Assembly (NCBI GenBank): GCA_033763895.1 | Contig: JANRJQ010000014.1 | Span: 68,926 to 132,925 of the forward strand | From: Chloroherpetonaceae bacterium | GTDB taxonomy: Bacteria; Bacteroidota; Chlorobiia; Chlorobiales; Thermochlorobacteraceae | Length of the DNA stretch: 64,000 nucleotides | Reading direction: 5' to 3' | In this document: one piece after another, positions 1-64,000 of the stretch | Numbering within the stretch: the stretch's first letter is position 1 | Layout of the letters: each line of letters starts with the position of its first letter | Position numbers and translations under genes: made by a program | The notes under the pieces: generated by a model | What the model saw: only the letters and a program-made list of their open reading frames with translations | Database searches by the model: none | What the model was told of the DNA's origin: nothing

Positions 1-935
1 TGAAGATAATTTTCAGGTTCTTCAATGCAGAGAAGCGGATAGCGATTGGGAGAGTATAGAAGAATTAGGTAGGCGAACATCTTTAGTGTTCCGTCAGAGA
101 CATAGCGAGAAATAAACGGGTCTTTGAATGCGCCGTCTTGAAACCTCAAAACGATTCTGCCGTCGGATGTTTTCTCAGCATCAACTTGAGAAATGCCCGG
201 AACGCGCTGTTTCATTTTCTCCAAAATTTTATTAAAGGTCTCACGGTGATTCTCATAGATGTAATCGGCAACTAAAGCGAGGTTATCGCCTGTTGGCGAG
301 AGTGTTTCACTTACACCGATGTCTTGGCTTTTTTTGGCGTCTGGTATTTGGAAGTTGGCGATATACCAATTGTCAAGCAACCTCCGAAAATCAGCTACCG
401 CTTTGAATTCTTGAAACTGACCCAGTCCTTTAATGGCTAATATATCTGGCGCGTCTAATTTGTAATCTTTTCTCTCTTCTTTGAAATCTTGTTTCTCTTT
501 TTCAAACTCTTCTTCATTGACAATTGCCTTCCCCTCACCGTTTGAAAAATCTAAGAATCGGTAAGGCCGTCCGGTTTTTCCTCGTCTATAACTTAAAATC
601 TCTTTCTTTACAACGATTTTCCCCGATTCTTGCCCCACACTGAGTTGATAGGTAATGATGGGCTGTTTTGTTTTGCCCTCATTTCTGAACTTGATTTCAA
701 ACTCAATGTCTTCTTTTTCTTTGCCACGAGTGACAACTTCTTTATACCCGCCACGATTGTTAATGGCTGAACGCACATTATTTTTCAAGCACGCACTCAA
801 AAATCCAAAAACATCGAAAAGCGTTGACTTGCCTGAACCATTTGCGCCCAAAAAGACGCACATGTTGGAAAGCTCTTTGATTTCAGCATCAGCAAAGACT
901 TTGAAATTTTTGATATGAAGTTTTTCTATTCTCAC
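1..935 (-). CDS. SMC/ABC-like AAA ATPase (AAA_21 / COG4637-like), C-terminus runs off the window
   Basis: My own reverse translation from a GTG at 935 gives [43 protein letters not shown]... with a Walker A motif (GANGSGKST). Further on it reads ...[33 protein letters not shown], a signature plus Walker B-like IEEPE. The frame is open to position 1. It is absent from the ORF track because it is open-ended and starts with GTG. Confidence 0.7.
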   Translation of the reverse strand, partial: [311 protein letters not shown]

Positions 936-967
936 CTTAAAGCGTTCCCGTTTTACCCTTGGTAGTC

Positions 968-1534
968 TTACTCCCAAACTTCTTCATACACCTCTTCCAG
1001 TTTCAATCCCGCACCAATGGCGTCGAAATGTAACTCATCATTTGGGTTGGTGTACCGAGAGTAATGCCACTCATTTTCTCCCACTTTGTGATACCACTCC
1101 ACTTCCTTTTTTTCTTGTGATACCAAAAGATAATCTTTCAGCGAAGGTAGGTTCTGGTAACTCTTGAACTTCTCCCCGCGATCATACTTTTCGGTTGAAG
1201 GTGAAAGCACCTCAGCAATCAATACTGCATCCGCGGCAACATCGTCTTCAATGAATGATGAATTTCCGCAGATAACGGAGATATCGGGGTAAAAATAGCG
1301 CTCTTGTTTTCCAACAGTGATTTTCATTTCGTTGGCGTAAGTTTTGCAAGGTTTCCCCTTTAATTCCTTTCTAAGAGCCGAGGCAAGATTTATTGTTATA
1401 AGAATGTGCCTTTTTGAAGCTCCCGCCATCAACCGCAGTTCTCCCGAAACATACTCGTGCTTCACATCAGAGGCTCTTTCCAATGCCAAGTAATCGCTTG
1501 GAGAAAGAAGCGTTTCAAGTTGTTTTTCTGCCAT
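968..1534 (-). CDS. Uma2-family (DUF820) PD-(D/E)XK-like endonuclease
   Basis: 188-aa ORF. Its N-terminus (LSPSDYLALERASDVKHEYVSGEL) and the ...YFYPDISVICG... segment are typical of Uma2 family proteins. It lies 32 nt upstream of the ATPase on the same strand. Confidence 0.75.
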   Translation of the reverse strand: MAEKQLETLLSPSDYLALERASDVKHEYVSGELRLMAGASKRHILITINLASALRKELKGKPCKTYANEMKITVGKQERYFYPDISVICGNSSFIEDDVAADAVLIAEVLSPSTEKYDRGEKFKSYQNLPSLKDYLLVSQEKKEVEWYHKVGENEWHYSRYTNPNDELHFDAIGAGLKLEEVYEEVWE

Positions 1535-1603
1535 TATTCAAAAACTGAATTGATTTGAATTTCGTGCTTCTTAAATGAGTTGATTATTTTTTTTTGAATT
1601 TCC

Positions 1604-2248
1604 TTAAAGTCCTTTTTCTTTGAGAAAAGACTCTAATTTTTCTATCGTTAAGTTTTCGATGTAGTCGTAATTATTGACTTGCATTGCCGGCGCCATTCCG
1701 CAAGCGCCAAGGCACTCGGCTTCTTCCAAAGAGAGCAATCCATCAGGTGTGACATCGCCGTTTCCAATGCCGTATTTCTTCTTCACATAATTATAGACTT
1801 CATATCCGCCGCAAAGCATACAAGAAATGTTGGTGCAAATGGCCAAATGCGTTTTCCCCACTGGCTTTTTCCAATACATCGTGTAAAAGCTTGCCACACC
1901 AAAGACATCCGCTCTCGGCATTGGAATAGAATCTGCAACAAGATTAATGGCTTCAATCGAGAGCCACCCAAATTTTTCCTGTGCCATCCAGAGTGCGCGC
2001 ATCACCGCAGATTCTTTGGAGGGGTATCGCTCAACAAGGGCTTGTACCTTTTTCTTTTCATCTTCAGTGAAAAAAATAGATTCCGGAGTTTCGGAGTGGC
2101 GTGCATGAAACTCTTGAATTCCGGTTGAGGGTTCAAGGCTATCGCCGTGACTGCCGTGCGCAAAGCGCTGTTGCTTTGCGGCATGCTCGCCATTATGATG
2201 ATCCTGATGATGATGCCCGTTCTCGTTAGAGCTGTGTGATGCTGACAT
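1604..2248 (-). CDS. nuoE: NuoE-like [2Fe-2S] thioredoxin-fold subunit (NADH-quinone oxidoreductase subunit E family) with a His-rich N-terminal extension
   Basis: Cys pattern C-x4-C...C-x3-C (CTNISC ... CLGACGMAPAMQVN). The N-terminus reads HHHQDHHNGEH. No other nuo genes lie adjacent. Confidence 0.8.
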   Translation of the reverse strand: MSASHSSNENGHHHQDHHNGEHAAKQQRFAHGSHGDSLEPSTGIQEFHARHSETPESIFFTEDEKKKVQALVERYPSKESAVMRALWMAQEKFGWLSIEAINLVADSIPMPRADVFGVASFYTMYWKKPVGKTHLAICTNISCMLCGGYEVYNYVKKKYGIGNGDVTPDGLLSLEEAECLGACGMAPAMQVNNYDYIENLTIEKLESFLKEKGL

Positions 2249-2301
2249 ACTGCTGTAAAAATTTTCGATGATTACGATCGTTAAATAAAAATTGAAATGG
2301 C

Positions 2302-2859
2302 TTACTCGCCCAAAAACCGATTTAAATTTTCTAAGATATCGCCCCGCTCCAATTCTTGAAATTTCTTCGCCGTGCTTTTGAGATAAGGGATACTTAATTG
2401 TTTTCTAAAACGACGAATTAAATATTTTACATCAGCGATATCACGCTCTCTTGCAGCAAAGAGTTTAAAGATAAGCATATCTTCAGGCGTGGCGATATTG
2501 AATTCGGCATTCCCAAATGTTACTCTTTTTCCTCGTGAAATACTTAATTTTTCAAAACCACCAACTCCGGCAGCCACATCCACTTTTATACCGTTCACAT
2601 CGTCAATAAGTGGTAAAACAAAATATCTTTCAAAAAATACTAATGGGTTTTCTTTTACAGCTCTAAACCCATTTGATGTAAAAATATTTACGACTTTATT
2701 AAACTCGCCTATTTCTGTGTCAACCGATAGATCTATATCCGTGGTTTGGCGGGCGCTTTCATAATACATAACGGCAACGCCACCTATTACGATATAATCA
2801 AGATTACTTCTTTTACAGAGAGAATCTATTCTTGCGAGAGTTGCATCAAATCCTTCCAT
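2302..2859 (-). CDS. Minimal nucleotidyltransferase-fold protein (Pol-beta superfamily; possible toxin or antitoxin component)
   Basis: 185 aa with motif VIGGVAVMYYESARQTTDIDLSVD (GG...DxD). It overlaps the upstream small ORF by 34 nt. Confidence 0.55.
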   Translation of the reverse strand: MEGFDATLARIDSLCKRSNLDYIVIGGVAVMYYESARQTTDIDLSVDTEIGEFNKVVNIFTSNGFRAVKENPLVFFERYFVLPLIDDVNGIKVDVAAGVGGFEKLSISRGKRVTFGNAEFNIATPEDMLIFKLFAARERDIADVKYLIRRFRKQLSIPYLKSTAKKFQELERGDILENLNRFLGE

Positions 2860-3122
2860 AGTTCTTTATCTTTTCCGCATTCATAGAGTGCTTTTTGTCG
2901 TCTAACCCTTTCCCAAGTTTTTTCTTCTAATACTTCATCTGCTTGTACCAATTTCAACCAATTCAAAATATTTTCATTAGCAAAAATTAGAAACGACTCT
3001 CTTTCCTTCGAAGTAGAAAAACCATTTTTTTCTTCGTTATCACCATCCAAAAGCTCATATTTGGCTTTCATCGCTCGTACTTCTTCAAGCGTCATCGTCC
3101 AAGTCACTTCATGATTTTCCAT
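2826..3122 (-). CDS. Small hypothetical protein, translationally coupled partner of the nucleotidyltransferase
   Basis: 98-aa ORF on the same strand with a 34-nt overlap with the next gene. No recognisable domain. Confidence 0.4.
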   Translation of the reverse strand: MENHEVTWTMTLEEVRAMKAKYELLDGDNEEKNGFSTSKERESFLIFANENILNWLKLVQADEVLEEKTWERVRRQKALYECGKDKELWKDLMQLSQE

Positions 3123-3140
3123 ACCAATTCCGCTTAATTT

Positions 3141-4853
3141 TTATCCCTTAAACTGGACCGATTTCCACTCTGCAAAAAGATGCTTCACCTTGCCACGCTG
3201 ATACTTCCCTGTTGATGTAACGGGAATCTCGTCACCAAAGACAATCACCTTCGGGCATTTCTGAAAAGGTAACCTTTTAGCACATTCAGAAATTATCTCT
3301 TCTTTACTCTTCACCACGCCAGATTTCAGCGAAACATACGCACCCACTTCCTCGCCATACCAATCATTCTCGAACCCCACGGCAATCGCCGCTCTTACGC
3401 CATCAATCCCATTCAATACTTCATCAATCTCAAAAGGAGAGAGATTCACTCCGCCTCGAATAATGAGCTCTTTCAGCCGACCTGTTATAAAAAAATACTT
3501 TTGACCGTTTTCCGCAACCTTAAAAAAGCCTTCATCACCGGAGTGAAACCATCCCTTTTCAAAAGCCTTGATATTGGCATCAGGATTTTTGAAATAGCCT
3601 TTCATCACATTGTGCCCTCGAATCACAATCTCACCACGCCAGCCTTCACGCACTTTTTCGCCGCGCTCATTTAAGATCGCCATTTCATTGATGGGCAACG
3701 GTACGCCAATTGAGGGAAAGCCGAAATCTTTGAGCCACCGATCGTGATCCGTTTTTTCTAATTCTGTTGGGAGAAAGCACGAGTAGCAGGTGGTTTCCGA
3801 AAGCCCGTATCCGTGAATCACTTTAAATCCATAATGCTTTTCAAACTTCGCGACTAGCTCGACTGTCAGCGGACCCGCCCCACAAATAAAATGACGGAAT
3901 CCAGATAAGTCATATTTCGTGAGGTTGATATCGGCTGCGTGCAAAAATTGAAGTAAGGTGGGCACCACGCTTACGATTTGCACTTTTTCATTCGCCAGCC
4001 TCTCAAAGAAATGCTCAGTCGAAAATTTTTGATTGAGCACCACACGGCCGCCGTAAATCATTGGGGTTACGAGTGTCACCACCGTTCCATTAACATGATG
4101 AATAGGCAGAACACACATCATCGCATCTCCCTTCACAAGCCCGTGATGCCGAGCAATGGCATTGGCATCAACGAGTAAATTATACTGCGTAAGAACAACG
4201 CCTTTTGGGTTTCCCGTTGTACCTGAAGTATAAACAATCATTGCTTCGGTTTCGAGATCGGCAAAGGTGGCATTTTCATCAAAATTGCTCATGCCTTTTT
4301 TTCGCGTGTCCACTACCCCGCCAAGCGCAAGTGAATCGGGAAAGGTTTCCTTTTCTTTATGAAAATCCTCTTCCGAAAGTATTTCAAGTGCCTCCGTTTT
4401 TAACGACTCCGCAAGTAGTTGATAATCATTCAAATAAAAGAGAAATGCTGTTTCGGAGTTTTCAAGAATGAATTGCAACCGCTCTTTCGATTCGCTTGCG
4501 TTAAGGGGCACAACGGTCATTCCCGCACACCACGCCGCAAAGTAAAACACCACCACATCGGGATGATTATAGCCCAAAATCGCCACGCGAGATTCCTCAA
4601 TCAAGCCCTTACTCTTTAAAAGATTTGCAGTTTGAAAAACCTGCTTTCGAAAATCGTTATAGGTGTAGGAGCGATGCACCCCGCCTGAACTGTAGTAGGT
4701 GAGATAGACTTCTTCCGACATTTCTGAGCTACGCTGAATAAGCAAATCCAAGATATTTTGTTCTGCCACCATATACTTTGTGGGCATAAAGGTTTCGCCC
4801 TCAATCATCACGGCGTGTGCCATATGCGTCGCAAAAATGAGATCTTTATTCAT
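3141..4853 (-). CDS. AMP-dependent acyl-CoA synthetase/ligase (ANL superfamily)
   Basis: 570 aa with the AMP-binding motif YTSGTTGNPKGV, plus GYGLSET and GWFHSGDEG motifs. Confidence 0.85.
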   Translation of the reverse strand: MNKDLIFATHMAHAVMIEGETFMPTKYMVAEQNILDLLIQRSSEMSEEVYLTYYSSGGVHRSYTYNDFRKQVFQTANLLKSKGLIEESRVAILGYNHPDVVVFYFAAWCAGMTVVPLNASESKERLQFILENSETAFLFYLNDYQLLAESLKTEALEILSEEDFHKEKETFPDSLALGGVVDTRKKGMSNFDENATFADLETEAMIVYTSGTTGNPKGVVLTQYNLLVDANAIARHHGLVKGDAMMCVLPIHHVNGTVVTLVTPMIYGGRVVLNQKFSTEHFFERLANEKVQIVSVVPTLLQFLHAADINLTKYDLSGFRHFICGAGPLTVELVAKFEKHYGFKVIHGYGLSETTCYSCFLPTELEKTDHDRWLKDFGFPSIGVPLPINEMAILNERGEKVREGWRGEIVIRGHNVMKGYFKNPDANIKAFEKGWFHSGDEGFFKVAENGQKYFFITGRLKELIIRGGVNLSPFEIDEVLNGIDGVRAAIAVGFENDWYGEEVGAYVSLKSGVVKSKEEIISECAKRLPFQKCPKVIVFGDEIPVTSTGKYQRGKVKHLFAEWKSVQFKG

Positions 4854-4883
4854 TTCAATTTCGGTGAGATTCGTTGCAGTAGT

Positions 4884-5459
4884 TTAGATTTTTTTCATTG
4901 CGGCTTTCATCACATCGCATTGAATGAGTGTACTTGAGCCATCCAATACTTTAGGAACTTCCTCGAGCAGTTCTGGGATTTCGGTTATGTTTTCCTCTAA
5001 GGCAAAGTGGATTCTTTGAAGTTGAACCCGAATTTTTTCTGGCATTGTTTCAGGCGGTTGATACGCTTCTTTATTGAGCCACTTGGCTACGGCTTCGGGA
5101 AGTTCGGGAATGAGCGGGGTATTATTGACAATAGCCCCAAGCAATTTCTCCATTCTTGAAAGACGCCCCATCTCGCGGTCCTCTTCTGTGAGGCGCCGAA
5201 GCGTATCAAAATGCGGTTTCATTTCTTCTGGAAGGTGATGTTCAGAGGCGCGAAGTGCCGCTAAAAACTTGGGAATGTCATGCTCTTCATATGGCTTGAG
5301 TGTAAATGTTCCATCCGTAAAGCGTATAAGTGATGAACCGGCGTTTAAGGAAATTTCACTTTCGATTTGCTTTCCTGTGGCTGATGCAATAAGTCCCGGA
5401 AAGGATTTTGCGAAGTGTGTTTTCGCGAGGGAAGTTTCCCATTTTTTTTCGGCGTACAT
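4884..5459 (-). CDS. Hypothetical protein
   Basis: 191-aa ORF on the same strand as its neighbours. No motif recognised. Confidence 0.45.
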   Translation of the reverse strand: MYAEKKWETSLAKTHFAKSFPGLIASATGKQIESEISLNAGSSLIRFTDGTFTLKPYEEHDIPKFLAALRASEHHLPEEMKPHFDTLRRLTEEDREMGRLSRMEKLLGAIVNNTPLIPELPEAVAKWLNKEAYQPPETMPEKIRVQLQRIHFALEENITEIPELLEEVPKVLDGSSTLIQCDVMKAAMKKI

Positions 5460-5549
5460 AGATTGGTTAGCTTTATTTCACCTCAATTTAACCGCTTGTC
5501 GCTTATTTTCGTTGAGCTATTCTTGTTCCATTCTCAAATTTTTAACCAA

Positions 5550-6173
5550 ATGCCGAACAAAAAAAATTTCCTCCGATTTTCAGTACTTGCCTCTGTAATA
5601 GCACTTTTGATTTTATTCAATGGTTGTGCCTCGGTGATGAAACAGGTTGAGGGAATCCTGACGCTCACGAAGTGTGAATTTCGCTTAGCGTCTTTAAGCG
5701 AGCCTAAACTTGCAGGGATTTCGGTGGAGCGTATTGCATCGCCTTCTGATCTATCCTTTTCTGATGCTGCGCGTCTGACACTTGCCCTTACGCAAGCCGA
5801 ATTGCCTCTCACCTTTCGTTTGAATGTGGAAGTGAAAAACCCGAATCAACGTGCGGCGTCTCTGACACGATTTCAATGGCGGCTATTTATTGATGACCTC
5901 GAAATGACGGCCGGAACTGTATCATCGCCAGTGTCTATTTCAGCAAATGCAACTGCAATTGTTCCAATGGAAATGACGGTTGATTTAAAGAAATCTCTTG
6001 CGGGGCGCTCGCTTGAAACCCTCAAAAACTTTGCGTTTAATTTGGCCGGAGTTGGTGGAAAGCCCACGCGTGTGATGTTGCGGGTGAAACCCAGCTTACA
6101 AGTGGGGTCAATGATGATTGACTATCCAAATGAGATTGATGTAAGAACGGAATTCACAGGTGGAAAAAAGTGA
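5550..6173 (+). CDS. LEA_2 (LEA14/NDR1-HIN1-like) lipoprotein
   Basis: Start moved to the ATG at 5550, giving MPNKKNFLRFSVLASVIALLILFNGC (lipobox Cys). The body has the NPN motif (VEVKNPNQRAASLTRFQWRLFIDD) typical of LEA_2. Confidence 0.65.
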   Translation: MPNKKNFLRFSVLASVIALLILFNGCASVMKQVEGILTLTKCEFRLASLSEPKLAGISVERIASPSDLSFSDAARLTLALTQAELPLTFRLNVEVKNPNQRAASLTRFQWRLFIDDLEMTAGTVSSPVSISANATAIVPMEMTVDLKKSLAGRSLETLKNFAFNLAGVGGKPTRVMLRVKPSLQVGSMMIDYPNEIDVRTEFTGGKK

Positions 6174-6217
6174 CATGTGAAAGGCTTTTCTCTAATATTT
6201 TCAATTAAATGAATTCA

Positions 6218-6478
6218 TTATTTATCGTAATGGAATCTACATTTTGCAATAAGAATTGAGTCTTTGGTTGGTTGGTAAATCAATCGATGCTCTTCATCGA
6301 TTCTTCTCGACCAAAATCCTTGATATTTATGCTTTAAGGGTTCAGGTTTTCCAATGCCTGTGTAGGGATTACGTGCGATATCTAAAATAATTTCGTTGAT
6401 TCTTTTAACCTTTTTTGGATCGGTCTTTTGCCAAAACAGATAGTCTTCCCAAGCTTCATCACTAAAAACATAATTCAT
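6218..6478 (-). CDS. yoeB: YoeB/Txe-family toxin
   Basis: 86 aa: FSDEAWEDYLFWQKTDPKKVKRINEIILDIARNPYTGIGKPEPLKH...WSRRIDEEHRLIY...HY. It overlaps the antitoxin gene by 4 nt. Confidence 0.9.
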   Translation of the reverse strand: MNYVFSDEAWEDYLFWQKTDPKKVKRINEIILDIARNPYTGIGKPEPLKHKYQGFWSRRIDEEHRLIYQPTKDSILIAKCRFHYDK

Positions 6479-6732
6479 TCAACTTCAATCAATTTTCTTC
6501 GCTTCCCTTTTCCTGCCTTTAACTTTTTAATTGCTCTGTCTAATCTTTTCTCATTTGTTTTGGACGAAAGTTCATACTGGGTTGCATTCAGTGCGTTGTA
6601 TTCCTCAAGAGAGATAACAACAACCCCCACATCCTTTCCTCGATTGATAACCAATGTCTCGTAGTCATCGGTTACCTTATCAAGGTACTTTTTAACATCC
6701 TTTCGAAAATCAGAAACCGTGGTTGTAATCAT
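6475..6732 (-). CDS. yefM: YefM/Phd-family antitoxin
   Basis: 85 aa with TVSDFRKDVKKYLDKV...LVINRGKDVGVVVISLEEYNAL. It sits directly upstream of yoeB. Confidence 0.85.
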   Translation of the reverse strand: MITTTVSDFRKDVKKYLDKVTDDYETLVINRGKDVGVVVISLEEYNALNATQYELSSKTNEKRLDRAIKKLKAGKGKRRKLIEVE

Positions 6733-6737
6733 AAAAC

Positions 6738-6756
6738 TTGTACGTTTTTTTGTACA
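6738..6756 (-). promoter_or_regulatory. Candidate YefM-YoeB operator (two GTAC-core palindromes 12 bp apart)
   Basis: TTGTAC at 6738-6743 and TGTACA at 6751-6756, 6-24 nt upstream of the yefM ATG. The E. coli yefM-yoeB operator has TGTACA cores with 12-bp centre spacing (recalled from the literature). Confidence 0.4.
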
Positions 6757-6837
6757 TAAAATAGTTAGCAGCTTCTATACTTTCCAAATATCGATGTAGA
6801 GTACTTAAACCGTTGTTTAACTTTATTTTCGATAGTA

Positions 6838-6894
6838 ATCAATCACCCCGTATTCTTCATTCCTGCTGCGATTCCGTTCACGCTTGTGCGTAAA
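6838..6894 (-). repeat. Displaced duplicate of the ppc 3' end (last about 17 codons, the stop and 5 nt)
   Basis: About 57 bp match 7458-7514 with 5 mismatches. It translates to LLRTSVNGIAAGMKNTG*, against LLRASVNGIAAGMKNTG* in the intact gene. Confidence 0.85.
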
Positions 6895-6932
6895 AGCACG
6901 GGTACAACCCTACCCAATTCATCACTCGAATT

Positions 6933-7145
6933 TCAAACAGGATTTCCTAACCGAATTGATAAAGGGAGTTTTGGGTTCATTTGACTTACTTTGAGAATAG
7001 AAAACCCGATTATTTCCCCATTCATATTTACTTTTTCCATTATTGCATCATTCTCTGTTTCTCTAAAGAAACCTTTTTCCTTTTCAAAAAGTACTTCTAA
7101 GAAATCTGCCTCTTTGTCAAACCAAATTGTTATTTCTTTTTCCAT
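6933..7145 (-). CDS. DUF2283-family small protein (putative antitoxin)
   Basis: 70 aa: WFDKEADFLEVLFEKEKGFFRETEND...NGEIIGFSILKVSQ, the typical DUF2283 pattern. It overlaps the upstream ORF by 16 nt. Confidence 0.75.
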   Translation of the reverse strand: MEKEITIWFDKEADFLEVLFEKEKGFFRETENDAIMEKVNMNGEIIGFSILKVSQMNPKLPLSIRLGNPV

Positions 7146-7453
7146 AACTCTACCCCAGTCTTTATTTTATTGGTAAAATAAGTTGTTACAATAAAGTTAT
7201 CTTTATCACTTTTTTTTACAACAACACATAAATATTTACTCCCAACCTCAGTTTGTTTATACCACTTGTAGTACAACTCTATCTCACTGTCTGATTTTGA
7301 TAATGTTATCGAATCGGGATTCACTAATGTTTCTTCAATTAATGCGAAACTTTCTTGCAATTCGGGATGGTTTGTTTCAATGTGATTCCATCGTTCTTTT
7401 GAAAGTCTTATCGTGTGATTTCTCCTATCTACGAAAAAATGATTCTCATCCAT
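7130..7453 (-). CDS. Small putative toxin (DUF4258-like/RelE-barnase-like candidate) paired with DUF2283
   Basis: ATG at 7453 (MDENHFFVDRRNHTIRLSKERWNHIETNHPEL...VVTTYFTNKIK). The tracked ORF start at 7462 is a TTG abutting the ppc stop. The family assignment is tentative. Confidence 0.5.
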   Translation of the reverse strand: MDENHFFVDRRNHTIRLSKERWNHIETNHPELQESFALIEETLVNPDSITLSKSDSEIELYYKWYKQTEVGSKYLCVVVKKSDKDNFIVTTYFTNKIKTGVELWKKK

Positions 7454-7462
7454 AAATATCAA

Positions 7463-10342
7463 TCACCCCGTATTCTTCATTCCCGCCGCGATTCCGTTCA
7501 CGCTTGCACGTAAGAGCGTCAGCAAAGCCTTGCGCTGCTCATCTTCCGGCTCAAGAGCGCGAAACTGCTTCAACGCCGAAATTTGAATAAAGCTAATCGG
7601 GTCGAGATACGGATTGCGCAAGGTTATAGACTTTTGAAGCGTGAGGTCGTTTTCCAAAAGCGACTTTTGCTTGGTGAGCTCTAAAATGATTTTTTTCGTT
7701 CGCTCATATTCCCCTGAAATGACTTGCATCATACGCTCGGCATTGGCTTTATCGTGTGCGAGCTCCGCATACGAAGCCGCCACAAGCATATCCGATTTGC
7801 ATAAAATCATTTGAACATTATCAATCAGTGATTTGAAGAACCGCCACTTCTCATACATTTCTTGCAATGTTTCAAGCGATGTCCCCGCTTTCATTGCCGC
7901 TTCAATTCCCGAGCCCACGCCAAACCAATTCGGTAATGCTGCGCGGTTTTGCATCCACGAAAAAATCCACGGTATGGCACGCAGATCTTCAATACGCTTC
8001 TTCGCTCCGCGCCGTGCAGGCCGTGAGCCGATTTCCATTTGCTCGATGATATCAATCGGTGTGGCTTCTAAGAAAAAGGGCAAAAAGTCTTTATCGTCAT
8101 ACACCAAGCCTCGGTAAGCATTTTTAGCTTCCTCCGAAATCTTCGCCATTACGGTCTCCCACGCTTTAGGGTGCTTTGGCGAATGATGCTCAAGGCTCGC
8201 CACCATTACTGCAGAGACAATCCGTTCAAGATTCCGATTGGCGATGTGAGGCAATAAGTATTTGGCCGAGATGATTTCACCTTGCTCGGTGATTTTAATT
8301 TTTCCGTCAATCGTTCCCTCCGGCTGAGCCAAAATAGCTTGATGCACCGGCGCCCCGCCGCCGCGGCCGACCGTTCCGCCACGGCCGTGAAACAGCCGCA
8401 ATTTAATGCCGTAGTGTTCGGTAAGTGCCTTTAATCGGAACTGTGCGTTGTAAAGCTCCCAATTTGACGCAGCGACTCCTCCATCCTTGCTCGAATCGGA
8501 GTAGCCGATCATAATTTCCTGCACATTGCCACGGGCTTCCAAATGCTTACGATATACGGGGTTTTCAAAGAGCGATCGCATTAAGGTTTCGGAGCGTTGA
8601 AGATCGTCGATGGTTTCAAACAGTGGAACTATGGTTAAATCGCTTTCATATCCATCGTGGTCGTCTTGGCGTATCAAGGCAGCTTCTTTGGCGAGCAGCA
8701 AAACTTCGAGCACATGACTGGCTTTTTCCGTCATGCTGATGATGTAGCTTTGAATGGCTCTTGGAGAAATGAATTCCAATATTTTTCGAGCCTGACGAAA
8801 GACAGAAATGATTTCATTTGTTTCTTCACTAAAGGTCAGTTTGAAGGGAATCATTGGTCTTCGGCTATTGATTTCATTTGATAGCCACTTAATTTTTTCT
8901 TCTTCCGAGAGCTCTGAATATGATTTTGAAATTATCCTTAACTGTGCGGTGATTTCACCAATTGCCGTGGTATGCTTGGTGCTATGTTGCCGAAGATCGA
9001 GCGTTACGAATGAGAATCCAAAGATTTCTACTTGCCTAAGCATCGGTTCAAGCGTGTGCTTGGCAAGCCGAATTGTTTTAGGCTGCTTCAAACTTTTATA
9101 GATCACGCGAAGATCATCGATGTATTCCTTTTCTGAATGATAAGCATGCTCATGCAAATGATCTTTATCAACCGATTCAAGCGTACGCTGTAATCTGTAA
9201 TACATGTATCGGAGCTTAATCCGGTAGGCTTCGCTTCGATTCTTCCCCGCCCACTCTTTTTCAATATGTTCCTTTCCAATTACTTCATCATCTTTTTGAA
9301 TCGAGGCTAAGAGTTCATCAGAGACCTTCACTCTCGCGGTTGAAACACTAAGGCTCATAATGGCGGCTTCGAGTGACGCCAAGTATTTTTTGAGTATCAC
9401 GGTTTTGAGATAGCGCAAGGTTTCGCGCGTGACATCGTGCGTGACGAACGGATGCCCATCGCGGTCGCCACCCGTCCAAGAGTGAATCCGCAGAAATGGC
9501 GGAATGTGAAATTCAGCTTCGGGGTAATGCGCTTTAAGAGATTGCTCCAATTCGTGATAAAGCGCCGGGATAATCGGATAGAACACACGCTCGAGGTAGT
9601 ATAACTGACTTTGAACCTCGTCTTTCACCGTAAGTTTTGTAGATCGCGCTTCTTCAGTTTGCCATAACGAAGTAATTTGATAGTAGAGTTCTTCCATCAT
9701 TTCCATTCGTTCGCGCTCGCTGTGGTTTGGGTTATCGAGCCGCTCTAAAATGGTTGCAATATGACGCCGCTTCCGAAGAATGGTGTGGCGCAATGCCTCG
9801 GTGGGGTGAGCCGTAAGCGTGGGAAGAATTTCAAGATTTGAAAGGAGGGCTTTAATGTCATCTGCCTTTATCCCGCGCGATTTCAACCCGCGAATGGTTT
9901 CTTCAATTGCTCCCGGAAGAATATTCCCGCCTGCGGCTGCTTTGCGTTCGCGGCGAATAAAGTGATACATATCGGCCACATTGAGCAAATGAAAATATGT
10001 TCCGAATGCACGGATTAAATCAAGTGATTCTCTTTGGCTTAAGCCTTTAATGATTTCAGTGAGTGCCTTTACCCCACCATCAAATTGGTCTTGATTGGAG
10101 GATGACGGTGATTTACTTCGAAGATCTTTACAGAGCAGACGAATTTTTTCTTCTAACTCTAAAAATGAACTTCCTTCTTGCTCAGTAAGCACATCGCCCA
10201 AAATATTCCCGAGCATTTTCACATCATCGTGCAAGCGATTCTCGCCGTTTTGAAATAGATCATGTTGATGCGAGTCGATTTTCGCGCTTTGTTCTAAATG
10301 GCTTTGTGGAACAAGGATTTCAGGTTGGGTTTCTGTTTTCAT
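7463..10342 (-). CDS. ppc: Phosphoenolpyruvate carboxylase
   Basis: Contains the canonical motifs TAHPTE, GYSDSSKDGG, FHGRGGTVGRGGGP-like, and the C-terminal ...NGIAAGMKNTG. Start set to the ATG at 10342 (MKTETQ...), preceded by AAGGAG. The 42 upstream codons of the tracked ORF look spurious. Confidence 0.95.
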   Translation of the reverse strand: MKTETQPEILVPQSHLEQSAKIDSHQHDLFQNGENRLHDDVKMLGNILGDVLTEQEGSSFLELEEKIRLLCKDLRSKSPSSSNQDQFDGGVKALTEIIKGLSQRESLDLIRAFGTYFHLLNVADMYHFIRRERKAAAGGNILPGAIEETIRGLKSRGIKADDIKALLSNLEILPTLTAHPTEALRHTILRKRRHIATILERLDNPNHSERERMEMMEELYYQITSLWQTEEARSTKLTVKDEVQSQLYYLERVFYPIIPALYHELEQSLKAHYPEAEFHIPPFLRIHSWTGGDRDGHPFVTHDVTRETLRYLKTVILKKYLASLEAAIMSLSVSTARVKVSDELLASIQKDDEVIGKEHIEKEWAGKNRSEAYRIKLRYMYYRLQRTLESVDKDHLHEHAYHSEKEYIDDLRVIYKSLKQPKTIRLAKHTLEPMLRQVEIFGFSFVTLDLRQHSTKHTTAIGEITAQLRIISKSYSELSEEEKIKWLSNEINSRRPMIPFKLTFSEETNEIISVFRQARKILEFISPRAIQSYIISMTEKASHVLEVLLLAKEAALIRQDDHDGYESDLTIVPLFETIDDLQRSETLMRSLFENPVYRKHLEARGNVQEIMIGYSDSSKDGGVAASNWELYNAQFRLKALTEHYGIKLRLFHGRGGTVGRGGGAPVHQAILAQPEGTIDGKIKITEQGEIISAKYLLPHIANRNLERIVSAVMVASLEHHSPKHPKAWETVMAKISEEAKNAYRGLVYDDKDFLPFFLEATPIDIIEQMEIGSRPARRGAKKRIEDLRAIPWIFSWMQNRAALPNWFGVGSGIEAAMKAGTSLETLQEMYEKWRFFKSLIDNVQMILCKSDMLVAASYAELAHDKANAERMMQVISGEYERTKKIILELTKQKSLLENDLTLQKSITLRNPYLDPISFIQISALKQFRALEPEDEQRKALLTLLRASVNGIAAGMKNTG

Positions 10343-10489
10343 AGCGGTACTCCTTAGGTTAATTATTGGTTTCAATGTACGGATTGACCCATTGAGATTC
10401 AAAGCCGTTTCTATCTCTCTCCGAATCGAGTTTTCATTGTATTTTAGGATTAACTCGGTGGTTATCACCCGAAAATCTTAGGATCATCA

Positions 10490-11497
10490 ATGCCATATTC
10501 AAAACCTGCGGCCTCTGCGCCTTCATCAGTTGAAAAAGAAATTGCCAAGCTTCGCGACCGAATCAATCGTGAATTGATTACCGTTTTTCCGCAAACCCAG
10601 CCGAAGTCACTCTATGAACCGGCTCGGTATATCATCACCGGAAGTGGCAAACGCATTCGCCCAATTTTGGTGATTATTGGCGCAAAGTGCATTTCAAATA
10701 AAGTGGATGCGGTTATGCCCGTCGCTCTTGCCGTTGAAATTCTCCACAACTTCACGCTTGTGCATGATGACATTATGGATAAGGCCGACCTTCGCCACGG
10801 CCGCGAAACTGTTCACAAAAAGTGGGATATCGATACCGCCATTCTTTCGGGCGATGTCATGCACGCGATTTCCTATCAACTCATCACCCGCTCGAAAGTC
10901 AAAAATCCACTCCCAATTCTTGATTTGTTTCTTTCGGCCACCATTACCGTTTGCGACGGACAAGCCTTCGATAAAGAATTTGAAACCCGCCACAATGTCA
11001 CCTTGCCCGAGTACCTCACAATGATTGATTACAAAACAGGTCGCTTAATTTCAGCTGCACTTGAAATGGGTGGCCTTGCCGTCGGCGCAACCAGCATTCA
11101 AGCCAAAGCCCTGCGCGACTTCGGTAGTTCAATTGGCCGCGCCTTTCAAATTCAAGATGATTTATTAGATGTAATGGGCGGCGAAAAGTCGGGCAAAACC
11201 GTGGGCGGAGACATCATTGAAGGCAAAAAAACTTTTCTCCTCCTTAAATCTCTTGAGCTCGCCAAAGGTAAAGACCGAGCACTTCTTCAAACTGTAATCA
11301 AAGAAAAGGGCATTGATAAATCCCGCGTACCTGAAGTGAAGGCGGTCTTTGAAAAGTGTGGTGCAGTTCAAGAAGCCAAGAATGCTATCGAAACGGAATA
11401 CAATAAAGCCCTGAAACTTGCCTCTAAACTTCCCAATAAAGACGGCCGCGACATGCTGCTCGGCCTTGCGGCCTATTTGATGAAGAGAGACTATTAG
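10490..11497 (+). CDS. Polyprenyl diphosphate synthase (trans-isoprenyl diphosphate synthase family)
   Basis: 335 aa with FARM (LVHDDIMD) and SARM (IQDDLLD) aspartate-rich motifs. Confidence 0.9.
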   Translation: MPYSKPAASAPSSVEKEIAKLRDRINRELITVFPQTQPKSLYEPARYIITGSGKRIRPILVIIGAKCISNKVDAVMPVALAVEILHNFTLVHDDIMDKADLRHGRETVHKKWDIDTAILSGDVMHAISYQLITRSKVKNPLPILDLFLSATITVCDGQAFDKEFETRHNVTLPEYLTMIDYKTGRLISAALEMGGLAVGATSIQAKALRDFGSSIGRAFQIQDDLLDVMGGEKSGKTVGGDIIEGKKTFLLLKSLELAKGKDRALLQTVIKEKGIDKSRVPEVKAVFEKCGAVQEAKNAIETEYNKALKLASKLPNKDGRDMLLGLAAYLMKRDY

Positions 11498-11737
11498 GAA
11501 TTTTAGAATTGTGAGTTGCGAGTTAAGAAATAAGAGTTAAGGATAAAAGTCGAAATTCACCAAATAGGACATACCGAGATTTATGATGCTCGTCAAGCTC
11601 GCGATGCAGCGCGTCCGCAATCCTTCATGAAAAGAATTTTACGTTTCTTTTAATCCTCTTTTCTTTCCTTCTTTATTTCTCCCTTCAAAATTCTATATTT
11701 CATCGCCTGAATTTATTGCACATTAAACAAACCATTT

Positions 11738-13132
11738 ATGTTCCAATTTCTTGATCGTGAGCATTCTATTGCCCCGCCCAATTTCAATCGTTGGCTGTTT
11801 CCGCCGGCGGCACTTGCTGTTCATCTTTGCATCGGCCAAGTGTATGGTCTCTCCGTTTTCAACATTCCAATGACAAAGCTTATCGGGATTACAGAACCGG
11901 CAAAAGGGCTTGATTGGACAATTCCCGACCTTGGGTGGATATTTAGTATTGCTCTCGCAATGCTCGGGCTCTCCGCCGCCTTTTTTGGAAAATGGGTTGA
12001 GCTTTCAGGTCCAAGGAAAACGATGTTTGCATCTGCTATATGTTGGTCGGTCGGATTTTTTATCGGTGCGCTCGGCATTTGGCTGCATCAGCTTTGGATT
12101 GTGTATTTCGGTTACGGTGTCGTTGGCGGCATTGGGCTTGGACTTGGGTATATCTCCCCTGTTTCGACGCTGATGAAATGGTTTCCGGACCGCCCCGGAA
12201 TGGCCACGGGAATTGCGATTATGGGTTTTGGTGGTGGCGCAATGATTGGCTCTCCACTTGCCGTTGAATTGATGAATACCTTTAAAACGCCATCGTCAAT
12301 GGGCGTTTGGGAAACTTTTTTAGTGATGGGTGCCATCTATCTTGTCTTTATGCTTTTCGGTGCGTTTGCAGCACGTGTGCCTGCACCGGATTGGAAACCG
12401 GTCGGATTTAATCCCTCTGTGCTTCCCAAAAAATTGGTAACCTCAGCCAATGTGAGTGCCGATGCTGCAATTTCAACACCTCAGTTTTGGCTGCTTTGGG
12501 GGGTGCTTTGTATGAATGTCACGGCGGGAATTGGCGTTTTAGGTCAGGCTTCGCCGATGATTCAGGAAATGTTTCTTCTCAAAAAATTTCGCGATGCGGG
12601 CATGAGTGAAGCCGATGTGGTGAAAATGGCAGCCGCAGCGGGCGGCGGATTCACGGCTTTGCTTTCGCTTTTTAATTTGGTTGGTCGATTTTTTTGGTCG
12701 TCTCTTTCCGATAAGTTTGGGCGAAAGGTGAACTATATAATTTACCTCGGCTTAGGAACGCTGCTTTATGCGCTGATTCCAACAACCGGTCAACTTGGCA
12801 GCGTGGTGCTTTTTGTCGTGCTCTTTTCGGTGATTATGAGCATGTACGGCGGCGGATTCGCGACAATTCCCGCCTACCTGCGTGATCTCTTCGGCACAAT
12901 GCAAGTGGGTGCAATTCACGGGCGATTGCTCACGGCGTGGTCTGTTGCGGCGGTGCTTGGGCCGGTGCTGGTGAATTACATTCGGGAGTATCAAATTAGC
13001 GTGGGTGTCGCGAAGGCCGATGCCTATAACATCACGATGTACATAATGGCGGGGTTATTGGTCGTTGGGTTTATCTGCAATTTTTTGGTAAGGGAAGTCG
13101 CTGAAAAATATCATCATAAGGAGGTTATTTAA
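11738..13132 (+). CDS. MFS transporter, oxalate/formate antiporter (OFA) family
   Basis: 464 aa and polytopic. The N-terminus (NRWLFPPAALAVHLCIGQVYGLSVF) is typical of the OFA family. Confidence 0.85.
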   Translation: MFQFLDREHSIAPPNFNRWLFPPAALAVHLCIGQVYGLSVFNIPMTKLIGITEPAKGLDWTIPDLGWIFSIALAMLGLSAAFFGKWVELSGPRKTMFASAICWSVGFFIGALGIWLHQLWIVYFGYGVVGGIGLGLGYISPVSTLMKWFPDRPGMATGIAIMGFGGGAMIGSPLAVELMNTFKTPSSMGVWETFLVMGAIYLVFMLFGAFAARVPAPDWKPVGFNPSVLPKKLVTSANVSADAAISTPQFWLLWGVLCMNVTAGIGVLGQASPMIQEMFLLKKFRDAGMSEADVVKMAAAAGGGFTALLSLFNLVGRFFWSSLSDKFGRKVNYIIYLGLGTLLYALIPTTGQLGSVVLFVVLFSVIMSMYGGGFATIPAYLRDLFGTMQVGAIHGRLLTAWSVAAVLGPVLVNYIREYQISVGVAKADAYNITMYIMAGLLVVGFICNFLVREVAEKYHHKEVI

Positions 13133-13273
13133 ATGGAAAAAAATCTTCAATCACAACCGGAAGCGTCATCGTCACAAACCGTGAAACTTGTCCTTTACTG
13201 GCTCATTGTGGGTGTGCCCTCGCTGTGGGCGGTATGGCAAGTGGTGGTGAAATCGGCGGTGCTTTTTAAGTAA
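13133..13273 (+). CDS. MFS transporter small subunit (46-aa single-TM peptide)
   Basis: Not in the ORF track because it is under 60 aa. The ATG follows the MFS stop codon (13130-13132) directly. Sequence: MEKNLQSQPEASSSQTVKLVLYWLIVGVPSLWAVWQVVVKSAVLFK*. Small peptides of this kind directly downstream of OFA transporters are annotated as MFS small subunits. Confidence 0.65.
   Translation: MEKNLQSQPEASSSQTVKLVLYWLIVGVPSLWAVWQVVVKSAVLFK
13199..13273 (+). repeat. Copy 1 of the 75-bp small-subunit 3'-end repeat (part of the intact gene)
   Basis: tggctcattgtgggtgtgccctcgctgtgggcggtatggcaagtggtggtgaaatcggcggtgctttttaagtaa. Confidence 0.95.
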
Positions 13274-13321
13274 TAGCAGGATTAACTCGCATTAACCTAT
13301 ATCTTGATTTTATTCTTGACC

Positions 13322-13353
13322 AAAAAAAGGCGCATCTTAAATGCGCCTTTTCC
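13322..13353. terminator. Bidirectional rho-independent terminator
   Basis: aaaggcgcat-cttaa-atgcgccttt hairpin flanked by an A-run and a T-run, between convergent genes. Confidence 0.6.
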
Positions 13354-13371
13354 TTCTTTAAAGATCAAATT

Positions 13372-14814
13372 TTACTTGATAAGCATCATCTTTTTTGTTT
13401 CAGTGAACGACCCCGAGACCAATTTATAGAAGTAAATGCCCGACGCAAGATTGTTTCCATTAAAGGGAATCGTGTAAACACCTGCTTCTTTAACCCCATT
13501 TTCTAAAGTTGCAACTTCTCTTCCCAACAAATCATAAATCTTCAACTCAACCCGCGACGCAGACGGAATGTTGTATCGAATTGTGGTGGTTGGATTAAAT
13601 GGGTTCGGTGTGTTTTGCAACAACTCGAATTTTCTTGGCAAATTTTGAACTGTATTCTCAATCACTCTATCTCCAATGCCTATTGCAAATTCTCCAAATG
13701 CTGTTAAATCATTAACGATAACATTCGGGAAAATTTTCAATATGGTTAAGCGTTGAAATGCGCTCTCGACATTTTTCCACGCTGAGGTTTTATTTGGACG
13801 GTAAAGAATTTGTACTTTTTCTGCTGACGGATTGCCTTCAACTTCTCCAACATTCACAATGAGATTATATCTTAACCCTACCGTTGAAATGCTTCCTGTT
13901 TGTTCAATCACCCAATATCTTGAGTTGGAGAGCGATTCAATACCCGGAGGCAATGCGCCGACTAACGTAGGATTTTGTTCAATTGAGCCTCTAATTTGAA
14001 AGGTTGACTCCCGGTTTTGTGTCACATTCAACATAAACTCTTTAGAACCCAAAAGATATGCCCCGGTTTCATTTTGCCTTATTGTTGTGTTAGCATTATT
14101 ATCCTTAAGTGACACCAATTGGGTAAAGGGATCAAACGAAAAACTAAGTTGTGGTTCGTTTCCTGTGTTTATTTTTCTAATAACGAATGGAATCCTATTT
14201 CCACTTAGGCTTCCCCTAATAACCGAATTAAATTGCGTTAAATCAAAAGGATCACTCAACTTTGTACCGCCAATATATAATTCTTGAATAGTATTGTTTT
14301 CCGGGAAGGAGATATTTTCAATTGGAACGCCATCTACGATTACCATATTTATAGATGGAGCATTTCTTAGATCGACTTCTCTCAAAGGCATCTCTGAAAC
14401 CCAAAAACTAGTTAAACTTGGTTTATTTCCAAGCAGTAAAGTTTTCGCGTTTTTTAATCTCCAAACTTGAAGGAGCTGAATTTTTTCATTTTGAGTGAGA
14501 TCAATTTCCTCAACCAACCCATCTGATAAAGCAAATTGCGTCAACTCTTTGAATGCTTCAATTCCTTTAAAGGATCTAATATTTCTTGCTTCGTTTATTA
14601 CGAGAGGATCAAAAAACGATATGCTGGTTATATCACTAACCTTTGGATTAGTAAAGGTAACGGTTTGTGCTGCATCATCTTTCGTGACGCCTGTGAAGCT
14701 TTTTACAAGTACTTCTCTGAAATTTTGATCCTGAATACTGACCGTTTGGGCATTCAGCGAAATCGCGGAAGCCAGCAACAAAACAAAAAATGTATTTTTC
14801 ATCATATTCATCAT
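13372..14814 (-). CDS. T9SS-sorted leucine-rich-repeat surface protein
   Basis: Signal peptide (MMNMMKNTFFVLLLASAISLNAQ), LRR segments, and a C-terminal T9SS domain (PNPFNPTTTIRYNI...GIYFYKLVSGSFTETKKMMLIK). The start lies among several Met codons at 14802-14871. Confidence 0.8.
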   Translation of the reverse strand: MMNMMKNTFFVLLLASAISLNAQTVSIQDQNFREVLVKSFTGVTKDDAAQTVTFTNPKVSDITSISFFDPLVINEARNIRSFKGIEAFKELTQFALSDGLVEEIDLTQNEKIQLLQVWRLKNAKTLLLGNKPSLTSFWVSEMPLREVDLRNAPSINMVIVDGVPIENISFPENNTIQELYIGGTKLSDPFDLTQFNSVIRGSLSGNRIPFVIRKINTGNEPQLSFSFDPFTQLVSLKDNNANTTIRQNETGAYLLGSKEFMLNVTQNRESTFQIRGSIEQNPTLVGALPPGIESLSNSRYWVIEQTGSISTVGLRYNLIVNVGEVEGNPSAEKVQILYRPNKTSAWKNVESAFQRLTILKIFPNVIVNDLTAFGEFAIGIGDRVIENTVQNLPRKFELLQNTPNPFNPTTTIRYNIPSASRVELKIYDLLGREVATLENGVKEAGVYTIPFNGNNLASGIYFYKLVSGSFTETKKMMLIK

Positions 14815-15024
14815 TCGAGCAATTTGGGTTAAAAGAAAAAAGGCACAACAACTTTTATTAAACATAAACATTTTATTAAAAAGTTTTCATAAAAATTTTC
14901 TAACGCCGTTTTCTGTTATTTTTGTTTAATTAAAGACCTCTCTTGCAAGCATTACTGGAAAAATTGAAATGTGTTTAAGGTTTCACTAAAGGCCGCAAAT
15001 AAGTTTATAAGATAAGCAGAGAAT

Positions 15025-15099
15025 TGGCTCATTGTGGGCGTGCCCTCGCTGTGGGCGGTTTGGCAAGTGGTGGTGAAATCGGCCGTGCTTTTTAAGTAA
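15025..15099 (+). repeat. Copy 2 of the 75-bp small-subunit 3'-end repeat (truncated, no start codon)
   Basis: It encodes the identical 24 aa plus stop. The three differences from copy 1 are all silent. An in-frame TAA lies at 15013-15015 just upstream. Confidence 0.9.
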
Positions 15100-15141
15100 A
15101 AAAAATGGGGAATATCAATGCCCCACCTGATGAGAACGGGT

Positions 15142-15660
15142 TCACCGATTTAGAAAGTACTCTCGAAAATCTGCCATTTCTTTTCGCTCAAGCGCCACAT
15201 ATTTTTCAAAGATTTGTTTCCCAACTTGATGTTCCAACGCTGAGATCCCAACATCTATCAACCTTAAACCGGTGCTGGTGAGAAAAATATTATCAAAGGC
15301 TAATCCGCCGATATTAGACGGTCTTTTCAGATCGCGGTGTACAAATCCTGCTCGTTGTAACGCTGTCAATTCATCTTCGAACACTTCGACCCACAGTTCT
15401 CTTCTTTCAACTTCCTATGCTCTGAAATCAATCGGATAAAGCCGCCGCATAACAAGCATTTCTACTTGAATCGGTTCATTGAATTCTAATCGGAGAAATT
15501 TGACGACCAGATGATTAATCTCATTGGCAAACTTCATCTTTGCAGCTTCGCTGCCGATTTCAGAGCGCGAATCCCCAATAAATAATTTGCCAACTTCCGT
15601 GTCCCTTAAACCAATGACTGTATTATTCGCACCTGCTGAAAGTTTGCGTGGGTATTTCAT
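15142..15660 (-). pseudogene. Minimal protein-kinase-like gene interrupted by one in-frame TAG
   Basis: The two tracked ORFs (15415-15846 and 15142-15384) are in the same frame, separated only by a TAG at 15415-15417. The downstream half has the catalytic-loop-like FVHRDLKRPSN and LIDVG (DFG-like). The upstream half has SAGANNTVIG...VGKLF (G-loop/Lys-like). The likely ATG is at 15660. Confidence 0.55.
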
Positions 15661-15765
15661 TTTTTTCGCAAATGAAAAGTGAAATGCTTCGTGTTTATTA
15701 AAATCTCTGATTCCTAACTGAAATAAAATACCTAAACATGAATGTGAAACCTCAGACAAATAAAG

Positions 15766-15879
15766 ATGATGATGAGCCTTCACAAGGTGCAATTTGTGAT
15801 TTATTGGCTTATTGTGGGCGTGCCCTCGCTGTGGGCAGTATGGCAAGTGGTGGTGAAATCGGCGGTGCTTTTTAAGTGA
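15766..15879 (+). CDS. Possible second, shorter MFS-small-subunit-like ORF (37 aa) containing repeat copy 3
   Basis: MMMSLHKVQFVIYWLIVGVPSLWAVWQVVVKSAVLFK*. The last 24 aa are identical to those of the gene at 13133-13273. Homology extends a further 7 codons upstream (VQFVIYW vs VKLVLYW). No adjacent transporter gene. Confidence 0.35.
   Translation: MMMSLHKVQFVIYWLIVGVPSLWAVWQVVVKSAVLFK
15805..15879 (+). repeat. Copy 3 of the 75-bp small-subunit 3'-end repeat
   Basis: It encodes the same 24 aa. Differences from copy 1 are silent (ctt, ggc, gca) and the stop is TGA instead of TAA. Confidence 0.9.
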
Positions 15880-15897
15880 TTAAATTGACTTTTTTTA

Positions 15898-16962
15898 TTA
15901 AGTTTCTTTTTTAATCTCATTGATAAATTCAGAAATAGGTCTAACATAATCCTTTAAACCCACATGCTGGCTTGCGTATTTTAATTTTCTACTATTGTCT
16001 GGCAAGAAAAATATTTGCCTTTGTTCTCCGAGAAGAGTCAGTTTATCATCAGACAAATCCTCATCGAAGGTCACTACATGATAAATATATTTCACTTTAA
16101 ATCTGCTGAATATTTCTTTTGAACTGCTTATGTTCTTCCATCTTTCACGAAGGGTTCTTTTGCAGGATATTCCTATAACCCATCCATCTCTACATTTGAC
16201 CCAATTGTCAACTTCTAAATCTGCTTGAAAATGACTTGGTGCCTCTGCTCTACTAATGCCGTAATAATCAAGAATAAAATCTGTAACATCTTCTAAACTT
16301 CCCCCCGCTCGTGATTTTCTTTTTTGGCCTGCTCTCCGTTCGAATTCTTGACAAAAGGCAGTCAGAATAATGTCTTGATCATAATTACCAAGATTTAACT
16401 TATCATTAAGGAAAACTCTTAAAGAACCAAATGCTTTTATTATTTCTGTCCTTTCAGCATTCAAACAGCCCTTTACTCCTAAATCATCCCATAAATTAAT
16501 AATTGTTGCAAGACCAATTGAACCATTTATATCTAAAAAAGCCTTAGCAATCGATTCTGTATATATTTTATCATTACTTGGAATATTTGAAATTGCCTGA
16601 TTAAGAGGCATTACAACTTGTTCACAGGTTAAAATAAATGCACTCATTTCATCGTAAGTCTGAATATCATCATTTAAATCTTCCAATAATTTTTCAATTC
16701 TCATTTTTTTTGAGGAAGATTTTTCAAATTTTCTTCTCAAAATTTCGTTTAATGTCCTTTTTTGATGAATAAAAACTTCCGATTTATTCTTAAATGATTC
16801 ACTTATAATTTTTAAACTAGATGTTATCTCTAATAATAATTTGTTGTTTTTACCAATAGATCCATATTTATCACCACTTATTAGCATTCTTGAAAACCAA
16901 TAAACTTTATGCCAGTGATTTTGTAATTCTTCAATTACTGCCATTAAATTCCTCCATTTCAC
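15898..16962 (-). CDS. Type II restriction endonuclease candidate (PD-(D/E)XK-like), family not identified
   Basis: Last gene of a tightly overlapping M-M-R operon. Motifs: KRKSRAGGSLEDV and ADLEVDNWVK...ISCKRTLRERWKN. Very AT-rich. Confidence 0.6.
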   Translation of the reverse strand: MKWRNLMAVIEELQNHWHKVYWFSRMLISGDKYGSIGKNNKLLLEITSSLKIISESFKNKSEVFIHQKRTLNEILRRKFEKSSSKKMRIEKLLEDLNDDIQTYDEMSAFILTCEQVVMPLNQAISNIPSNDKIYTESIAKAFLDINGSIGLATIINLWDDLGVKGCLNAERTEIIKAFGSLRVFLNDKLNLGNYDQDIILTAFCQEFERRAGQKRKSRAGGSLEDVTDFILDYYGISRAEAPSHFQADLEVDNWVKCRDGWVIGISCKRTLRERWKNISSSKEIFSRFKVKYIYHVVTFDEDLSDDKLTLLGEQRQIFFLPDNSRKLKYASQHVGLKDYVRPISEFINEIKKET

Positions 16963-17710
16963 TGAATGTAATAAATGATCTTTCCTTAAATTCTAAAATC
17001 CTTTTTTCCGCCATTTCTACATATAGAGGTGACTTATCAATACCGATATAATTTCTTCCATTTATAATTGCTGCTAAAGCGGTCGTACCCGACCCAATAA
17101 ATGGATCTAAAATAAGTTTTGCTCTTGTAGATGAAATGATTCTGTCGATTAGAGCGACAGGGAAAGGTGCGGGATGAGCATTTTTCATTTCTTGTTTGAA
17201 TTCCCAAACGTCTCCAAAAGAATTAGCCTTTGGTAAAAGTTTAAATTTCGGTTTTGCAATCATATAGATTACTTCATATGTCGGAAGAAAATAACCGGGA
17301 TTAAAATTTATACCTCCCTTCCTTTTCCATATAATTATTTGACGAACTGGAAAATCCTTAACTATGTCTTCACGATCTTGCAGTAAACCGTCCTGCACAC
17401 GCCATTTGTGGTTATAAAAAATCGCCCCTTCATCGTTAATTAATCTCATCATTTCGGTCAAACATTCTCTTTGCCACTTTACATATTCATCATGTGGCAT
17501 ACAATCATCATGATGACTATAACCATTTACTAATGATGCATTTTTCCATTTACCGCCACGCCCATCTTTCATGCCGTTTCCTGTAGAATTTTTTAGGTTA
17601 TAAGGTGGTGATGTAACGACTAAGTCAATACTATTTGTTGGCAATTGTTTCATTATTTCTAAACAATCACCTACATAAATCTTGTTAAGATCTATTGAAT
17701 TATTTTTCAT
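16931..17710 (-). CDS. DNA methyltransferase, beta-class N4-C/N6-A type (SPPY motif)
   Basis: 259 aa. Motif IV is VVTSPPYNL and motif I is DPFIGSGTTALAA. The order IV then I indicates the beta class. Confidence 0.9.
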   Translation of the reverse strand: MKNNSIDLNKIYVGDCLEIMKQLPTNSIDLVVTSPPYNLKNSTGNGMKDGRGGKWKNASLVNGYSHHDDCMPHDEYVKWQRECLTEMMRLINDEGAIFYNHKWRVQDGLLQDREDIVKDFPVRQIIIWKRKGGINFNPGYFLPTYEVIYMIAKPKFKLLPKANSFGDVWEFKQEMKNAHPAPFPVALIDRIISSTRAKLILDPFIGSGTTALAAIINGRNYIGIDKSPLYVEMAEKRILEFKERSFITFSEMEEFNGSN

Positions 17711-18677
17711 AAAAATTTCTAACCTTTTTCAATTTAAATTTCAAACTATTCCTCTCCCAAAACACCCCATCCGCGAAGCCTTGAATACCCGTTTCCTTTT
17801 CAGCCAATTCCAAACGCTTTTCTGCCCAAACGCCATATTCCTCATTCAATTCAATCCCGATGTAGTTTCTCCCCAGTTTTTTTGCAACCACCGACGTTGT
17901 TCCCGACCCCAAAAACGGGTCAAGCACCACATCGCCCTTTTTGGAAGAGGCTAAGATGAGTTTCGCGATGAGCTTTTCCGGCTTTTGCGTGGGATGGTCG
18001 GTATTTTCGGGCATCGACCAATACGGCACACTGATATCATCCCAAAAATTAGAGGGAAATGTGATTCTGAAATTCCCGTCCTCGGTTTCTTCCCAATCTT
18101 TTGGCTTTCCGTCTATTTTATAAGGCGCAATCACTTTGCGTTTCATTTTCACGGCTTCGACATCGAAGTGGTAACTGTTTTTATCCTTTACCCCAAACCA
18201 AATGTCTTCCATCGCATTTTTCCAATTGCTTTGTGCGCCGCGTCCCTTTTCGCGCTGCCAAGTAATTCGGTTCATCACCACCAAATGCGCTTCCATTACT
18301 TCTTGCAGGGCGGCGGTGCACTTCCAATCGCCGCAGAGATACAGCGAGCCGGTATCTTTGAGCAGCCGAACGATTTGTGGAAACCACGTTCTTAAGTAGG
18401 CGCGATAATTTTCGGTATCCGTTTCTTTGAATTGAAACCCGTTGAAATTTTTGCTGAGGTTGTAGGGCGGGTCAAGAATGATAAGGTCAGCAATTTTTTC
18501 AGGGAGTTTTTCAACGATGGGGAGCATATCGCCGCATAGCGTATTGTTGAGAACAGCATCGAGAGATAGTTCACTTTCATCTTTCACCCGAACCAACTTC
18601 GAGGCGAAGCGTGGGTATTCCACGGCATCAACCGTAAGCGTTCGATTCCGCTCCGCTCTGATATTTTCGGTTTCCAT
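17700..18677 (-). CDS. DNA methyltransferase, beta-class N6-A/N4-C type (DPPY motif)
   Basis: 325 aa. Motif IV is ILDPPYNL and motif I is DPFLGSGTTSVVA. It overlaps the next methylase gene by 11 nt. Confidence 0.9.
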   Translation of the reverse strand: METENIRAERNRTLTVDAVEYPRFASKLVRVKDESELSLDAVLNNTLCGDMLPIVEKLPEKIADLIILDPPYNLSKNFNGFQFKETDTENYRAYLRTWFPQIVRLLKDTGSLYLCGDWKCTAALQEVMEAHLVVMNRITWQREKGRGAQSNWKNAMEDIWFGVKDKNSYHFDVEAVKMKRKVIAPYKIDGKPKDWEETEDGNFRITFPSNFWDDISVPYWSMPENTDHPTQKPEKLIAKLILASSKKGDVVLDPFLGSGTTSVVAKKLGRNYIGIELNEEYGVWAEKRLELAEKETGIQGFADGVFWERNSLKFKLKKVRNFYEK

Positions 18678-18766
18678 TTACTTTAATTGTTGTTAACGCT
18701 TAAGGGCAGTGTTCTAAAGCAGAATTTATTTCTCAAAACGCAACTTTGCAACAGCAAATTCTTGCA

Positions 18767-18926
18767 TGATAGAAGTGCATTCAGGATTCCGAACGCGTGT
18801 TGCTTGACTAAATGACCAACCAAAAGGCATGTCATTTCGAACGGAGCTTTAGCAGAGTGAGAAATCTCCAGTGCGCGGGGAATCGGAGATTTCTCACAGC
18901 GAACTTGACGAGCATCTTCAATCCTC
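18767..18926. repeat. Nested-palindrome dispersed repeat element (REP/MITE-like), copy 1
   Basis: The outer inverted repeat atgtcatttcga (18819-18830) / tcgaaatgacat (18915-18926) encloses the hairpin gagaaatctcc...ggagatttctc. Confidence 0.6.
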
Positions 18927-18944
18927 GAAATGACATACACTTCT

Positions 18945-19063
18945 ATTTGGTGGCTTGCAGGATTCCGGACAAGCCGGAATGACCAACCAATAGGCATGTC
19001 ATTTCAAACGAAGCAACGCGGTTTCAAGAAAGTTGGGAAATCTCAAGCGTGGGGAAGGTTGGA
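18945..19063. repeat. Same repeat family, copy 2 (diverged)
   Basis: caggattccg..atgaccaaccaa.aggcatgtcatttc.aacg.agc...gaaatctc...ggagatttct aligns with 18771-18887. Confidence 0.6.
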
Positions 19064-19314
19064 GATTTCTGACATTTTTTTGTTTTATCTCCGTGTGATT
19101 CGAGTACTTGCCTTGTGAACTTTGTGTTTTTAAATCCGAAACACGGAGGTCACTGAGAAAAACCACAGAGAGCACAAAGGATTATTGCGTCTTCGCGGCT
19201 TTGCGAGAAACAGTAGCCTCGTAAGGTGGTTTCAGCACTTCGAAAAGATTAGGGCGACACGGGCAAAAACACATAATCTCCTTGCGATATGGTAAGAAAA
19301 GGGAGATAAAAAAA

Positions 19315-19917
19315 TTAGAAAAGAAGAAGATTAGTGCCGAAAGTTAATGAGAAAGAATTAAAACTTGAGCTTGTCACTGAGTTTGTTTGTTGAAAATCTG
19401 ATCGAACGGTTAATACATTTGCATTTAATTCAGAATAAATCTCAAGAAAATTTGCAACTTTTTTTGAAACACCTATACCAAAAATAAATCCTAATGTAGG
19501 AACATTTTTTGATGAAAAAGTTGTTGTTTCGGAATTAGGAGTAAATTTACTTTCAACTTTTACAAAACTAATTATCATTCCTGCTCTTGTGTATAATTCA
19601 ATATTATCATTGATAAAGAATATTTTGGTACTTGGAATTAAGATGAGGCCTGAGGTTTTATATTCATATCTTTGATCCAAAATATTGCTGCTTATCAAAC
19701 TCCCTTCTAATTGAACTTGAAAAATATTGTTTATTCGATAAGCTAAACCTGCATTATAGCGTAAGCCCGACTCATTGTCCAATAGAAATGAGTCATTTTC
19801 TTTTAGAATTGGCAAATGATAACCACTACTTAAACTAAGAGAAAGTTTTTGTGCTTCTAATTGTGTAGTGAAAAATAATAAGTTAATTGCGAGAAAAATT
19901 CCCTTTTTCATATTCAT
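19315..19917 (-). CDS. Small outer-membrane beta-barrel protein
   Basis: Signal peptide (MNMKKGIFLAINLLFFTTQLEAQ), alternating beta-strand pattern, C-terminal ...NLLLF. Confidence 0.55.
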   Translation of the reverse strand: MNMKKGIFLAINLLFFTTQLEAQKLSLSLSSGYHLPILKENDSFLLDNESGLRYNAGLAYRINNIFQVQLEGSLISSNILDQRYEYKTSGLILIPSTKIFFINDNIELYTRAGMIISFVKVESKFTPNSETTTFSSKNVPTLGFIFGIGVSKKVANFLEIYSELNANVLTVRSDFQQTNSVTSSSFNSFSLTFGTNLLLF

Positions 19918-19920
19918 ATC

Positions 19921-20478
19921 CTATAAATCTTTTTTAATACCAATCGAAGTTCCAAAGTTACTATAAGGAATAGTTCCACCATCAATTAAATTCCCATTTG
20001 CTTCAATGAAAATTCCAAATAGATTTTGAATGGGATAAGTAAGACCAAGCCCACCTGTAAACCCAAAACCGAATTTGAAGCCCGAACGAAACCCTGAGGG
20101 GCTAAAGTCCATATTATTCAAAGAAAGACCTAATCGCGAGTACAATTGAATAGATTCTAATTTCTTATTTAATACAATAAAAGGTGAAAAACCATAGCCA
20201 ATTGTTTTATATTGACTTAACCCAGAACTTCTCCCGCTAAAGTAGAAACCATCAATTTCCAGACTGATAAGTTCAGAAAGGTGATAACCAACCGATCCGT
20301 TCAATCGGATTCCTGTTCCAGAATTTGTAATGGTGTTACTGAATCCACTTCCAAACTCAGGAAATCCTTCTGTCACACCAAAGTAATAACCTCCACCAAA
20401 CTTCGTGTAAATGGTTTGTGCCAAAATACTACTGGGAAGAAGAACAATTAAAGCAATTAAAAAAAAATGCTTTTTCAT
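19921..20478 (-). CDS. Small outer-membrane beta-barrel protein
   Basis: Signal peptide (MKKHFFLIALIVLLPSSILAQ) and Gly/aromatic-rich beta-strand repeats. It sits 3 nt from the downstream gene. Confidence 0.55.
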   Translation of the reverse strand: MKKHFFLIALIVLLPSSILAQTIYTKFGGGYYFGVTEGFPEFGSGFSNTITNSGTGIRLNGSVGYHLSELISLEIDGFYFSGRSSGLSQYKTIGYGFSPFIVLNKKLESIQLYSRLGLSLNNMDFSPSGFRSGFKFGFGFTGGLGLTYPIQNLFGIFIEANGNLIDGGTIPYSNFGTSIGIKKDL

Positions 20479-20489
20479 TTTTTAATGTT

Positions 20490-20936
20490 TTATTTTAAGT
20501 TAACTTTAAACTCTAAAAATTCATAGTTCTCATCGGCGAATTTTTCTTGAGAAGTAATTAATTTATATTTCAAGGTTTCGTTACTATCAGATAAAAATGA
20601 ATATTGATAAGAGTCGGATTTTTTACAACTTGAACATTGCTCGTAAAATATCCCATCCTTCACCCACCATTTGCCGTATTCCACACTTCTTTTTCCGCTA
20701 CCGTTCTCGATGGCTACAAACATAATTACATAAGTACCATCTGCGAAGCGCTGTTGCATCCAATGTTTTTGCATACCTAATTTTTGATAGTCTGTTTCCA
20801 TACCTTCCCAGACCCCGACGAGACGAATATCCGTGCTGTCAGAAACCTTTTTTTCAATCGGTTTTTGAATTTCTTTAGACCCGCAGGCTGAAAAAAGAAT
20901 TAAACTGATAAACCCAACTAAAAAAAATTTATTCAT
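20490..20936 (-). CDS. Lipoprotein (lipocalin-like?)
   Basis: The lipobox LILFSAC follows MNKFFLVGFIS. First gene of a three-gene operon. Confidence 0.55.
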   Translation of the reverse strand: MNKFFLVGFISLILFSACGSKEIQKPIEKKVSDSTDIRLVGVWEGMETDYQKLGMQKHWMQQRFADGTYVIMFVAIENGSGKRSVEYGKWWVKDGIFYEQCSSCKKSDSYQYSFLSDSNETLKYKLITSQEKFADENYEFLEFKVNLK

Positions 20937-21012
20937 ATGATTATTATTTAAAAATAATTACAATTTAATTTATTGATATTTCTAAGACTTTGAATTAAAA
21001 ACGGCAATCGAC

Positions 21013-21264
21013 TTCTGCTTGAATTATTTATACTCGAGTCTTCAAATTCACAACCTCTGTATCACATTTTCATACTCTTGTTACAAAAATAGTGACTGCT
21101 GTGTTTCTTTTTAATACGCAAGTCATAAAATCGATGACCGCTGTATTACATTTTCATACTCGTGTTACAAAAATAGTGACTTCTGTATTACTTTTTCATA
21201 CGCAATTCATTAAATTGACGACCGATGTATCAACTTTTCATAAAGTAATACTGTTAAAAATGGA
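21013..21264. repeat. Tandem array of six contiguous 42-bp units (84-bp higher-order period)
   Basis: Units start at 21013, 21055, 21097, 21139, 21181 and 21223. The consensus is roughly nnctgtattacnttttcatacncnngtnanaaaatngtgac. Units 1 and 3 match at 39/42, and units 2 and 4 at about 34/42. Confidence 0.9.
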
Positions 21265-21312
21265 GCAATTTTCATCTTCTCTCTCCTTTCTTCCTTTCTT
21301 ATTTTATCAGTA

Positions 21313-21780
21313 TTATTTTGAATCGGATTTCCGCATCCCTTGTTTCTTAAACCTTGCTCCCATTTCCGTTACCATCGGTTTTAGTGAAGCGTTCTTTTTA
21401 ACGGCAAGTTTAAATTGGTTATAGATTGTATCCGCTTCAGCGCGCGCCTTATTCGCTGCTACCAAACGAAGGTCGTTGATGGTCTTGTGAACTTGCTCTA
21501 TTTGCAAGAGAAGCGACTCTGCCTGCGAGAACAGTTGCACGGCATTTTCAAATGAGGCTTTGTCGAAATCTGCTGGCATCACATTTGGAAATTGAGCTAC
21601 GGCACTTTGGCAGTCATTCAAATAATCAATGCTGCTATCGCCCACTTTTTTCAGTCTTTTGATTTCGACCGAAGAAAGCGTCGAGGTAAAACTTAGGCTG
21701 CTCGCAAGGTCATTGACCCTTTTCTGCAAAGAGGCAAATGCCTCATCAGAATACGCGGTTGGAACTGTAGGAATCGCCAT
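21313..21780 (-). CDS. Hypothetical protein (helical)
   Basis: 155-aa ORF with no motif recognised. Confidence 0.45.
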   Translation of the reverse strand: MAIPTVPTAYSDEAFASLQKRVNDLASSLSFTSTLSSVEIKRLKKVGDSSIDYLNDCQSAVAQFPNVMPADFDKASFENAVQLFSQAESLLLQIEQVHKTINDLRLVAANKARAEADTIYNQFKLAVKKNASLKPMVTEMGARFKKQGMRKSDSK

Positions 21781-22029
21781 TTTTTTAATCGTTTGAGTTA
21801 ATAAAAATGAACCAAAAGAATGGAAAAAAAAAGATTTATTTGTGAGAAGTAATTAGGGCGTTAATCGGGATTATGGATTATTATCAAAGCCTTCCTGTGG
21901 TTAGCGCCTTCGATTCTTGATTTTACAAATTATCTTCAAATTTCACAAATTTATTTCACTCTTCCCCGAACCGTTTTTTTCTTGGATTTTCTTGAAGATT
22001 TATAGAATTAGTAAAACCAACACACCAAA

Positions 22030-22056
22030 AAAAAGACGCCTCGTGGGCGTCTTTTT
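22030..22056 (-). terminator. Rho-independent terminator of the giant adhesin gene
   Basis: agacgcc-loop-ggcgtct hairpin. On the minus strand it is followed by a T-run. Confidence 0.6.
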
Positions 22057-22077
22057 AATTCTAACTGAGAAGATGAA

Positions 22078-25000
22078 TTACTTCACAAGCATCATTTTCT
22101 TTGTCGCGGTGTTTTTTCCGGAACGTATGGCGTAAAAATAAATACCACTCGAAAGCTGCGACGCATTGAACCGCGCCTCGTATTGCCCTGCTTCTTTGCG
22201 CTCATTGACAAGCGTTTGCACTTCGCGCCCCAAAATATCATACACCTTCAGCACCACAGCCCCGGCTTCGGCGATTTGATAGCGAATGGTGGTGGAAGGG
22301 TTAAATGGATTCGGGTAATTTTGATCCAATGAAAATTGATACGGCGTACGAACCGAAATCGGCTTGTGCTCCGTGGCCACACCGGAATAGCTCACATCAT
22401 AAAGTTTGTAGTGATACATCGTGCCGGGCTTTAGACTCCGTTCATCTTCGTATTGATAGGATTTTCCAACGGAAGCATTCCCTGCGCCGCGGAGTGCAGG
22501 ATGAGTACGGAAATCGGCAATGGTTTCATAAGGCCCCGATTCGGTGAGAGCGCGTTTCAATACATAGCCTTGATTATCCCGCTCGGAGGCCGTTGCCCAC
22601 TGAAGTGAAATTTTCGTTTCAGTTGCTTTCGCTGTAAACGAAGTCAGTTCAACGGGTAGTGGGTTATCGCCTAAGGTGCCGATGGCAAACTCGCCGAGCA
22701 ATGACATATTCTTTGCAATCATATAATTTCCTTTGAAGTCGAAAATCACAAAGCCGTAGTCATTAACACTTTCCCAAAATGCCGTTTCATCATCGCGGCG
22801 AAGCAGTTGAAGAGTACTTATGTTGGTAACACCTGTGATGGGTGTAAGATCAAGAACGAGGTCGAAATTCATCGTATAGCTTGGCGTGGTGAGGCTCCAA
22901 TATTTATCGGCAGAAATTCCCGGAACCCCTAAAGGCAATGAGCCATTGATGGTTGGGGAGACTCCGGCGAAAGTCGTGAGGGGAATATCGCCACCATTTG
23001 AGTTGATTGCCACACGAATGATAGCCCCAGTTTTGCCAATGATAAACCCGCCCGTTTGCCCATCGAGGATGGTTGGGTTAATAATTTCAGAGCGCAAGAA
23101 ATCGGTAATTGTCCCGAAATCAACTTGTAAAGTTGTTGGTGCTGGGTCGGCTGTTAATACAATTGCAAGAGGATTATCTTCTGCACGGAGGTTATCTAAT
23201 AACGGGTTTGCCCCTGTGTTTAACACATTCAACAAATTAAACTCACAGTTCAACCGATTAAGAAGCGGTAAATCGCTGAGGTCTAATTCGGTAAGTTGGT
23301 TATCATAACAATATATTTCTTCAAGTAAGGGATTTTGTGAGAGATCAAGCGATGTTATTTGATTTTCATGACAATCCAACACTCTTAAAAATGGATTGCC
23401 TGAAGTAACCAAAGTGGTAAGAGAATTATCTCCAATGTTTATGGATTCCAAACGAACAAAGGCTTCAAGCCCTGTTGAATTTACTATGCCACTAAAACCT
23501 AATGATAAGTCTGTAATTGCCGCGGCTGCTGAAGGATTGGTGATAAAATTTGCTCCGTCAAAAGTGATTCCATAATCGGCTGCTAATTTATTTCTAAAGT
23601 TTTCATCAGGCACTTCTCTTGGTCCGATTTTATAAGATGCCGGAGCTGTATCAAAAAAGGTCGTAACTGAACCGGAAGGAAAAGGCAAGGCTGAAACCGT
23701 TAAGAAAAAAGGCGTGGGATTTCCTTGGATATCCAATGACTCAAGAACCGTATTGGGTGTAATATCTAACTCGGTAAGTTGATTATTAAAGCACGCCAGT
23801 TCGATAAGCCCTGTAGCGGGCGATAAATCCAAAGTGGTCAGTGGATTATCGTTGCAGATTAAGTTGGTTAAGGTGGAAGTGCTTGGAAGCGTGAGCGAGG
23901 TAAGTGAATTGAAACTGCAATCCACAAGTTGCAATGTTGTGTTATCCGTTAGATTGAGAGTTGTTAAAGCATTGTATTGGATACGCAAATCAGATAACGA
24001 CGAAAGTCCGGTTAAGTTTACGGAAGCGATATTACTTTCGCTACAGCGAAGGGTCACCAAATTCGGATTTCCGGTGAGGTCAAGGGTTGTTAAATCGGTA
24101 TTGTTGCCATACAGCAATGTAAGGGCAGAAAGCATTGAAACATCAATCGATATGATTGGGTTTGTCCCAAAATCCAAGTAAGTAAGTGCTGTATTGGAAC
24201 TGACATCAAGGCTGGGTAAAAGATTATTTGGGCAGCGAAGATCATTGAGCGCTGTCAAGGTTGAAACATCAATGGAGGTAAGGTCATTATCGCCGCAAGC
24301 TAAAAAAGTAAGATTCGGATTGTTCAGTGTTAATGTGGTTAAATCGTTCAGCGAGCAATCTAAGTAAGTGAGATTGGCGTTTGAGGAAACATCTAAAGAA
24401 GTTAAAAGATTAGCAGAACATCTTAAGTTAGATAAATTTGAATTTGATGAGACATCAAGGGTATTTAAAGAATTTCCCGCACAGAACAATGTCCCTAAAG
24501 TGCTTGTTGAAGGAAGCGTAAGCGTAGTTAAGTCATTATCATGAGCATAAACTTCAATAAGCGCAGTGTTTGCCGATAAGTCTAGTGATGTTATCGAATT
24601 GACTTGACAGGAAAGTGTTTGTAATAAAGGGTTATTGCTGAGATCTAATGAAGTAAGTGCATTTCCAGAACAGTATAAAAGTTGCAATGAGGGTAACATT
24701 GAAAGATCTAAAGAAGTTAGAAGATTGACATCACAGCCTAAAACTCCTAAAGATGTGTTTCCACTCAAATCAAGTGTAGTAAGATAATTATAGTCACAGT
24801 AAAGTGTAATAAGACCTGTGAAGAGCTTAATACCTGTCAAATCAAGAATGTTTGAATCGCTAACATCTAGTTCATTAATCCCCGCCACAAACGGCAAATT
24901 GGTTACCCTATTGCTCATATTGAAGGTTACGCCTTCTGCAATCAATGCCGTGCGGAAATTGGCATCGGGCACTTCAAGGTCGCTGCCCAAGTATTTGATG

Positions 25001-28000
25001 GAAGCCGGCGAGGTATCGGTAAAGGTTCCGGGATTATAGGGCAATGAAGGCACAATGAGATAAAAGGGCGTCGGGTTACCGGAAATATCGAGCGTCGTGA
25101 GTGATGTACTGTTTGCCACATCCAAAAAATTGATTTGCGTAATCCTGCAGTCTAAGAAAGTTAGGCCGGTTAACCCAGAAACATCCAAAGCGGTAATCGG
25201 GCAATCCCAACACTGAATGGTTGTGAGTGTGCTTGTATTGGGGAGCGTGAGGGTCGTTAGTGAAGGGCATTGTGCACCATCAAGGGTGACGAGCGCCGTA
25301 TTCGCAGATAAATCAAGAGATGTAATTCCGGTTCCATAGCACCCCAAAATTTCAAGATTTGGGTACCCACTTACATCCAATGATGTGATATTACTATTTC
25401 CTCCGCAAGATAATTCACGAAGTGAATCGTTAGGTGTGGGAAGGGTCAATGAGGTTAAAGTTAAACTTGAACCTTGATTATTACATCCAATTCGGGTGAG
25501 TTTTGTATTCAGTGAAAGATTAAGTGTTGAAATGTTATTGGATGAACAAAAAAGTTGCGTGAGTTCAAGATTATTACTGACATCAAGAGCGGTAAGGGCA
25601 TTCTGCCCAACCGATAATTGATCGAGGTTCGTGAGATTGGAAACATCAATCGTCGTTAAAAGTGGATTTCGAAATGCCAGTAAAAGTGTGATTGCTGACG
25701 CTTGTGAGACATCGATAGTCGCGAGATTTGGGCAGTCGCCGCTTATAAGAGAATTTAATACTGGCGCATTCGGGGCAAGGCTTGTGATTGCGGTTTCGCT
25801 CACATTTAAGATTGTAAGCGAATTCGCCGGTGAAGGCAATGTAATTGTCGCAAGCAAAGGATTGCCGGCGCATTCTAATGTGCTAAGAGCGACTTGACCT
25901 GAGACATCTAATGATGTTAAGTTGTTTCCAAATAAATTAATCGCGGTCAGTGAAGTAATTGAAGATAAACCGTCAATTGTAGCGATATCACAAGAAGACC
26001 CGTTAATAAATTCGAGCGAGGTACACCCAGTGATATTTAATGTTGCCAAGCTAGGATTACTTTGGCAATTAAGTGTTTGGAGATTAGTTAATCCTGAGAC
26101 ATTTAATGTAGTTAAAGAATTCACTTCTAAAATCAGAGTAACCAATCCCGTAAAGGCTTCTATTCCGGTTAAGTCACTAATGCCCAAACTTCCAAGATAT
26201 AATTCGGTAATTCCTGCCGCAAAAGCTGGATTGGTAATATTATTCGAAACATCAAAGGTTACCCCTAAAGTAATGAGAGCGTTTCTAAAATTCGCATCAG
26301 GAACATTCGGACCGACTGCTACAACATTGTTAAGAACCACAGAGACAGTACTAATAAAATTAGCGGTAAGGAAATCAGGCTTACCGTCTAAATTCACATC
26401 GCCAATCGCCACATTTTGAGGAGCCGTACCCACGCTAATCTCTGTGCTACCCGAAAATCCGCCTGCGCCGTCGCCGAGCCGTACCGAAACGGTGTTGTCA
26501 CTGACGTTTGAGGCGAGAAAATCTGGCTTACCATCCAAATTCACATCGCTAATCACCACGCTTCGCGGACCCGTGCCCACACTAATCTCTGTGCTACCCG
26601 AAAATCCGCCTGTGCCATCGCCGAGCCGGACTGAGACATTGTTGCCAGTTGGATTGGCAGTGAGAAAATCGGGTTTGCCGTCCAAATCGACATCGCCAAT
26701 CGCTATGCTGAAGGGGTTCGAGCCGACGCCGATGTCGGTGCTACCCGAAAATCCACCCGTGCCGTCGCCGAGCCGCACCGAGACTGTGTTACTCGCATCA
26801 TTCGCAGTAAGAAAGTCGGGTTTGCCGTCTAAATTCACATCGCCAATTGTAACGCTGTTTGGAAGCTCTCCAAGGCTTACGCTACTCGCAGTGCCAAAGG
26901 GATTTAGTGCAACGCTCGTTGTATTGAGCAACACCCCAACATTATCACTGTTCAGGTTAGCGGTTAAAATATCGGGTTTGCCATCTGAATTGACATCGGC
27001 GACAAAGATTCCATAAGGGCCGCTCACGACGCCAATGTTGGTTGAGCCTGTAAAGTTACCCGTGCCGTCGCCTTGCCGAACAGAGACGGTATTGTTTCCG
27101 AAATTTGCCGTAATAATATCTGGCTGTCCATCTAGGTTGACATCATCAACGAAGAACTTATTTATTGATGAGCCGACACTGATTTCAGTTGTGCCGCTGA
27201 AACCGCCGGTGCCGTCGCCAAGCCTCACTGAGACAGTGTTAGAACCGTTGTTTGCTGTAAGAAAGTCTAAATTCCCGTCATTGTTAATATCTTTCACAAA
27301 CACACTTCTTGGAATAAGCCCAACAGAGATGTTGGTTGAGCCGGTGAAATTACCCGTGCCGTCACCAAGCCGCACCGAGACGTTGTCACTTGATTGATTC
27401 GCGGTAAGAAAATCTAAATCGCCGTCATGATTCACATCCGCAACATAAATGCTGAAAGGCGCTGTGCCAACGATGATATTGGTTGAGCCGGTGAAATCGC
27501 CTGTGCCGTCGCCAAGCCTCACTGAGACCGTGTTACTTGATGCATTCGCAGTAAGAAAGTCTAAATTGCCGTCATGATTGACATCCGCCAAGTATATGCT
27601 GCGTGGAGCAGAACCAACGCCAATGTTGGTTGATCCGGAGAAATCGCCCGTGCCGTCACCTAAGCGCACCGAGACATTGCTACCGCTTGTATTCGCCGTC
27701 AGCAAGTCTAAATTGCCGTCATGATTGACATCCTCCACATAAACATCGCGAGGGCCCGAACCAACGCTGATATTGGTTGAGCCGCTGAAACCTCCAGCGC
27801 CATCGCCAAGACGCACAGAGACAGTGTTGCCAGCAAAATTTGCCGTGAGAAAATCAGGTCGCCCGTCATGATTCACATCTGCCACAAATACGGCATTCGG
27901 TTGACTCCCAACACCCACATAGGTTGGGGCTGAAAAGGACGGTGTTTGTGCAGTGGCAATCGAGGCGAAGGATAAAAAAAGAAAAAGGAGCGATAAAAAT

Positions 28001-28008
28001 TTATTCAT
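22078..28008 (-). CDS. Giant T9SS-sorted adhesin: 11 FG-GAP/VCBS-type repeats, three LRR modules and a T9SS C-terminal domain
   Basis: Start set to the ATG at 28008 (MNKFLSLLFLFLSFASIATAQ). There are 49-aa repeats (DVNxDGxxDFLTANxxxNTVSVRLGDGTGxFxGST). Three LRR modules each open with VPD(A/E)NFR. The C-terminus reads NPFNPSTTIRYQI...GIYFYAIRSGKNTATKKMMLVK. Confidence 0.9.
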   Translation of the reverse strand: MNKFLSLLFLFLSFASIATAQTPSFSAPTYVGVGSQPNAVFVADVNHDGRPDFLTANFAGNTVSVRLGDGAGGFSGSTNISVGSGPRDVYVEDVNHDGNLDLLTANTSGSNVSVRLGDGTGDFSGSTNIGVGSAPRSIYLADVNHDGNLDFLTANASSNTVSVRLGDGTGDFTGSTNIIVGTAPFSIYVADVNHDGDLDFLTANQSSDNVSVRLGDGTGNFTGSTNISVGLIPRSVFVKDINNDGNLDFLTANNGSNTVSVRLGDGTGGFSGTTEISVGSSINKFFVDDVNLDGQPDIITANFGNNTVSVRQGDGTGNFTGSTNIGVVSGPYGIFVADVNSDGKPDILTANLNSDNVGVLLNTTSVALNPFGTASSVSLGELPNSVTIGDVNLDGKPDFLTANDASNTVSVRLGDGTGGFSGSTDIGVGSNPFSIAIGDVDLDGKPDFLTANPTGNNVSVRLGDGTGGFSGSTEISVGTGPRSVVISDVNLDGKPDFLASNVSDNTVSVRLGDGAGGFSGSTEISVGTAPQNVAIGDVNLDGKPDFLTANFISTVSVVLNNVVAVGPNVPDANFRNALITLGVTFDVSNNITNPAFAAGITELYLGSLGISDLTGIEAFTGLVTLILEVNSLTTLNVSGLTNLQTLNCQSNPSLATLNITGCTSLEFINGSSCDIATIDGLSSITSLTAINLFGNNLTSLDVSGQVALSTLECAGNPLLATITLPSPANSLTILNVSETAITSLAPNAPVLNSLISGDCPNLATIDVSQASAITLLLAFRNPLLTTIDVSNLTNLDQLSVGQNALTALDVSNNLELTQLFCSSNNISTLNLSLNTKLTRIGCNNQGSSLTLTSLTLPTPNDSLRELSCGGNSNITSLDVSGYPNLEILGCYGTGITSLDLSANTALVTLDGAQCPSLTTLTLPNTSTLTTIQCWDCPITALDVSGLTGLTFLDCRITQINFLDVANSTSLTTLDISGNPTPFYLIVPSLPYNPGTFTDTSPASIKYLGSDLEVPDANFRTALIAEGVTFNMSNRVTNLPFVAGINELDVSDSNILDLTGIKLFTGLITLYCDYNYLTTLDLSGNTSLGVLGCDVNLLTSLDLSMLPSLQLLYCSGNALTSLDLSNNPLLQTLSCQVNSITSLDLSANTALIEVYAHDNDLTTLTLPSTSTLGTLFCAGNSLNTLDVSSNSNLSNLRCSANLLTSLDVSSNANLTYLDCSLNDLTTLTLNNPNLTFLACGDNDLTSIDVSTLTALNDLRCPNNLLPSLDVSSNTALTYLDFGTNPIISIDVSMLSALTLLYGNNTDLTTLDLTGNPNLVTLRCSESNIASVNLTGLSSLSDLRIQYNALTTLNLTDNTTLQLVDCSFNSLTSLTLPSTSTLTNLICNDNPLTTLDLSPATGLIELACFNNQLTELDITPNTVLESLDIQGNPTPFFLTVSALPFPSGSVTTFFDTAPASYKIGPREVPDENFRNKLAADYGITFDGANFITNPSAAAAITDLSLGFSGIVNSTGLEAFVRLESINIGDNSLTTLVTSGNPFLRVLDCHENQITSLDLSQNPLLEEIYCYDNQLTELDLSDLPLLNRLNCEFNLLNVLNTGANPLLDNLRAEDNPLAIVLTADPAPTTLQVDFGTITDFLRSEIINPTILDGQTGGFIIGKTGAIIRVAINSNGGDIPLTTFAGVSPTINGSLPLGVPGISADKYWSLTTPSYTMNFDLVLDLTPITGVTNISTLQLLRRDDETAFWESVNDYGFVIFDFKGNYMIAKNMSLLGEFAIGTLGDNPLPVELTSFTAKATETKISLQWATASERDNQGYVLKRALTESGPYETIADFRTHPALRGAGNASVGKSYQYEDERSLKPGTMYHYKLYDVSYSGVATEHKPISVRTPYQFSLDQNYPNPFNPSTTIRYQIAEAGAVVLKVYDILGREVQTLVNERKEAGQYEARFNASQLSSGIYFYAIRSGKNTATKKMMLVK
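26325..27879 (-). repeat. Intragenic 147-bp tandem repeats (FG-GAP units) within the adhesin gene
   Basis: Eleven units counted in the protein (aa 66-583 of the tracked ORF). Boundaries are approximate. Confidence 0.8.
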
Positions 28009-28177
28009 AAAATGAAATTTGTTGCACTTTTGTTGGTTTCTTGATATATCAATATAGAATAATTTCAACTCCATAAATGCCGTTTTTTTCGAAACTTGAC
28101 ACTTTTTTAGCGCAAGTTGTTTGCATTATCTCATTTTCACCAACCCTTTTTCAATGGGTTATTGATCATTTCCAGTC

Positions 28178-30661
28178 TTGAAAGACTTTCATACACCTAT
28201 TACACGACCTACTTCACAAATTATTCAACCGCCCCACACACCGCTTGAAACTTGGTTTCACAAGCAGGGGTGGAAGCCGCTTCCTTTTCAAACACAAGCG
28301 TGGGAAGCCTATCATGCGGGGAAAAGCGGTGTAGTTTCTGTAGCAACAGGCTCCGGAAAAACCTATTCCATTTTTCTTGCGGCAGCACTGAAAGCCTCTT
28401 CAAAAGTTACCGCCCCGGGGCTAAAGATTTTATACATTACCCCGCTTCGCGCGCTTTCGCGCGATATTGAGCGTGCGCTCAAACGCCCAATTGAAGAACT
28501 CGGATGGCCGCTCACAGTCATGTCGCGCACCGGCGATACCGGTGCCTCGCAAAGGCAAAAGCAAAAAACACGCCTCCCTGAAATTTTGATTACCACGCCT
28601 GAATCGCTCTCGATCTTGCTTTCCTATCCCAATGCAGAAATCGCCTTTGCCGGGCTGCAATGCACCATTATTGATGAATGGCACGAACTCTTAAGTTCCA
28701 AACGCGGGGTTCAAACCGAGCTTTGTCTTTCTGCATTAAGAATGCTCGCACCCAATATGCAAACGTGGGGGCTTTCAGCAACGATCGGCAATCTGAGCGA
28801 AGCGGCGCAAACCCTTGTCGGCTCGGGCAATCCCTATACCATAATTCAATCGGAGGAATCAAGGAAAATTCATGTTCACACGCTTCTGCCCGAAAGCACC
28901 GATAGCTTTCCGTGGGCAGGGCACTTGGGGCTTGTCATGCTGCCTGAACTCCTAAAAACATTGGAGATTAAAACATCGACTCTTCTTTTCACCAACACAC
29001 GAAATCAAGCCGAGCGGTGGTATCAAGAGCTTAGTGCGGCACTTCCAAAATTCTTTCACAAGATGGCTCTTCATCACGGCAGTATCGACCGCGAAGAGCG
29101 CGAGCGCATCGAAACGGGTGTGAAACTCGGTGTCATCAAATGGGTGGTTTGTACATCGTCGCTCGATTTAGGGGTGGACTTTGCGCCCGTTGAACGTGTG
29201 GTACAAATTGGCTCCGCAAAAGGTTTTGCACGATTGATGCAGCGCGCCGGTCGCTCAGGGCATCAACCCGGAAAGACCTCAGAGATTTTATTTGTGCCCA
29301 CCAATGCGCTTGAAATTTTAGAAGTTGGGGCATATCGCCACGCGCTTCAAGAACGGGAAATTGAATCACGCGTGCCGCTAAAGAAACCTTATGATTGCCT
29401 CATTCAGCATCTTGTTACACTTGCATGTGGGGATGGGTTCGATGAAAGCGCAGTGCTAAATGCCATACGAAAAACGCATGCGTACGAAAGCCTTACCGAT
29501 GAAGAATTTCGATGGTGCCTTGAATTCATTACTACCGGCGGGCGATCTCTCCAAAAGTACACCGAGTATAAAAAAGTAGTATTTGATATGGGGCGATGGC
29601 GAATCGCGACCCCGCGGCTTGCACGGCTTCACCGAATGAGTATCGGCACAATTCTCTCGACGCCTTCAATGACGGTAAAATTTCAACGCGGAAAGCCCTT
29701 AGGCACCGTTGAAGAAAGTTTTATCGCAAAGCTCAAAGAAGGCGATGCGTTCTTCTTTGCAGGAAAAATGTTGGAACTTGTGACGGTGAAAGACTTGAAC
29801 GCCATCGTGAAACTCGCGTCGAAAAATTCATCGATTGCGCCATCGTGGGCAGGAGGACGGTTGCCGATTTCCCCTTCACTCAGTGCGTTTTTGCGAAAAG
29901 AACTTGCCTCACCTACCGGCTCACTCACCGAAGCGGAACGAACGGCACTCAAGCCAATATTCGACGCGCAACGGCGTTATTCACAAATTCCAAACGAGCG
30001 GGAGGTGCTGATGGAGCTATGCAGTTCAAAGGAAGGGCGGCATCTTTTTGTCTTCCCGTTTGAAGGGCGGTTTGTTCACGAGGGAATCGCGGCACTATGG
30101 TCTTTTCGTTTTGCCGAAGTGCTTAAAGGGACATTCAATTTCGCCTTTAATGATTACGGATTTGAGATTTTAGGCCCTCACGATTATCCGTTTCAGGAGC
30201 TTTTTTCGGCGCATTTTCTGGCTACCGAGCGGCTTGGCGAGGAAATTGAGCGCAGTTTGAATATGGCGGAATTGGCGAACCGGCAGTTTCGGGGAATTGC
30301 GCAAGTCGCGGGGCTCGTCTTTAATGGCTACCCGGGCGAAAAGCGCGCTCAGCGGCAGTTGCAGGCGAGTTCGCAGTTGCTTTTTCGTGTCTTTAATGAT
30401 TACGACTCGGAGAGTTTATTGCTGAAACAGGCACGGCAAGAGGTTTTGGAACAGCAGTTGGAGAAATCGCGCTTAGAGGCGTGTTTGGAGCGAATGAAAA
30501 ACAGCCGTTTGATTTTTCAAGAAACCGAGAGGCCTTCGCCTTTAGCCTTTCCGTTGATGATTGAGCGGTTGGGAACGATGCGCGGGAGTCTTTCGAATGA
30601 AACCTCGCTTGAGATTGTTGAGCGGCTGAAGCGCGAATTCAGCGCGGGGAAAAGGGGCTAA
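28178..30661 (+). CDS. Ligase-associated DNA damage response DExH-box helicase (Lhr-core-like)
   Basis: 827 aa with motif I VATGSGKTYS and motif II IIDEWHEL. The size and the neighbourhood with the ligase and exonuclease fit the family. The tracked start is a TTG and is uncertain. Confidence 0.8.
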   Translation: MKDFHTPITRPTSQIIQPPHTPLETWFHKQGWKPLPFQTQAWEAYHAGKSGVVSVATGSGKTYSIFLAAALKASSKVTAPGLKILYITPLRALSRDIERALKRPIEELGWPLTVMSRTGDTGASQRQKQKTRLPEILITTPESLSILLSYPNAEIAFAGLQCTIIDEWHELLSSKRGVQTELCLSALRMLAPNMQTWGLSATIGNLSEAAQTLVGSGNPYTIIQSEESRKIHVHTLLPESTDSFPWAGHLGLVMLPELLKTLEIKTSTLLFTNTRNQAERWYQELSAALPKFFHKMALHHGSIDREERERIETGVKLGVIKWVVCTSSLDLGVDFAPVERVVQIGSAKGFARLMQRAGRSGHQPGKTSEILFVPTNALEILEVGAYRHALQEREIESRVPLKKPYDCLIQHLVTLACGDGFDESAVLNAIRKTHAYESLTDEEFRWCLEFITTGGRSLQKYTEYKKVVFDMGRWRIATPRLARLHRMSIGTILSTPSMTVKFQRGKPLGTVEESFIAKLKEGDAFFFAGKMLELVTVKDLNAIVKLASKNSSIAPSWAGGRLPISPSLSAFLRKELASPTGSLTEAERTALKPIFDAQRRYSQIPNEREVLMELCSSKEGRHLFVFPFEGRFVHEGIAALWSFRFAEVLKGTFNFAFNDYGFEILGPHDYPFQELFSAHFLATERLGEEIERSLNMAELANRQFRGIAQVAGLVFNGYPGEKRAQRQLQASSQLLFRVFNDYDSESLLLKQARQEVLEQQLEKSRLEACLERMKNSRLIFQETERPSPLAFPLMIERLGTMRGSLSNETSLEIVERLKREFSAGKRG

Positions 30662-30697
30662 GGATATCGTAATTTGATTTCTAAAAAATCGAATCGT

Positions 30698-31402
30698 TTA
30701 CTTCTTCTTCACGATTCTTGTCACAAACACCACATGACTCCAATCATCTTTCTTCTTTTCAATATGCTTGGTGGCTTTGAAATTCTTTGAGGCCACTTCA
30801 TATTGGAGTAGAGTCGATTTAACCCATTTTGGTTTAATGGTTAGCCCTTGGTCTTGCCAATGATCTTCGTCAAAATTGTAGAGCAATTGCTTTTCAAGTT
30901 TGGGTACTTTCCCTGCAACATTCCAAATTTGAATTCGGCTAAGCAGATCGGGGTTTTGTGGGTAAAATGAAAAGGTGGCTAATCTTCGTTTATCGGGAGA
31001 GATTATTGGGAGAACATCAAACATCATTTTATTGCCATTGTCTTTTCGAACCAAGAGGTACTGGCGGCGTTCTTTGTTTCTGAATTGAAAGGCGAAGCAA
31101 TTGATAGACGGGAGAAAATCATAAAAGTAGTAGGCTTCACCGGCTTCATCTTTTGAGACCAATTCAATCTCTTCTTTATTTCTGAGAGTTACGACTAACG
31201 TTTGAGCGTCTCTTCGTGAAACAAATTTTCCAAACCTTTTTAATTGATATTCTTCGATGTAAGCGGCCTTTTCATCAAGATCGGTAAGATGCTTGCCGAG
31301 CGTATCCATCACGGCCACTTTGCTTTTCTTCGCTTTTTGTGCGAAGGTCTCGTGTGGTAATGTCAGCAGAATGAAAAAACAAATCAATAAAAGTCGAACC
31401 AT
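30698..31402 (-). CDS. Secreted hypothetical protein
   Basis: Start moved to the Met giving MVRLLLICFFILLTLPHETFAQ (signal peptide). No family recognised. Confidence 0.5.
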   Translation of the reverse strand: MVRLLLICFFILLTLPHETFAQKAKKSKVAVMDTLGKHLTDLDEKAAYIEEYQLKRFGKFVSRRDAQTLVVTLRNKEEIELVSKDEAGEAYYFYDFLPSINCFAFQFRNKERRQYLLVRKDNGNKMMFDVLPIISPDKRRLATFSFYPQNPDLLSRIQIWNVAGKVPKLEKQLLYNFDEDHWQDQGLTIKPKWVKSTLLQYEVASKNFKATKHIEKKKDDWSHVVFVTRIVKKK

Positions 31403-31535
31403 AGTCGATAAATAGTTTTGGATGATAGTGATGCTGACTGCCGAAGGTTTTTTAGGGAAACTGCCTTTACCTCGATCCGGATACAACGATGATAATGTAT
31501 GTTTGTAAAGGAATCTAAGGGAAAATTTTACAATC

Positions 31536-33179
31536 TCAAAATAGTTTCATGAGCGCCTTTGCTTCAACAAGCGAATCTGCCTCACCCGCCGATTTATCTA
31601 ACCGCCATCTCAAGATACGAGGAAAGCGAACCGCGATGCCTGATTTATGCCGTTTTGATGGGCCAATACCTTCAAAGGCAATTTCAAAAACCTGCAACGG
31701 TTCTACGGCTCTCGCCGGCCCGAAACGCTCTTTGGTATTGGCGCGAATCCATTTATCCAATTCGCGAATCTCGTCATTCGAAAGTCCGGAATACGCTTTT
31801 GCAAAAGTGACATGCTCGGTTTTTGCTTCGTTCCAAAGTGCAAAGGTATAGTCGGTAAAAAGCCCCGCTCGCCCTCCCCGACCTGCTTGGGCATAAATGA
31901 GCACGGCATCGAGTGTCATTGGTTTTACTTTGTACTTCCACCAATCGCCGCGCTTTCTTCCAAAGAGATATGCCGAGTTTTTGCGCTTGAGCATCAAGCC
32001 TTCCGCTTTTTCTTCCTTAGCCCGAAGCCATAGCGCATGCAAGGCTTCAATCGTGGCAAATTTAAGCAACGGCGAAAGTTGCAACCTCGGATGTTGCATT
32101 GAATGCGCTACAATAATTTCTTCAAGCAGTTTTCGCCGTTCGATAAAAACATTTTGCCGAACATCCTTTCCCTCCCACTCAAGACAGTCGTAGGCGATAA
32201 ACGCGGCGGGTGAATCTTTCAAATCGGCAGGGCGAATTTTCTTGCGCGAAATGCGGGTTTGAAGTTGTTGGAATGGTCGTATGGCGCCTTCGCGCCACAC
32301 CACCACTTCGCCGTCGAGCACCGTTCCGCTTGGTAAGGCTTCACCAAGCGAGGCGAAATCGGGAAAGTTTTGGGTGAGCAAATTACCATCGCGCGACCAC
32401 AATGCCCACGCATTGCCGCGCTTCACCAATTGCCCGCGAATGCCATCCCACTTCCACTCTGCCGCAAAATCAAGCGGATTCTCCGTTTCAAATTCTTTAA
32501 GATCAAGCGGGCTTGCAAGATAAAACGGGTAAGGTGTCAGGTGCTCCGTACTTGGGATTTTCAAGGAGTGAAGAAACGACGCGCGCGGCTCAAAGTCGCC
32601 GAATAGCCGCTCCGCTACAAGCGCTTCATCGACCTCATACGCCTCAGCAAGCGCTCGCTGAATCAGGGTTTCAACGCCAATCCGAAACCCTCCGGTGATG
32701 AGTTTATTGAGCACAAAACACTCGCGTTGAGAACGCCCAGCCCACCACGCTGCAAGCGTTTCGGCTCGCCGGGCTTCGGTTTGCTTGGCAAGTGCTGGGA
32801 TTCTTTCTTCCATCCACACGGCAAGACTTTCTTCTTCAGTGGATTTCGTGGGTGATATTTGAGCGAAATCGGCGCCTCTTTGGCTTACCGTTTGAAGCAA
32901 GAGAGAAATCATTTCGGCGGTATCCCCTACGGCGGCCTGACATTCGTCGATAAGCCAAGATGGCATTGGAATTTCTTTGGCAGACATTACCAATAGAAAA
33001 CAGGTCAATAAGTCACGCGAGGTGAGCACGCGTTTGTGGCGTTTGCCTAAGAAAAGATAGACCGCCCACGCGGCATCTTGCTCCGTGACGGAGAGAAGAT
33101 AGGCTTTGAGGAGTGCGGTTTTCTCTTTGGTGGAGGTGGTGGCATCTAAGCGGTCAATGAGTTCAGCGAAGCGGCGCAA
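31536..33179 (-). CDS. ATP-dependent DNA ligase
   Basis: 547 aa with the adenylation motif EWKWDGIRGQ (KxDG), plus later EGLMLK and WWKYK motifs. Confidence 0.9.
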   Translation of the reverse strand: MRRFAELIDRLDATTSTKEKTALLKAYLLSVTEQDAAWAVYLFLGKRHKRVLTSRDLLTCFLLVMSAKEIPMPSWLIDECQAAVGDTAEMISLLLQTVSQRGADFAQISPTKSTEEESLAVWMEERIPALAKQTEARRAETLAAWWAGRSQRECFVLNKLITGGFRIGVETLIQRALAEAYEVDEALVAERLFGDFEPRASFLHSLKIPSTEHLTPYPFYLASPLDLKEFETENPLDFAAEWKWDGIRGQLVKRGNAWALWSRDGNLLTQNFPDFASLGEALPSGTVLDGEVVVWREGAIRPFQQLQTRISRKKIRPADLKDSPAAFIAYDCLEWEGKDVRQNVFIERRKLLEEIIVAHSMQHPRLQLSPLLKFATIEALHALWLRAKEEKAEGLMLKRKNSAYLFGRKRGDWWKYKVKPMTLDAVLIYAQAGRGGRAGLFTDYTFALWNEAKTEHVTFAKAYSGLSNDEIRELDKWIRANTKERFGPARAVEPLQVFEIAFEGIGPSKRHKSGIAVRFPRILRWRLDKSAGEADSLVEAKALMKLF

Positions 33180-33181
33180 AG

Positions 33182-33574
33182 TTATTTGATTTGACTTGCA
33201 AAGGGATTGAGGAGTTTAAGCTTTGGAATCGCTTCAAAGTCCCTTTCATTTCTGGTTATCAGGGTTGATTCTGTGAATAAAGCAGAAGCGGCAATGATGC
33301 TATCTCCCAATTTCATTTTCTTTTTGCGGCGAAGTTGAATGGTAAGATCTTCGATTTGCTTATTAATAGGAATCGCAAAAAATTGGTTGAGCAAGTTATT
33401 TAGAAGTATCTCATCGTGCTTCGTTGCTAAAGGAAATGACAATATTTCAATACGTGTTACTCGTGAGTAAAAACATTCATTATTGTTAAGGAATGCTAAG
33501 GCGAAAAAAGGTAATACTTCAGGTTCTTTTGCAGTCGCATAAATAAAAATGTTAGTATCAAATAAATACTTCAT
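33182..33574 (-). CDS. vapC: PIN-domain toxin VapC
   Basis: MKYLFDTNIFIY...LGDSIIAASA...LITRNERDF, carrying the PIN acidic residues. Its stop lies 2 nt before the ligase start. Confidence 0.85.
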   Translation of the reverse strand: MKYLFDTNIFIYATAKEPEVLPFFALAFLNNNECFYSRVTRIEILSFPLATKHDEILLNNLLNQFFAIPINKQIEDLTIQLRRKKKMKLGDSIIAASALFTESTLITRNERDFEAIPKLKLLNPFASQIK

Positions 33575-33759
33575 TCTTCATTTCTTAATTCTTTCAAATA
33601 CTGGAGTATTTCTTCTTTTCTATCTTCAAACATTCCAAAAGTCTTTTCAACATGAGAATAATCAATCTTCTTTTTCTTTTCGATGTTCTTAGGCTTTTTA
33701 ACGACAGCGGATTCGTTCTTCACCTTTCTGACTTTTACCGGTGATTTGATTTGATTCAT
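33571..33759 (-). CDS. Putative VapB-type antitoxin
   Basis: 62-aa ORF overlapping vapC by 4 nt. No domain recognised. Confidence 0.5.
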   Translation of the reverse strand: MNQIKSPVKVRKVKNESAVVKKPKNIEKKKKIDYSHVEKTFGMFEDRKEEILQYLKELRNEE

Positions 33760-33908
33760 AATTCTTTAAAAATTATTGAAGCTTATTTGATACATATTCA
33801 CATGAAAACATTACAATTATTCCAAATGATTACCAAATTTAGAGTTTTTTTCAGAGCTAAGGCTGATTTCTATTCGATTCAAAAAGAATTTCTTTCACTG
33901 GAATTTTC

Positions 33909-34913
33909 CTACTCCCCCTCGCCTTCGAAGAGCGTTTCAAGCGGCTCAGCGCTAAGGTGGTGGATTTCGCGGAGATAGCGTGCGAGCACATCCGATTGTC
34001 CGTGGGTGATATACACTTGTTTCGCACCGGTGGCAAGAATGGTGCTCACGAGGTCGTTCCAATCGGCGTGGTCGGAGATTGCAAAGCCGCGGTCGTAGCC
34101 GCGTTGCTTCTTCTTTCCACGAACTGCCATCCACCCCGAGGCAAAGGCCGTTTGCGGGTCTTGAAATCGGTTCATCCACTCCGAGCGGTGTGTCGAAGGC
34201 GGCGCTAAGATAATCGATTGCCCGAAGCTTTGTTTCTTTCTTCCTCCACCCGCGGGTAAGGTTGCTGGAGAGAAGGGTGCGAGCGTGTAGCCACATTCGC
34301 GGTATAGTTCCGAAAGGGCGATGGCAGCACCGTGAAGATAAATCGGTGGTGTATCGAGCAAAGCAAATTCGGCGAGCAATCGCTGTGCTTTTCCGAAAGC
34401 ATAACAAAAAACAAGGCTCGGGCCGTTATACCCTTTTGCCCAATCCACAATTTCTTTGGCGAGTTCGGCGGTATTCTGCCATTGATAAATCGGGAGCCCG
34501 AACGTGGCTTCGGAGATGAAGGTATCGCATTGCACAACTTCGAAAGGCTCGCAACTGCGGTCGGGCGTGCGTTTATAGTCGCCCGAAACAACCCAAACGG
34601 ATTCGCGGCCATTCTCATCTTTCCCTTCGATGCGGATTTGTGCGGAGCCAAGCACATGCCCGGCGGGGTGAAACGACACCCAAACATCACCAAAGCGTTT
34701 TTTTTCACCATAAGGAACGGCGGTTCCGCTGATGTTGCCGAGCCGCTTTTGCATTGCACGGAGTCCGGTTGGCGTAGCGAAGTAATGCGTGTGACCGGGT
34801 CGTGCGTGGTCGGCATGAGCATGCGTAATGATGGCGGTTGGAACAGGTCTCCACGGGTCTATGTGGAAATTGCCCTTCTTGCAGTAAAGCCCTTCAGTGG
34901 TGACGGTGACCAT
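33909..34913 (-). CDS. Ligase-associated DNA damage response exonuclease (metallo-beta-lactamase/beta-CASP)
   Basis: 334 aa with ITHAHADHARPGH (HxHxDH) and a C-terminal ISDHADWNDL...YITHG. Confidence 0.85.
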   Translation of the reverse strand: MVTVTTEGLYCKKGNFHIDPWRPVPTAIITHAHADHARPGHTHYFATPTGLRAMQKRLGNISGTAVPYGEKKRFGDVWVSFHPAGHVLGSAQIRIEGKDENGRESVWVVSGDYKRTPDRSCEPFEVVQCDTFISEATFGLPIYQWQNTAELAKEIVDWAKGYNGPSLVFCYAFGKAQRLLAEFALLDTPPIYLHGAAIALSELYRECGYTLAPFSPATLPAGGGRKKQSFGQSIILAPPSTHRSEWMNRFQDPQTAFASGWMAVRGKKKQRGYDRGFAISDHADWNDLVSTILATGAKQVYITHGQSDVLARYLREIHHLSAEPLETLFEGEGE

Positions 34914-34966
34914 TATTACACTTGATTATTTCCTTGAAAGCCATTTCCCAACCTACAAAATCAATT

Positions 34967-36286
34967 TTAATTTTTTTTATTCGTAAATGGCATAAAAATG
35001 CCCTTTGAAGTGGATTGGTCGAGAATTTGAATGGCTTCTTCTCGGTTTGGGAAAAGGATTTCTTGTCTTCGAATTCCGGCATAATACCGTGTGTAAAAAT
35101 GAAGGAAAAAAATAAACGAAAAAAGATATAGAATTACTGAAATTGCCGAAATCACCTGTATTTGATATTGGCGATATTTCAAAAGAAATTGAAATTTTTC
35201 TTTGATTGAAATCAATAAAAACCCTGCTGAAAGGAGTGTGAAAGATGAGTAAATATGGTATCTCGAAACCATTGCTTGAGATAGACCAAATTGGCTTCGA
35301 GTGAGTGCTGCCAATAGCGACGTCCCCAAAAAGAAAATGACCATAAAGAAGAATGGATTTCTCCAAACCCGTTTTAATTCATTTTCTTCTTGGTGAATCA
35401 ACCCCTCAATTGCCACTACCCATACCAAAACCCCAATCGTAACCGACGGGATAAGTGAGATAAGGGTAAGAGTAGGAAAATTATTTCCTCCAATTGAAAA
35501 TGCACTTCCTAAAAATGAAAAACTGAAAATCATCATCGATGTTATTTGATCGAAGGAAATTTGAATTTCTGATGAAGATGGTTTGGATAAAAAAATAGCG
35601 AGATGACCCAATGATAAAATTATGGAAATGAGTAGCGCCCAATATTTTTTATTCATCGCAAAGTAAAAGGCAACCAAAAAAGGTAAAAGCAGACCATTTC
35701 CTTGTGCAAAAGGCGCTAAAGATGAAAAAAGTAGTGCGATTACCCATCCATACTGAGATTTATGATTTAGCCAATATGCTGTAAGAACAAGGAGCGCAAG
35801 GACTGCTGACGATTGGATGCTTGCCATTGCCCAAAGCATACTTTCGGCTGAACCGGTGTGAAAGAAAAAGATTGTACAAATAATAATTATCCAAGGGGAT
35901 TTTGATATCAATTCATTTGTGATTTCAATTTCCTTAAGAAGTGAAACAAAACAGAGGTAGGCTGATAAATGAAGCAGCAATCCGTAAAAAATGATTCGCT
36001 GAAAATGAATTTCTCCAAATAAAGCGTGATCAAATAAAAAAAATAGTCTTGTAATTACAATTCGATGTTCATTATGCGGAGAAAATAATAAAGAAAATGT
36101 TTCACTTAATGTTGATTACCCTTTGATTCGGTTTAGAAAATCAATTAAAGTGAAGTCATCTAATATTGGAAAATTCGCTGATCCAAAAAGGGAAAGGAAA
36201 GTATAAACCCCAATGATTCCGATTGATGCCCAAAGCGAAAACTCGGAGTGGAGAAAAATCAATTGCTGCTTTTTATACAAATTCAT
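34967..36286 (-). pseudogene. Polytopic membrane protein (GT-C-like?) with one in-frame TAA
   Basis: An ATG at 36286 opens 56 codons (MNLYKKQQLIFLHSEFSLWASIGIIGVYTF...LNRIKG). A TAA follows at 36116-36118. The same frame then continues (STLSETFSLLFSPHNEHRIVITRLFFLFDHALFG...) into the tracked ORF 34967-35980. Confidence 0.6.
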
Positions 36287-36393
36287 AGGGTCGAATTCAA
36301 TTCAATGAATTCATTTGATTAATTTTTAATATAAACCCTTATTAAAAAATCTTGGGAATCTCTCAAGATTTATTTTTTCCATTATTTCACTTT

Positions 36394-36531
36394 CACCAAA
36401 GCGACGCTTTTCATCATATAGGACTGCAGTGTCCGAAAAATTGCCGAGCCGCTTTTGAATTGCCCGAATTCCGGTTGTGGTGGAAATCGCCTTTTTTTTC
36501 AGTATAGCCCTTCAGCGGTGAGGGTGACCAA
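36394..36531 (-). pseudogene. Decayed duplicate of the exonuclease gene 5' end
   Basis: It aligns with 34688-34913 apart from a deletion of about 88 bp that removes the HxHxDH region. It encodes (L)VTLTAEGLY* and TTGIRAIQKRLGNFSDTAVLYDEKRRFG, against MVTVTTEGLYC and PTGLRAMQKRLGNISGTAVPYGEKKRFG in the intact gene. Confidence 0.75.
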
Positions 36532-36593
36532 CTCTTTCAATTTTTTATGTTAAATAATAACCCAAAATGGATTCGGGGCTTTATTGACTTTTT

Positions 36594-37586
36594 TTACTTG
36601 ATAAGCACCATTTTTTTCGTTGAAGTAAAGTTCCCTGCGGTGAGCTTATAGAAATAAACGCCGCTGCTTAAGTTCCCTGCTTGAAAAGGAATTTCGTAAC
36701 GACCCGCAGGTTGAGCGCTGTTTACTAAGGTTGTAACCACTCGCCCTAAAGCATCATAAACAACCAAGTTCACCGTTGCCCGTTCTGCCAAGTTGTAACG
36801 AATGACCGTACTCGGGTTAAAAGGATTCGGGAAATTTTGACTCAATTCAAACCCCAATGCTTTTGATTCATTAATTCTTGCCGACGCAACACCAAAGTTT
36901 TTTACCGTACCGTTATTTTTATTGATTGAATAATCGATTACCGTGCCGTTTTGCCAATCATTTAGACGCCAATACCCAACAAGGCCGCTATCCGGAGAAG
37001 TGTAGGTTGATGCCCTGAGCGAATCACTCCACGCTGAGGCAATTTGAGTGGCAGTTCGAGCGACACGCCACACCCGAGTTTCTTGCATACTGCCATAAAG
37101 AAAGAATAAGTTATCGCCGCGTTGGCCTAAAAAAAGATTGGCTGTGTTGGTATCAGGAAGCGACGTTGTCAGGGTTTCTTTAATAAATTTTCCATTGAAA
37201 TAGACGCTTAATTTCAAACTATCAAATACCGCAGCATAATGTGTCCAAACGCCGGTTTTGATGGTTGAATCCGACCCGATTTGCCGTTCGTTGGGTGTAA
37301 ACCAAACTTCCCCAACATTCTCATAAATCCAAAGGCTTGGGGGACGGTTGGGAACTGCTTCTTTTGAAATCAACGCTTGCCAATTGGAACTTAAAATGGT
37401 GTCGGTTCGGACCCAAGTTTCCAAGGTCCATTGTTTCGAATAATTATAGGCCGAGATATGCGGGATTTCGACATAAGAAGTCCCTGTAAAGGGCATTGAA
37501 TTTGTAAATGGCTGTGCGTGAAGCGTATGAGAAAATACAAAGATGCCCAATAGGAGCATGAAAAGATGGATGTTATTTTTTATCAT
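36594..37586 (-). CDS. T9SS-sorted LamG/concanavalin-A-like lectin domain protein
   Basis: Signal peptide, a LamG-like core (WTLETWVRTD...ALISKE...LSVYFNGKF), and a C-terminal NPFNPSTVIRYNL...GVYFYKLTAGNFTSTKKMVLIK. Confidence 0.75.
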   Translation of the reverse strand: MIKNNIHLFMLLLGIFVFSHTLHAQPFTNSMPFTGTSYVEIPHISAYNYSKQWTLETWVRTDTILSSNWQALISKEAVPNRPPSLWIYENVGEVWFTPNERQIGSDSTIKTGVWTHYAAVFDSLKLSVYFNGKFIKETLTTSLPDTNTANLFLGQRGDNLFFLYGSMQETRVWRVARTATQIASAWSDSLRASTYTSPDSGLVGYWRLNDWQNGTVIDYSINKNNGTVKNFGVASARINESKALGFELSQNFPNPFNPSTVIRYNLAERATVNLVVYDALGRVVTTLVNSAQPAGRYEIPFQAGNLSSGVYFYKLTAGNFTSTKKMVLIK

Positions 37587-37651
37587 TGTATTATTTGTTT
37601 TGGTTAAATAAAAGATAAAGATTTTCTCTTAATCGATTTCATTTCATTGAT

Positions 37652-38071
37652 ATGAAAAAAGTTTTTCTTTTGCTCCTGATTGCAAGTACGACATTTGCTA
37701 AAGAAGGCATTTCACAAACACCTGAAACCGTTGTTGAAGCCCAGCTGAAAGCCTACAACAAACGCGACATCGAAGCCTTCCTTGCCACCTATCACGATAG
37801 TATTGAGGTATGTGAATATTCCGGTAAGGTTACAATGAAAGGCAAAGACGGCTTACGCTCGGTTTACGGCGGGATGTTCAAAACACTTGAAGTCTTAGAA
37901 GCGAAAATTTCAAAGCGAATCACCATTGGCAATAAAGTGATTGATCAGGAAACCGCGACTTTCACTTCCAAAACCCCTGAAGGAAAATTGCAGTCGAATT
38001 CGCTCACGGTGGTTGTAATCTACGAGATTACGAATAACCTGATTTCCCGCGTTACTTTCATTCGAAACTAA
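37652..38071 (+). CDS. SnoaL-like/NTF2-family protein with a signal peptide
   Basis: 139 aa with PETVVEAQLKAYNKRDIEAFLATYHDSIEV, typical of the NTF2-like fold. Confidence 0.65.
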   Translation: MKKVFLLLLIASTTFAKEGISQTPETVVEAQLKAYNKRDIEAFLATYHDSIEVCEYSGKVTMKGKDGLRSVYGGMFKTLEVLEAKISKRITIGNKVIDQETATFTSKTPEGKLQSNSLTVVVIYEITNNLISRVTFIRN

Positions 38072-38083
38072 CCAGCTTTTTTC

Positions 38084-39022
38084 TTAAATCGCTCGTTTCA
38101 ATTGTTTACACAGTTCAGCGGCGTAGCGCGCGAGAATCTCAGCTTTTTCGGGGTCGATAATGGCGGATTGCGCGCCAAGCGTAAGCCCTTTATCCGTAAA
38201 GAGGATCCCGTGTTGGTCAATCGCCGATTCCTTCACAAATCCAAAATCCTTTTCTCGCCACTCCAAAAGAAATCGCTCGAATTCACCCGTCAGCGTACGC
38301 TCAAGCAAGCGTAGGGTTGACGCCACGGCATAGAATTTTTCTGCGAATTCCGGGTTTTGTGAGACATGCGCCGGCGAGCCTTTGATTTTCACCTTCTTTC
38401 CTTCATCGCCAAAGTACCCTTTGGTGTAAAACGAAATCGCCGCCGAAGCCGCAGTTTGAATGGCCGAAGCAACAATTTTTCCAAAAATACCACTCCCTTC
38501 TGATGGCGCGATTTGTGTAGCACCTTTCATTGAAGGACTGGAGATAATGAGCAGAAATTCGCCGGGCGAGAGTGAAATGCTTTCACAGGTAAACTTTAAG
38601 CTTAAATCCATTTCATCGAGTCGATAGACATGTGTTGTCGGTTTATTATCATAGTTAGCACTATTGAGCCTGATGAATGATTCCATTCGCCACCGAATTC
38701 CGTCGGTTTCGCCGTGAAGCTCATAGCGGCCGGTGCGAATGGTTCGCGGACTGCCGTCGGGGTTTTCCCCGAAATGGCAAAGATGTTGACCCAGCCTTTC
38801 CTCTGCACCCGCCACGCTTGCAGCCGTTTCTTTTTGCGAATCAACAGTTTGTTGATACTCGGCGCTTGCCACTTCAATGGCTTTGCTTCGTTTGCGATAA
38901 GTGAATGCCCTGAACAGCGCAGCAAGTGCAAGCATCAGATAAAGAAAGTTTCCGCCAAAAATGCCATAGAATACGCTTTCCCAAACACTTGTTAGAATTT
39001 CTTCCATACTGCCTCCGTGCAC
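38084..39022 (-). CDS. Membrane-anchored hypothetical protein
   Basis: 312 aa with an N-terminal TM segment (FYGIFGGNFLYLMLALAALF). No family recognised. Confidence 0.5.
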   Translation of the reverse strand: MHGGSMEEILTSVWESVFYGIFGGNFLYLMLALAALFRAFTYRKRSKAIEVASAEYQQTVDSQKETAASVAGAEERLGQHLCHFGENPDGSPRTIRTGRYELHGETDGIRWRMESFIRLNSANYDNKPTTHVYRLDEMDLSLKFTCESISLSPGEFLLIISSPSMKGATQIAPSEGSGIFGKIVASAIQTAASAAISFYTKGYFGDEGKKVKIKGSPAHVSQNPEFAEKFYAVASTLRLLERTLTGEFERFLLEWREKDFGFVKESAIDQHGILFTDKGLTLGAQSAIIDPEKAEILARYAAELCKQLKRAI

Positions 39023-39080
39023 GGTTTGTTATTGGTTCAATCTTTTAGTTGCTTCAATTCAAATTTATGGTTGCATTTGT

Positions 39081-39509
39081 TCAGGTCAATTTATCCTTCG
39101 GCTGTTGCTGAAGTTTTTCAAGAATCTGTATGGCTTCATTTGCTTTAAGAGCGGGCACAAAGCAATAGTCGTGATAAAACCCGGCGATGATATTGGCCGC
39201 AATGGATTCTTTTGCCAAAGCTGAACTCACGGCGGCGGTGAGCCCAACTGCTTCTAAGCTTGAGTGAACGGAAAGTTTTATCGCGCGATAAGGAGCTGAA
39301 ATTTGTTGAATGTGATTATTCTCTTTTAATGCTTCAAGCGATTGTTCATTCACCACCAAAGTCGTTCCTTCTGTTTCTTGAATGATTGCAAAAGGTTGAA
39401 GCGCGAGCAATTCGTGCGAAACTTTTGGGAGTGAAATAAAGAAATACGCATCGGGCAGCAACACCGGTGAGAGGTTGCGAAGCAAATGGTGGAGATTGGT
39501 TTCGCCCAT
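39081..39509 (-). CDS. ACT-domain-containing protein
   Basis: Start moved to the ATG at 39509 (MGETNLHHLLRNLSPVLLPDAYFF...). The tracked start is a TTG. The C-terminal part reads LEAVGLTAAVSSALAKESIAANIIAGFYHDYCFVP. Confidence 0.6.
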   Translation of the reverse strand: MGETNLHHLLRNLSPVLLPDAYFFISLPKVSHELLALQPFAIIQETEGTTLVVNEQSLEALKENNHIQQISAPYRAIKLSVHSSLEAVGLTAAVSSALAKESIAANIIAGFYHDYCFVPALKANEAIQILEKLQQQPKDKLT

Positions 39510-39589
39510 TGCTGAATTTAGTTGATATTCAAGCAGATGCAGTTCTATGAAGTTAGAATAACTTTGCTGCCGTTGCAAATAGGCTAAGA

Positions 39590-40684
39590 TTACGGTAAAG
39601 CCTTTTTGAACGTCACAAACCGATTGTTTTTTAAGTCGGCGACATAAATGTTTCCTTCTTCATCGGCCACAATGTCATGCGGGACAGCAAGGTTGCCCTG
39701 TTCCTTTCCATATTCGCCAAATCTCTCAATCACATTTCCGTTCAAATCCAAAATCACCACTTGGCTTTGCAGCGGTTTCGTAGGATCATCAAGTACATTC
39801 CCGCCATCCGCGACATAAAGCTTTTCACCTACCATATATAACCCAAACGGCCGCCCGATTTCCGGCTTCTGCCAAATTGAAATCAACTCACCCTCGGGCG
39901 AATACACCTTGATTCGGCTGTTGGCACGGTCAGCCACATAAATTCGCCCACTGCTATCAGTCGTGATGCCGTGAGGCAAGTGAAAGGCATTTTCTCTGTT
40001 TCCAAATTCACTTTCTTCCCACAAGAACTTCCCCGAAGAATCGAAAGCGGCGATCCGATAATTTCGGTATCCATCGGAGACAATAATTCCGCCGTTCTTT
40101 GTAAAAGCCACATCGGTAGGCCGAGCAAAAAGATACGGCCGATGTGGTGCGGGAATTATGGGGATGCTTGTGCGCAGGCGGAAGAGTGTTTCGTAGGTTT
40201 GGGTGTGAGGCTCGCCAATGGTTTGAAGCAAGGCACCATCACGGGTAAAGCGGTAAATTAAATTCGTTTCGGTATCGGTAATCCACACTTCACCTTTGGG
40301 CGAAACCGCAAGTCCGTGCGGCGATTTGAACATTCCTGCTCCCCATTCTTTTACCACCGATTTCGTTTCGCGGTCAAATTCAATGACCACCGGTTTTTGA
40401 ATGGGTTCTCGATTCCCATATCCTTTATCGGCGCGATGCAGGGCGAGCAAATTGCCGTTGGGCAAGAGTGCAACACCCACGGCATCGTTGGTTTGAATGG
40501 CTGGCGTTTGATAAATCTCCGCACGGTAGCCGGCAAGGGAATCGGGCGTTGAAGGAAGAAAATCTAAATAAACCACCTTTGGCTTTGCAAAATAACTCCA
40601 CGCCAAAAGCGCAACGCCTGCAAGCAGCACATAAATGCTTAACCGCAACGCCCACCGAAAGGCAAATTGAAAAAGCTTTTTCAT
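39590..40684 (-). CDS. NHL-repeat six-bladed beta-propeller protein (peptidyl-alpha-hydroxyglycine lyase-like)
   Basis: N-terminal TM or signal segment and repeated HG(L/I)..D..G.IYVAD-type NHL blades. Confidence 0.75.
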   Translation of the reverse strand: MKKLFQFAFRWALRLSIYVLLAGVALLAWSYFAKPKVVYLDFLPSTPDSLAGYRAEIYQTPAIQTNDAVGVALLPNGNLLALHRADKGYGNREPIQKPVVIEFDRETKSVVKEWGAGMFKSPHGLAVSPKGEVWITDTETNLIYRFTRDGALLQTIGEPHTQTYETLFRLRTSIPIIPAPHRPYLFARPTDVAFTKNGGIIVSDGYRNYRIAAFDSSGKFLWEESEFGNRENAFHLPHGITTDSSGRIYVADRANSRIKVYSPEGELISIWQKPEIGRPFGLYMVGEKLYVADGGNVLDDPTKPLQSQVVILDLNGNVIERFGEYGKEQGNLAVPHDIVADEEGNIYVADLKNNRFVTFKKALP

Positions 40685-41016
40685 CTCTTTTTTCTTGATA
40701 TAAAAGCGGAAAATACGGGAGTTGTGATTGAATTCGAAAGGAATGTCGAAATGAGATACAGAGAAATGAACGATACTTTTGGGAAGAAAACCTATGAGAG
40801 GTGAATTTGCTTTTGGGGAGAAAAAACAGAAGGGCGTGATTTCGAGGCGGCTGCATTCCTATACTCCTTCGCCGTCAGGACTCCAATCCACGCCCTTTCG
40901 CGGTCTTTTCATCGTTTGCTTGTGCTTCAGTCAGCTTTCGGTACATTGCCATCATTTTATAAACATTTATTGCCTCACCTAAGTTTCAACTATTTGTATT
41001 CACTTGAACATTTCTC

Positions 41017-41955
41017 ATGCAAAGCACTTTTTTCAGTTTCCTTGTTTTAATGGGCATCGGCGCATTGTGGCAGCTTTTTTCGGAGTCGCGCGAGCGTGAG
41101 GCTATTCGTAGTGCCATCGGTGCCATTGTAATCAATACCTTTCTTCCGGCCCTGACCTTCACCGTGCTTTATCGTGCCCCACTTTCGGCAGAGACTTGGC
41201 AAATTCCTGTGCTTTCAATGCTTCTTTGCCTTTTGCTCTTGGCCATTGCTTTTGGGGTTTATCGACTATTGATGATGACTTTTTCCTCAATCTTGGTTCC
41301 CTTATCACAAGGGTCATTTGGCGCGCTTCTACTTGCAACCGCGTGGTGCAATGCCACATACCTTGGCTTGCCCGTCATCACGCTTTTTTTGGGCGAACCC
41401 GCCGCACGAATCCCGATTCTCTTTGATCTTTTAGCTCTAACGCCGCTTTTGCTCACCTTTGGCGCACTGCTGGGAGCGCGGTTTGGCGAGGGCGAAAAAC
41501 AAAATCTACTTGGGCTGTTTCGAACGGTTGTGAAACTGCCACCGCTTTGGGGTGCGGTTTTAGGATTGCTCTTTAATGCCCTTCACATTCCCTTGCCGGA
41601 GTTTCTTTTTCAAGCCTTGAAGATGGGCGGCGCGATTGTCTCTCCTTTGATGATTTTTTCGGTTGGGCTTGCCCTGAGCTTCAAACCTTCGTGGCGCGTG
41701 CTTTGGGCAACGCCGGCCATTTTGCTTAAACTTTTTGTATCACCATTCATCGCTTATGGACTTTCTCTGTGGCTTGGAATGATGGGCGAAGCGCATCAAG
41801 GTGTGGTGATTGAAGCCGCAATGCCATCGATGGTGCTCACAATGGTTTTGGCCGATCGCTTCAAGCTCGATTCTGAACTTTTGGCTCAAACCATTGCGCT
41901 CAGCACGGTGTGTTCATTTCTTTCATTGCCGCTCGTTTGGCGGTTAATCTCTTAA
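41017..41955 (+). CDS. AEC (auxin efflux carrier) family transporter
   Basis: 312 aa with about 10 TM segments and a typical AEC N-terminus and C-terminus. Confidence 0.8.
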   Translation: MQSTFFSFLVLMGIGALWQLFSESREREAIRSAIGAIVINTFLPALTFTVLYRAPLSAETWQIPVLSMLLCLLLLAIAFGVYRLLMMTFSSILVPLSQGSFGALLLATAWCNATYLGLPVITLFLGEPAARIPILFDLLALTPLLLTFGALLGARFGEGEKQNLLGLFRTVVKLPPLWGAVLGLLFNALHIPLPEFLFQALKMGGAIVSPLMIFSVGLALSFKPSWRVLWATPAILLKLFVSPFIAYGLSLWLGMMGEAHQGVVIEAAMPSMVLTMVLADRFKLDSELLAQTIALSTVCSFLSLPLVWRLIS

Positions 41956-41962
41956 GCTACCT

Positions 41963-42439
41963 CTACAACTCACTCATCTTTTTGCGGTAGTCCTCTGCAA
42001 GTTTTCGGCGAAGTTTGGCTTTCTCGTATCGGCGCTTTTCATCAGGCGTTTCGGGGGAGACTGGGCGAACGCGTGTAGGCTTTCCGCTTTCATCAACGGC
42101 AACCATTGTGAAGTACGAAGAGTTGGTATGCCGCACCGATTTCTCCCGCACATTTTCTGCAATCACCTTTACCCCAACTTCCATCGATGTGGTTCCGGTG
42201 AAGTTAATCGAAGCTAAAAAGGTGACCAATTCGCCGATATAAATCGGTTCCTTAAACAGCACTTGATCGACCGAAAGCGTGACCACATAGCTGCCGGAGT
42301 AACGCGAAGCACAGGCATACGCCACTTGATCGAGCAGTTTTAAGATTGAACCGCCGTGCACTTTTCCTGAAAAATTCGCCATATCGGGTGTCATGAGCAC
42401 CGTCATGCTCAGCTCATTAATTTTTTCAAAATCAATCAT
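41963..42439 (-). CDS. Acyl-CoA thioesterase (hotdog fold, YciA-like)
   Basis: Start moved to the ATG at 42439 (MIDFEKINELSMTVLMTPDMANFSGKVHGG...). The tracked start is a TTG inside the upstream palindrome. Confidence 0.85.
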   Translation of the reverse strand: MIDFEKINELSMTVLMTPDMANFSGKVHGGSILKLLDQVAYACASRYSGSYVVTLSVDQVLFKEPIYIGELVTFLASINFTGTTSMEVGVKVIAENVREKSVRHTNSSYFTMVAVDESGKPTRVRPVSPETPDEKRRYEKAKLRRKLAEDYRKKMSEL

Positions 42440-42468
42440 AAAAGTTCGTTTTTTGTTTAATTTCAAAA

Positions 42469-42501
42469 TTGACTGTTGACTATTGACAGTCAATAGTCAA
42501 C
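42469..42501. promoter_or_regulatory. Candidate operator / divergent promoter core: TTGAC heptad repeats forming a 27-bp palindrome
   Basis: ttgactg-ttgacta-ttgaca-gtcaata-gtcaac. The 13-bp arms (42475-42487 and 42489-42501) are perfect around a central base at 42488. It lies between the divergent thioesterase and cytochrome c genes. Confidence 0.5.
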
Positions 42502-42583
42502 TTTTTTTTATTGTTTTTTGAATCTCCCCATTTTACTCCCAATTTTGCATATCCGCCCTTTGAACAACTAAAAATGAACAAAA

Positions 42584-43600
42584 ATGATCAAAAAAATCAT
42601 CTTAGGCATTTTTGCCTTTTTTATTGCGCTACTTGCCGGAGCGTTTGTTTTCTTTCAATCTACCTTCCCAAAAGTTGCCCCACCGGAATCCATTACCGTA
42701 GAAGCCACGCCCGAGCGATTGGCGCGCGGGAAATATTTGGCGCACAGTGTTGCGGTGTGTATCGACTGCCACAGCACGCGCGATTGGCAGTATTTTTCAG
42801 GCCCGCCCAAGCCCGGAACCTTCGGGCAAGGCGGTGAGCTTTTTGGCGAAGAGATGGGATTCCCCGGCAGCATTTACGCCCGCAATATCACACCCGCCGC
42901 GCTTTCTTCGTGGCGCGATGGCGAGCTGATTCGCGCCATTCGCAACGGGGTTGATAAACACGGCCACGGCCTTTTTCCCATTATGCCATACCCAAATTAT
43001 CAATCGCTTTCGAAAGAAGATGTGTATTCGATTGTGGCGTACATTCGCACTTTAGCACCCGTGACTTACACCCCGCCAAAAACCAAACTTAACTTTCCCT
43101 TAAACTTCATTGTAGAAACAATGCCCAGCGACCACGACTACGGCGTGATGCCCGAGCACTCCGATACCGTGGCTTATGGTAAATATCTCTTTACCGTTGC
43201 CGGCTGTTCCGATTGCCACACGCCAAATAAAAAGCATGATGGCCCACCCGAAAAAGATATGGAGCGATACCTTGCCGGCGGCTTTGAATTCCCGGTGCCG
43301 TGGGGGATGCTTCGCTCAACCAATATCACGCCCGATAAGGAAACCGGCATTGGCCTTTGGACACGCGAGCAATTTGTGGGCAAATTCAAAACCTATGCGC
43401 CGGAAGAAAAGAAACGAATGGAATCAAAACCGCCGTTTGATGAAACACGCTACAACAGCATTATGCCTTGGACAATGTACGCCGATATGACCGAAGAAGA
43501 CCTTTCCGCAATCTACGCCTATCTGCAAACCGTAAAACCGATTCACCAAAAAGTGAAGCGATACAGTGCCGAAGGGATGGTCATTTCACAAGCGAAATAA
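42584..43600 (+). CDS. Membrane-anchored dihaem c-type cytochrome
   Basis: N-terminal TM segment and two CxxCH motifs (CIDCH, CSDCH). Confidence 0.85.
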   Translation: MIKKIILGIFAFFIALLAGAFVFFQSTFPKVAPPESITVEATPERLARGKYLAHSVAVCIDCHSTRDWQYFSGPPKPGTFGQGGELFGEEMGFPGSIYARNITPAALSSWRDGELIRAIRNGVDKHGHGLFPIMPYPNYQSLSKEDVYSIVAYIRTLAPVTYTPPKTKLNFPLNFIVETMPSDHDYGVMPEHSDTVAYGKYLFTVAGCSDCHTPNKKHDGPPEKDMERYLAGGFEFPVPWGMLRSTNITPDKETGIGLWTREQFVGKFKTYAPEEKKRMESKPPFDETRYNSIMPWTMYADMTEEDLSAIYAYLQTVKPIHQKVKRYSAEGMVISQAK

Positions 43601-43662
43601 CCGGGTGAATGAAATGCAAAAAGCGAGGGACTCCCTCGCTTTTCTTTGCACTTAAACTTGTA

Positions 43663-44046
43663 TTAAATCCGCTCCAATCTCTCTCTTCGTTTCTCGCTCT
43701 GCACTTCTCCCGTATTGATAGTTCCTGCGGGCTCGAAGAGCATCACCTCCACCTCGTCATCGGCAACAGGCCGGTGCTCCACACCTTTGGGAACAATCAG
43801 AAATTCCCCTTCCGAAAGTTCAACACTTCCTTGGCGAAACTCCATCCTAAATTTTCCGCGAATCACAAAAAACAGTTCGTCTTCGTTCTCATGACTATGC
43901 CACACAAATTCCCCTTGAAACTTCACTACTTTCACTTCCTGCCCATTGAGTGCACCCAGAATTCTTGGGTTCCAATAATCATGAAATAAGGAAAACTTTT
44001 GCTTTACATTCACTTTTAACGGCAGGTGTTGAACTTTTTTTTCCAT
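43663..44046 (-). CDS. Cupin-domain protein
   Basis: 127 aa with WHSHENEDELFFVIRGKF...VPKGVEHRP (cupin motifs 1 and 2). Confidence 0.8.
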   Translation of the reverse strand: MEKKVQHLPLKVNVKQKFSLFHDYWNPRILGALNGQEVKVVKFQGEFVWHSHENEDELFFVIRGKFRMEFRQGSVELSEGEFLIVPKGVEHRPVADDEVEVMLFEPAGTINTGEVQSEKRRERLERI

Positions 44047-44089
44047 CTTTAGAATGAAGACGAATGAATTTGATTAATTTTGTAACTCT

Positions 44090-44162
44090 TGAGGAGTGGC
44101 CAAATTGGTAAGGCTCCTGATTCTGGATCAGGCAATTGTAGGTTCGAGTCCTACCTCCTCAG
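44090..44162 (+). tRNA. tRNA-Gln (anticodon CUG)
   Basis: Cloverleaf folded by hand: acceptor tgaggag/ctcctca, anticodon arm cctga-ttCTGga-tcagg, T arm gtagg-ttcgagt-cctac. No CCA is encoded. Confidence 0.9.
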
Positions 44163-44177
44163 CTTATTCAATATAAT

Positions 44178-44200
44178 CCCTTCTTTTGAAGGGTTTTTTT
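44178..44200 (+). terminator. Rho-independent terminator after tRNA-Gln
   Basis: cccttc-tttt-gaaggg followed by T7. Confidence 0.6.
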
Positions 44201-44283
44201 ATTTGTGCTCAACTATCTTAAGAAATTCTAAGCCAAGAAGTGAAATTTTAATACAATTGACAACCGCCCAATATCATTGATTT

Positions 44284-45051
44284 ATGGATATTTTTTTTGC
44301 ACCACCTGAATTTTGCTTTATAAATGAGCGGCGTATTCTCCTTGACGAAGATGAATCGAGACACGCGGTTGATGTTCTCCGAAAAAAGGTAGGCGATGAA
44401 ATCATTTGCACCAACGGACGTGGCTCTCGGTTTTATTGCACCATAGAAGAGATTCGAAAGCATTCTCTTTCGGCATCCATCGTTCAAATTGAGGAAGAAC
44501 CTGAGAACACTACAAAAGTCAGCATAGCGATGTCCACGCTTCGCGTTCCCGATCGCTTTGAGTTCTTTCTTGAAAAAGTCACCGAACTTGGCGTGACTGA
44601 AATTATCCCAATGCTTTTGGAGCGCAGTGTCTCGCGCCCCAAGGAATCAAAGCAGCAAGGCAAGCATGAGCGATGGGAGAGGCTTATTATCTCTGCTGGA
44701 AAGCAATCCCGGAGATTTCATTTTCCACGCTTACATCCCCTTACCACTTTAAGCCAAGCCATTGAGATGAGTCAACTTGCCGATCATCGCCTTTTTTTTG
44801 ATGAGAATCATGAGGGAACCTCTCTGCTACCTCAGTCTTTCACCAATCAACATACATTTTTCATTATCGGAGGTGAAGGAGGGTTTTCAGTAGAAGAACG
44901 TTCCCAAATTCTGAACTCAGGCTTTGCACCGATTTCTTTAGGAAAAGAAATTTTAAGGGCTGAAACCGCAGGTATCTTTGCGGCAAGTTTAGCGAAAGCC
45001 TCGGAGCTCATGAGCCTTCACAATCCTGAAATCCATCGGCGTCATGACTGA
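44284..45051 (+). CDS. rsmE: 16S rRNA (uracil1498-N3)-methyltransferase
   Basis: 255 aa with an N-terminal PUA-like region (ESRHAVDVLRKKVGDEI) and a C-terminal SPOUT part (FIIGGEGGFS..E...LGKEILRAETA). Confidence 0.85.
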   Translation: MDIFFAPPEFCFINERRILLDEDESRHAVDVLRKKVGDEIICTNGRGSRFYCTIEEIRKHSLSASIVQIEEEPENTTKVSIAMSTLRVPDRFEFFLEKVTELGVTEIIPMLLERSVSRPKESKQQGKHERWERLIISAGKQSRRFHFPRLHPLTTLSQAIEMSQLADHRLFFDENHEGTSLLPQSFTNQHTFFIIGGEGGFSVEERSQILNSGFAPISLGKEILRAETAGIFAASLAKASELMSLHNPEIHRRHD

Positions 45052-46069
45052 ATTTCTGCAATCACCTGAACTTGCGCCGTTCGCTGAAAAAATCCTTGAA
45101 GGCAATATTGCCGCTCTCTCAAGAGCGATCACTTTAGCCGAAAGCCATTTGCCACATCATCAGGAATTCACGGCTGCATTGATGGAGCACCTTTCTGCTC
45201 AAGTTACCCTCGCTCGATCCTTTCGCCTTGGAATTACGGGGGTTCCGGGTGTTGGGAAAAGCTCTTTCATTGAGTCGTTTGGTCAATTAATGCTTGACCA
45301 TTATGCAGCAATCGGGGAGCCTTCTAAACTTGCGGTTCTTAGTATCGACCCTTCCAGCCAACGAACCAAAGGAAGCATTCTTGGAGATAAAGTGAGGATG
45401 GAGTCGCTTGCGCGCCGCGCTGATGTGTTTATTCGACCTTCACCAACCGGCGGTGTTTTGGGCGGTGTTGCCCGTTCCACCCGCGAATCCATTGCACTCT
45501 GCGAAGCTGCCGGTTTCTCCCTCATATTTGTTGAAACCGTAGGGGTTGGGCAATCAGAAATCGCTGTTCATTCGCTCACCGATGCAATGCTGCTGCTTTT
45601 ATTGGCTGGTGCCGGCGATGAACTTCAAGGAATGAAACGAGGGATAATGGAAATGATTGACTTTGCCGTCATTAACAAAGCAGACGGCGAAAACAAAACG
45701 CGAGCGTTGCTTGCAAAACAAATGGCTTCAGATGCTCTCCATTATTTGCCAAAGTCTCCTTCCGGCTGGGCCGCTGCGACTCACGCCGTTTCTTCTCTCA
45801 ACGGGGAAGGGCTTAGTCAACTCTTACATGATCTTTTAGAATTTAGAGCCTTTGTTGAAAAAACCGGATGGATTACGCGCAATCGTGAATCTCAATCCAT
45901 CGCTTGGTTTCGAGAGACGGCAGAACGGGAGTGGTGGCATCACTTGGAATCGAATTCACGTTTCGACGCACTCTTCAAAGAATTTGAAACGGCGATTGCC
46001 AAACGAAATCTTTCTCCTTTTTATGCGGCAAAATTATTTCTTCGCCGTTTGAAAGACGAGTTACCTTGA
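45044..46069 (+). CDS. meaB: Methylmalonyl-CoA mutase-associated GTPase MeaB/ArgK
   Basis: P-loop GVPGVGKSS, then VETVGVGQSE and the NKAD motif. Confidence 0.85.
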   Translation: MTEFLQSPELAPFAEKILEGNIAALSRAITLAESHLPHHQEFTAALMEHLSAQVTLARSFRLGITGVPGVGKSSFIESFGQLMLDHYAAIGEPSKLAVLSIDPSSQRTKGSILGDKVRMESLARRADVFIRPSPTGGVLGGVARSTRESIALCEAAGFSLIFVETVGVGQSEIAVHSLTDAMLLLLLAGAGDELQGMKRGIMEMIDFAVINKADGENKTRALLAKQMASDALHYLPKSPSGWAAATHAVSSLNGEGLSQLLHDLLEFRAFVEKTGWITRNRESQSIAWFRETAEREWWHHLESNSRFDALFKEFETAIAKRNLSPFYAAKLFLRRLKDELP

Positions 46070-46124
46070 TTGGCTTTTGATATAACAGAATCTCTAATCA
46101 TATTTTTTAATACACGGTTACGAT

Positions 46125-46517
46125 TTATAATTCTTTTGTCGGGAAAAATTTCCAAATGATTAAAGCCAGTAAAATTCCCAGTAAATCTGCATTCAAATCC
46201 ATTATCTCTGCCGAGCGGCCGGGGGTAAAGAGTTGATGGGTTTCGTCACTGATTGCATATAGAAGGGTCACCATAAATGCTGTTGAAAATGGGTGTTCCG
46301 AGGCATCCTTGAACCGAGTTTGAAACCGAAGCGCATGAAGTGTTGAAAAGGCAAGCACAAAATATGCTCCTGTATGAATGAGTTTATCGTGAGTGAAAAT
46401 ATCGCCTTTGGGTAACGCTTGCGCAGGCAATGACGATTGAATAAAAATTGCAAGGGCAAAAATTATTGCAGGAACTTGATTCTTTAAAAATTTCATTTTT
46501 ATCTTTTGACTAACCAC
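46125..46517 (-). CDS. VanZ-family membrane protein
   Basis: 130 aa with DKLIHTGAYFVLAF and DETHQLFTPGRSAEIMDLNADLLG. Confidence 0.8.
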   Translation of the reverse strand: MVSQKIKMKFLKNQVPAIIFALAIFIQSSLPAQALPKGDIFTHDKLIHTGAYFVLAFSTLHALRFQTRFKDASEHPFSTAFMVTLLYAISDETHQLFTPGRSAEIMDLNADLLGILLALIIWKFFPTKEL

Positions 46518-48154
46518 CGTTCGGGGTCAACTTTTTCTTTACCACGCCAAACCTCAAAGTGAACCAACGCTCCGCCCTCTGGCGAATCGCCTGCGGTTCC
46601 AATTAAAGTTCCGCCATTAACTTGCTCTCCTTTCGCCACTTTGATTTCTTCTACATTCGCATAAACTGTAATAAATGAAGAGGGATGACGAATAAGCACG
46701 ATATTCCCGAAAGTCGGCAAATAGGAAATTAAGGTGACCACCCCTCCAGCAACAGCATACACCGCGCTGCCTTTACTCACCGATATATCGACTCCATTAT
46801 TGAACGAAACCGTTTTCAGTTCTTTGTTTTCGATTTGTCCATATTCTCGAATGACCACACCGGCACGAACAGGCCAAGGCAATTTACCTTGCAAACGCGC
46901 AATGTCTGAGCCTTCTGGAAAGGTATAGTCTGCTTCAGGAATTTTTCTTCCCTCTTCTTTATTCGGATTTCCTGCAAGAGCGCTTTCCCGCCGCTCCTTT
47001 TCTTCGCGCTCTCGCTTTTCACGCTCAGCGATTTCTCGCTCAATTAGGCGCTGAATTTCCACTTGAAGATTTCGACGCTTTTCCTCTGCGCGTTGAATCT
47101 CAGTTTGAAACCGCGTTTTATCAAGCCTCAGTTTTCCAATCAATTTCTCGCGGTCTTGCTTGGCATTCTCCATTGAAGACGCCTGATCCTTCTTCGATTT
47201 CAACACTCTCGCATTCTCTGCATATCGCTCGTTCAGTCCTTGTTTCACCAACGCAATTTCATTTTTTCTTTGCTCAATATCCTTAAGCTTTAACTTCCCA
47301 GCTTGTTGGAATTGACGAATATATTCGCTTCGAATCAAGCCTTGATTGAGGCTCGAAGCTGAAAACAACAGTTCCGTATTGCTTCGCTGGCCGTATTTAT
47401 AGATTCCAACCGCATACCGCGCATAATCATCTTGGAGTTTCTTAAGGTTAAGTTCAAGCTTAGCCAGTTCGGTTTGCTGTTTTTCTATTTCTGTTGCAAT
47501 TGCATGCAAGTTATCTTCTTGTTCATTGATGATAACCCGATACACCTCAATTTGCCTCGAAAGATTCTCCATCGCCATCACTGATTCTGTCTCTGATTCG
47601 GTCGCAGCTTTGATTTTCTCTCGATATTCACTCACTTGTTTTTCAAGCAATTTCAGGTTTGCCTCAATCTCCCTTCGATTTCTGGGTTTGCGTGATAGCA
47701 AAACACTCTCGCTAGTTCTTCCTTTGTCTCGCGAAATGGAATTGGACTTAGGTTGATTTCCTTTCCTTTTTATCGCTATACCATTTGCTTTTTTCTTACC
47801 CGGCTTCAATTTTGATTGTGCCTTCGATACCGGCTTCCTTTTTATTGCAGAGGGGTTCTTTTTTGTGGAAGTACTTGATGGAGCAGGTTTTTTTTGTGAA
47901 GGCTTACCCAAAAGCGTAAAGTAAGTGAATTCAAATGAACAACAGGCTATATTCAAAAACACTCCGTAGATTAGTGTTTGTAACAACAACACCCTCTTTT
48001 GAATGGTAAGAATCTGGATTTTTCTGTGTTTAAAATTCTCTTTCTGCACTCGCTTAGGAATGGTTATCGAAAACCGGAAATTAAAGAAAGACCGAATCAA
48101 CAAGTGGAATTTGATATTAACGTAGCTTAAACGAAATCGGAATTGTGATAACAC
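46499..48154 (-). CDS. EnvC-like murein hydrolase activator / M23 peptidase (coiled coil plus LytM domain); start uncertain
   Basis: Long coiled-coil region and a C-terminal LytM domain (GVDISVSKGSAVYAVAGGVV...GNIVLIRH...LVHFEVW). The first roughly 40 codons of the tracked ORF overlap the upstream gene and are probably not translated. Confidence 0.8.
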   Translation of the reverse strand: MLSQFRFRLSYVNIKFHLLIRSFFNFRFSITIPKRVQKENFKHRKIQILTIQKRVLLLQTLIYGVFLNIACCSFEFTYFTLLGKPSQKKPAPSSTSTKKNPSAIKRKPVSKAQSKLKPGKKKANGIAIKRKGNQPKSNSISRDKGRTSESVLLSRKPRNRREIEANLKLLEKQVSEYREKIKAATESETESVMAMENLSRQIEVYRVIINEQEDNLHAIATEIEKQQTELAKLELNLKKLQDDYARYAVGIYKYGQRSNTELLFSASSLNQGLIRSEYIRQFQQAGKLKLKDIEQRKNEIALVKQGLNERYAENARVLKSKKDQASSMENAKQDREKLIGKLRLDKTRFQTEIQRAEEKRRNLQVEIQRLIEREIAEREKREREEKERRESALAGNPNKEEGRKIPEADYTFPEGSDIARLQGKLPWPVRAGVVIREYGQIENKELKTVSFNNGVDISVSKGSAVYAVAGGVVTLISYLPTFGNIVLIRHPSSFITVYANVEEIKVAKGEQVNGGTLIGTAGDSPEGGALVHFEVWRGKEKVDPERWLVKR

Positions 48155-48977
48155 TTGGCACCGGTTTCCCGTCCATTATGGCAGATTTAAATTTCACTTC
48201 TTCCGTAATGACGCGAAATACTTCTTCATTCAACAATGGGCTTGCCGAGCTGATGAGAAGCACCTGAGAAACATTCCCCTCACGATCAACCGCTATTCGA
48301 ACAACGACCTTCCCCTCAATTCCCGCTTTTTCAGCAGCCATTGGATAAACAAGTTTCTTATAAATTGTTTCCATTCCTCCTTCTACCTCAATTTCCTTTT
48401 CTGCAATCGTAAATTCAGATTCAGCAAATGTTTTTGCGTTGGCTTCGGCTTGTTTCATAGCAATTGCCAAAGATTCATCCTTCTGTTGGGCTGTGAATGG
48501 TGATGCTGGAGTTTCTGAAGTCTTAGCTTCATTGGGTTGTGAATCTTGCGCTTTTGAAGGAGAGGAAGTTATGGCACTCACGCGTTCCTTTGGCTTGTCT
48601 TCGCGCTTGGGTTTTGATTCCACAGGCACAGGCTGTGACGGTGAAATTGAGGCTACAATTGGCTCAACCCCTAATCGAATATCAAGACGCTGAGTTTGTT
48701 CACTTGAAATCGTAATATTTTGTCTCCACGGCGTAGTGCCACGGCGAGACGCTTTTAACTCATAATTTCCTTCGGGAACGGCCAAGAAAACATAATAACC
48801 TTTTGCGTTTGAAATAGTAGCTTGCGATGACGCAGAACCTGAAATAAACACGGCAACACCTGAAACAGGAGCTCCATCTTTATTTACAATTTGCCCCATC
48901 AATTTCCCTTGTGACAAAAGCTCGCCACTTGAAAATCCTGTTAAGAATAGGAAAAACCAACCTATGAATTTTTTCAT
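48117..48977 (-). CDS. CarboxypepD_reg-like domain + low-complexity linker + TonB C-terminal domain protein (paralogue 1)
   Basis: Signal peptide. The N-domain reads GQIVNKDGAPVSGVAVFISG..ATISNAKGYYVFLAVPEGNYELKASRRG. The C-terminus carries a TonB_C-like (Y)P..A...GIEGKVVVRIAVDREGNV...G.PV. Confidence 0.75.
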   Translation of the reverse strand: MKKFIGWFFLFLTGFSSGELLSQGKLMGQIVNKDGAPVSGVAVFISGSASSQATISNAKGYYVFLAVPEGNYELKASRRGTTPWRQNITISSEQTQRLDIRLGVEPIVASISPSQPVPVESKPKREDKPKERVSAITSSPSKAQDSQPNEAKTSETPASPFTAQQKDESLAIAMKQAEANAKTFAESEFTIAEKEIEVEGGMETIYKKLVYPMAAEKAGIEGKVVVRIAVDREGNVSQVLLISSASPLLNEEVFRVITEEVKFKSAIMDGKPVPSVITIPISFKLR

Positions 48978-49070
48978 GATTCAGATTATTTAGCCATTCA
49001 ATCAAGGTTTAAGAGATTATTTAGCGCCCCTTGTCAGGTTTGAGATGAAACAACTCATTTCATCGAAATA

Positions 49071-49099
49071 AAAAAAGCCGACTTTCACTCGGCTTTTTT
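49071..49099. terminator. Rho-independent terminator (A-run/hairpin/T-run)
   Basis: gccga-7 nt-tcggc flanked by A6 and T6, downstream of the minus-strand gene that ends at 49161. Confidence 0.55.
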
Positions 49100-49160
49100 A
49101 TTCGAACCCGATTCAATAATCGGCCGAGAATTTACAATCCGCAAAAGAATGCCGGATGGA

Positions 49161-50102
49161 TTACTGCTTTAACTTGAACATAATGGGAATGGTCATAATA
49201 CCAATCACCGGTTTACCGGCCGAAGTAGCAGGCGTGAATTGAACTTCTTCGGTCAATACTCGAACCACTTCATCACTCAAAAGTTTACTGGGCGATTTCA
49301 TCACATCCAATCGAGAAATCACTCCTTGCGGGGCAATGTAAACCCTTACAATCACTTGCCCTTGAATTCCGGTTCGCTCGGCATCGCGAGGGTAAGTAAT
49401 GTTTTTGTACACAGCAGTCATACCTCCAATAATATCAACTTGCGTATCCATTGAGGCTGCTCCATTTTCCATTTGAGTTAGGGTTTCCTCTTCCCTTTGC
49501 GCCTGCTCGACCGCCAGTTGCAAATCATTATCAACAGGTTTCGGTTGTGGTGCATTGATGACTGATGCATTCGGTTGCGAACTTGCCACTTGATTTTGTG
49601 CAGGAATCGGCCTTTCTTCCTTTTGTTGCTTTTCACGAGTTTGAGGTGATGAACCCGGCTTCACTTCTTCACGCTTGCGTTCAACGGAGGTCGAAGTGAC
49701 CGCCACCGCATTTGTGACAACACCTGAAGGCGATTCTCCTAATTTCATATCAATACGATGCGTTTGAGCAGATTGAACTTGCACTGAACTTTTCCAGTTT
49801 GGCAAACCCCGCCTCGTTGCCTTCACTTCGTAAGTTCCTTCGGGAACAGAAAGAAAAACATAGTAGCCTTGTGCATTTGAAATTGTGGCTTGTGTGGCTT
49901 GCTGACTCGAAATAAACACCGTAGCGCCGGAAACAGGATTCCCGTCTGTTCCAATAACTTGACCCATAATTCGACCCTGCGCCTGAAGTTCAGTGAAATT
50001 TGAAAGTAAAAGGATTCCAAGCAGAATCACCAAAAAGCAACCTGCATGACTTACTTTCAATTTTATTTCTTGATACAACGAAAGGCGCATTTTTATCATC
50101 AT
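49161..50102 (-). CDS. CarboxypepD_reg-like + TonB C-terminal domain protein (paralogue 2)
   Basis: Same architecture as paralogue 1: GQVIGTDGNPVSGATVFISS..ATISNAQGYYVFLSVPEGTYEVKATRRG, then ...YPRDAERTGIQGQVIVRVYIAPQGVI. Confidence 0.75.
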   Translation of the reverse strand: MMIKMRLSLYQEIKLKVSHAGCFLVILLGILLLSNFTELQAQGRIMGQVIGTDGNPVSGATVFISSQQATQATISNAQGYYVFLSVPEGTYEVKATRRGLPNWKSSVQVQSAQTHRIDMKLGESPSGVVTNAVAVTSTSVERKREEVKPGSSPQTREKQQKEERPIPAQNQVASSQPNASVINAPQPKPVDNDLQLAVEQAQREEETLTQMENGAASMDTQVDIIGGMTAVYKNITYPRDAERTGIQGQVIVRVYIAPQGVISRLDVMKSPSKLLSDEVVRVLTEEVQFTPATSAGKPVIGIMTIPIMFKLKQ

Positions 50103-50464
50103 GTGTTTTAAACCTACTTTTTAATTCGAATTCACTCTCTTCTGAAATTGACATTTCCTGATTACTAATCGAACACTAACATATCCTTAACGGTTCGTTA
50201 ATGAACGATTCTTAACTTTCAATTTTGTCTTAAGGTTATCTCTTAAAAGGTTATCAAATGCCAATAAAATAATCTTCCCAACCTTTCAAGTTGCTGGGAA
50301 TCATTGTTCAGGTGTAATTGGAAAATTCAGTAATACAGAAGGCAAAATTTATGGAAATTGGTGAGAGGAATGGACACCTCTGATTTCCGTGTTTATTTGT
50401 TTTGGATGTAACACAAATATATAGATTTCTTTTTGTTAGATAAAAATTTTAATTATCACGAGAA

Positions 50465-51406
50465 ATGCGCTTACATTTTTTGACTTTTTCCGCTTTAGGG
50501 CTTGTGAATTTGAGGCCGAGTTTCTCAATGACATTAGTTCTCCACTTATCCGGAATTTTATTGTATTGCCTGACACAACACTCACCTCTTTTCTCGCAAA
50601 ATAAAGTCTTAGGGCGTGTTACTGACGGCACCGGAGAACCCGTTTCTGCGGCTACGGTTTCCATATATAATTCTAACTCTACACTCGCTGCGATCTCAAA
50701 TGCGCAAGGCTATGTCGTTTTTCTCAATGTGGGTGATGGAACCTATACCATAAGAGCGACAAAACGAGGGTTACCGGATTGGAAACAATCTCTCAATGTA
50801 AGTGGTGCCATTACAAAACGAATTGAAGTCCGACTCACTGAAGAGGATGTTACTTTAGCTTCAGCGACTCCGTCCGCCACTACTCCTTCGTCGAAAAGAG
50901 AGAAGCCCGCCGCCTCGCAGAAACCTCAAGAACAAAAGAATGAGCCCAAAGTTGCCCAATCCGCAAAGCCCACAGTTCCTTCGGTAACCCCACAGACAGC
51001 ATCATCTCCGTCCCAATCTCCTGCATCGTCACCGGCTGCAAATGGGCCGCAGTTGAAGTCGGATGAAGAGAAAGCCCTTGCCGACGCCGAAGAGGCCCTT
51101 TTGGCAGAGTCGGGAGTTCCAGATACCGAAGCAGAAGTTCAAGGAGGAATCGAAATGGTGCAGCGAAAAATTGTTTATCCTGATGTGGCACGGAAACTTA
51201 AAATATCCGGCAATGTCACAGCAAAAGTCTTTTTAACAAAGGAGGGAACCGTTTCTCGCATTGAGATCCTTAAAGGAACTGCCGAACCGCTTAACAATGA
51301 ATTGATCCGTGTTTTGACCGAAGAAGTGGACTATATTCCTGCAAAAATTAACGGCAACCCTGTTCCTAGCGTACTCGTGGTACCCGTAAAATTTGCAATC
51401 AATTAA
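50465..51406 (+). CDS. CarboxypepD_reg-like + TonB C-terminal domain protein (paralogue 3)
   Basis: GRVTDGTGEPVSAATVSIYNS..AAISNAQGYVVFLNVGDGTYTIRATKRG, then ...YPDVARKLKISGNVTAKVFLTKEGTV. Confidence 0.75.
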   Translation: MRLHFLTFSALGLVNLRPSFSMTLVLHLSGILLYCLTQHSPLFSQNKVLGRVTDGTGEPVSAATVSIYNSNSTLAAISNAQGYVVFLNVGDGTYTIRATKRGLPDWKQSLNVSGAITKRIEVRLTEEDVTLASATPSATTPSSKREKPAASQKPQEQKNEPKVAQSAKPTVPSVTPQTASSPSQSPASSPAANGPQLKSDEEKALADAEEALLAESGVPDTEAEVQGGIEMVQRKIVYPDVARKLKISGNVTAKVFLTKEGTVSRIEILKGTAEPLNNELIRVLTEEVDYIPAKINGNPVPSVLVVPVKFAIN

Positions 51407-51494
51407 TCGTAGCCGTTTTTGGTTTATGATCAGCAATAAGAATCTCAAGTTCCAAATCGCAATTGAGATAACGCATAATCGGTAACGGAAGGGC

Positions 51495-51530
51495 AAAAAA
51501 AAACCTCGCATTTAGCGAGGATTTTTTTTT
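51495..51530. terminator. Bidirectional rho-independent terminator
   Basis: A9-cctcgc-attta-gcgagg-aT9. It serves tRNA-Asn on the minus strand and the plus-strand gene that ends at 51406. Confidence 0.65.
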
Positions 51531-51531
51531 G

Positions 51532-51603
51532 CTCCGCGAGTAGGGCTCGAACCTACAACCCTGCGGTTAACAGCCGCATGCTCTACCATTGAGCTATCGC
51601 GGA
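51532..51603 (-). tRNA. tRNA-Asn (anticodon GUU)
   Basis: The reverse complement folds as tccgcga/tcgcgga acceptor, tgcgg-ctGTTaa-ccgca anticodon arm, and gtagg-ttcgagc-cctac T arm. Confidence 0.9.
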
Positions 51604-51845
51604 AGGTAGATTGAATTGAGGGTGCAAAAATAATACTCCTTTTCATTTTTACAAGAGCAATCTGTGAATTTTTGTCTCAAATTCTAAAACAGCCTTTTGG
51701 CTTTGTTTTTCGAGTTGGATCGGCGGATGATAGTTTTTCATTTCATGTTTTTATGAAATGAATCGCTTTTTGTATCTTCGCAAGATTTTTTCGAAAGCAA
51801 AATGCTACTTTTTTAACACACTAATATCTCATTTTGGAGGAACAA

Positions 51846-52088
51846 ATGACTGCAGAAGAAGTGAAAGCCAAAGTCTATGACATTATCGTCAATAAGATGG
51901 GCGTTGCTAAAGACCAAATTAAAGACGAATCAAAATTCACCGACGACTTAGGTGCAGATTCACTTGATACCGTTGAATTGGTAATGGAGTTCGAAAATCA
52001 ATTTGGAATTCAGATTCCGGATGAAGCTGCCGAAAAAATTTCAACCGTTAAGTCCGCTATAGATTACATCGTTGAAAAGAAGAAGTAA
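51846..52088 (+). CDS. acpP: Acyl carrier protein
   Basis: ATG at 51846, 5 nt after GGAGG. It carries the phosphopantetheine site motif [17 protein letters not shown]. Confidence 0.95.
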
Positions 52089-52117
52089 ATTTTCCAACGA
52101 TTAAGAAGCTATTTAAG

Positions 52118-52155
52118 CCCAATTCCGTTTTTAGGAAAACTGAATTGGGTTTTTT
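52118..52155 (+). terminator. Hairpin plus T-run between acpP and fabF (attenuator or partial terminator)
   Basis: cccaattc-16 nt-gaattggg followed by T6. Confidence 0.45.
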
Positions 52156-52189
52156 ATTCCAACCGCTTTTCAAATGACTTGTTGATAAA

Positions 52190-53437
52190 GTGACAAATAG
52201 AAGAAGAATTGCCATTACCGGAATTGGTGCAATTACACCGATTGGCGAAGGAAAAGATGCCTTTTGGGAATCTCTCAAAAACGGCGTTAGTGGTGCCGGG
52301 CCGATAACAGGCTTCGACGCTACCGGTTACGACACCACCTTTGGATGCGAGGTAAAAAATTTTGAGGTGACGAAGTATATCGATAAGAAAAGTTCACTAA
52401 GAATGGATCGTTATTGCCAATTCGGCGTTTCTGCTGCTGAAATGGCAATTAAAGACTCAGGGATTGATCTTAAATCGATTGATACCGGTAAGTTTGGCGT
52501 TGTCGTTGGGAGTGGTATAGGCGGAATGATTACCTACGATGCACAGTTTCGAAACTTATTGCAAGGCGGGCCAAGCCGTGTAAGCCCCTTCTTTGTTCCA
52601 ATGATGATTTCGGATATTTGTGCAGGTCAAATTTCGATTCGCAATGGACTACGAGGGCCAAACTACGCCACTGTTTCAGCTTGCGCAACATCGGTCAATG
52701 CGATTATCGATGCCTATATGATTATGCAACTTGAACTTGCCGACTATATGATTTGCGGAGGAGCTGAAGCTTCCATAACGCCGATGAGTGTTGCAGGATT
52801 TAACTCTGCTCGTGCACTTTCTACAAGAAACGACGACCCTCTCAAAGCTTCACGACCGTATGATAAAGACCGTGATGGTTTTGTTATTGGTGAAGGTTCA
52901 GGGGTTCTTCTTCTTGAAACGGTTGAATCTGCAATTGCTCGCGGGGCTCATATTTATGCGGAAATTGTTGGTGTTGGAATGAGTGCCGATGCCCATCACA
53001 TCACGGCTCCGCATCCGGAGGGTGAAGGCGTTATTCTTTGTATGAATATGGCAATGAGAACTGCTGGAATAAAGCCAGATCAGGTTGATTATATCAATAC
53101 CCACGGAACTTCCACGCAACTTGGCGATATCGCTGAATTGAAATCAATCAAAAAAGTTTTTGGTGAGCATTCCTATAAACTTAACATCAGTTCTTCCAAA
53201 TCGATGACAGGGCATTTGCTCGGAGCAGCCGGGGCCATTGAATCAATCGCTTGTGTTCTTGCAATTGCAAATCAAACCGTGCCGCCGACGATCAACATCG
53301 AAAATCTTGATCCTGAAGTTGATGTGAATGTCACGCCTAATACCGCTCAAAGTCGCAAGATTGACTATGCGCTCAATAACGGCTTCGGTTTTGGTGGTCA
53401 TAACGGAACCATCATCTTTAAGCGCTATCAAAGTTAA
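52190..53437 (+). CDS. fabF: 3-oxoacyl-ACP synthase II
   Basis: 415 aa with the active-site region ATVSACATS, HxxxH-type histidines (INTHGTST), and a C-terminal [17 protein letters not shown] start. Confidence 0.95.
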
Positions 53438-53461
53438 CTTCAACGATACATTCTTGTTTCT

Positions 53462-53491
53462 GGGCACTTACTGTAGGGTGCCCTTTTTTTT
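53462..53491 (+). terminator. Rho-independent terminator after fabF
   Basis: gggcac-10 nt-gtgccc followed by T8. Confidence 0.6.
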
Positions 53492-53586
53492 GACGATATT
53501 CAGCGGAAGTCTCATTAAAAAAGATATCACCAAAAACCCTATATTTCATTTTGCGATATCGCTGAAAAGCAACACAAAGTGAAAAA

Positions 53587-54492
53587 ATGAGGGCAATCAA
53601 AAGTTTTGCGTATTGGCTCAAAGAGCGTGCACCCATTTTTTTTGGTTTACCTTCTCCCTCAAAAACGGAATTAATCGCCCCGTTGCAATATCCCTCGGTG
53701 TCTTTACTTGACATTAATCTTCATGAATTGAAGCGGAGCGCATCTTATTTATCGGGTTATCCGATTCGCGATGTTTCGCTTTTCGCACTTGCGCTTACTC
53801 ACCGCTCTGTGTTGGATAGCCTTCGGGACGAGCGAATTCTTTCGAACGAACGTTTAGAATTTTTAGGTGATGCTGTGCTTGACTTAGCGGTTGGAGAATA
53901 TTTATTTCACAATTACGCTCAGTTTGATGAAGGGAAGCTAACAAAATTACGGTCTCAAGTGGTGAATGCAAAAACCCTAAGTATTTTTGCACGCAAACTT
54001 GAACTCGGAAAGCTCTTAATTGTCAGCGATTCAGCTGAGTCGATTGGTGTTCGAGATAGCGAAACCACTCTTTCAGATGCGTTTGAAGCCTTAATTGGGG
54101 CAATATATCTGGATGGTGGATATGAAAGAGCCAATCAATTTCTGCATCACCACCTTCTGAGTCAACTTGACTTTGCGGCGCTTATTGATACAGATGAAAA
54201 TTATAAAAGTGCCTTGCTTGAATATGCACAAGCTCAGCGATTGCCATATCCCACTTATCTCGTCCTAAATGAAGATGGGCCTTCCCACAAAAAGATTTTT
54301 ACGGTTGGCGTTCGCTTAGGCGATGACTATCTGGGTTATGGATCAGGCAAGAACAAAAAAACGGCGGAGCAGTTGGCGGCAAAAGAAGCACTTGATAAAA
54401 TCAAAACAAAAAAACTGGAAAAGTCTTTAAGGGCTAATGCATTCGCAGCAGAAAAAACAAATATTGAGCTAAATTCCGGAAGGATGGGATAA
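53587..54492 (+). CDS. rnc: Ribonuclease III (start uncertain; may begin at a TTG roughly 45 codons downstream)
   Basis: ALTHRS and the signature ERLEFLGDAVLDL, plus a C-terminal dsRBD (GPSHKKIFTV...GSGKNKKTAEQLAAKEAL). Confidence 0.9.
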   Translation: MRAIKSFAYWLKERAPIFFGLPSPSKTELIAPLQYPSVSLLDINLHELKRSASYLSGYPIRDVSLFALALTHRSVLDSLRDERILSNERLEFLGDAVLDLAVGEYLFHNYAQFDEGKLTKLRSQVVNAKTLSIFARKLELGKLLIVSDSAESIGVRDSETTLSDAFEALIGAIYLDGGYERANQFLHHHLLSQLDFAALIDTDENYKSALLEYAQAQRLPYPTYLVLNEDGPSHKKIFTVGVRLGDDYLGYGSGKNKKTAEQLAAKEALDKIKTKKLEKSLRANAFAAEKTNIELNSGRMG

Positions 54493-54516
54493 GAAAGCCT
54501 TCCGTGAAGAATTGGT

Positions 54517-55836
54517 TCAGGACGGTTCTACTTGTTTCAGTAACCGCTCCCGCTCTCCGGCCTCAACCCAAGTGGCAACGGTTAAATCTCCGGTAACATT
54601 TACCACTGTTCGGCTCATGTCTAAAATTCGCTCAACCCCTAAGATAATTCCAATACCCTCCGCCGGGACACCAATTTGTTGAAGCACAACCACAATCAGC
54701 GGAAGCGACGCCCCCGGAACGCCGGCAGTTCCAATGCTTGCAACCACGGCTAAAAAAACCACTTGAATTTGCTGCACAAAGGTTAAATCAATTCCATAAA
54801 ATTGAGCGATAAAAAGAACCGTCATCCCCTCGAAAAGCGCTGTTCCATTATGATTAGTTGATGCCCCAATTACCAACACAAAATTTGAAACATCCTTATT
54901 GAGCTTCAATTCTTCATGCGCAACTTTCAGGGTTGTGGGTAAGGTTGCCGATGAGGAACTGGTAGAAAGCGCCGTGAGCATTGCTTCTCGAATTGCTCGG
55001 AAAAATGCCAATGGACTTCGCTTTGCGCCAAACCAAACCACAAGGCTGTAGGTCACAAATTGATGAAGGGCAAGGGCAAGAAGAACGGCCGCTACATACT
55101 TTCCAAGCAGCACAACCACTTGCAGCCCCAATTGTGACGATGTGGTGAAAATCAATGCTGCGACCCCCAGTGGCGCAAGCTTCATCGCAAACGAAATAAT
55201 TTTCAACGAAACGGCGTAAATAGCTTGAATCCCACGAGCCAGTGGCCCAACGGTTTCCGCCGGAAGTCTTGTCATTGCGGCCCCAAACACAACAGCAAAG
55301 AACATGATTGCAATTAACCCACCGCCACGATAGTTTGGATCAAGGAAGAAGGTCAGTTCGATAAAGAGATTTCGAGGGATGATATCAAGCAAGGTTTGTA
55401 GTGAGCTTTTGGCATCACTGGCTTTGGTTACAATTGCGCTGGTTTGTTGATTATGTGCAAGCAACGAAAGAAGTTTTTCCTTTCCGGCGGCGTCAATTCC
55501 TTTGCCGGGCATAATGATATCGGTAATGATTGCACCGGTAACGACCGCGAGTGTTGCAACAATAAAAGTAAAGAAGAGGGTTTTTGCGCCAATTCTCCCA
55601 ATTTTTCGTAGGTCTCCTAAATCATATACACCTAAAACAAGCGAAGTAAAAATAAGCGGCGCAATCACCATAAATATCATCCTGAGAAATATCTGTCCAA
55701 TCGGATAAGCGACCGAAGTGGCAACCCACTTCACCTCCGGACTTTCAGGGAAAAGAAGATTTGCCCCAAGACCAAAAAAAAGTCCGATCAGAAGCCCAAG
55801 AAAGATTTGTGTATGAAACGGAATATTTTTGAACAT
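54517..55836 (-). CDS. Dicarboxylate/amino acid:cation symporter (DAACS family)
   Basis: 439 aa and polytopic, with SSSSATLPTT and NHNGTALFEG motifs. Confidence 0.9.
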   Translation of the reverse strand: MFKNIPFHTQIFLGLLIGLFFGLGANLLFPESPEVKWVATSVAYPIGQIFLRMIFMVIAPLIFTSLVLGVYDLGDLRKIGRIGAKTLFFTFIVATLAVVTGAIITDIIMPGKGIDAAGKEKLLSLLAHNQQTSAIVTKASDAKSSLQTLLDIIPRNLFIELTFFLDPNYRGGGLIAIMFFAVVFGAAMTRLPAETVGPLARGIQAIYAVSLKIISFAMKLAPLGVAALIFTTSSQLGLQVVVLLGKYVAAVLLALALHQFVTYSLVVWFGAKRSPLAFFRAIREAMLTALSTSSSSATLPTTLKVAHEELKLNKDVSNFVLVIGASTNHNGTALFEGMTVLFIAQFYGIDLTFVQQIQVVFLAVVASIGTAGVPGASLPLIVVVLQQIGVPAEGIGIILGVERILDMSRTVVNVTGDLTVATWVEAGERERLLKQVEPS

Positions 55837-55882
55837 GCCTTAAAATCTACATTGATGTGAAACTGCTAAATACGCATAAGTT

Positions 55883-57463
55883 TCAAAATGAAACGGAGTT
55901 CTCAAAAATGATGTCCAATCTGCCAAGATCATTAAAGGCGAAATCCAACCTCACCGTTACACGATATCCCCCCACCAAAACAATCCCGAAACCATACCCA
56001 TATTTATAGGCTTGCCAATCGAATTTGGTTTGGCGTGATCCGTTAAATCTTGTGGCAGGGTTATACCAAATATTGCCTGCATCAAAAAAGGTTGTAATGA
56101 AAAGCGCATATTGAAAAAGTTGAAACTGCTCAAGGGGCATAAAATCGAGCGTGGTTGTTCGAAGTGAAATAAGTGGATATCGCATTTCCACTGAATTGAA
56201 TTGGATATTATCTCCGGCAAAGATTCGCTGTGTATAACCTCGAACGGCTAATCGATAACCAAAAAATTGACGTTCAAAATTGGGAACGGGTTTATTGGTA
56301 GAAAGGCTAGTAAAGTTTCGGAAGCCTAGACTGAGTTCGCCCCAAATTTTTTCATAGATGCGAAAATCGAGATACGCTCGTGTAAGATTAAACGATTCTG
56401 TTGATTCGCTGGGGAACCCTTGCTGTTCAAGTCCGAAATAGGCAAAAATTCCTTCGCGCGGACACTGATTGAGATCCGTTTGTGAATAACTATATGCCAA
56501 AAATACGCTTGGGTAACGGTCTCTTCCGTTCTTATCGATTGCGGCGGCAGGTTGTGTGGAGAGTATTTCAGGAGGTTGCACATAGGAATTTAAGCTAAAG
56601 GTAGCCCCAATGGATTCGAAGGTAGAAAGCCGCTGAGTGATGGAAGCCGAAACACCGAGTGTGTATTGGGTATATCGCGCGACTTCCTCAGTTACGGGGT
56701 CGAGGGCAAGATTATTAAGCTCTCGGTATATGGTTGAAATCCCAAATCCAGTTCGGGTTCTTCCAAAAAAGTATGGTGTATAGTAACCAAGGCGAATATA
56801 CGGGTCAAAGCCGACCCCAAAGCCCAAAGAGAGGGCGTCGCTATAACCGGTTAGATTTTGGTGCGTTACGGTTAATCCCCAATTGATATTCGCGATAGTC
56901 GGGTTCCGAATCCATTGCGTCATACTGATTCCGCGGAGTTCCGCACGCGGTTGTGGAAAGATGTACCACCTTTCATAAACGGAGATGAGAACCGCAATAA
57001 TAGGTTCTCCTGTAGCGTCGGCTTCTGCTTGCAAACGGCGACGAACTGATGTGAGGAGAGTGTCTTCGTCTGTTAGGCTCACTGGTGTGCTATCTTGAGG
57101 TAAAAACTCACGGGCAGAAACTTGGACAAGATTAAATAGCTGAAGATTATAAACGCGCTGTTGAGAAAGTTGCATTGCTCGTAAGGTCAGGGTATCTCCG
57201 GGCTGAAGAAATAATTCTTGTTCAATCACAAAATCTTGGGTGAGAGAATTTCCAATGATTTGAATCTTTGTAATAGGCTTTCCTATGCAACGAGCGCTTT
57301 CAAGTGGGCTAAAACCTCGTCGGAGTGAAGGTTCATCGGCTTCAACGATGTTTGGCAAAATGAACGAAAGGCAAAGCCAAAAGATGACTAGACCAAGCCT
57401 CGCTATGCGTTTATTGCTGATGATGATTTTCAAATGGCTGAACCGTGTTAAGCCGATGGGCAT
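55883..57463 (-). CDS. Omp85/BamA-family outer-membrane protein (POTRA plus surface-antigen barrel)
   Basis: POTRA-like ITKIQIIGNSLTQDFVIEQELFLQPGD, a barrel with alternating aromatic pattern, and a C-terminal ...IIFENSVSF. Confidence 0.7.
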   Translation of the reverse strand: MPIGLTRFSHLKIIISNKRIARLGLVIFWLCLSFILPNIVEADEPSLRRGFSPLESARCIGKPITKIQIIGNSLTQDFVIEQELFLQPGDTLTLRAMQLSQQRVYNLQLFNLVQVSAREFLPQDSTPVSLTDEDTLLTSVRRRLQAEADATGEPIIAVLISVYERWYIFPQPRAELRGISMTQWIRNPTIANINWGLTVTHQNLTGYSDALSLGFGVGFDPYIRLGYYTPYFFGRTRTGFGISTIYRELNNLALDPVTEEVARYTQYTLGVSASITQRLSTFESIGATFSLNSYVQPPEILSTQPAAAIDKNGRDRYPSVFLAYSYSQTDLNQCPREGIFAYFGLEQQGFPSESTESFNLTRAYLDFRIYEKIWGELSLGFRNFTSLSTNKPVPNFERQFFGYRLAVRGYTQRIFAGDNIQFNSVEMRYPLISLRTTTLDFMPLEQFQLFQYALFITTFFDAGNIWYNPATRFNGSRQTKFDWQAYKYGYGFGIVLVGGYRVTVRLDFAFNDLGRLDIIFENSVSF

Positions 57464-58256
57464 TCAAAAAATTGAGGGCGTAGTGGTTGAAGATTTCAGG
57501 TTGATCAACATTGCAAACATGTCCTGAATTATGAACAATTTGCAATTTGGAATAACTGTGTCTTCTCACGATCGCCTGAACGGGAGGAAGAAACATATAA
57601 TCTTCTTCACCCATTAAATAAAGGGTTGGTATAGGTAATTCTTTCTCTTTGAAATATCTCAATAAGGGATTGGCTTCATTGGTGAGCTTAAACCACTTAA
57701 TAAACTCCTTTTGACATAATTTTTTGGCTTCGTTGATAAACATCAATCGAGATTCTTTATGCCTTTTCCGTGGCATAATAATCCAAGCAAAAAGTGAATA
57801 AAGCCACATGTAAGGAATGAAGCGCTTAACCAAGTGCCCTGAAAATATGAGCAATTTCGAACGAACATTCAAGCGAGTAATAGCACCGCCCAAAATCATG
57901 CTTTGGACACGATTAGGATCAATTTCGCCGATTGAGCGGATGATGATGGTTCCTAAAGAAATGCCAATAAAGTGAGCTTTGAAAATACCCGCATCGTTGA
58001 GTGTTTCGATAATTTCTTTGGCTATCTCATCGAAAGTGTAATTCGCTTTTGCGGAAGTACCAAAAGCTAGATGACTTGAGCGGCCGTGTCCTCGAAGATC
58101 AATCAGCATCAAATTAAAATGCTCTTTGAAATCGCGCAGCTGTTTGTACCAAATGCTCGAACTTCCCCCTGCGCCGTGAATAAACACAACCCAGTCTTTT
58201 TCGGGAGATAAAACAAAGGTTTTATAATGTAGTGCCGACATGTGTTTTTGACCCAT
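57411..58256 (-). CDS. Alpha/beta hydrolase
   Basis: HGAGGSS oxyanion region, nucleophile elbow GISLGT, and a C-terminal SGH. Confidence 0.8.
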   Translation of the reverse strand: MGQKHMSALHYKTFVLSPEKDWVVFIHGAGGSSSIWYKQLRDFKEHFNLMLIDLRGHGRSSHLAFGTSAKANYTFDEIAKEIIETLNDAGIFKAHFIGISLGTIIIRSIGEIDPNRVQSMILGGAITRLNVRSKLLIFSGHLVKRFIPYMWLYSLFAWIIMPRKRHKESRLMFINEAKKLCQKEFIKWFKLTNEANPLLRYFKEKELPIPTLYLMGEEDYMFLPPVQAIVRRHSYSKLQIVHNSGHVCNVDQPEIFNHYALNFLNAHRLNTVQPFENHHQQ

Positions 58257-58369
58257 CTATCCTCATTTCTCTGCGCCTTGAATATACAAACAAAATTTCC
58301 TTCAAGGTTTTGAAAGTTTTCGTTACGGTTTTTTTGGCAAAGGAACTTCTCAAGAATTGACTACGTTAG

Positions 58370-58912
58370 ATGTTAAAAAAGGAAAGTTCACTTATGATTA
58401 TGGCAACATTTTTGAAATCCCTCAAATGGTATCACGGTATTATTTTTTATATCGCGATTAACCTTCTATCCGGCGGAAGATTAGCAACTCGAGAATATCT
58501 TGATACGGTGGGAAGACCCCCTTTTATGCCACCGGATTGGGCTTTTGCTCCGGTATGGATTACCCTTCAAATCTTCATGATTATTGCCGGATTTAAACTT
58601 ATCCAAGTCCTAACTGAGGAAACTCGCGGAGAATCTCTTTTAATCAGTTACTCTCTTCTTTGGGCATTTTTTTCAATGTTCAGTTGGTTTTATTTTGGGC
58701 TTCACAGTCCTATCCTTGGGTTTCTGACAACATTCGGAATGTTTTTGAATAATGTCTTTAATTTATCCTCCGGCTTTCAATTAAAGAATAAAGCATTTGC
58801 TTGGCTTCTTACACCGCTGATGGTTTGGCTCACAATCGCTTCCGCCATCGCGGGATGGCAGATGCTTTACACGCCTGATGAGCTTTTTGGAACCTCAGCT
58901 TTTTTGAATTAA
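58370..58912 (+). CDS. TspO/MBR-family tryptophan-rich sensory protein
   Basis: PPFMPPDWAFAPVWITLQIFMIIAG and five TM segments. The true start may be an internal Met. Confidence 0.75.
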   Translation: MLKKESSLMIMATFLKSLKWYHGIIFYIAINLLSGGRLATREYLDTVGRPPFMPPDWAFAPVWITLQIFMIIAGFKLIQVLTEETRGESLLISYSLLWAFFSMFSWFYFGLHSPILGFLTTFGMFLNNVFNLSSGFQLKNKAFAWLLTPLMVWLTIASAIAGWQMLYTPDELFGTSAFLN

Positions 58913-58915
58913 ATA

Positions 58916-59287
58916 ATGGTTGCGGTTGCATTTATTCTTATCGTTCTTGTTGCCTTGCTTCACGCCTATTTTTTGGTTCTTGAAATGTTTCTTTGGGAGA
59001 CCGTAGGAAAACGAACATTCAAAGGGTCAATGCCCGATGAAATGTTTGCATCAACGAAAACACTGGCTGCAAATCAGGGATTGTATAACGGGTTTCTCTC
59101 ACTTGGACTATTTTGGAGTCTCTGGATTTCAGATCCGATTTGGAAGTGGAATGTTGCACTATTTTTTTTAGGGTGCGTAACCTTAGCGGGAATCTATGGG
59201 GCGTATTCGGTATCTCGTAAAATATTCTTCGTTCAAGCACTCCCGGCAATCCTCGGAATTCTTGCAATCCTTTTGGCATCTCGTTAA
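58916..59287 (+). CDS. DUF1304 membrane protein
   Basis: LLHAYFLVLEMFLWETVGKRTF...LAANQGLYNGFLSLGLFWSL. Confidence 0.75.
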   Translation: MVAVAFILIVLVALLHAYFLVLEMFLWETVGKRTFKGSMPDEMFASTKTLAANQGLYNGFLSLGLFWSLWISDPIWKWNVALFFLGCVTLAGIYGAYSVSRKIFFVQALPAILGILAILLASR

Positions 59288-59409
59288 AAGAAGAATCGGC
59301 AAGATGAGATTCATTTCAAGTAATTTTCTAAAACTGCTCTGAATGTGTTTCATCTTATCAATTCTTCATTACGCTTAACTTTTTTTTTACCTTTTTACAA
59401 GTTAATCAG

Positions 59410-60063
59410 TTATTCATTTTCGCGTTCGGGAGCCTCAGGTAATCCGCCGTTTTCTTTCATTTGCTCGCGCCTTGCTGCACGAATGACTTTAGTGATATCG
59501 CGAAGAAAATCACGCTCGAAGATGACAAGTTCTGCGGCTTGACGGGCAGAAAGCATTTCTCGAAAATTTGAAAGATACTTCGGCAAAATTTCGGTAGAAG
59601 CGTTTCGCAATTCGAGCACTTCGCGTGTTTTGGCATCGATTTCTTTTTCAGAACCATTTCCCATTTGCAATTGCTCTAAGTCTTTCATTGCGCCTTGAAG
59701 CCGCTTGAAATTATCGGTAAATTCATCTTGATATTTGCTATAGCGTTCCATAAAGCGTTCGCGCTGTTCTGCGGAAAGTTTTAAGCGCTCCGACATTTTC
59801 TCTGCTTGAAACTTTCTCACCATCAGTGTGAAGCGATCTTGCTGTTGAGCTCGGTTTTCGAGGCGATCTTGAGCCCCCGGTCGCTCGCGATTTTCGCGTT
59901 GTTCAGCGCGAGCTTTTCGCTGTTCTGAAGTAGGTCGCTCTCTTTCTTGAGAAAACCCGTTGGATGCGCCCACAGATAGGCTTATAGAAAGTATCAGCAA
60001 TGCCAAGAAATGCCTTGAAGCAAGTAGAACATTGTTGCACCGGCTGAAATAAAAGGAAATCAT
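59410..60063 (-). CDS. Periplasmic Spy/CpxP-like (LTXXQ-type) protein
   Basis: Start moved to the Met at 60063, which gives a signal peptide. The protein is helical and Arg/Glu/Gln-rich, with LSAEQRERF and LSARQAAEL repeats. Confidence 0.55.
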   Translation of the reverse strand: MISFYFSRCNNVLLASRHFLALLILSISLSVGASNGFSQERERPTSEQRKARAEQRENRERPGAQDRLENRAQQQDRFTLMVRKFQAEKMSERLKLSAEQRERFMERYSKYQDEFTDNFKRLQGAMKDLEQLQMGNGSEKEIDAKTREVLELRNASTEILPKYLSNFREMLSARQAAELVIFERDFLRDITKVIRAARREQMKENGGLPEAPERENE

Positions 60064-60073
60064 CGATTGATTG

Positions 60074-60679
60074 TTATAGTGTTTGAATAAGTGTTTGAAT
60101 GTCTTCTGGTGAAAGGGTTTGATAAGCATCGCCTTCTTCCTCATCTGTCGATTCAGATTCTGCCGCCTCAAAAGCCCGACTCAATTCTTCCATTGAAAAT
60201 TCGCTGACGGCTAAATCCTTTTCAGCATTGACTTCCGCCTCGCTGGCAGTGAACCCTGCAGCAAATTGCCAAACCGAAAGTGAAGTAAGGTCTTCCTCAG
60301 AATGTTTCACTGCAAATAAAATTTGACGCTCAAGTTTCACGGCATTGAGTTTGGCCATTACAGGAGCTTGTTCAGTTTGCAAATCAGATGCTTTTGTGAA
60401 AATGAACACCGCAAGAATCACGGAAGCCATAGCTCCTGAAAGCCTTGCATAAGCGAAACTGCCGCTTTCGAGAATAAAAAATTCTTTTACGGTTTTTATC
60501 AACCCGCGCCAGCCCAATTCTTGCTCATTGGAAATCCGTTGAATTAGCCGATTCGAAAAGTTTGCGAAGTAGAGTGGCGTAGCATCCTTCTTTCCCTTTC
60601 GAAACGATGCATCAGAACCTCGCTTCAATATCGAAGTAACTGAACCTGAACTTTCGTACTGTGATTGATTTCGTGACAT
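60074..60679 (-). CDS. Putative single-pass anti-sigma factor
   Basis: 201 aa with a central TM segment (GAMASVILAVFIF). It lies immediately downstream of the ECF sigma gene. Confidence 0.45.
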   Translation of the reverse strand: MSRNQSQYESSGSVTSILKRGSDASFRKGKKDATPLYFANFSNRLIQRISNEQELGWRGLIKTVKEFFILESGSFAYARLSGAMASVILAVFIFTKASDLQTEQAPVMAKLNAVKLERQILFAVKHSEEDLTSLSVWQFAAGFTASEAEVNAEKDLAVSEFSMEELSRAFEAAESESTDEEEGDAYQTLSPEDIQTLIQTL

Positions 60680-60745
60680 GTTTTTCTTCTTTTCCGTCTT
60701 TAATACACTTTTTCGATTGTCTAAAAAAGAATTTCGTTTCTTTTT

Positions 60746-61348
60746 TTAATCTTCTTTAAGATGATCTTTAAGAGACCCCAAAGGTTCTTTCAAATTAAAG
60801 CGTTGTTTTAAAAAGGCCTCTACTTTTGATAGGGCGTGAAAGTAGTTCGCTTTCAAACCACCCACACTTGTACCCGTTACTTCTGCAATTTGCTCGTAAC
60901 TCATTTCATCATAGTATCGCATCACAAAAACGGCGCGCTGCTTTTCTGGTAATGACGCAATTGCATCTTCGACAGCGGCACGCTCTTCATCAAGCATCAT
61001 CGATTCATCCGGCGAAATATCCGAAGCGGCCGGGTCTTCGACCAAGTCGTCAATTGAACTTGCCCGCCGAACCGTTTGCGAGCGAATCATATTGATGGTT
61101 TCGTTGGTTGCAATTCGATACGCCCAAGTAAAAAACTCCGATGTTTCGTTAAAATTATCCAACGCATGATACATTTTGATAAATGCATTTTGCGCGGCGT
61201 CATCGGCATCGTCGTGCGAATTGAGCATTCTTCGACATACCCAATAAACCCGTTCTTGATACTTTCGGACAAGTTCATTGAAAGCCTTCTCGCGCTCGTT
61301 TCCTTTTGAAGTTTTGAAAACGGCGATAATCTCGCGGTCAGCCTTCAT
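60746..61348 (-). CDS. ECF-type RNA polymerase sigma-70 factor
   Basis: Region 2 (DDAAQNAFIKMYHALDNFNETSEFFTWAYRIATNETIN) and region 4 (LPEKQRAVFVMRYYDEMSYEQIAEVTGTSVGGLKANYFHA). Confidence 0.9.
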   Translation of the reverse strand: MKADREIIAVFKTSKGNEREKAFNELVRKYQERVYWVCRRMLNSHDDADDAAQNAFIKMYHALDNFNETSEFFTWAYRIATNETINMIRSQTVRRASSIDDLVEDPAASDISPDESMMLDEERAAVEDAIASLPEKQRAVFVMRYYDEMSYEQIAEVTGTSVGGLKANYFHALSKVEAFLKQRFNLKEPLGSLKDHLKED

Positions 61349-61573
61349 TCGAGAATTTTATCTTATGGCCATTCGGCATTCATTTGCTCCACTGCCCATT
61401 CGTTTTGAGTATGACTCAATCAATGGTATTTCGGTTTAATTGAAAATCACATTTTTTCTTCAAAATCACCTCGATTTCGTTAAAACCGGATGATTTTTCA
61501 ATCGGATGATGTTCAGCACCGATTTTTTGTTTTTAATTAAGATTAAGTTATTAGAAATTTCTGATGCAGTTGC

Positions 61574-63136
61574 TCAATTTTTTTGACTGCTTTTAATTTT
61601 ATACACTCTGCTCATTGCGGTTCGTGAAAGCCAATCATTGACATTGAACACCGTCATCCACTCTGGAATCGTTTGCGCAAATAGCATTGTTTGAAGACCG
61701 TACTCCTCAAATTCATTTGTTCGGTCGCGCCCTTCACACACCACCCAAATCTCTTCACCTGATAAGGTCAGTTTTGCCAAATTTTCAATAGAATCGACCC
61801 TTTCAATTTTAAGCCCTTCAGGTTTGTAGAACGAGGCATTAAGCCCCACATTGCCGTAAAATGTGGCTTGATAGCCATAAATCACCCGTTTTTCTTTCGG
61901 CAAATTTTGAAACTCATGATAAATGGCTTGATAAACGGGGGCGGTCTCGTTTGCAGGTCGAAAAGAACTGATAACAAGTAAAATCCCGTTAAGAGTTACA
62001 AAGGTGATTTTCAGCCCTTTTGTAAGAAAAGTCGTTTTTAGATTTTCCCATTTCTTATGGAGATTTTCGTTGCTTAGGAGTCCATCAACTCCCAAAGCAG
62101 CGATTATCGATAGGAGATGCACAACAGGAAAAAGAAATCTCATTTCTTTATGCCCTACAGCGGAGTGACCAATCACGAATGCAAGAAATGCCCAAACAGC
62201 GGGATGACGGAATGATTTCCACAGAGCCAAGGTAACAGCTCCTAAGAGTGCGATACTCAAGGGTGGCGCTGCTGTAGCGATAAACTCCGTCAGATACCAC
62301 CAAATCGGTTGAACACCGAATTCAGCGGCTTTATGTTCAAGTATGTTGATTCGAAAATAATTCCACGCCACGGGTTCAAAGCCTCCATAAAACCAAACAT
62401 CAGCCATTACCCCAATTCCGGTTGCAACGAAGAAACCAAATGCCATTAACGCCCATTTCATAAAAGAAAATCTTCCACAAATCAGCATCCAAAGCCCAAA
62501 ACCAAGAATTCCAAATGCCATTTGATATCGAAAGAGAAACGCAAACCCAAAGAATAAACCGGCTGCAAAAAAGCTTTGGCTCTGCATTGGTTGATTCGAT
62601 TCTTTTTTGTTCAAAAACGAGGAAATACCAAATGCAAAAAACGCAGCTGAAAAGCTTTCTCCTGAAAATCTTGAATGCAAATAGGGTAAGAACCATAGAA
62701 TGAAGCTTCCCCATAAAAAGCTTGTGCGCGCTTCTTGATGACTTAGCCCTGAAATGCCGTTCTTAATCACCATTAATCCTGCCAATAAATTAACACCTGC
62801 AGCGAGCAAACGAAGAATGAAAGCAAGGGTAAAGGGCGAGTAGAGATTGAAGGAAATCATTGCTTTTCCGATGACGAAGGCAATGAGGGGCTGAAGCGCC
62901 GGTCTCATGTTATTTTCAAATTCCCACGCCAAATCGACTTCGGGCGTGAACCCGAGCTTATAGGAAGCGAATTCAAGGACTTGGAAATGCTCGTCTGCCT
63001 GATGATACCCGATGTTGAAAAAAGCGGCAAAGAAGTGAAATCCGAGAGAAAGGAAAAACCATTTGCGCCACACCTTTTTTTCTTCAATGCTTAGCCCAAG
63101 CGTGAAGAAATCGTGAAGTTGATGAATCATTTTCAT
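61574..63136 (-). CDS. GT-C membrane mannosyltransferase, Alg9/PIG-B-like (GT22-like)
   Basis: 520 aa and polytopic. The first loop motif YHQADEHFQVLEFA resembles the HPDExFQ motif of GT22 enzymes. Confidence 0.6.
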   Translation of the reverse strand: MKMIHQLHDFFTLGLSIEEKKVWRKWFFLSLGFHFFAAFFNIGYHQADEHFQVLEFASYKLGFTPEVDLAWEFENNMRPALQPLIAFVIGKAMISFNLYSPFTLAFILRLLAAGVNLLAGLMVIKNGISGLSHQEARTSFLWGSFILWFLPYLHSRFSGESFSAAFFAFGISSFLNKKESNQPMQSQSFFAAGLFFGFAFLFRYQMAFGILGFGLWMLICGRFSFMKWALMAFGFFVATGIGVMADVWFYGGFEPVAWNYFRINILEHKAAEFGVQPIWWYLTEFIATAAPPLSIALLGAVTLALWKSFRHPAVWAFLAFVIGHSAVGHKEMRFLFPVVHLLSIIAALGVDGLLSNENLHKKWENLKTTFLTKGLKITFVTLNGILLVISSFRPANETAPVYQAIYHEFQNLPKEKRVIYGYQATFYGNVGLNASFYKPEGLKIERVDSIENLAKLTLSGEEIWVVCEGRDRTNEFEEYGLQTMLFAQTIPEWMTVFNVNDWLSRTAMSRVYKIKSSQKN

Positions 63137-63154
63137 GTTGATTTTCCCTAATCT

Positions 63155-64000
63155 TTATAAGTTTTTGGGGTGAAGCAACTGAGTTAATTTTTCGAGCGAT
63201 TCGGCGAAATGGCTCCACGAATATTTTACCCGTTCATTTTTGATAGCCTCATGAAAGTTATGACTCGTACGATGTTCAAAGAATTCTTCCACGCCATCGA
63301 CGATTGCTTTTGGTGACTCCGGCAGCACGACAACGCCTGTTTTTTTGTGAAGAACCACTTCAGAAAGTCCGCCGACGTCAGTCACGAGCGCAGGAAGCCC
63401 AAAGTGATAGGCAATTTGAACAATTCCTGATTGCGTTGCAGAGCGGTAGGGTAACACAGCAAGATCTGCAGCTGAGAAAAATTTAGCTACTTCACCGGTA
63501 GGGATGTAATCCGTAGCCAACAACAAATTCGGCGCAATGCCAAGTTGGGATATTTTTTCTTTGTAAAAGGCTTCATCGCCGTAGAATTCCCCGGCAATGA
63601 TGAGTTTTACTTTAGGCCGTTTTGAGATGATTTCCGGCATTGCTTTAAGTAAAATATCCAAACCTTTGTAACGGCGAATGTAGCCGAAGAATAAGAGTAC
63701 ATCTTCATCGTCGTTTAGATTTAGAGAACGCCTCGCATCGGTTTTTGAAATGGGATTTCCAAAGATATGGTAAATCGGATGTGGTGATTTGACATAAGTC
63801 GCATTTGGGAGCGCGATTTTTAAGTCTCGTTCCACAAGGTCAGACATTGCGATATAACCATCCGTCAATCGGGTGGCGAGCCAAAGAAGCAGCGAATCGC
63901 CGAAGCGCTTTTCATGAGGCTTGAAATTATCTAGGATGAAAATCACCTTGGTATTTCGCCGGAGTTTTGCAATCAATGAAATCACAAAATATGCCGGTGC
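63155..64000 (-). CDS. Group-1 (GT4) glycosyltransferase, N-terminus outside the window
   Basis: GT-B C-terminal domain (LLFFGYIRRYKGLDILL...PYRSATQSGI...PALVTDVGGLSEVV). The frame stays open to position 64000. Confidence 0.85.
   Translation of the reverse strand, partial: APAYFVISLIAKLRRNTKVIFILDNFKPHEKRFGDSLLLWLATRLTDGYIAMSDLVERDLKIALPNATYVKSPHPIYHIFGNPISKTDARRSLNLNDDEDVLLFFGYIRRYKGLDILLKAMPEIISKRPKVKLIIAGEFYGDEAFYKEKISQLGIAPNLLLATDYIPTGEVAKFFSAADLAVLPYRSATQSGIVQIAYHFGLPALVTDVGGLSEVVLHKKTGVVVLPESPKAIVDGVEEFFEHRTSHNFHEAIKNERVKYSWSHFAESLEKLTQLLHPKNL

Follow-up and report, generated by a model that had tools for sequence, protein, structure and literature searches.

The 3' end of ppc, the gene for phosphoenolpyruvate carboxylase, occurs twice within the 64-kb stretch of DNA analysed here (the window), and a compact two-gene cassette separates the two copies. 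The ppc ORF itself (7463-10468, minus strand) is intact, has homologues that carry PF00311, and ends in LLRASVNGIAAGMKNTG before its stop codon. Its final 17 codons, the stop and 5 nt (7458-7517, minus strand) form the functional gene end, here called copy B. The same 60 nt recur at 6838-6897 on the minus strand as a displaced fragment, copy A, which lacks upstream ppc sequence and translates to LLRTSVNGIAAGMKNTG and a stop. The insert between them (6898-7457) measured 560 nt, close to the 563 bp estimated in an earlier sequence-only reading of this DNA, and that reading was right that only two ORFs lie inside. These encode a PBECR2-family toxin candidate of 107 aa (7130-7453, minus strand) and a DUF2283 antitoxin candidate of 70 aa (6933-7145, minus strand), leaving a 35-nt tail between the antitoxin stop and copy A (6898-6932, minus strand). 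The base composition of the insert is foreign: its GC content is 32.1%, compared with 45.7% for ppc, and the drop coincides exactly with the insert boundaries.

Just downstream of copy A lies a second pair, yefM-yoeB (6218-6732, minus strand), with Pfam scores of 58 bits for PhdYeFM and 127 bits for YoeB. This pair is also low in GC. Inspection by eye revealed TGTACA and CGTACA operator-like half-sites upstream of it at about 6740-6760, overlapped by a promoter-like match at 6756-6728.

Alignment and codon-by-codon comparison of the two ppc ends bore out the sequence-only reading, with five mismatches of which four are synonymous and one exchanges Ala for Thr. Aligned without gaps, the pair scored 45, whereas shuffles averaged 8.3 (sd 1.0). 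The 3'-most 26 nt, comprising the last 7 ppc codons, the stop and 5 nt (6838-6863 and 7458-7483), are identical; this 26-mer occurs twice in the window, and two copies arose in 0 of 100 shuffles. All five differences thus fall within the 5' 34 nt, the side adjoining the rest of ppc, a clustering that by hand calculation is marginally non-uniform (P ~0.06). The C-terminal NTG of ppc was kept in 47 of 47 related loci. No third copy of the ppc end was found in the window, including the region beyond yefM-yoeB. A tblastn match at 6846-6926 would extend copy A to 27 codons and was judged to be chance, as the extra 10 codons share only about 50% DNA identity beside a segment at 92%, too diverged for a continuation, and are less ppc-like than orthologues of 60% identity. 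Folding of the repeat, which is ppc coding sequence, gave an energy no better than that of shuffles (z -0.48), so an attC-like structure was rejected.

Both proteins of the insert scored above their Pfam cut-offs (toxin, E 4.6e-9, 37 bits against 27.1; antitoxin, E 1.8e-6, 28.4 bits against 23). The genes are co-oriented with the toxin first, and the antitoxin start overlaps the toxin 3' end by 16 nt. PBECR domains are predicted BECR-fold endoRNases (PMC5512222), and the toxin candidate is accordingly predicted to be a metal-independent endoRNase of this fold. It contains the invariant motifs ETNHPE and T-x-Y-x-T. Its AF2 model had a pLDDT of 83.6, and the best fold match in the PDB was the BECR-type CdiA-CT 6cp9, a weak hit (probability 0.92, E 0.07) that, like all BECR-type matches in the fold search, was sub-threshold. 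PDB sequence searches with the toxin and antitoxin proteins returned no match for either. The pairing is conserved: an overlapping DUF2283-type ORF followed the toxin in 61 of 80 metagenomic loci, a count made by sequence motif in which most of the other loci were not checked individually, and a DUF2283 partner also lies beside the toxin in loci L049 and L050 and on Leptospira plasmids. Adjacent co-oriented genes, a nuclease family and a conserved partner are marks of a type II toxin-antitoxin (TA) pair, in which the first protein would be toxic and the second would neutralise it.

The toxin ATG lies 9 nt past the ppc stop, within the 10 nt given by the sequence-only reading, and an alternative TTG start abuts the stop. 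From this spacing, the pair is probably transcribed by read-through from ppc. No sigma-70-like site was found within the ppc end upstream of the toxin. Two related loci, L122 and L127, carry what looks by eye like a sigma-70-like promoter. At the other end of the cassette, a weak terminator-like hairpin (6899-6916) lies mostly in the insert tail with its T-run in copy A; hairpins of this kind are found at chance level.

The ppc locus is not the only one of its kind in the window. About 6 kb away, three copies of the end of an MFS small-subunit gene separate two cassettes with non-TA cargo. Copy 1 (13181-13274, plus strand) is the 3' end of an intact small-subunit gene (13133-13273). It is followed by a 1.75-kb cassette encoding a T9SS-sorted protein (13372-14871, minus strand) and then by copy 2 (15025-15100, plus strand), a truncated gene-end fragment of 24 codons and a stop. 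Next comes a 0.67-kb cassette with a kinase-like gene that has one in-frame stop (approximately 15142-15660, minus strand; start read by eye), and after it copy 3 (15787-15880, plus strand), a further gene-end copy. By eye, copy 3 is apparently the 3' part of a full-length small-subunit gene with a 2-nt deletion. Homology among the copies again ends 1-2 nt past the stop, and no MFS gene remnants were found between them. Each of the window's three cassettes is compact, consisting of one transcription unit and just 5-150 nt of spacer. Because the same geometry occurs here with non-TA cargo, the underlying process is neither TA-encoded nor specific to ppc.

Related cassettes were surveyed at 80 metagenomic loci, 56 of them testable and 49 distinct. 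Direct repeats of 38-258 nt flanked the cassette at 11 of the 56 testable loci (9 of the 49 distinct), compared with 2 of 382 and 0 of 965 control positions (at most 0.5%), where survey ORFs were crudely called and controls were random rather than matched to gene boundaries. The insert in repeat-flanked loci was always 525-763 bp. Five of the nine distinct loci were two-copy duplications of different local targets. At L107, for example, a cation-efflux (CDF) gene has its final 27 codons, stop codon and 2 further nt duplicated at 82% identity, in the same geometry as in the window. Flanks of related cassettes included this CDF gene end, a GidA_C-domain ORF, a RadC-like gene and intergenic DNA. 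Where near-identical cassettes occurred in different surroundings, they had in common just the two genes and no more than 50 nt; a gene end is therefore no constant component of the mobile unit.

Several surveyed loci call for caution. L122, L127, L060 and L088 are arrays of multi-copy repeats rather than simple two-copy duplications, and the repeats of L060 and L088 are structured and palindromic. The contigs of L090 and L092 repeat with a period of about 4,051 bp, and their "mnmG-like" ORF may therefore sit on a small replicon. L103 may have arisen by recombination of L113-like and L106-like arrangements. The PBECR2-DUF2283 family has at least 398 relatives in one collection. Plasmids of Leptospira and cyanobacteria carry it too and may serve as vehicles for the pair. 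No phage records carrying the toxin were found.

Differences between repeat copies were biased toward silent changes. Across four independent coding pairs, 21 differences were synonymous and 8 non-synonymous, while random change would be 24% synonymous (P ~1e-7 under pure decay; 4e-4 under a mixed model). The copies therefore look like two alleles rather than a gene and its decaying duplicate, which fits one copy having arrived as a working gene end from another lineage. At L107 and the MFS locus, differences are spread across the whole repeat up to the stop codon. Such allele-like differences favour host recombination involving imported homeologous gene ends over a simple staggered cut.

The sequence-only reading had described bare TA cargo without a recombinase, and no integrase, excisionase or transposase domain was detected among 48 ORFs scanned in the window, which covers 64 kb of a 361-kb contig; nor was intI found among these ORFs. 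In a genome-collection scan with the ppc C-terminus, the closest match had 59-60% identity (Ca. Thermochlorobacter), with downstream synteny not conserved. A protein search with ppc gave a best identity of 52%, the source protein itself not being among the matches. A degenerate pattern of the 26-nt core had 0 matches in metagenome and viral contigs. Beyond the source, the only contigs recovered with this locus were from the same population. For a lineage-specific neighbour of 191 aa, the relatives were one at 74% on a contig of 1.2 kb and one at 44% in Thermochlorobacter with no ppc nearby. In the nearest other genomes, the end of ppc agrees with copy A or copy B at no more than 35-39 of 60 nt; copy A therefore derives from the ppc of a close relative or of this genome. 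Neither an empty site nor a donor allele was found in the genome collection or in the metagenome and viral pattern scans; with no empty site, the mechanism of insertion stays inferred.

[quoted passage not shown] In full, we tentatively propose, at somewhat under even confidence, that a discrete, horizontally acquired type II TA cassette with no recombinase of its own was inserted directly 3' of ppc by host recombination, and that the two ppc ends are two alleles. The donor would have been a related lineage that already had the cassette behind ppc, and its DNA would also have brought its last ~60 nt of ppc. Host homologous recombination would then have linked this DNA and the resident ppc end, with the 26-nt identical stretch as the probable site, either by a single crossover of a circularised fragment or by one-ended break repair followed by end joining. 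Either route would leave an intact ppc, the cassette and a displaced ppc-end fragment. Homology would end just past the stop because there the donor turns to the cassette and the recipient to its own downstream DNA. Once in place, the pair probably persists because the toxin would be set free if the pair were lost, for example when the 60-nt repeats recombine. Practical effects on ppc are probably small, since the gene end is preserved.

Several observations weigh against this proposal. Either ppc-end copy could be the resident one, no empty site or donor allele having been found. A genuine in-situ duplication could show the same synonymous bias if alleles from relatives had later overwritten either copy, and the 5' clustering of the ppc differences fits such one-sided replacement. 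Differences at L103 are mostly non-synonymous, and the natural competence and recombination proficiency of the lineage are assumed. As near-identical cassettes lack gene ends, first arrival at each target would need a separate, unexplained step.

The sequence-only reading had also proposed an element that integrates into the 3' end of ppc and carries a replacement gene end. The anatomy holds up, with an intact ppc end upstream and a displaced fragment downstream, and the mostly synonymous differences fit a replacement end. A ppc-specific integrating element is not supported, since related cassettes use other targets and other duplicated sequences, the shared part of near-identical cassettes excludes gene ends, and the MFS locus repeats the geometry with non-TA cargo. 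A scar left by host-mediated recombination describes the bracket better than a pair of att sites does.

A broader version of the host-recombination reading treats gene ends as recombinase-free capture sites, at which host recombination repeatedly adds small cassettes, each with its own gene-end copy. Addiction would make PBECR2-DUF2283 pairs frequent passengers, since it would block their loss through repeat recombination. We regard this generalisation as doubtful. Were it true, the window would hold arrays in which gene-end copies separate the cassettes, with a single cassette after ppc and two after the MFS gene, and these arrays would be integrase-free counterparts of integrons in function.

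True target duplication is an unlikely alternative, if the most serious one. Here a bare cassette would have been caught at a staggered double-strand break or a replication template switch in the 3' end of ppc, fill-in would have duplicated 60 nt, and the copies would have diverged later by replacement or mutation. This would account for cassettes in unrelated contexts that end within 50 nt of their two ORFs and exclude the flanking repeats, and for repeats that are long, variable (38-258 nt) and of local sequence, as in the R-M cases of PMC2853133. The position of all five ppc differences on the ppc side would also follow from an allelic replacement tract with one end inside the repeat. Decay of a duplicate, however, is unlikely to yield the 21:8 synonymous bias, which includes changes in the non-functional MFS copy 2, and at L107 and the MFS locus differences run the whole repeat to the stop. 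Identities of 80-88% would require very old insertions, and no enzyme known here makes staggered breaks of 40-260 nt.

We consider site-specific integration improbable. The repeats would be attL and attR at the ppc 3' end, with a replacement end, and the 560 bp would be a deletion remnant or a CIME-like element moved in trans. The geometry is classic, tandem MFS gene-end copies resemble accretion at an att site, and TA modules are typical stabilisers of such elements. The 26-nt identical stretch could be a crossover core; it is equally expected from homologous recombination or conservation, and its pattern had no match in the metagenome and viral collections. Against this reading, the 48 ORFs over 64 kb lack integrase, excisionase and transposase domains, three compact cassettes with 5-150 nt of spacer are unlikely to be three independent deletion remnants, and the unrelated flanks of related cassettes indicate no shared att. 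It is barely credible that the repeat carries no trace of an insertion and reflects a chance match, faulty assembly or a local tandem duplication independent of TA arrival: MAGs can be chimeric and a 60-nt repeat is short, but the 26-mer did not recur in shuffles, frame, stop codon and peptide are preserved, the GC drop follows the insert exactly, and Logan contigs L048 (the whole locus in one contig) and L051, from other sequencing runs, are identical over the junctions they cover, so that agreement of three independent assemblies argues against a MAG artefact.

Among known systems, e14 and phage 21 integrate in the 3' end of E. coli icd with a replacement end, and the CIMEs of Streptococcus thermophilus are recombinase-less derivatives of integrative elements. 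The ppc locus resembles both in its order of intact end, cargo and displaced end, and their cargo often has stabilising TA genes. They need a dedicated integrase and a fixed att, however, whereas here no integrase was found in the ORFs scanned and the flanks of related cassettes are unrelated. TA cassettes of chromosomal integrons are promoterless bare pairs flanked by similar repeats, and the palindromic repeats of L060 and L088 and the arrays of L122 and L127 recall them. In contrast to integron cassettes, the window repeat is ppc coding sequence with no attC-like fold, and the scanned ORFs include no intI. Campbell-type integration is similar in placing an insertion between direct duplications of variable length by host recombination only. 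A conjugation assay in E. coli gave integrations that mostly arose when recircularised, shortened plasmid molecules underwent a single crossover, with a duplication of the homologous locus over 109-950 bp as the result (Amarir-Bouhram et al. 2011, PMC3240628). That assay used a laboratory plasmid with identical homology, whereas the homology here is 60 nt at 92% identity.

The closest parallel is the "insertion with long target duplication" of R-M gene complexes (Nobusato et al. 2000, Gene 259:99; Furuta, Abe & Kobayashi 2010, PMC2853133). In those cases, mostly from naturally competent species, the direct repeats are 46-423 bp of local sequence and 93-100% identical (PMC2853133). Both are small selfish cassettes without mobility genes between long, variable, local direct repeats. 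By the measures of Furuta et al. 2010, the insert is under 20 kb (560 bp) and free of mobility genes, and the repeat exceeds 30 bp (60 nt), is local and occurs in two copies only in the window. The cargo is PBECR2/DUF2283 rather than the R and M homologues of their criterion i, and their definition requires an empty-site genome, while the ppc locus is known here from the occupied site alone. The locus thus shares the R-M insertion geometry and is not a member by the strict criteria. A further difference is that its copies differ mostly at synonymous sites, suggesting two alleles. Mruk & Kobayashi 2013 described the mode for R-M only (PMC3874152), and our literature search found no TA report of insertion with long target duplication.

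How bare TA and defence cassettes move without a mobility gene is an old open question, and R-M insertion with long target duplication, known since 2000, is still unexplained. The ppc locus, together with the recurrence of flanking repeats among its relatives (9 of 49 distinct loci, compared with at most 0.5% of control positions), extends the R-M mode to a TA family. Because this family is small (~550 bp) and abundant, it is tractable for population-genomic and experimental tests.

The 3' end of ppc (7463-10468, minus strand) is present twice. Its functional copy (copy B, 7458-7517) and a displaced fragment (copy A, 6838-6897) form a 60-nt direct repeat with 5 mismatches, which covers the 17 last ppc codons, the stop codon, and 5 nt. 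The copies are perfectly identical over 26 nt, spanning the last 7 codons, the stop, and the 5 nt beyond; two occurrences of this 26-mer were seen in 0 of 100 shuffles. Homology of copy A to the ppc end, proposed in a sequence-only reading of the locus, was upheld by ungapped alignment (score 45 vs a shuffle mean of 8.3). The peptides read from the two copies are LLRASVNGIAAGMKNTG and LLRTSVNGIAAGMKNTG, each ending at the stop codon. Four of the codon differences are synonymous and one exchanges Ala and Thr, exactly as that reading had it; copy A carries ACA (Thr), CTT, CGC, GCA, and GCA.

The insert between the copies is 560 nt long, with a GC content of 32.1% vs 45.7% in ppc. As claimed from the sequence, it carries only a toxin candidate and a DUF2283 gene: a 107-aa PBECR2 ORF identified by Pfam (7130-7453, minus strand) and a 70-aa DUF2283 ORF (6933-7145, minus strand), which overlap by 16 nt. 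The toxin ATG lies 9 nt after the ppc stop, within the 10 nt initially described.

Among the three closest toxins, the motifs ETNHPE and T-x-Y-x-T are invariant. An AlphaFold model of the toxin, built on an alignment of three sequences only, had a mean pLDDT of 83.6. All of its PDB fold matches were sub-threshold, the best being 6cp9, a CdiA-CT toxin-immunity entry (probability 0.92, E 0.07), with HigB2 further down the list. We take the CdiA-CT of 6cp9 to be a BECR-type tRNase. The modeled fold is thus compatible with the proposed toxin identity, not decisive for it. In 80 metagenomic loci encoding toxin relatives of 43-55% identity, an overlapping DUF2283-type ORF, called by sequence motif, followed the toxin in 61. 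The same pairing occurred in two further contigs (L049 and L050) and on Leptospira plasmids. The toxin family numbers at least 398 relatives in one collection, and no member was found in a phage collection. Because of the family matches and the conserved DUF2283 pairing, we regard the pair as a type II toxin-antitoxin (TA) module with the toxin gene first, both toxin and antitoxin being predicted.

A yefM-yoeB pair (6218-6765 with its promoter region; Pfam scan) begins 105 nt past copy A and would have been the direct neighbor of ppc before the insertion. By eye, TGTACA and CGTACA half-sites overlie its promoter-like site. The stretch downstream of an acyl-CoA synthetase gene (968-3122) holds further conflict-system genes, one for a Uma2-family endonuclease (968-1534) and one for a DUF6036/AbiEii-like nucleotidyltransferase (2302-2859), the latter overlapping a 98-aa partner ORF (2826-3122). 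These genes showed no flanking duplication.

The geometry at ppc recurs 6 kb away, at an MFS small-subunit gene (NF047966, 13133-13273), with cargo other than a TA pair. The end of this gene is present in three copies (copy 1, 13181-13274; copy 2, 15025-15100; copy 3, 15787-15880), and homology between them ends 1-2 nt past the stop codon. Copies 1 and 2 are separated by a 1.75-kb cassette encoding a T9SS-sorted protein, and copies 2 and 3 by a 0.67-kb cassette holding a kinase-like gene with one in-frame stop; GC content is low in both. In this genome, duplication of gene ends is therefore confined neither to ppc nor to TA cargo. By eye, copy 3 resembles the 3' portion of a full-length gene that has lost 2 nt.

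Several other features follow copy 3. A low-GC (25-37%) restriction-modification (R-M) cluster comes straight after it (15898-18677), containing two N6_N4 DNA methyltransferases along with a 354-aa ORF that matches EcoRII-C weakly. Just beyond, at 18811-19074, a unit that includes a 41-nt hairpin-forming segment (TGAGAAATCTCC...GGAGATTTCTCA) is present in two tandem copies spaced 167-176 nt apart. In the intergenic region between two minus-strand ORFs (21010-21261), a 42-nt unit is repeated head to tail about six times, and a 1998-aa ORF (22078-28074) contains a long run of 147-nt (49-codon) repeats. At 28178-33179, a 262-aa ORF with no Pfam match sits between the genes for an Lhr-type helicase and, on the opposite strand, an ATP-dependent DNA ligase. 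The helicase and ligase may together form a module for break repair or end joining, of interest for the insertion mechanism if insertion proceeds via break repair.

Flanking direct repeats were sought around the cassettes of the 80 metagenomic loci, with one copy required upstream of the toxin and one downstream of the antitoxin, each at a distance of at most 350 nt. Eleven of the 56 loci with enough flank scored 24-156 (shuffle maximum 10-13), which corresponds to 9 of 49 distinct loci. Repeat-positive scores were reached at 2 of 382 control pseudo-cassette positions elsewhere in the same contigs and at 0 of 965 in 47 ppc loci. Flanking direct repeats are therefore markedly enriched around relatives of the TA pair. 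The DNA between them measured 525-763 bp in every case, which is in essence just the two genes. Most related loci had no flanking repeats.

Two-copy duplications of local sequence comparable to that in the window accounted for 5 of the 9 distinct loci. In contigs L107 and L109, the repeat (85 nt, 82% identity) comprises the last 27 codons, the stop, and 2 nt of a cation-efflux gene, the same geometry as in the window. In L090 and L092, 97 nt from the 3' portion of an ORF that has a GidA C-terminal domain are duplicated at 97% identity. The remaining three consist of 258 nt from the promoter and 5' part of a gene upstream of a TumE toxin (L103), 59 nt of intergenic DNA (L089), and 38 nt inside a RadC-like gene (L118).

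Other arrangements were also observed. L090 (1-4703) and L092 (1-4573) are periodic, with a unit of ~4,051 bp that carries the TA pair, the GidA-C-domain ORF end in two copies, and an 872-aa DEAD/Cas3-like helicase. This periodicity may reflect either a small circular replicon or tandem amplification. In four contigs (L127 2344-7551, L122 915-1923, L088 3731-5781, and L060 90-984), the TA pair sits in arrays whose gene cassettes are separated by multi-copy repeats of 90-175 nt. These repeats are strongly palindromic (attC- or REP-like) in L088 and L060, not in L122 and L127, and the former two arrays may be integron-like. One cassette and one neighboring gene, that upstream of the TumE toxin, appear in three arrangements in L103 (672-1869), L106 (540-1206), and L113 (133-879): neighbor 5' part, TA, full neighbor; TA, neighbor; and neighbor 5' part, TA, something else. 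The three arrangements suggest that adjacent TA cassettes have been shuffled.

Near-identical cassettes in differing contexts had only the two genes and a short margin in common. L115 and L117 are 96% identical across 554 nt, with the match extending 40 nt upstream and 2 nt downstream; L076 and L084 share 94.5% over 586 nt, and L103 and L106 share 89% over 508 nt. Four others matched L107 at about 82%, the similarity beginning 13-26 nt ahead of the ATG and ending 2-27 nt past the stop. What moves is therefore the bare pair, and the repeats on either side belong to the target. The upstream ORF was co-oriented in 31 of the 36 loci having one within 400 nt, and the toxin started at most 30 nt from it in 8 of 45. 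This orientation and spacing would fit read-through expression.

Four independent coding repeat pairs (ppc, MFS copy 1 vs copy 3, the L107 efflux gene, and L090) together contain 21 synonymous and 8 non-synonymous differences, where random single-base changes in the same codons would be 24% synonymous. This bias has P ~1e-7 under simple decay of the downstream fragment and P = 4e-4 when silent-site drift of the functional copy is allowed as well. MFS copy 2, which is truncated and cannot function, differs from copy 1 at three positions, all synonymous. The copies therefore resemble alleles whose divergence took place within working genes. As the nearest other genomes have ppc ends that agree with either copy at no more than 35-39 of 60 nt, copy A comes from this genome or a close relative.

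We tentatively favor a two-step history. A bare cassette would first land behind a gene through some illegitimate event, suggested by the lack of repeats at most loci. It would then reach related lineages on DNA also bearing the donor's gene end, and host homologous recombination would join donor and resident gene ends, through either a single crossover of a circularized fragment or one-ended break repair with end joining. The product would be an intact gene, then the cassette, then a displaced gene-end fragment. Such a history would account for the allele-like differences, for homology that ends just past the stop codon, for repeats of variable length, and for the missing recombinase; it leaves the first landing unexplained.

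A true in-situ duplication would likewise place a gene end on either side of the pair, with later allelic replacement supplying the differences between copies; we consider this sequence of events rather unlikely. Slightly less probable again is an integrase-dependent element that has decayed or was moved in trans. The geometry and carried gene end put forward in the sequence-only reading remain plausible, and its ppc-specific integrating element does not, given the same geometry at the MFS locus and relatives flanked by other targets. Its claim that no recombinase is present agrees with our scan of 48 ORFs across the 64-kb window, which returned no integrase or transposase domains. Artefact or chance is very improbable: two Logan contigs from other sequencing runs match the window, which derives from a Chloroherpetonaceae MAG, exactly through whichever junctions they cover, one of them (L048) carrying ppc, the TA pair, copy A, and yefM-yoeB together, so the structure is real.

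An E. coli conjugation assay provides an experimental precedent for the two-step history's host-only route: single crossovers of recircularized, shortened plasmid molecules made up most integrations and left duplications of 109-950 bp at the homologous locus (PMC3240628). Among described phenomena, the nearest is the 'insertion with long target duplication' of R-M complexes, in which direct repeats of 46-423 bp surround small cassettes lacking mobility genes; the repeats often cross a start or stop codon, keeping the target gene intact (PMC2853133). Those cases are mostly from naturally competent species and have no explained mechanism (PMC2853133). A later review gives this mode for R-M systems only (PMC3874152), and our literature search returned no report of it for TA systems. 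By itself, the ppc locus has ordinary consequences; recurrence and allele-like repeats make this TA family a useful handle on the movement of bare defence/addiction cassettes. The locus is best read as a recombinase-free cassette insertion of a known but unexplained class, here with a TA pair as cargo.

Follow-up and report, generated by a model that had tools for sequence, protein, structure and literature searches.

The insertion with long target duplication (Nobusato et al. 2000, as cited by Furuta, Abe and Kobayashi 2010, PMC2853133, where it is reference 37) is the known class with which the pattern described in the present study is best grouped. In that class, as here, a small insert free of mobility genes lies between long direct repeats, the repeats sometimes overlapping the 3' end of a gene and the insert often being AT-rich; the published repeats consist of an otherwise single-copy sequence and measure 30 to over 400 bp, some being only 93-94% identical, and the cases, which lack mobility genes, come mostly from naturally competent species (PMC2853133). 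An experimental counterpart is available from E. coli, in which DNA carrying a fragment of the lacZ end was mostly integrated with gene-end duplications of 109-950 bp flanking the insert, the incoming molecule being circular and recombining through a single crossover (Amarir-Bouhram et al. 2011, PMC3240628). This Campbell-type, homology-facilitated insertion-duplication has a topology identical with that of our loci, i.e. intact gene, insert and truncated gene end, and needs only host recombination functions, but it was obtained with an engineered plasmid. CIMEs and the tandem accretion of integrative elements (Pavlovic 2004 and Bellanger 2011, as reviewed in PMC5704250) likewise present integrase-less DNA bounded by target-gene-end repeats, with units stacked at one site, and according to that review originate in elements whose integrases are known and whose att sites are defined. 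The tycheposon islands of Prochlorococcus, which arise from integrase-carrying elements at tRNA genes (bioRxiv 10.1101/2020.12.28.424599), resemble our loci in their serial integrations at one site with partial target-gene copies in between, and integron cassettes resemble them in being small, promoter-poor and serial, often with toxin-antitoxin cargo.

We analysed a window of 64,000 nt from a Chloroherpetonaceae bacterium (GCA_033763895.1, contig JANRJQ010000014.1, positions 68,926-132,925 of the forward strand), and coordinates below refer to this window. A first-pass annotation of the sequence had reported duplicated gene termini at three loci, each with a truncated copy 0.6-1.8 kb from the intact gene and one or two genes in between, and all three sets were confirmed at those positions. 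Direct repeats of gene ends are present at the 3' end of ppc (two copies), the 3' end of an MFS small-subunit gene (three copies) and the 5' end of an exonuclease gene (two copies), with start-to-start spacings of 620 nt, 1826 and 780 nt, and 1706 nt respectively. Each of these three housekeeping genes has one intact end and a displaced, diverged extra copy, such that every locus has an insert with an intact homologous segment on one side and a truncated one, in direct orientation, on the other. Four small inserts of 0.56-1.75 kb are enclosed in this way, each filled by one or two genes and with a GC content of 32-40%, compared with 46-55% in adjacent genes, which marks them as foreign in composition. 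All four hold whole genes with merely 10-150 nt of extra sequence, which hints that they are discrete units, since random breakpoints would not obviously yield such compact inserts. The repeats are 60, 75, 94 and ~140-226 nt long, all above the 30-bp threshold used for insertions with long target duplication; one edge of every repeat coincides with a stop codon (+1 to +9 nt) or a start codon, and the other falls at an arbitrary point within the coding sequence, at 60, 75, 94 or ~226 nt.

The intact ppc gene for phosphoenolpyruvate carboxylase (7463-10468, minus strand; PF00311) encodes a protein 100% identical with one from a Chloroherpetonaceae MAG, and because the database protein is 959 aa long, the true start is probably near 10342. 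The last 17 codons of this gene, its stop codon and 5 further nt (7458-7517, minus strand) recur in a displaced remnant at 6838-6897 on the same strand, the two tails being identical at 55 of 60 positions (blastn, E=5e-17) and encoding LLRASVNGIAAGMKNTG and LLRTSVNGIAAGMKNTG respectively, each followed by the stop. Four of the five differences are silent and the remaining one changes Ala to Thr; at the protein level a weak similarity of the remnant may stretch as far as 6923. Insert 1 (6898-7457, minus strand, 32% GC), recognized from Pfam matches, GC content and its junctions, contains a gene for a PBECR2 nuclease-fold toxin-like protein (7130-7453, minus strand; Pfam), which begins 10 nt past the ppc stop, and an overlapping DUF2283 partner gene (6933-7145, minus strand; Pfam). 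These two genes nearly fill the 560 nt, lying within ~10 nt of one repeat and ~35 nt of the other. Immediately downstream of the remnant is a YefM/YoeB toxin-antitoxin pair (6218-6732, minus strand; Pfam), presumably the earlier neighbour of ppc.

At the second locus, the gene for an MFS transporter (11738-13132, plus strand; Pfam) is followed by that for its 46-aa small subunit (13133-13273, plus strand; NCBIfam NF047966 and homologues), the end of which constitutes tail copy 1 (13181-13273, plus strand). Insert 2A (13275-15024, minus strand, 36% GC) comprises a gene whose secreted product of 499 aa bears a C-terminal sorting domain of the T9SS type (13372-14871, minus strand; Pfam), together with its upstream region. 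Beyond it lies tail copy 2 (15025-15099, plus strand), consisting of 24 codons and a stop without a start codon, which differs from copy 1 at three positions, all silent. Insert 2B (15100-15786, minus strand, 40% GC) carries one gene of ~175 codons (15142-15663) that has no family match in Pfam or NCBIfam; its translation contains an HRDLK..N motif, the one feature suggesting a kinase-like product, and, because a single in-frame stop interrupts it, the gene is probably a pseudogene. Tail copy 3, with 94 nt of homology (15787-15880, plus strand), lies within a 37-aa ATG ORF (15766-15879) in which all but the first of the 31 positions of the NF047966 domain (2-31) are retained. The three tails (13199-13273, 15025-15099 and 15805-15879) are 94-96% identical (E=1e-26 to 5e-30) and all encode WLIVGVPSLWAVWQVVVKSAVLFK followed by the stop.

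The third locus contains an intact gene for a ligase-associated DNA-damage-response exonuclease (33909-34913, minus strand; NCBIfam TIGR04122, E=3e-131), the duplicated part of which is its first 76 codons (34687-34913). Insert 3 (34914-36392, minus strand, 34% GC) holds one membrane-protein gene of ~440 codons (34967-36286) without a family match in Pfam or NCBIfam, which is also broken by a single in-frame stop, so that two of the four inserts hold a gene disabled in this manner. The displaced 5' remnant of the exonuclease gene (36393-36531, minus strand) has its own TTG start, codons 1-17 and codons ~47-76, and matches the intact gene in two blocks (34687-34771 with 36393-36477, 77%; 34863-34912 with 36480-36530, 84%); it carries a stop codon, a frameshift and an internal deletion of ~89 nt. 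A gene for a Laminin_G_3/T9SS-sorted protein (36594-37586, minus strand; Pfam) lies 62 nt from the start codon of this remnant and was presumably the original upstream neighbour of the exonuclease gene.

The differences between copies had been described in the first-pass annotation as mostly silent or conservative, which holds for ppc and MFS but not for the exonuclease remnant with the three lesions just listed. Among the three 75-nt MFS tails, all six variable sites are silent (five third-position changes and one change from TAA to TGA), an outcome with a probability of ~3e-4 under neutral decay given that 19 of the 75 sites are synonymous. Because six of six differences at MFS and four of five at ppc are silent, the copies appear to have acquired their differences while they still served as gene ends in separate lineages, and then to have been imported, which speaks against an origin by local duplication and, at these two loci, for independent origins of the incoming and the resident copy. 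Here our loci depart from the insertion with long target duplication, since divergence confined to silent sites indicates a copy that was imported and not made from the target. Such divergence offers a simple criterion for separating imported from local duplicates.

We favour, by a modest lean, a homology-anchored integration of DNA from a sister lineage, either Campbell-type or one-ended, which would make these structures ordinary scars and not a new kind of mobile element. The incoming DNA would bring its own version of the gene end together with the AT-rich accessory gene or genes adjacent to it in that lineage, and host homologous recombination would join it to the resident gene on one side only, independently of any recombinase, either by one Campbell-type crossover if the molecule was circular, or by invasion of one end while the far end was joined illegitimately. 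In the product, an intact gene, possibly a hybrid, would come first, the insert next and the displaced, truncated end of the resident gene last, and at the MFS locus two such events would have stacked two inserts. We propose that an insert always arrives with a replacement end because an event can persist only if it restores an intact essential gene. One edge at a gene boundary and the other at an arbitrary point is expected if donor and recipient share only the coding sequence, and genes with a single stop in two of the four inserts are in keeping with passive acquisition of the DNA. In each insert the one or two genes take up all of the sequence, and no space is left for recombinase remnants. 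Homology-driven, Campbell-type capture was one of three explanations offered in the first-pass annotation, and it is the best fit of the three in view of the gene-boundary edges, the silent-only divergence, the variable repeat lengths, the filled inserts and the E. coli precedent (PMC3240628). The recombination route, the identity of the donor and the order of events are what we infer from these features, and inspection of the proposed illegitimate junctions gave an ambiguous picture of microhomology.

If this homology-anchored import is correct, the loci form a clean natural record of accessory-gene gain beside essential genes without obvious mobile-element machinery, in which recombination with a sister lineage drags in the cargo of a neighbour and the old gene end stays behind as a datable scar. 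It would also mean that a pattern reported chiefly with restriction-modification systems can involve toxin-antitoxin and other cargo as well, and it would add the Chlorobi-related phototroph family Chloroherpetonaceae to the range of this pattern. Scars of this type could be mined to gauge recombination-driven gene gain in uncultured lineages.

A less likely explanation, which nevertheless carries real weight, is that the inserts represent site-specific integrative elements of the CIME type in a decayed or miniature state, in which an attP mimics the gene end and the integrase has been deleted or acts in trans from elsewhere; the three MFS tails would then be a tandem accretion array (attL-attI-attR). 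Site-specific integration and accretion classically produce direct repeats of the target end around foreign DNA and the stacking of units at one site (PMC5704250), with the tycheposon islands and their partial tRNAs as a parallel; an attP forced to rebuild a gene would evolve under purifying selection and so acquire silent-only differences, and the compact whole-gene inserts do resemble discrete units. However, no match to an integrase or transposase family was obtained among 60 ORFs tested across the 64-kb window, and no family match suggested an integrase fragment either in the window or inside any insert. The related autonomous element that a CIME would imply was likewise not found in the window or among viral contigs: neither the degenerate tail pattern nor the ppc-tail pattern matched any viral or proviral contig, and PBECR2 was not found in viral contigs. 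Since the ppc insert is nearly filled by its two genes, any deletion there must have been near-exact on both sides, and the suggestion in the first-pass annotation that the inserts are remnants of larger elements is a poor fit, at ppc in particular. Three target genes within 30 kb would call for three specificities, and the repeats have no common motif; the ~226 nt of 5' coding sequence in one repeat is unusual for an att site, and where a CIME has a fixed extent of att repeat at each target, the inner edges at the single MFS target differ, copy 2 being 75 nt and copy 3 94 nt. In contrast with tycheposons, the targets here are the ends of protein-coding genes, no integrase was found among the tested ORFs and both tRNAs in the window (at 44090 and 51531) are unaffected, no partial tRNA copies being found in the window.

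We are doubtful of a more far-reaching version of homology-based import, in which the copied gene end serves as a portable address label: a gene end and its cargo would be looped out together by recombination between the flanking copies, travel from one sister lineage to another and insert again at the orthologous gene by host homologous recombination alone, making recombinase-free mobile cassettes common in this lineage. It would account for all four inserts being compact whole-gene units.

Still more improbable is an origin in place, with a long target duplication made at insertion by staggered breaks or repair synthesis and the copies later diverging within this genome. This is the literal model of insertion with long target duplication (PMC2853133), and the decayed exonuclease remnant is what would be expected of a non-functional local copy, but such a copy should gain mostly non-silent changes, contrary to the MFS and ppc counts and the ~3e-4 given above. 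Selection on the remnants themselves is implausible, MFS copy 2 having no start codon and the ppc remnant no upstream gene.

We consider very unlikely a dedicated, unrecognized trans-acting system that moves small cassettes into gene ends in the manner of integrons or Xer-dependent dif modules, which the first-pass annotation had also raised and for which we obtained no support. Several compact whole-gene inserts clustered without mobility genes, and toxin-antitoxin cargo typical of integron cassettes, would suit such a system. The check for a common junction motif proposed with that annotation was run across the three loci, and no motif common to the three repeat sets emerged, all alignment scores lying inside the shuffled range; in addition, neither terminal inverted repeats nor attC-like structures were found at the insert boundaries. 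The observation in that annotation of no recombinase, transposase, inverted terminal repeats or shared junction motif thus stands for the 60 ORFs, the boundaries and the three repeat sets. Unlike integron cassettes, the inserts have no attC-type imperfect palindromes and no intI in the window, and the repeats are simply host coding sequence ending at stop or start codons. The same PBECR2-DUF2283 pair occurs in another organism without flanking or tail duplication, and on this single context we rejected the idea that the pair itself carries the duplication signature. Family-level relatives, too, have single tail copies.

The class of insertions with long target duplication was defined against a conspecific empty site, whereas here the comparison is with family-level relatives only, the ppc of the nearest sequenced relative being 61% identical. 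The ppc neighbourhoods of Chloroherpetonaceae relatives were considered as empty sites and rejected, because synteny is not conserved. The degenerate tail pattern was found at two loci in metagenomes, each single-copy, and neither this pattern, the relatives nor exact-protein look-ups yielded a donor lineage, an empty site or a polymorphism in occupancy; a search for cassette-free variants through the exact proteins of the insert-bordering genes returned only contigs identical to the window.

The same repeat search applied to 38 other loci (~714 kb), part of which came from a scan of genome contigs with ppc (distant ppc, ≤42% identity, mostly Bacillaceae, and of no use for synteny), gave no gene-end duplications compared with three in the 64-kb window, and because of this the occurrence of three instances within 30 kb is not a coincidence, as the first-pass annotation had argued. 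The ORF termini of the window were also searched at the protein level for older remnants, and none came to light outside the three loci. Independent Logan contigs, unscaffolded and each assembled from a single run (DRR729080 or DRR729082), agree at 100% with 5772-8692, 12788-13930, 13242-15867 and 33524-39709. All junctions are spanned by them apart from the outer edge of MFS copy 3, the third of these matches stopping inside that copy, at 15867; this reproduction indicates that the three structures are not MAG chimeras. An assembly artefact, with strain alleles of a variable locus joined in series, therefore has a negligible chance of being correct, although the source is a MAG and silent differences would be expected from co-existing strains, since contigs from two runs cross the junctions at 100% and the exonuclease remnant, a decayed pseudogene, cannot be a strain allele.

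With regard to cargo, the definition of the insertion with long target duplication was based on restriction-modification systems, whereas the inserts described here carry a toxin-antitoxin pair, a gene for a secreted protein and two genes that are disabled. In size and content (0.56-1.75 kb, no integrase or transposase match) they fall within the limits set by Furuta et al. (<20 kb, no mobility-related genes), but they do not contain the R and M genes which that definition places inside the insert; a restriction-modification-like module (15898-18677, minus strand; Pfam), comprising a 354-aa ORF with a weak EcoRII-C-like match and two N6_N4 DNA methylases, lies outside the repeats. This module lies directly after MFS copy 3 and starts a low-GC stretch that extends to about 21 kb.

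All three sets of duplicated gene ends described in the first-pass annotation were recovered by repeat finding, by local alignment and by self-BLAST at sensitive settings, confirming that they are real; a scan of all ORF termini in the window at the protein level revealed no others. The last 17 codons, stop codon and 5 following nt of the intact gene for phosphoenolpyruvate carboxylase (ppc; 7458–7517) recur at 6838–6897 with 55 of 60 positions identical (E=5e-17). The 46-aa MFS small-subunit gene (13133–13273; NCBIfam NF047966 match) has two further copies of its tail, at 15025–15099 (copy 2) and 15787–15879 (copy 3), with 94–96% identity and E values down to 5e-30. At the third locus, the first 76 codons of the ligase-associated exonuclease gene (33909–34913; TIGR04122, E=3e-131) are matched by a decayed second copy at 36393–36531, which has its own TTG start, one stop, one frameshift and an internal deletion of ~89 nt. 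One edge of each repeat is a gene boundary, i.e. the start codon, or the stop codon plus 1–9 nt, and the opposite edge lies at an arbitrary position in coding sequence, the repeats being 60, 75, 94 and ~226 nt long; at the MFS locus the inner edges differ between the two displaced copies.

Between the copies lie four small, AT-rich, gene-dense inserts, whose adjoining genes have 46–55% GC (window mean 42.7%). Insert 1 (6898–7457, 32% GC) carries an overlapping PBECR2/DUF2283 toxin–antitoxin-like pair that starts 10 nt past the ppc stop codon and stops ~35 nt short of the remnant. Insert 2A (13275–15024, 36% GC) encodes a 499-aa T9SS-sorted protein, and inserts 2B (15100–15786, 40% GC) and 3 (34914–36392, 34% GC) each hold one gene with a single in-frame stop, of ~175 codons and of ~440 codons (a membrane protein) respectively. 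Further accessory genes adjoin the repeats on the outside: YefM/YoeB directly past the ppc remnant, a restriction–modification-like module directly past MFS copy 3 and a Laminin_G/T9SS gene immediately upstream of the exonuclease remnant. In agreement with the first-pass annotation, the 60 ORFs that were tested throughout the window gave no match to integrase or transposase families, and the only tRNA genes in the window, at 44.1 and 51.5 kb, are not duplicated.

As a control, the identical repeat search was applied to 38 other loci (~714 kb), mostly from unrelated genomes but including six Chloroherpetonaceae loci. The eight candidate pairs that resulted comprised palindromic repeats between genes, internal domain repeats and neighbouring paralogues, with no duplicated gene end among them. 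Zero cases in ~714 kb against three in 64 kb represents a strong local excess, bearing out the earlier view that three such close instances are beyond coincidence. The three loci are real, statistically unusual and readily interpretable as recombination scars; most likely they represent a known kind of event and not a new class of mobile element.

The origin of the copies is indicated by their substitutions. The three 75-nt MFS tails vary at six sites, every one of them silent (third-position changes at five, TAA to TGA at the stop), a pattern with p ~3e-4 had the displaced copies drifted as dead DNA (19 of 75 sites synonymous), and four of the five ppc differences are also silent. Since MFS copy 2 lacks a start codon and no gene precedes the ppc remnant, neither can have been under selection in its present position, and the differences must therefore be older than the insertion events. 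On this reading of the sequences, each copy must once have been the working gene end of a different, fairly close lineage, the incoming DNA having brought its own copy. Silent-site divergence is about 0.15–0.3.

At each locus the intact gene, the insert and the truncated gene-end copy follow one another in direct orientation. This product is the classic outcome of one homologous crossover joining the chromosome to a molecule with a gene-end fragment, and it also results from one-ended homologous invasion in which the far end is joined illegitimately. In E. coli, most recombinants from homology-facilitated integration had exactly such a structure, with lacZ-end duplications of 109–950 bp; the authors ascribed it to a circular molecule having undergone a single crossover (PMC3240628). 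The same natural pattern has been named ‘insertion with long target duplication’ from comparative genomics; its members lack mobility genes, have repeats ranging from 30 to more than 400 bp that are sometimes 93–94% identical, and come mostly from naturally competent species (PMC2853133). On the strength of the crossover topology, the E. coli study and this natural class, we take the best explanation, which we hold to be somewhat more probable than its competitors combined, to be homology-anchored import from sister lineages bearing accessory genes beside the same housekeeping genes. Campbell-type capture is the best supported of the three mechanisms first proposed. The donor would be a sister lineage in which accessory genes adjoin the same housekeeping gene, and survivors would be limited to events restoring an intact gene; import would have occurred twice at the MFS locus, and the more decayed exonuclease remnant would date from an older event or derive from a more distant donor. 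That two cargo genes are disabled is consistent with passive acquisition.

Only four non-self homologues of the MFS small subunit were found, all single-copy in their own contigs. In one relative (locus L039, 10260–19718) this gene is followed by a TPR/GerE regulator, a type I CRISPR–Cas cluster and a PIN_2 gene, and the region downstream of the MFS gene pair may be variable across the family. A database protein encoded on a 361,737-bp contig of a Chloroherpetonaceae MAG matches the window's ppc product at 100%, whereas the next nearest ppc shows only 61% identity.

The main alternative, possible but doubtful, is that the inserts are decayed or miniature site-specific elements, as in the CIME-like accretion of integrative elements (PMC5704250). 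This would account for tandem stacking and compact whole-gene units, and a gene-rebuilding attP would likewise be under purifying selection. However, three different specificities would be required within 30 kb, together with near-exact deletions leaving no recombinase fragment; the extent of the repeats is not constant at one of the targets, and ~226 nt of 5′ coding sequence would fall within one att-like repeat. Our searches also found neither a motif common to the three repeat sets nor terminal inverted repeats (both as first reported), and no viral or proviral contig carrying the tails. Local duplication of the target followed by divergence is improbable, being contradicted by the silent-only pattern at two of the three loci. 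The dedicated trans-acting cassette system suggested earlier is less probable still: it is without positive support, and no duplication flanks the one homologous PBECR2–DUF2283 pair that could be recovered from another organism. Because the window derives from a MAG and the silent differences resemble those of co-existing strains, we tested for strain alleles joined in series using Logan contigs that were assembled independently and without scaffolding from two sequencing runs. Contigs from DRR729082 (L044, window 5772–8692; L001, 12788–13930) and DRR729080 (L043, 13242–15867; L046, 33524–39709) match the window at 100% and jointly cover all junctions but one, the outer edge of copy 3 at the MFS locus, a copy within which L043 stops at 15867, so that such an artefact is scarcely credible.

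Small accessory modules are dense throughout the window. At its left end (968–3122) are further genes of defence or addiction type, one for a Uma2-family endonuclease and one for a DUF6036/AbiEii-like nucleotidyltransferase that overlaps a 98-aa partner ORF. The restriction–modification-like module (15898–18677) has two adjoining N6_N4 methylase genes, whose sharply differing GC3 (0.25 compared with 0.52) suggests a mosaic origin, and a putative endonuclease with only a weak EcoRII-C match. Within the conserved Lhr–ligase–exonuclease damage-response cluster, a PIN-domain (VapC-like) gene and a 62-aa partner (33182–33759, minus strand; 31–34% GC) separate the exonuclease from the ATP-dependent ligase. 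The end of VapC and the start of the ligase ORF are 2 nt apart, and this insertion shows no gene-end duplication.

T9SS C-terminal sorting domains occur in three window proteins, which fits the Chlorobi-related phylum group of the Chloroherpetonaceae. The 3′ ends of the three genes (13370–13440, 22076–22146 and 36592–36662; 61–75% DNA identity) encode this domain, ending in KKMMLIK or KKMVLIK; one is insert cargo and another adjoins the exonuclease remnant. In a 1998-aa T9SS-sorted protein (22078–28074), the N-terminal third contains ~10 diverged tandem repeats of 147 nt (49 aa). The low-GC stretch after the MFS locus bears at its far edge an intergenic array (21010–21261) built from ~6 diverged units of 42 nt, or alternatively from 84-nt units with 85% matches, that could be iteron-like or regulatory. 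Two ~90-nt direct copies of a short repeat, 75% identical and ~170 nt apart (18811–18898 and 18978–19074), overlap a 104-aa ORF at its start and in its interior; this ORF is without a family match and probably spurious. Finally, three paralogous CarboxypepD_reg plus TonB_C genes beside tRNA-Asn (48117–51406), two in tandem and one inverted, give rise to repeat families D9 and I1.

Follow-up and report, generated by a model that had tools for sequence, protein, structure and literature searches.

Described systems of insertion at gene ends

Tandem accretion of integrase-less elements (CIMEs and IMEs) at the 3′ ends of protein-coding genes has been published (PMC5704250); in Streptococcus thermophilus, ICESt1, ICESt3 and CIMEs accrete at the 3′ end of a housekeeping gene, fda (PMC5704250). 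The locus described here lies within 64 kb of DNA from a Chloroherpetonaceae bacterium (hereafter the window). At both, serial insertions at one site build arrays, some units lack an integrase and, on the order of events proposed below, newer units adjoin the gene. In the ICE, IME and CIME arrays, tyrosine or serine integrases have been identified that act on a fixed att core, and units are usually of several kilobases, whereas at our locus no recombinase was found, units span 0.55–1.75 kb, repeat length varies and two unrelated gene tails are duplicated within 6 kb.

A second described class comprises restriction-modification (R-M) genes inserted with long, variable 'target duplications' and without mobility genes (PMC2853133); it is delimited by an insert of < 20 kb, no mobility genes and flanking direct repeats of > 30 bp. 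Repeats of this class are imperfect (44/46, 60/65), the species are mainly naturally competent, and the cargo is selfish or defensive (PMC2853133). Our locus likewise has small inserts without mobility genes (551, 705 and 1751 bp), direct repeats of tens of base pairs (69–93 nt) and a repeated segment that is single-copy in other genomes, all of them distant and non-syntenic. It differs in that the repeats are gene ends and the flanked inserts hold a T9SS-sorted protein gene, a kinase-like pseudogene and a toxin-antitoxin (TA) pair, the R-M genes lying outside them; moreover, since divergence among the repeats is silent-only, they do not appear to derive from in-place target duplication (p = 0.006; p = 0.0013 with the second site, ppc).

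Three further systems invite comparison. Tycheposon islands of Prochlorococcus (bioRxiv 10.1101/2020.12.28.424599) are also partitioned by partial 3′ ends of the target gene, with arrivals pushing older, decaying units inward, but their targets are mostly tRNA genes and they carry recognisable integrases and replication modules. Campbell-type integration of recircularised plasmid fragments in E. coli (PMC3240628) likewise duplicates a short shared segment around the insert and needs no dedicated recombinase; it is, however, mainly a laboratory outcome, and has not been described as a natural builder of gene-end cassette arrays. Integron arrays consist of serial, promoter-poor cassettes of one or two genes, often TA, with a repeated element between them. 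Here, unlike in integrons, the repeats are coding gene ends rather than attC sites, hairpin folding, intI and attI are absent, and cassette orientation differs by locus. The tail repeats are thus real, but as a trace of DNA inserted repeatedly at the ends of genes they are broadly familiar; the original prediction had supposed the phenomenon to be undescribed, which CIME/IME accretion and long target duplication contradict.

Gene tails and cassettes at two neighbouring genes

The MFS site begins with an OFA/L-lactate-type MFS transporter gene (11738..13132, plus strand; 464 codons; GC 49%, host-like) that matched NCBIfam SfMCT (1.8e-91) and OFA families. As predicted, the small open reading frame (ORF) that follows it (13133..13273, plus strand; 46 codons) starts at the first base after the MFS stop codon. 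This intact gene scored 26.5 bits against NF047966, 'MFS transporter small subunit', for which the curated cut-off is at least 24 bits across a 31-position domain. In nearly all of approximately 80 other genomes, distant or non-syntenic, the small subunit was single-copy and directly 3′ of the MFS gene. At our locus the end of this gene occurs three times, and only copy 1 lies directly downstream of an OFA-type MFS gene.

Exactly three direct tail copies were found in the window by a repeat search and a 32-mer search, the latter giving 3 matches with up to 3 mismatches where 0 were expected (100 shuffles); a profile search found no fourth copy in the 64 kb, not even a degenerate one past the R-M cluster described below. 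The 75-bp coordinates first reported (13199–13273, 15025–15099 and 15805–15879) were exact, but copy 3 is more than a 75-bp gene end. Copy 1 (13199..13273, plus strand) comprises the last 24 codons and TAA of the functional gene. Copy 2 (15025..15099, plus strand) is truncated exactly at codon W23, has no usable start codon, is preceded by an in-frame TAA 9 nt upstream and, at 17.7 bits, falls below the NF047966 cut-off. Copy 3 extends over 93 nt (15787..15879, plus strand) homologous to 13181–13273, with a diverged 5′ part, and belongs to a domain-complete small-subunit reading frame of 37 codons with an ATG start and a TGA stop (15766..15879, plus strand) that passes the cut-off at 24.3 bits. 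The right ends of the repeats coincide within about 1 nt of the stop codon, while the left ends differ (75 nt in copy 2 vs 93 nt in copy 3).

All three 75-nt tails encode WLIVGVPSLWAVWQVVVKSAVLFK followed by a stop. They vary at tail positions 6, 15, 33, 36 and 60, all third codon positions, and at position 74, which separates TAA from TGA; all six differences are silent, as the original prediction had it. Copies 1 and 3 have an exact 40-mer in common; the longest exact stretch that copy 2 shares with the others is 26 nt.

Cassette 1 (13274..15024; 1751 bp, GC 36%) separates copies 1 and 2. It holds a bidirectional terminator-like hairpin (13325–13351) and a minus-strand gene of 477 codons, as in the NCBI annotation (13372..14805). 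The prediction of a T9SS LRR protein stood in its first part only: a C-terminal sorting domain (Por_Secre_tail, 6.4e-10) was the sole Pfam domain, and Pfam gave no LRR. Beyond that domain the protein is an ORFan, with a self match only among 5.8 billion proteins. Cassette 2 (15100..15804; 705 bp, GC 40%) carries the expected minus-strand kinase-like pseudogene (15142..15660; 172 residues), interrupted by a single in-frame TAG (15415–15417) in place of Tyr82, a position that is Tyr in all homologues. Its family numbers 2474 relatives at 72–79% identity and is located elsewhere in a Bro-N/DUF2130 cluster. On the 3′ side of copy 3, Pfam and PADLOC identified a probable type II R-M cluster on the minus strand (15898..18677), made up of an REase-like ORF (15898–16962) and two N6/N4 methyltransferases (16931–17710 and 17700–18677); it is unclosed on its far side, there being no fourth tail beyond it.

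The original prediction had treated a tiny peptide gene as a special accretion site. About 5 kb away, however, the PEP carboxylase gene, ppc (7463..10468, minus strand; 1001 codons), has the same architecture with TA cassettes. Its functional tail, copy A (7449..7517, minus strand), comprises the last 17 codons, TGA and about 14 nt past the stop. The orphan copy B (6829..6897, minus strand; 69 nt) encodes LLRTSVNGIAAGMKNTG followed by a stop and differs from copy A by 4 silent changes and 1 replacement; the repeat terminates about 8–14 nt beyond the stop. Between them lies a cassette of 551 bp (6898..7448, minus strand; GC 32%) with a toxin-antitoxin-like pair, a PBECR2 nuclease-like ORF (7133–7453) and a DUF2283 ORF (6933–7145), both on the minus strand. 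The cassette after copy B (6218..6732, minus strand) is a YefM/Phd antitoxin (6475–6732; Pfam 6.8e-16) with a YoeB toxin (6218–6478; 2.3e-37). Repeat lengths over both sites are thus 69, 75 and 93 nt. Cassette orientation is unlike between the two sites, and no motif is common to the ppc and small-subunit tails, their alignment score equalling the shuffle mean.

As predicted, no integrase was found nearby: Pfam detected no integrase, transposase or other recombinase in any cassette or among 40 distinct window ORFs (including every ORF of at least 120 aa between 5.4 and 22 kb, apart from a 1998-aa LRR ORF). The repeats showed no attC-like or other DNA folding (z from −1.4 to +0.1), nothing matched Rfam above the gathering score, and neither attC-type hairpins nor intI, attI or any integrase of an integron was found at the array. 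No tail copy was present in the viral contigs, plasmids and phages searched, which gave distant matches for the methyltransferases only. In a scan of genome contigs with the MFS protein as query, and in a protein search with the small ORF, no relative was nearer than 84–85% MFS protein identity, and the genomes at that level were not syntenic with this locus; a metagenome scan with a degenerate tail pattern yielded no DNA relative nearer than 73–76% identity. A crude screen of 1.44 Mb from unrelated loci for duplicated tails returned mostly paralogues and internal repeats, with one possible similar case (L065).

Origin of the repeats

A random substitution in the tail has a 0.27 chance of being silent, and six silent changes out of six (p = 3.9e-4) place the tails under protein-level constraint. 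Under a model of one selected and one neutral copy, as in-situ duplication would produce, the same count has p = 0.006, and with the ppc tail added 10 of 11 changes are silent (p = 0.0013); the two silent changes of copy 2 considered alone are not significant (p = 0.07). The extra 18 nt at the 5′ end of copy 3 (from 13181/15787) hold five differences, three of them replacements, so that divergence is 28% there vs 5% in the last 75 nt (Fisher p = 0.012). Residues Q and I in this part also occur in orthologues, as expected for a real gene of another lineage. Silent-only divergence points to tails that were each shaped as the terminus of a functioning gene, not by drift where they now lie, in agreement with the original prediction. 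The codon choices common to the three tails differ from those of all other species, which suggests that the donors were close relatives. In GC (46–56%) and codon usage the tails are host-like; the cassettes have 31–40% GC and the window averages 42.7%.

The array layout fits the predicted repeated integration at the gene's 3′ end. We consider the likeliest origin, at a probability of about one half, to be a tandem array of small cargo-only cassettes built up as one insertion followed another at the 3′ end of the small-subunit gene, likely joined by homology. Incoming DNA from a closely related lineage (synonymous divergence of roughly 0.15–0.3) would bring the donor's working gene tail beside the cargo, and recombination within the tail would join it to the chromosome; the gene thereby remains intact and the earlier tail is displaced downstream as an orphan. 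From newest to oldest, the order of arrival would probably run from cassette 1, with the T9SS-sorted protein gene, to cassette 2, with the decayed kinase-like gene; copy 3 would be what is left of a small-subunit gene that was resident earlier, with the R-M genes after it as its neighbours. A candidate route is a Campbell-type event, in which imported DNA circularises and integrates by one RecA-type crossover, an alternative being an equivalent homology-anchored event in natural transformation; a cassette between two tails could also leave as a circle and integrate again in any tail-bearing genome. The repeats, their silent divergence, the foreign make-up of the cassettes, the lack of a recombinase among the window ORFs scanned, the second site and a correct assembly are observed; that the donors were of another lineage, in which order the cassettes came and how they were joined is inferred.

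Several facts bear on the joining step. In experiments, single crossover of recircularised DNA leaves duplications of 109–950 bp flanking the insert (PMC3240628), and our inserts are likewise bounded by direct copies of a segment common, on this account, to donor and recipient. Long target duplications are concentrated in species with natural competence (PMC2853133), and Chlorobaculum tepidum, of the same order, is naturally transformable (PMC5473272). The original prediction allowed for either site-specific or Campbell-type integration; because the tails share no motif and repeat lengths vary, homology seems more likely than one dedicated, sequence-specific integrase, and we lean that way. 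Homology-driven joining does have difficulties. Movement of the cassettes is deduced rather than seen: no empty site, single cassette or circle came to light, and the collections searched contain no relative above 84–85% MFS protein identity. Regular repeat ends near the stop are typical of integrase-borne attP copies of gene ends, and homology needs an added argument for them, such as that selection keeps the gene intact or that the boundaries came with donor arrays. All three orphan repeats are short (52–93 nt coding), which random circularisation would not predict unless longer repeats were lost quickly. Nor does homology account for the first tail-flanked cassette, and a recombinase could be encoded beyond the 64-kb window.

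Site-specific accretion is the strongest alternative, possible although we think it unlikely. The cassettes would then be CIME-like remnants, or integrase-less satellites, of elements with an attP that resembles the 3′ end of the gene, with tyrosine or serine recombinases since deleted or acting in trans. CIMEs without an integrase are on record in tandem arrays (PMC5704250), and tycheposon arrays, with partial tRNA copies between units, work likewise. At our locus the direct repeats of a gene end leave the gene intact, all three end on the right at the stop codon, as expected if attP kept the coding part, and cassette 2 has decayed; silent-only divergence would also fit an attP copy that became the working gene end at each integration. 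However, no recombinase was found in or beside the array, whether in the four cassettes or in the other window ORFs scanned, and with cassettes of 0.55–1.75 kb and cargo intact in three, a clean loss of the integrase would be needed each time. Repeat length also varies at one site (75 vs 93 nt), a separate recombinase would have to be supposed for each of the two tails, which are unrelated and have no motif in common, the GC and codon usage of the tails are not element-like, and the tail is missing from the viral contigs, plasmids and phages searched.

In-situ 'long target duplication' by an unknown insertion mechanism, duplicating a target of 69–93 bp whose copies then diverged in place, we regard as improbable. 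Copy 3 may be translated and hence constrained, and copy 2 alone does not reach significance. Orphans should, however, gain mostly replacement and nonsense changes, which the values for the MFS site (p = 0.006) and with ppc (p = 0.0013) oppose, and the much greater divergence of the 5′ 18 nt of copy 3, with its orthologue-like residues, is unexpected of a recent in-place duplicate.

Even less plausible is that copy 3, and perhaps copy 2, were kept as additional functional small peptides, regardless of insertion history. The copy 3 ORF does have a start codon, narrowly exceeds the family cut-off (24.3 vs 24 bits) and differs in its tail only silently. But copy 2 lacks a start codon and is closely preceded by an in-frame stop, nearly all of the other genomes have one subunit gene, immediately 3′ of the MFS gene, the orphan ppc tail cannot code for a working protein, and the bracketing of foreign cassettes by repeats would be left unexplained.

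Least credible of all is an assembly artefact, in which the assembler would have chained strain variants with different genes 3′ of the small ORF. The source is a metagenome-assembled genome, short-k contigs break at the exact 40-mer common to copies 1 and 3, and the k=31 graph alone would also permit a 2.6-kb circle and a direct MFS-to-R-M join; the contig ends at k=31 would suit a circle but do not prove it. Independent Logan contigs nevertheless reproduce the array at 100% identity, save for the junction of copy 3 with the R-M cluster, for which no independent contig was found. A single contig of run DRR729080 (L094), identical to window positions 13242–15867, carries both cassettes with copy 2 between them and runs unbroken into the beginning of copy 3. 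One from DRR729082 (L001, 12788–13930) runs from the MFS gene through copy 1 into cassette 1, another from DRR729080 (L002) corresponds to 10101–13261, and L092 spans the whole ppc array. Copy 2 cannot be a graph collapse, since it shares at most 26 nt exactly with the other copies. Silent donor cassettes for antigenic variation and shufflon-like alternative ends were rejected because the copies encode identical residues and all lie in direct orientation.

Gene ends as possible landing sites

Homology-driven insertion at the small-subunit gene could be extended to a wider and more speculative idea, which we hold to be doubtful: that the last 50–100 bases of ordinary genes serve this lineage as portable homology 'handles' for cargo-only cassettes, a recombinase-free analogue of the integron working at many gene ends genome-wide. 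TA, R-M and surface-protein cassettes would leave the chromosome as loops and, once taken up as DNA, return through general homologous recombination, and the same process could also underlie insertion with long target duplication.

Silent-only repeat divergence offers a simple sequence test that distinguishes donor-supplied ends from in-place duplication and is usable genome-wide. If an integrase acts in trans, the locus would be another case of CIME-like accretion, in the poorly sampled Chloroherpetonaceae. If homology-driven joining is correct, tiny defence or addiction cassettes would spread among related strains without a mobility gene of their own, a conserved gene end acting as the landing pad and each cassette bringing its replacement end. 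Long target duplications beside restriction-modification genes, long noted but unexplained, would thereby gain a concrete mechanism, and the integrase-free growth of flexible islands beside core genes would be accounted for.

Repeated tails of the small-subunit gene

The small-subunit open reading frame (13133-13273, plus strand) begins at the base next to the stop codon of a 464-codon OFA/L-lactate-type MFS gene, which lies directly 5' of it on the same strand, and its match to NCBIfam NF047966, "MFS transporter small subunit", exceeds the cut-off score. Repeat searches confirmed that the final 75 nt of this 46-codon gene occur three times in direct orientation, and no more, in the 64-kb window, at 13199-13273, 15025-15099 and 15805-15879 (copies 1, 2 and 3). 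None was expected by chance in a comparison with shuffled sequence, and a profile search of the whole 64-kb window for further copies found no fourth. All three encode WLIVGVPSLWAVWQVVVKSAVLFK followed by a stop codon. As the original prediction had claimed, the differences are silent only: of the six variable sites (tail positions 6, 15, 33, 36, 60 and 74), five are third-codon positions and the sixth is the TAA/TGA stop (6/6 silent, p = 3.9e-4, where a random substitution is silent with probability 0.27).

Copy 3 had been described as a 75-bp gene end; the 75-nt repeat stands, and the limit to 75 nt does not. Homology reaches 18 nt further 5' (13181/15787), within a 37-codon reading frame (15766-15879). 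Five differences from the working gene were observed in these 18 nt, three of them replacements, a greater divergence than in the tail (5/18 versus 4/75, Fisher p = 0.012). Q and I, two of the replaced residues, are states seen in the orthologues of other species.

Elsewhere the small subunit was always single-copy and, with few exceptions at most, right after the MFS gene (about 80 genomes of many phyla and four metagenome contigs), with a terminator within about 25 nt of the gene end in the closest relatives. The MFS proteins of these relatives are only 84-85% identical, and there is no synteny with them around the MFS operon. The 26-kb contig of the second-closest relative (JBDNCJ010000048.1) ends 242 nt past its small-subunit gene. 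The corresponding place there may mark the start of a repeat or of a region that varies between strains. At an unrelated alphaproteobacterial locus (L065), a 74-nt stretch including the end of a reading frame (13496-13569) is repeated in direct orientation at 14540-14613, 971 nt apart at 96% identity, and may be another gene-tail duplication.

Second array and cargo

The whole-window repeat search also located a repeated tail at the PEP carboxylase gene, ppc (7463-10468, minus strand). The repeat at 7449-7517 takes in the final 17 codons and the stop codon plus about 14 bases beyond it, and it recurs 620 nt downstream at 6829-6897 (87% identity over 69 nt); of the differences in the coding part, four are silent and one is a replacement. 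A PBECR2 nuclease-like and DUF2283 pair lies between the two tails and a YefM/YoeB toxin-antitoxin pair after the second; 6218-7517 covers the whole array. The ppc and small-subunit tails have no motif in common. Given this like layout, the architecture is not peculiar to a tiny peptide gene, the special insertion site of the original prediction.

The spacers between the small-subunit tails measure 1751 bp (cassette 1) and 705 bp (cassette 2), each with a minus-strand gene. The cassette 1 product, predicted to be a T9SS LRR protein, does carry a T9SS C-terminal sorting domain; no LRR was detected with Pfam, and no homologue outside the sorting domain was found among 5.8 billion proteins. In the kinase-like gene of cassette 2 (172 codons), a single in-frame TAG replaces a tyrosine codon that all homologues have, in agreement with the gene's earlier description as a pseudogene. 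A probable type II restriction-modification (R-M) cluster follows copy 3, with a weak restriction endonuclease match and two strong methyltransferase matches. GC content is 31-40% in the cassettes versus a window mean of 42.7%, 46-49% in flanking core genes and 46-56% in the repeated tails. The predicted absence of an integrase was borne out: Pfam scans of the cassettes and of 40 distinct reading frames of the window gave no match to an integrase, transposase or other recombinase family. The repeats showed no attC-like folding, and no Rfam match reached threshold.

The family of the pseudogene (15142-15660) numbers 2474 relatives; among the best 120 listed, almost every one has exactly 172 residues and identity is 72-79%, and named members among the matches listed belong to Cytophagaceae and Ignavibacteria. 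No Pfam model covers the family, and matches to PADLOC PD-T4-6 were weak. In other genomes (loci L087-L091) the gene clusters with DUF2130, Bro-N, 73-aa and 718-aa proteins, in what may be a mobile defence module. Further addiction- or defence-type genes close by encode a Uma2-family endonuclease (968-1534) and an AbiEii/DUF6036 nucleotidyltransferase (2302-2859), and the surrounding chromosome region appears rich in such cargo.

Other repeats were observed in the window. A 42-nt unit (GAC..CTGTAT.AC.TTTTCATAC...) is repeated about six times in tandem at 21010-21261, in a low-GC intergenic stretch upstream of a 155-aa reading frame (21313-21780). A stretch of 640 bp without genes and of higher GC (43%; 18678-19314), with no Rfam match above threshold, contains a 37-nt sequence twice (18811-18847 and 18978-19014; 92% identity). 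A hairpin-like inverted repeat (GAGAAATCTCC...GGAGATTTCTC) comes after each copy, and the stretch may represent an extragenic repeat element or a small RNA. A 1998-codon minus-strand reading frame (22078-28074) with a T9SS-type C terminus contains internal tandem repeats of 147 and 294 nt (26360-27885) and shows LRR-like similarity to the protein that follows the MFS operon at locus L003. Three paralogous CarboxypepD_reg/TonB_C proteins (286, 313 and 313 aa) cluster at 48117-51406, two of them facing each other around an inverted repeat (49228-49273 and 51297-51342).

Origin of the repeats

The simplest reading of the silent-only differences, together with codon choices common to the three tails and unlike those of every other species compared, is that each tail diverged as a working gene end in a separate, closely related lineage before recombination joined them. 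On this sequence evidence the repeats would be donor-supplied gene ends, not target duplications. Circular DNA bearing a gene tail would enter by homologous single crossover, leaving gene, tail, insert and tail. We give this route a probability of about 0.5. It is favoured by the four cassettes, which measure 0.55-1.75 kb, all lack a recombinase and in three cases carry intact cargo genes; by repeat lengths that vary (69, 75 and 93 nt); by two unrelated tails without a common motif; and by the host-like composition of the tails. In experiments, single crossover of circular DNA left duplications of 109-950 bp flanking the insert, and homology-facilitated illegitimate recombination typically gave insertion plus deletion (PMC3240628). 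Also in its favour, "long target duplications" are associated with naturally competent species (PMC2853133) and the same order as this host includes a transformable member, Chlorobaculum tepidum (PMC5473272). By inference only, cassette 1 would have arrived last, after the now decayed cassette 2, and copy 3 would be what is left of an older resident gene. At 28178-33179 an Lhr-type helicase (827 aa) adjoins an ATP-dependent DNA ligase (547 aa), a DNA-repair pair that could be relevant to how this organism joins ends or recombines DNA.

Site-specific integration, through an attP mimicking the gene end and with later decay to integrase-less units, is less probable but the most serious competitor. 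In its favour, the right ends of the repeats lie at or just past the stop codon in every case, and the repeats are uniformly short, which pure homology needs extra assumptions to predict; the recombinase-free small cassettes, varying repeat lengths and missing motif count against it. In-place duplication of the target is improbable. There an orphan copy would drift freely, and with one constrained and one neutral copy the probability of a silent change is 0.425, giving p = 0.006 for 6/6 silent and p = 0.0013 for 10/11 once the ppc tails are added; these values uphold the predicted evolution of each tail as a functional end in a different lineage. That the copies are functional paralogues is more improbable still. 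Copy 3, which has its own ATG and lies just over the NF047966 cut-off (24.3 versus 24 bits), would fit this reading; copy 2 would not, being truncated exactly at codon W23, without a usable start codon and with a stop in frame 9 nt upstream.

An assembly artefact is scarcely credible, since the window, part of a 361,737-bp contig of an NCBI metagenome-assembled Chloroherpetonaceae genome, is matched at 100% identity by independent Logan contigs that derive from two sequencing runs, and copy 2, whose longest exact stretch in common with the other copies is 26 nt, cannot be a collapse. L001 (DRR729082) spans the MFS gene, copy 1 and into cassette 1; L094 (DRR729080) corresponds to 13242-15867, from cassette 1 through copy 2 and cassette 2 to the start of copy 3; L002 (DRR729080) ends at 13261; and L092 crosses the entire ppc array at 100% identity. 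A 40-mer is common to copies 1 and 3, and L002 and both ends of L094 break exactly 30 nt into it, which is k=31 graph behaviour at a true repeat. The short-k graph alone also allows a 2.6-kb circle; L001 displays the integrated left junction. Only the copy 3/R-M junction is without an independent contig.

Relation to known insertions

The original prediction had treated such accretion as not known to be described, and that is not upheld. ICE/IME/CIME arrays at the 3' ends of housekeeping protein genes, with integrase-less units, are well described (PMC5704250), and these arrays and tycheposon islands are described cases of the site-specific route to gene, tail, insert and tail. Insertions that enter at the 3' end of a protein gene, supply a new gene end and accumulate as tandem arrays are already known, as are, though unexplained, integrase-less insertions between long, variable direct repeats. 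Unusual here are the very small units carrying cargo only, the use of two unrelated gene ends less than 6 kb apart, the clean silent-only signature of the repeats, and the host, from a sparsely sampled Chloroherpetonaceae lineage. A broader and doubtful reading is that gene tails would act as portable homology handles through which cassettes are exchanged without a recombinase.

Follow-up and report, generated by a model that had tools for sequence, protein, structure and literature searches.

The 64,000-nucleotide window analysed here, meaning the whole stretch of DNA under study, carries an intact gene for a ligase-associated DNA damage response exonuclease of the MBL/beta-CASP type (33909 to 34913, minus strand, 334 aa). 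Its product scores 437 bits against the TIGR04122 profile (cut-off 325), residues 2-332 covering profile positions 2-326 of 326; the closest homologues are cyanobacterial, at about 60% identity, and the GC3 of the gene, 0.58, is the highest of the 47 open reading frames in the window. Genes for an ATP-dependent ligase (TIGR04120, 541.8 bits, cut-off 400) and an Lhr-Core helicase (TIGR04121, 1061.8 bits, cut-off 850) are present as well, and the intact genes of the locus thus match the NCBIfam equivalogs of the canonical Exo-Lig-Lhr-Core-MPE DNA repair cluster (Ejaz and Shuman 2018, as described in PMC7826289). Compared with the cluster outlined there, the one in our window is eroded: an AT-rich cassette lies upstream of the exonuclease gene, vapBC is inserted between the exonuclease and ligase genes, an unrelated gene follows the ligase, and the helicase is on the plus strand, opposite to the exonuclease gene. 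Neither the presence of MPE nor the collinearity of the four genes was found: vapBC and a 262-aa open reading frame break the gene order, and tblastn detected no MPE/PdeM gene in the 64 kb, the queries being open reading frames from five canonical loci that follow the helicase gene there and were assigned to MPE on position alone.

A decayed fragment of the 5' end of the exonuclease gene (36393 to 36531, minus strand, 139 bases, first codon TTG) lies about 1.5 kb upstream of the intact one, on the far side of a membrane-protein pseudogene. In pairwise alignment the fragment covers nucleotides +1 to +227 of the intact gene, except for about 89 nt that are missing. The initial annotation had described such a copy at 36394-36531, matching the first 226 nt or so; the match itself was upheld, and its bounds are refined here to 36393-36531 and +227. 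The repeat search recovered it as two direct-repeat blocks, 34687-34771 against 36393-36477 (85 nt, 74%) and 34876-34912 against 36494-36530 (37 nt, 86%), whose offsets of 1706 and 1618 are 88 nt apart. Likewise, when the fragment region was compared by blastn with the complete window, the search gave two collinear matches on the intact gene (77% identity over 86 columns, E 2.6e-11; 84% over 51 columns, E 1.1e-9) and nothing comparable elsewhere in the window, and tblastn with the exonuclease protein returned the fragment as the only secondary site in the 64 kb (E 1.5e-8). The longest run of identity between the two copies is 17 nt. Their homology starts approximately at the start codon and ends at +227, the GA of codon 76, and the non-coding DNA upstream of the fragment aligns with no significant similarity to that upstream of the intact gene. 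The fragment's own upstream context is marked by a terminator-like hairpin (36561 to 36577, minus strand), which follows a T9SS LamG gene (36594 to 37586).

Several lesions separate the fragment from a functional gene. Its translation reads LVTLTAEGLY and then a stop, with TTGIRAIQKRLGNFSDTAVLYDEKRRFG in a different frame, which reproduces both of the peptides given in the initial annotation. The stop is a TGA at 36501-36499, beside an A-run frameshift (one extra A within the A8 run at 36492-36499), and it aligns with Cys11, a residue invariant in all 119 orthologues compared. A deletion of about 89 nt, equivalent to nucleotides ~+52 to ~+140 and codons ~18-46 of the intact gene, spans H31-H36, and the HAHADH motif is consequently gone. 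The earlier estimate of a deletion of about 88 bp removing HxHxDH was therefore right about the motif, and its size is now resolved into an ~89-nt deletion plus one extra A, a net 88. The fragment is cut off after codon 76 and contains no open reading frame with HxHxDH and a beta-CASP region of the kind TIGR04122 describes; with the motif lost and the end truncated, it is incapable of encoding an enzyme. Changes at conserved columns (V4L, C11stop, I61F and G69D) represent decay after inactivation. The initial TTG need not be a start codon that has mutated, judging from the orthologues, which carry Leu at that column after M-x.

The AT-rich cassette between the two copies (34924 to 36378, minus strand, 1455 nt) has a GC content of about 0.29-0.38 and a GC3 of 0.31, against 0.58 for the intact exonuclease gene and a window median of 0.42; by this measure its composition is foreign. 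Its only substantial open reading frame is the membrane gene, and no transposase, integrase or excisionase frame was found in 34924-36378. Nor does the cassette have significant terminal inverted repeats, its best end-to-end inverted alignment being equalled by 368 of 500 shuffles, and it accordingly does not qualify as an insertion sequence or transposon. Between the fragment and the membrane gene there is an 11-pair terminator-like hairpin with A/T runs on both sides (36347 to 36371). The polytopic membrane-protein gene (34967 to 36286, minus strand) is 439 codons long and is interrupted by an in-frame TAA at 36118-36116. Alignments with homologues of 415-458 aa run straight through this TAA, with an invariant NxPxxDD before it and an invariant HNEHRI after it. 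As had been proposed, then, one polytopic gene interrupted by a stop lies between the copies, probably a pseudogene of recent origin. In the NCBI annotation, only its 337-aa C-terminal open reading frame appears (SFU91_14075).

The membrane protein has no Pfam or NCBIfam match. Its next homologue among 5.8 billion proteins is 33% identical, no copies of the cassette or of the gene above that identity were found in the same collection, and the genomic contexts of the homologues are unrelated to repair genes. The structural model of one homologue, P0122 (pLDDT 86.9), gave as its top PDB matches in Foldseek STT3, AftA and ArnT, all of them GT-C enzymes (probability ~1, E 0.01-0.05, TMq 0.33-0.49); for the GT-C fold matches as a group, E-values were no better than 0.01-0.2, with TM about 0.45-0.5. 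Similarly to GT-C glycosyltransferases such as ArnT, STT3/PglB, AftA and PMT, the cassette protein is predicted to be polytopic and helical and to carry an acidic DD pair in its first loop; this pair is invariant in the 8 closest sequences, and the second Asp is almost always kept in a set of 24. Unlike those enzymes, the protein has no large soluble domain. It belongs to an uncharacterised family whose fold is predicted to be GT-C-glycosyltransferase-like.

The cassette is bracketed exactly by two copies of a 14-nt direct repeat, AAGTG(A/T)AATAATGG, identical at 13 of 14 positions, a feature that is new relative to the initial annotation. The left copy, AAGTGAAATAATGG (36379 to 36392, minus strand), begins one base past the last homologous base of the fragment, and the right copy, AAGTGTAATAATGG (34910 to 34923, minus strand), constitutes positions -10 to +4 of the intact exonuclease gene, ATG included. 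None of 2000 shuffles reached a 13/14 match, and AAGTGWAATAATGG has only two perfect matches in the whole window. The repeat sets the junctions to the base and points, by its position, to an insertion event. The 10 nt before the fragment do not resemble the 14-mer: they agree at 2 of 10 ungapped positions (p = 4e-4 were both 75% homologous), and their global alignment score was matched by 1020 of 5000 random sequences.

Regarding the age and origin of the two copies, the fragment shares 27 of 37 amino acids with the intact copy and at most 16 of 37 with any of the 119 best database orthologues; the residues TG.RA.QKRLGN.S.TAV are common to both and absent from the other orthologues. In sequence comparisons the two are sisters relative to those 119 orthologues and 80 GTDB loci. 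They have nonetheless diverged to a dS of ~0.70 and a dN of ~0.18 (omega ~0.26). Their differences fall 8/5/17 by codon position, which departs from equal thirds (p = 0.02), and the 17 of 30 at third positions exceed the neutral expectation of one third (p = 0.007). This third-position excess, together with the omega of 0.26, implies that most of the divergence arose while both copies were coding. A recent self-duplication, which had already been rejected from the sequence alone, is therefore not what the fragment represents; the accompanying proposal that it derives from a diverged orthologue stands as regards divergence, with the restriction that the orthologue must be a close one. The fragment and the intact copy have GC3 values of 0.49 and 0.58, a difference that is not significant (Fisher p = 0.52).

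No parent gene closer to the fragment than the intact copy was found among the 119 orthologue N-termini and the 80 loci. One candidate, a Bacteriovoracales gene, was discarded: its first 17 residues match at 15 of 17 and the remainder does not, and since the match is confined to those residues it was judged to be convergence. A degenerate DNA pattern for TG[LI]RA[IM]QKRLGN had 0 matches in JGI metagenomes, and a phmmer search of 1.84 billion representatives with a 30-aa fragment peptide gave 4 weak matches, to long multi-stretch proteins and to no exonucleases. Fragments of the ligase, the helicase or a further exonuclease were not detected in the 64-kb window. As to relatives of the locus, the best exonuclease in the GTDB scan was 58% identical and had no neighbours in common, a search of 5.8 billion proteins contained nothing between 61% and 100% identity to the exonuclease, and the best match of the adjacent T9SS gene in the same collection was 38%; the collections searched yielded no pre-event locus.

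The fragment shows no sign of function and is a commonplace scar of earlier recombination. We lean, by a little over even chances, towards a reading in which it is what remains, without function, of another allele of this lineage-specific exonuclease gene, one that had diverged moderately. In this history, the T9SS gene and its terminator would originally have been followed immediately by a resident exonuclease gene. DNA carrying the membrane-gene cassette, with the 14-nt repeat already on either side of it, and behind it a complete exonuclease gene, would then have come in. On the left it would have been joined illegitimately inside the resident gene at nucleotide +227; on the right, homology further downstream presumably served as the anchor, in the manner of homology-facilitated illegitimate recombination. 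The resident 5' stub, having lost its function, would then have gained the frameshift and stop and the substitutions at conserved residues, with the 89-nt deletion arising between short TTC-containing repeats, and the incoming copy would be the present working gene. We infer in this account the direction of the event, that is, which copy was resident, as well as the order of events and the mechanism of recombination. Besides the homology, the lesions and the old divergence under coding constraint, several observations argue for it: the fragment keeps its own upstream context beside the T9SS terminator, not homologous to that of the intact gene; the locus is rearranged relative to the canonical cluster, with vapBC inserted, the helicase inverted and MPE absent from the window; the 14-mers give exact junctions around a cassette of foreign composition; and the intact gene shows no chimerism. 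Against it, the cassette has neither a recombinase nor close copies elsewhere, the GC3 of the fragment does not set it apart significantly from the intact copy, and the selection signature over 43 codons disfavours neutral decay of one branch at only p = 0.075. The account also needs the incoming DNA to have stopped precisely where the left 14-mer has its outer edge.

That coincidence fits more naturally with a history resembling specialised transduction, in which the fragment, and not the working gene, is foreign. The cassette would be what is left of a small integrative element with a 14-nt attachment core overlapping the exonuclease start codon; aberrant excision would have carried off nucleotides +5 to +227 of a former host's exonuclease gene, and the element would then have integrated before the native intact gene. 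The coincidence of the fragment end with the start of the left 14-mer is explained in one step, as is the right 14-mer at -10 to +4; the foreign composition of the cassette also speaks for this history, and so does the lack of chimerism in the intact gene, which looks like one piece since neither GC3 nor the similarity profile breaks at codon 76. We nevertheless regard this history as fairly unlikely: the cassette has no integrase or excisionase frame, no recognisable 14-mer-like sequence stands upstream of the fragment, at the place where one is expected after site-specific integration, the collection of 5.8 billion proteins holds no copies above 33% identity, and a secondary fragment occurs in none of 80 other exonuclease loci. 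Its extension, that the core is placed over the start codon of ligase-associated exonuclease genes and that the fragment is a passenger recording transfer between two Chloroherpetonaceae-like lineages, seems to us quite improbable. An origin within the genome, by partial tandem duplication, is unlikely. Here a 237-nt unit (-10 to +227, in frame) would have been doubled, the upstream copy would have decayed for a long time, and a cassette would later have entered the second unit with a 14-bp target duplication. The order (+1 to +227)(-10 to +4) indeed resembles a tandem junction, the unit length is divisible by three, the copies are mutual closest relatives, and the fragment has derived changes at conserved columns. 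However, the third-position excess and the omega of 0.26 better fit coding constraint on both lineages, and neutral decay of a single branch is disfavoured (p = 0.075, on only 43 codons). Moreover, the 10 nt before the fragment should look like the 14-mer and do not, a dead 227-nt stub would need to have survived to a dS of 0.7, and a 14-bp target duplication is left unexplained where there is no transposase or terminal inverted repeat.

It is important to consider whether the fragment could be an artefact or could still serve a purpose. The source is a metagenome-assembled genome, in which two strain variants of the exonuclease gene might have been fused in a chimeric contig; we hold this to be extremely improbable, because the fragment has a deletion, frameshift and truncation of its own and sits between unique sequences, the longest identical run shared by the copies is just 17 nt, and a Logan contig from run DRR729080, which may come from the same sample, is 100% identical over 33524-39709, including both copies and the cassette. 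Retention as a functional element is very improbable, whether as a 10-codon leader open reading frame (MVTLTAEGLY) or as a promoter or regulatory RNA acting on the exonuclease or the membrane gene. There is a weak sigma-70-like match (36530-36501) with a downstream hairpin, but the promoter count of the region is at chance level, positions 30000-40000 have no Rfam match except a chance miRNA match, the lesions are typical of decay, and no conserved counterpart was found in the 80 loci, the JGI metagenomes or the 1.84 billion representatives.

A fragment beside an insertion is a genome scar of a known kind. Homology-facilitated illegitimate recombination is an established mechanism (PMC3240628), and the sequential displacement of T6SS effector genes is a case of xenologous gene displacement (PMC5361080). 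As in the remnants left by such events, our locus has a truncated, diverged copy beside new DNA with a complete replacement copy and one junction without homology inside the old gene; in contrast to them, the homologous anchor at the other end and the donor are only presumed, and part of the incoming DNA is a cassette that has a 14-nt direct repeat of its own. A further parallel is the e14 prophage at icd/icdC of E. coli K-12, an integrative element with the intact target gene on one side and, on the other, a pseudogene made of the displaced gene end, as recounted in PMC13626634 with reference to Hill et al. 1989. In both loci an insert is flanked by an intact gene and, across from it, by a short piece of the same end of that gene, diverged through conservative substitutions and lying in direct orientation; in ours, direct repeats like an att core stand at both cassette ends, with the partial gene copy next to the left one. 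Relative to the e14 case as described there, the end concerned here is the 5' and not the 3' end, the insert is 1.46 kb and contains no integrase or recombinase gene in 34924-36378, the fragment is much more diverged and internally deleted, and the short direct repeat is at the gene start instead of the inner end of the duplicated segment.

The result is mainly one of housekeeping, and the fragment and cassette imply no new biology. In annotation, the fragment is best entered as a pseudogene remnant, and the 337-aa "hypothetical protein" as the C-terminal part of a 439-codon gene broken by a nonsense codon. The locus also exemplifies a horizontally acquired Exo-Lig-Lhr repair cluster undergoing erosion in a poorly sampled lineage of the Chlorobi group, broken up by AT-rich insertions, and its base-exact junctions (fragment end, 14-mer, cassette, 14-mer, gene) will offer a clean natural example of illegitimate or site-specific insertion once related genomes exist. 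Finally, a second 14-nt repeat, also matching at 13 of 14 positions, brackets the neighbouring vapBC insertion, which hints at a possible common insertion mechanism that puts AT-rich cassettes immediately upstream of repair-gene start codons.

The exonuclease fragment is part of an ordinary recombination scar, in which a gene remnant lies beside an inserted cassette that is itself decaying; such scars are a known kind of feature, of which this one is a new example. The observation made in the initial annotation was correct and its interpretation broadly right overall. The contig (361,737 bp; locus tags SFU91_) comes from a metagenome-assembled genome annotated at NCBI as Chloroherpetonaceae bacterium. 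In minus-strand order, the locus begins with the gene of a T9SS-sorted LamG protein (37586..36594; nearest homologue 38% identical) and a terminator-like hairpin (36577..36561), followed by the fragment (36531..36393), a second hairpin (36371..36347), a membrane-protein gene (36286..34967), the intact ligase-associated exonuclease gene (34913..33909), vapB and vapC (33759..33182) and the ATP-dependent DNA ligase gene (33179..31536). The exonuclease (TIGR04122, 437 bits), the ligase (TIGR04120, 541.8 bits) and the Lhr-Core-type helicase encoded on the plus strand (28178..30661; TIGR04121, 1061.8 bits) all pass the curated NCBIfam equivalog cut-offs. Copies of the C-terminal sorting domain of the LamG protein, with about 60% identity, also occur at 13375-13629 and 22081-22335, both as the ends of large ORFs, one of them encoding a 1998-aa protein; these are ordinary paralogous secretion tags.

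When the fragment was aligned pairwise with nt 1-227 of the intact gene, two collinear blocks were recovered (85 nt, 74% identity; 37 nt, 86% identity). They are the sole notable matches in the whole 64-kb window (E 2.6e-11 and 1.1e-9), which bears out the presence of a second copy of the exonuclease 5' end; a tblastn search of the window with the exonuclease protein likewise gave the fragment as its one additional site. We obtained the same peptides as those first translated from the fragment. The offsets of the two blocks differ by 88 nt, and the deletion of about 88 bp originally described does remove the HxHxDH motif, the net figure being made up of a deletion of about 89 nt plus one extra A within an A8 run. 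The deletion spans about +52 to +140 of the intact gene, takes out H31-H36 (HAHADH) and is flanked by two short TTC-containing stretches. The reported stop codon is a TGA at 36501-36499, in place of a Cys invariant across 119 orthologues, and homology ends at +227, that is, at codon 76. The first codon of the fragment, TTG, need not be a mutated start because it aligns with a Leu present in 116 of the 119 orthologues, which start M-x-L-I-T-V. The fragment cannot encode an exonuclease. It has no Rfam match and no conserved counterpart in the searched collections, promoter-like matches around it do not exceed chance level, and nothing suggests another function; it is a relic. A single-assembler artefact is unlikely, since an independent Logan contig (from run DRR729080) is 100% identical to the window over 33524-39709.

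Our analysis also revealed a 14-nt direct repeat that is new relative to the initial annotation. The fragment ends exactly where AAGTGAAATAATGG (36392..36379) begins, and 13 of its 14 positions are identical to AAGTGTAATAATGG (34923..34910), which covers -10 to +4 of the intact gene; none of 2000 shuffles of both flanks attained this match, and no further perfect match to AAGTGWAATAATGG occurs elsewhere in the window. The two 14-mers enclose a cassette of 1455 nt (36378..34924) with a GC content of 0.29-0.38, against 0.427 for the window and 0.55 for the exonuclease, and without significant terminal inverted repeats at its ends. Its sole ORF of note is the polytopic membrane-protein gene, whose in-frame TAA (36118-36116), noted earlier, breaks up a genuine gene: its homologues (415-458 aa, 31-33% identical) align across the stop from first Met to end, with the invariant motifs NxPxxDD before it and HNEHRI after it. 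The nonsense mutation is probably recent, given that the frame is otherwise undamaged. Homologues elsewhere do not adjoin repair genes. The protein matches no Pfam or NCBIfam family and is a member of a family that lacks annotation (about 415-690 aa; P0122-P0144), in which both motifs are invariant in the eight closest members and nearly so across 24. In a PDB search with the structure that AlphaFold predicts for P0122, an intact homologue (pLDDT 86.9), the top of the list consisted entirely of GT-C glycosyltransferases (STT3, AftA, ArnT) with modest scores (E 0.01-0.05, TM 0.33-0.49); the predicted fold of the family is GT-C-like.

The fragment shares 27 of 37 comparable residues with the intact copy and only 16 with the best of the 119 orthologues, and the intact copy itself shares no more than 19 with those orthologues; the same pattern was found among 80 GTDB loci. 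Because some residues are common to both copies and absent from orthologues, the two are sister sequences within a lineage-specific clade. The description of the fragment as derived from a diverged orthologue holds if a close one is meant. As already proposed, they are not recent duplicates: over 43 codons, with the frameshift repaired first, dN was 0.18, dS 0.70 and omega 0.26, and differences by codon position were 8/5/17. Under this pattern a fully neutral divergence is rejected (p = 0.007); a model with two constrained lineages fits (p = 0.34), and one with a neutral and a constrained branch does so only marginally (p = 0.075). After inactivation the fragment decayed further, with derived states (V4L, C11stop, I61F, G69D) at positions where conservation among orthologues is 72-100%. 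One other candidate relative was rejected: the exonuclease at L048 188-1153 (a Bacteriovoracales MAG) has first 17 residues, LVTLTAEGLYCKAGDFY, of which 15 are identical to the repaired fragment, against 13 for the intact copy, and since its next region is unrelated to the fragment we judged the resemblance to have arisen convergently within a short conserved stretch.

Of the 47 ORFs in the window, the intact exonuclease ranks first in both GC (0.549) and GC3 (0.579), and its nearest homologues (60-61% identical) are mostly Leptolyngbyaceae-type cyanobacteria, not Chlorobi or Bacteroidota, which suggests horizontal acquisition. Its GC3 in relation to that of the ligase (0.51), helicase (0.50) and fragment (0.49) hints that it arrived later than the rest of the cluster, the difference from the fragment not being significant at 43 codons (p = 0.52). 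The gene is continuous across codon 76 (GC3 0.553 before, 0.585 after), and its N-terminal/C-terminal identity ratio of 0.88 lies within the orthologue range (0.72-0.93). Among the sequenced genomes searched, no relative was close enough for a synteny test of the native copy.

The origin of the fragment is constrained by the old, mostly synonymous divergence, the sister relationship, the 14-mer junction, the unbroken intact gene and a homology whose upstream limit is the start codon, the fragment keeping its own upstream context beside the T9SS terminator. We lean towards a history in which the illegitimate end of incoming DNA would have cut a resident exonuclease gene at +227, the segment bringing with it the cassette between its two repeats together with an entire related exonuclease gene, and its other end would have recombined by homology farther downstream; we liken this to homology-facilitated illegitimate recombination, whose mode combines one illegitimate and one homologous end (PMC3240628). 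The main rival is the mirror image, which would explain more naturally why fragment and 14-mer abut to the base: the cassette would be a degenerate integrative element with a 14-nt core that overlaps the start codon of the exonuclease, and the fragment would derive from a former host by aberrant excision. The resulting arrangement resembles that of e14, which lies between icd and the icdC fragment (PMC13626634). This rival lacks a recombinase, a 14-mer upstream of the fragment and any further copy of the element, and we consider it rather unlikely. Partial tandem duplication of an in-frame 237-nt unit followed by decay is an unlikely source, as the codon-position pattern speaks against it and the non-coding DNA upstream of the two copies has no detectable homology. 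That an insertion mechanism not yet described lies behind the repeat-bracketed cassettes seems to us quite improbable.

Taken together, the repair genes give the impression of an acquired cluster that has been eroded. Compared with the canonical order Exo-Lig-Lhr-Core-MPE, the cluster is rearranged: Exo and Lig, adjacent in the canonical loci compared, are parted here by vapBC (GC about 0.31-0.34), the helicase is inverted and converges on the ligase, between these two lies an unrelated ORF of 262 aa (30698-31486, minus strand), and no MPE/PdeM homologue was detected in the 64-kb window. The AT-rich vapBC module is itself enclosed by a second 14-nt direct repeat on the minus strand (33181-33194 and 33741-33754; 13/14 identical), with TCAAATCAAATCAC within vapB codons 2-6 and TCAAATCAAATAAC at the vapC end, 1 nt ahead of the ligase TTG start; 6 of 2000 shuffles attained 13/14 in this low-complexity sequence, and the test was post hoc. 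Elsewhere in the window, genes at 15898-20478 and 13372-14871 have GC (0.29-0.37) and GC3 (0.19-0.34) far below their surroundings and are possibly another acquired island.
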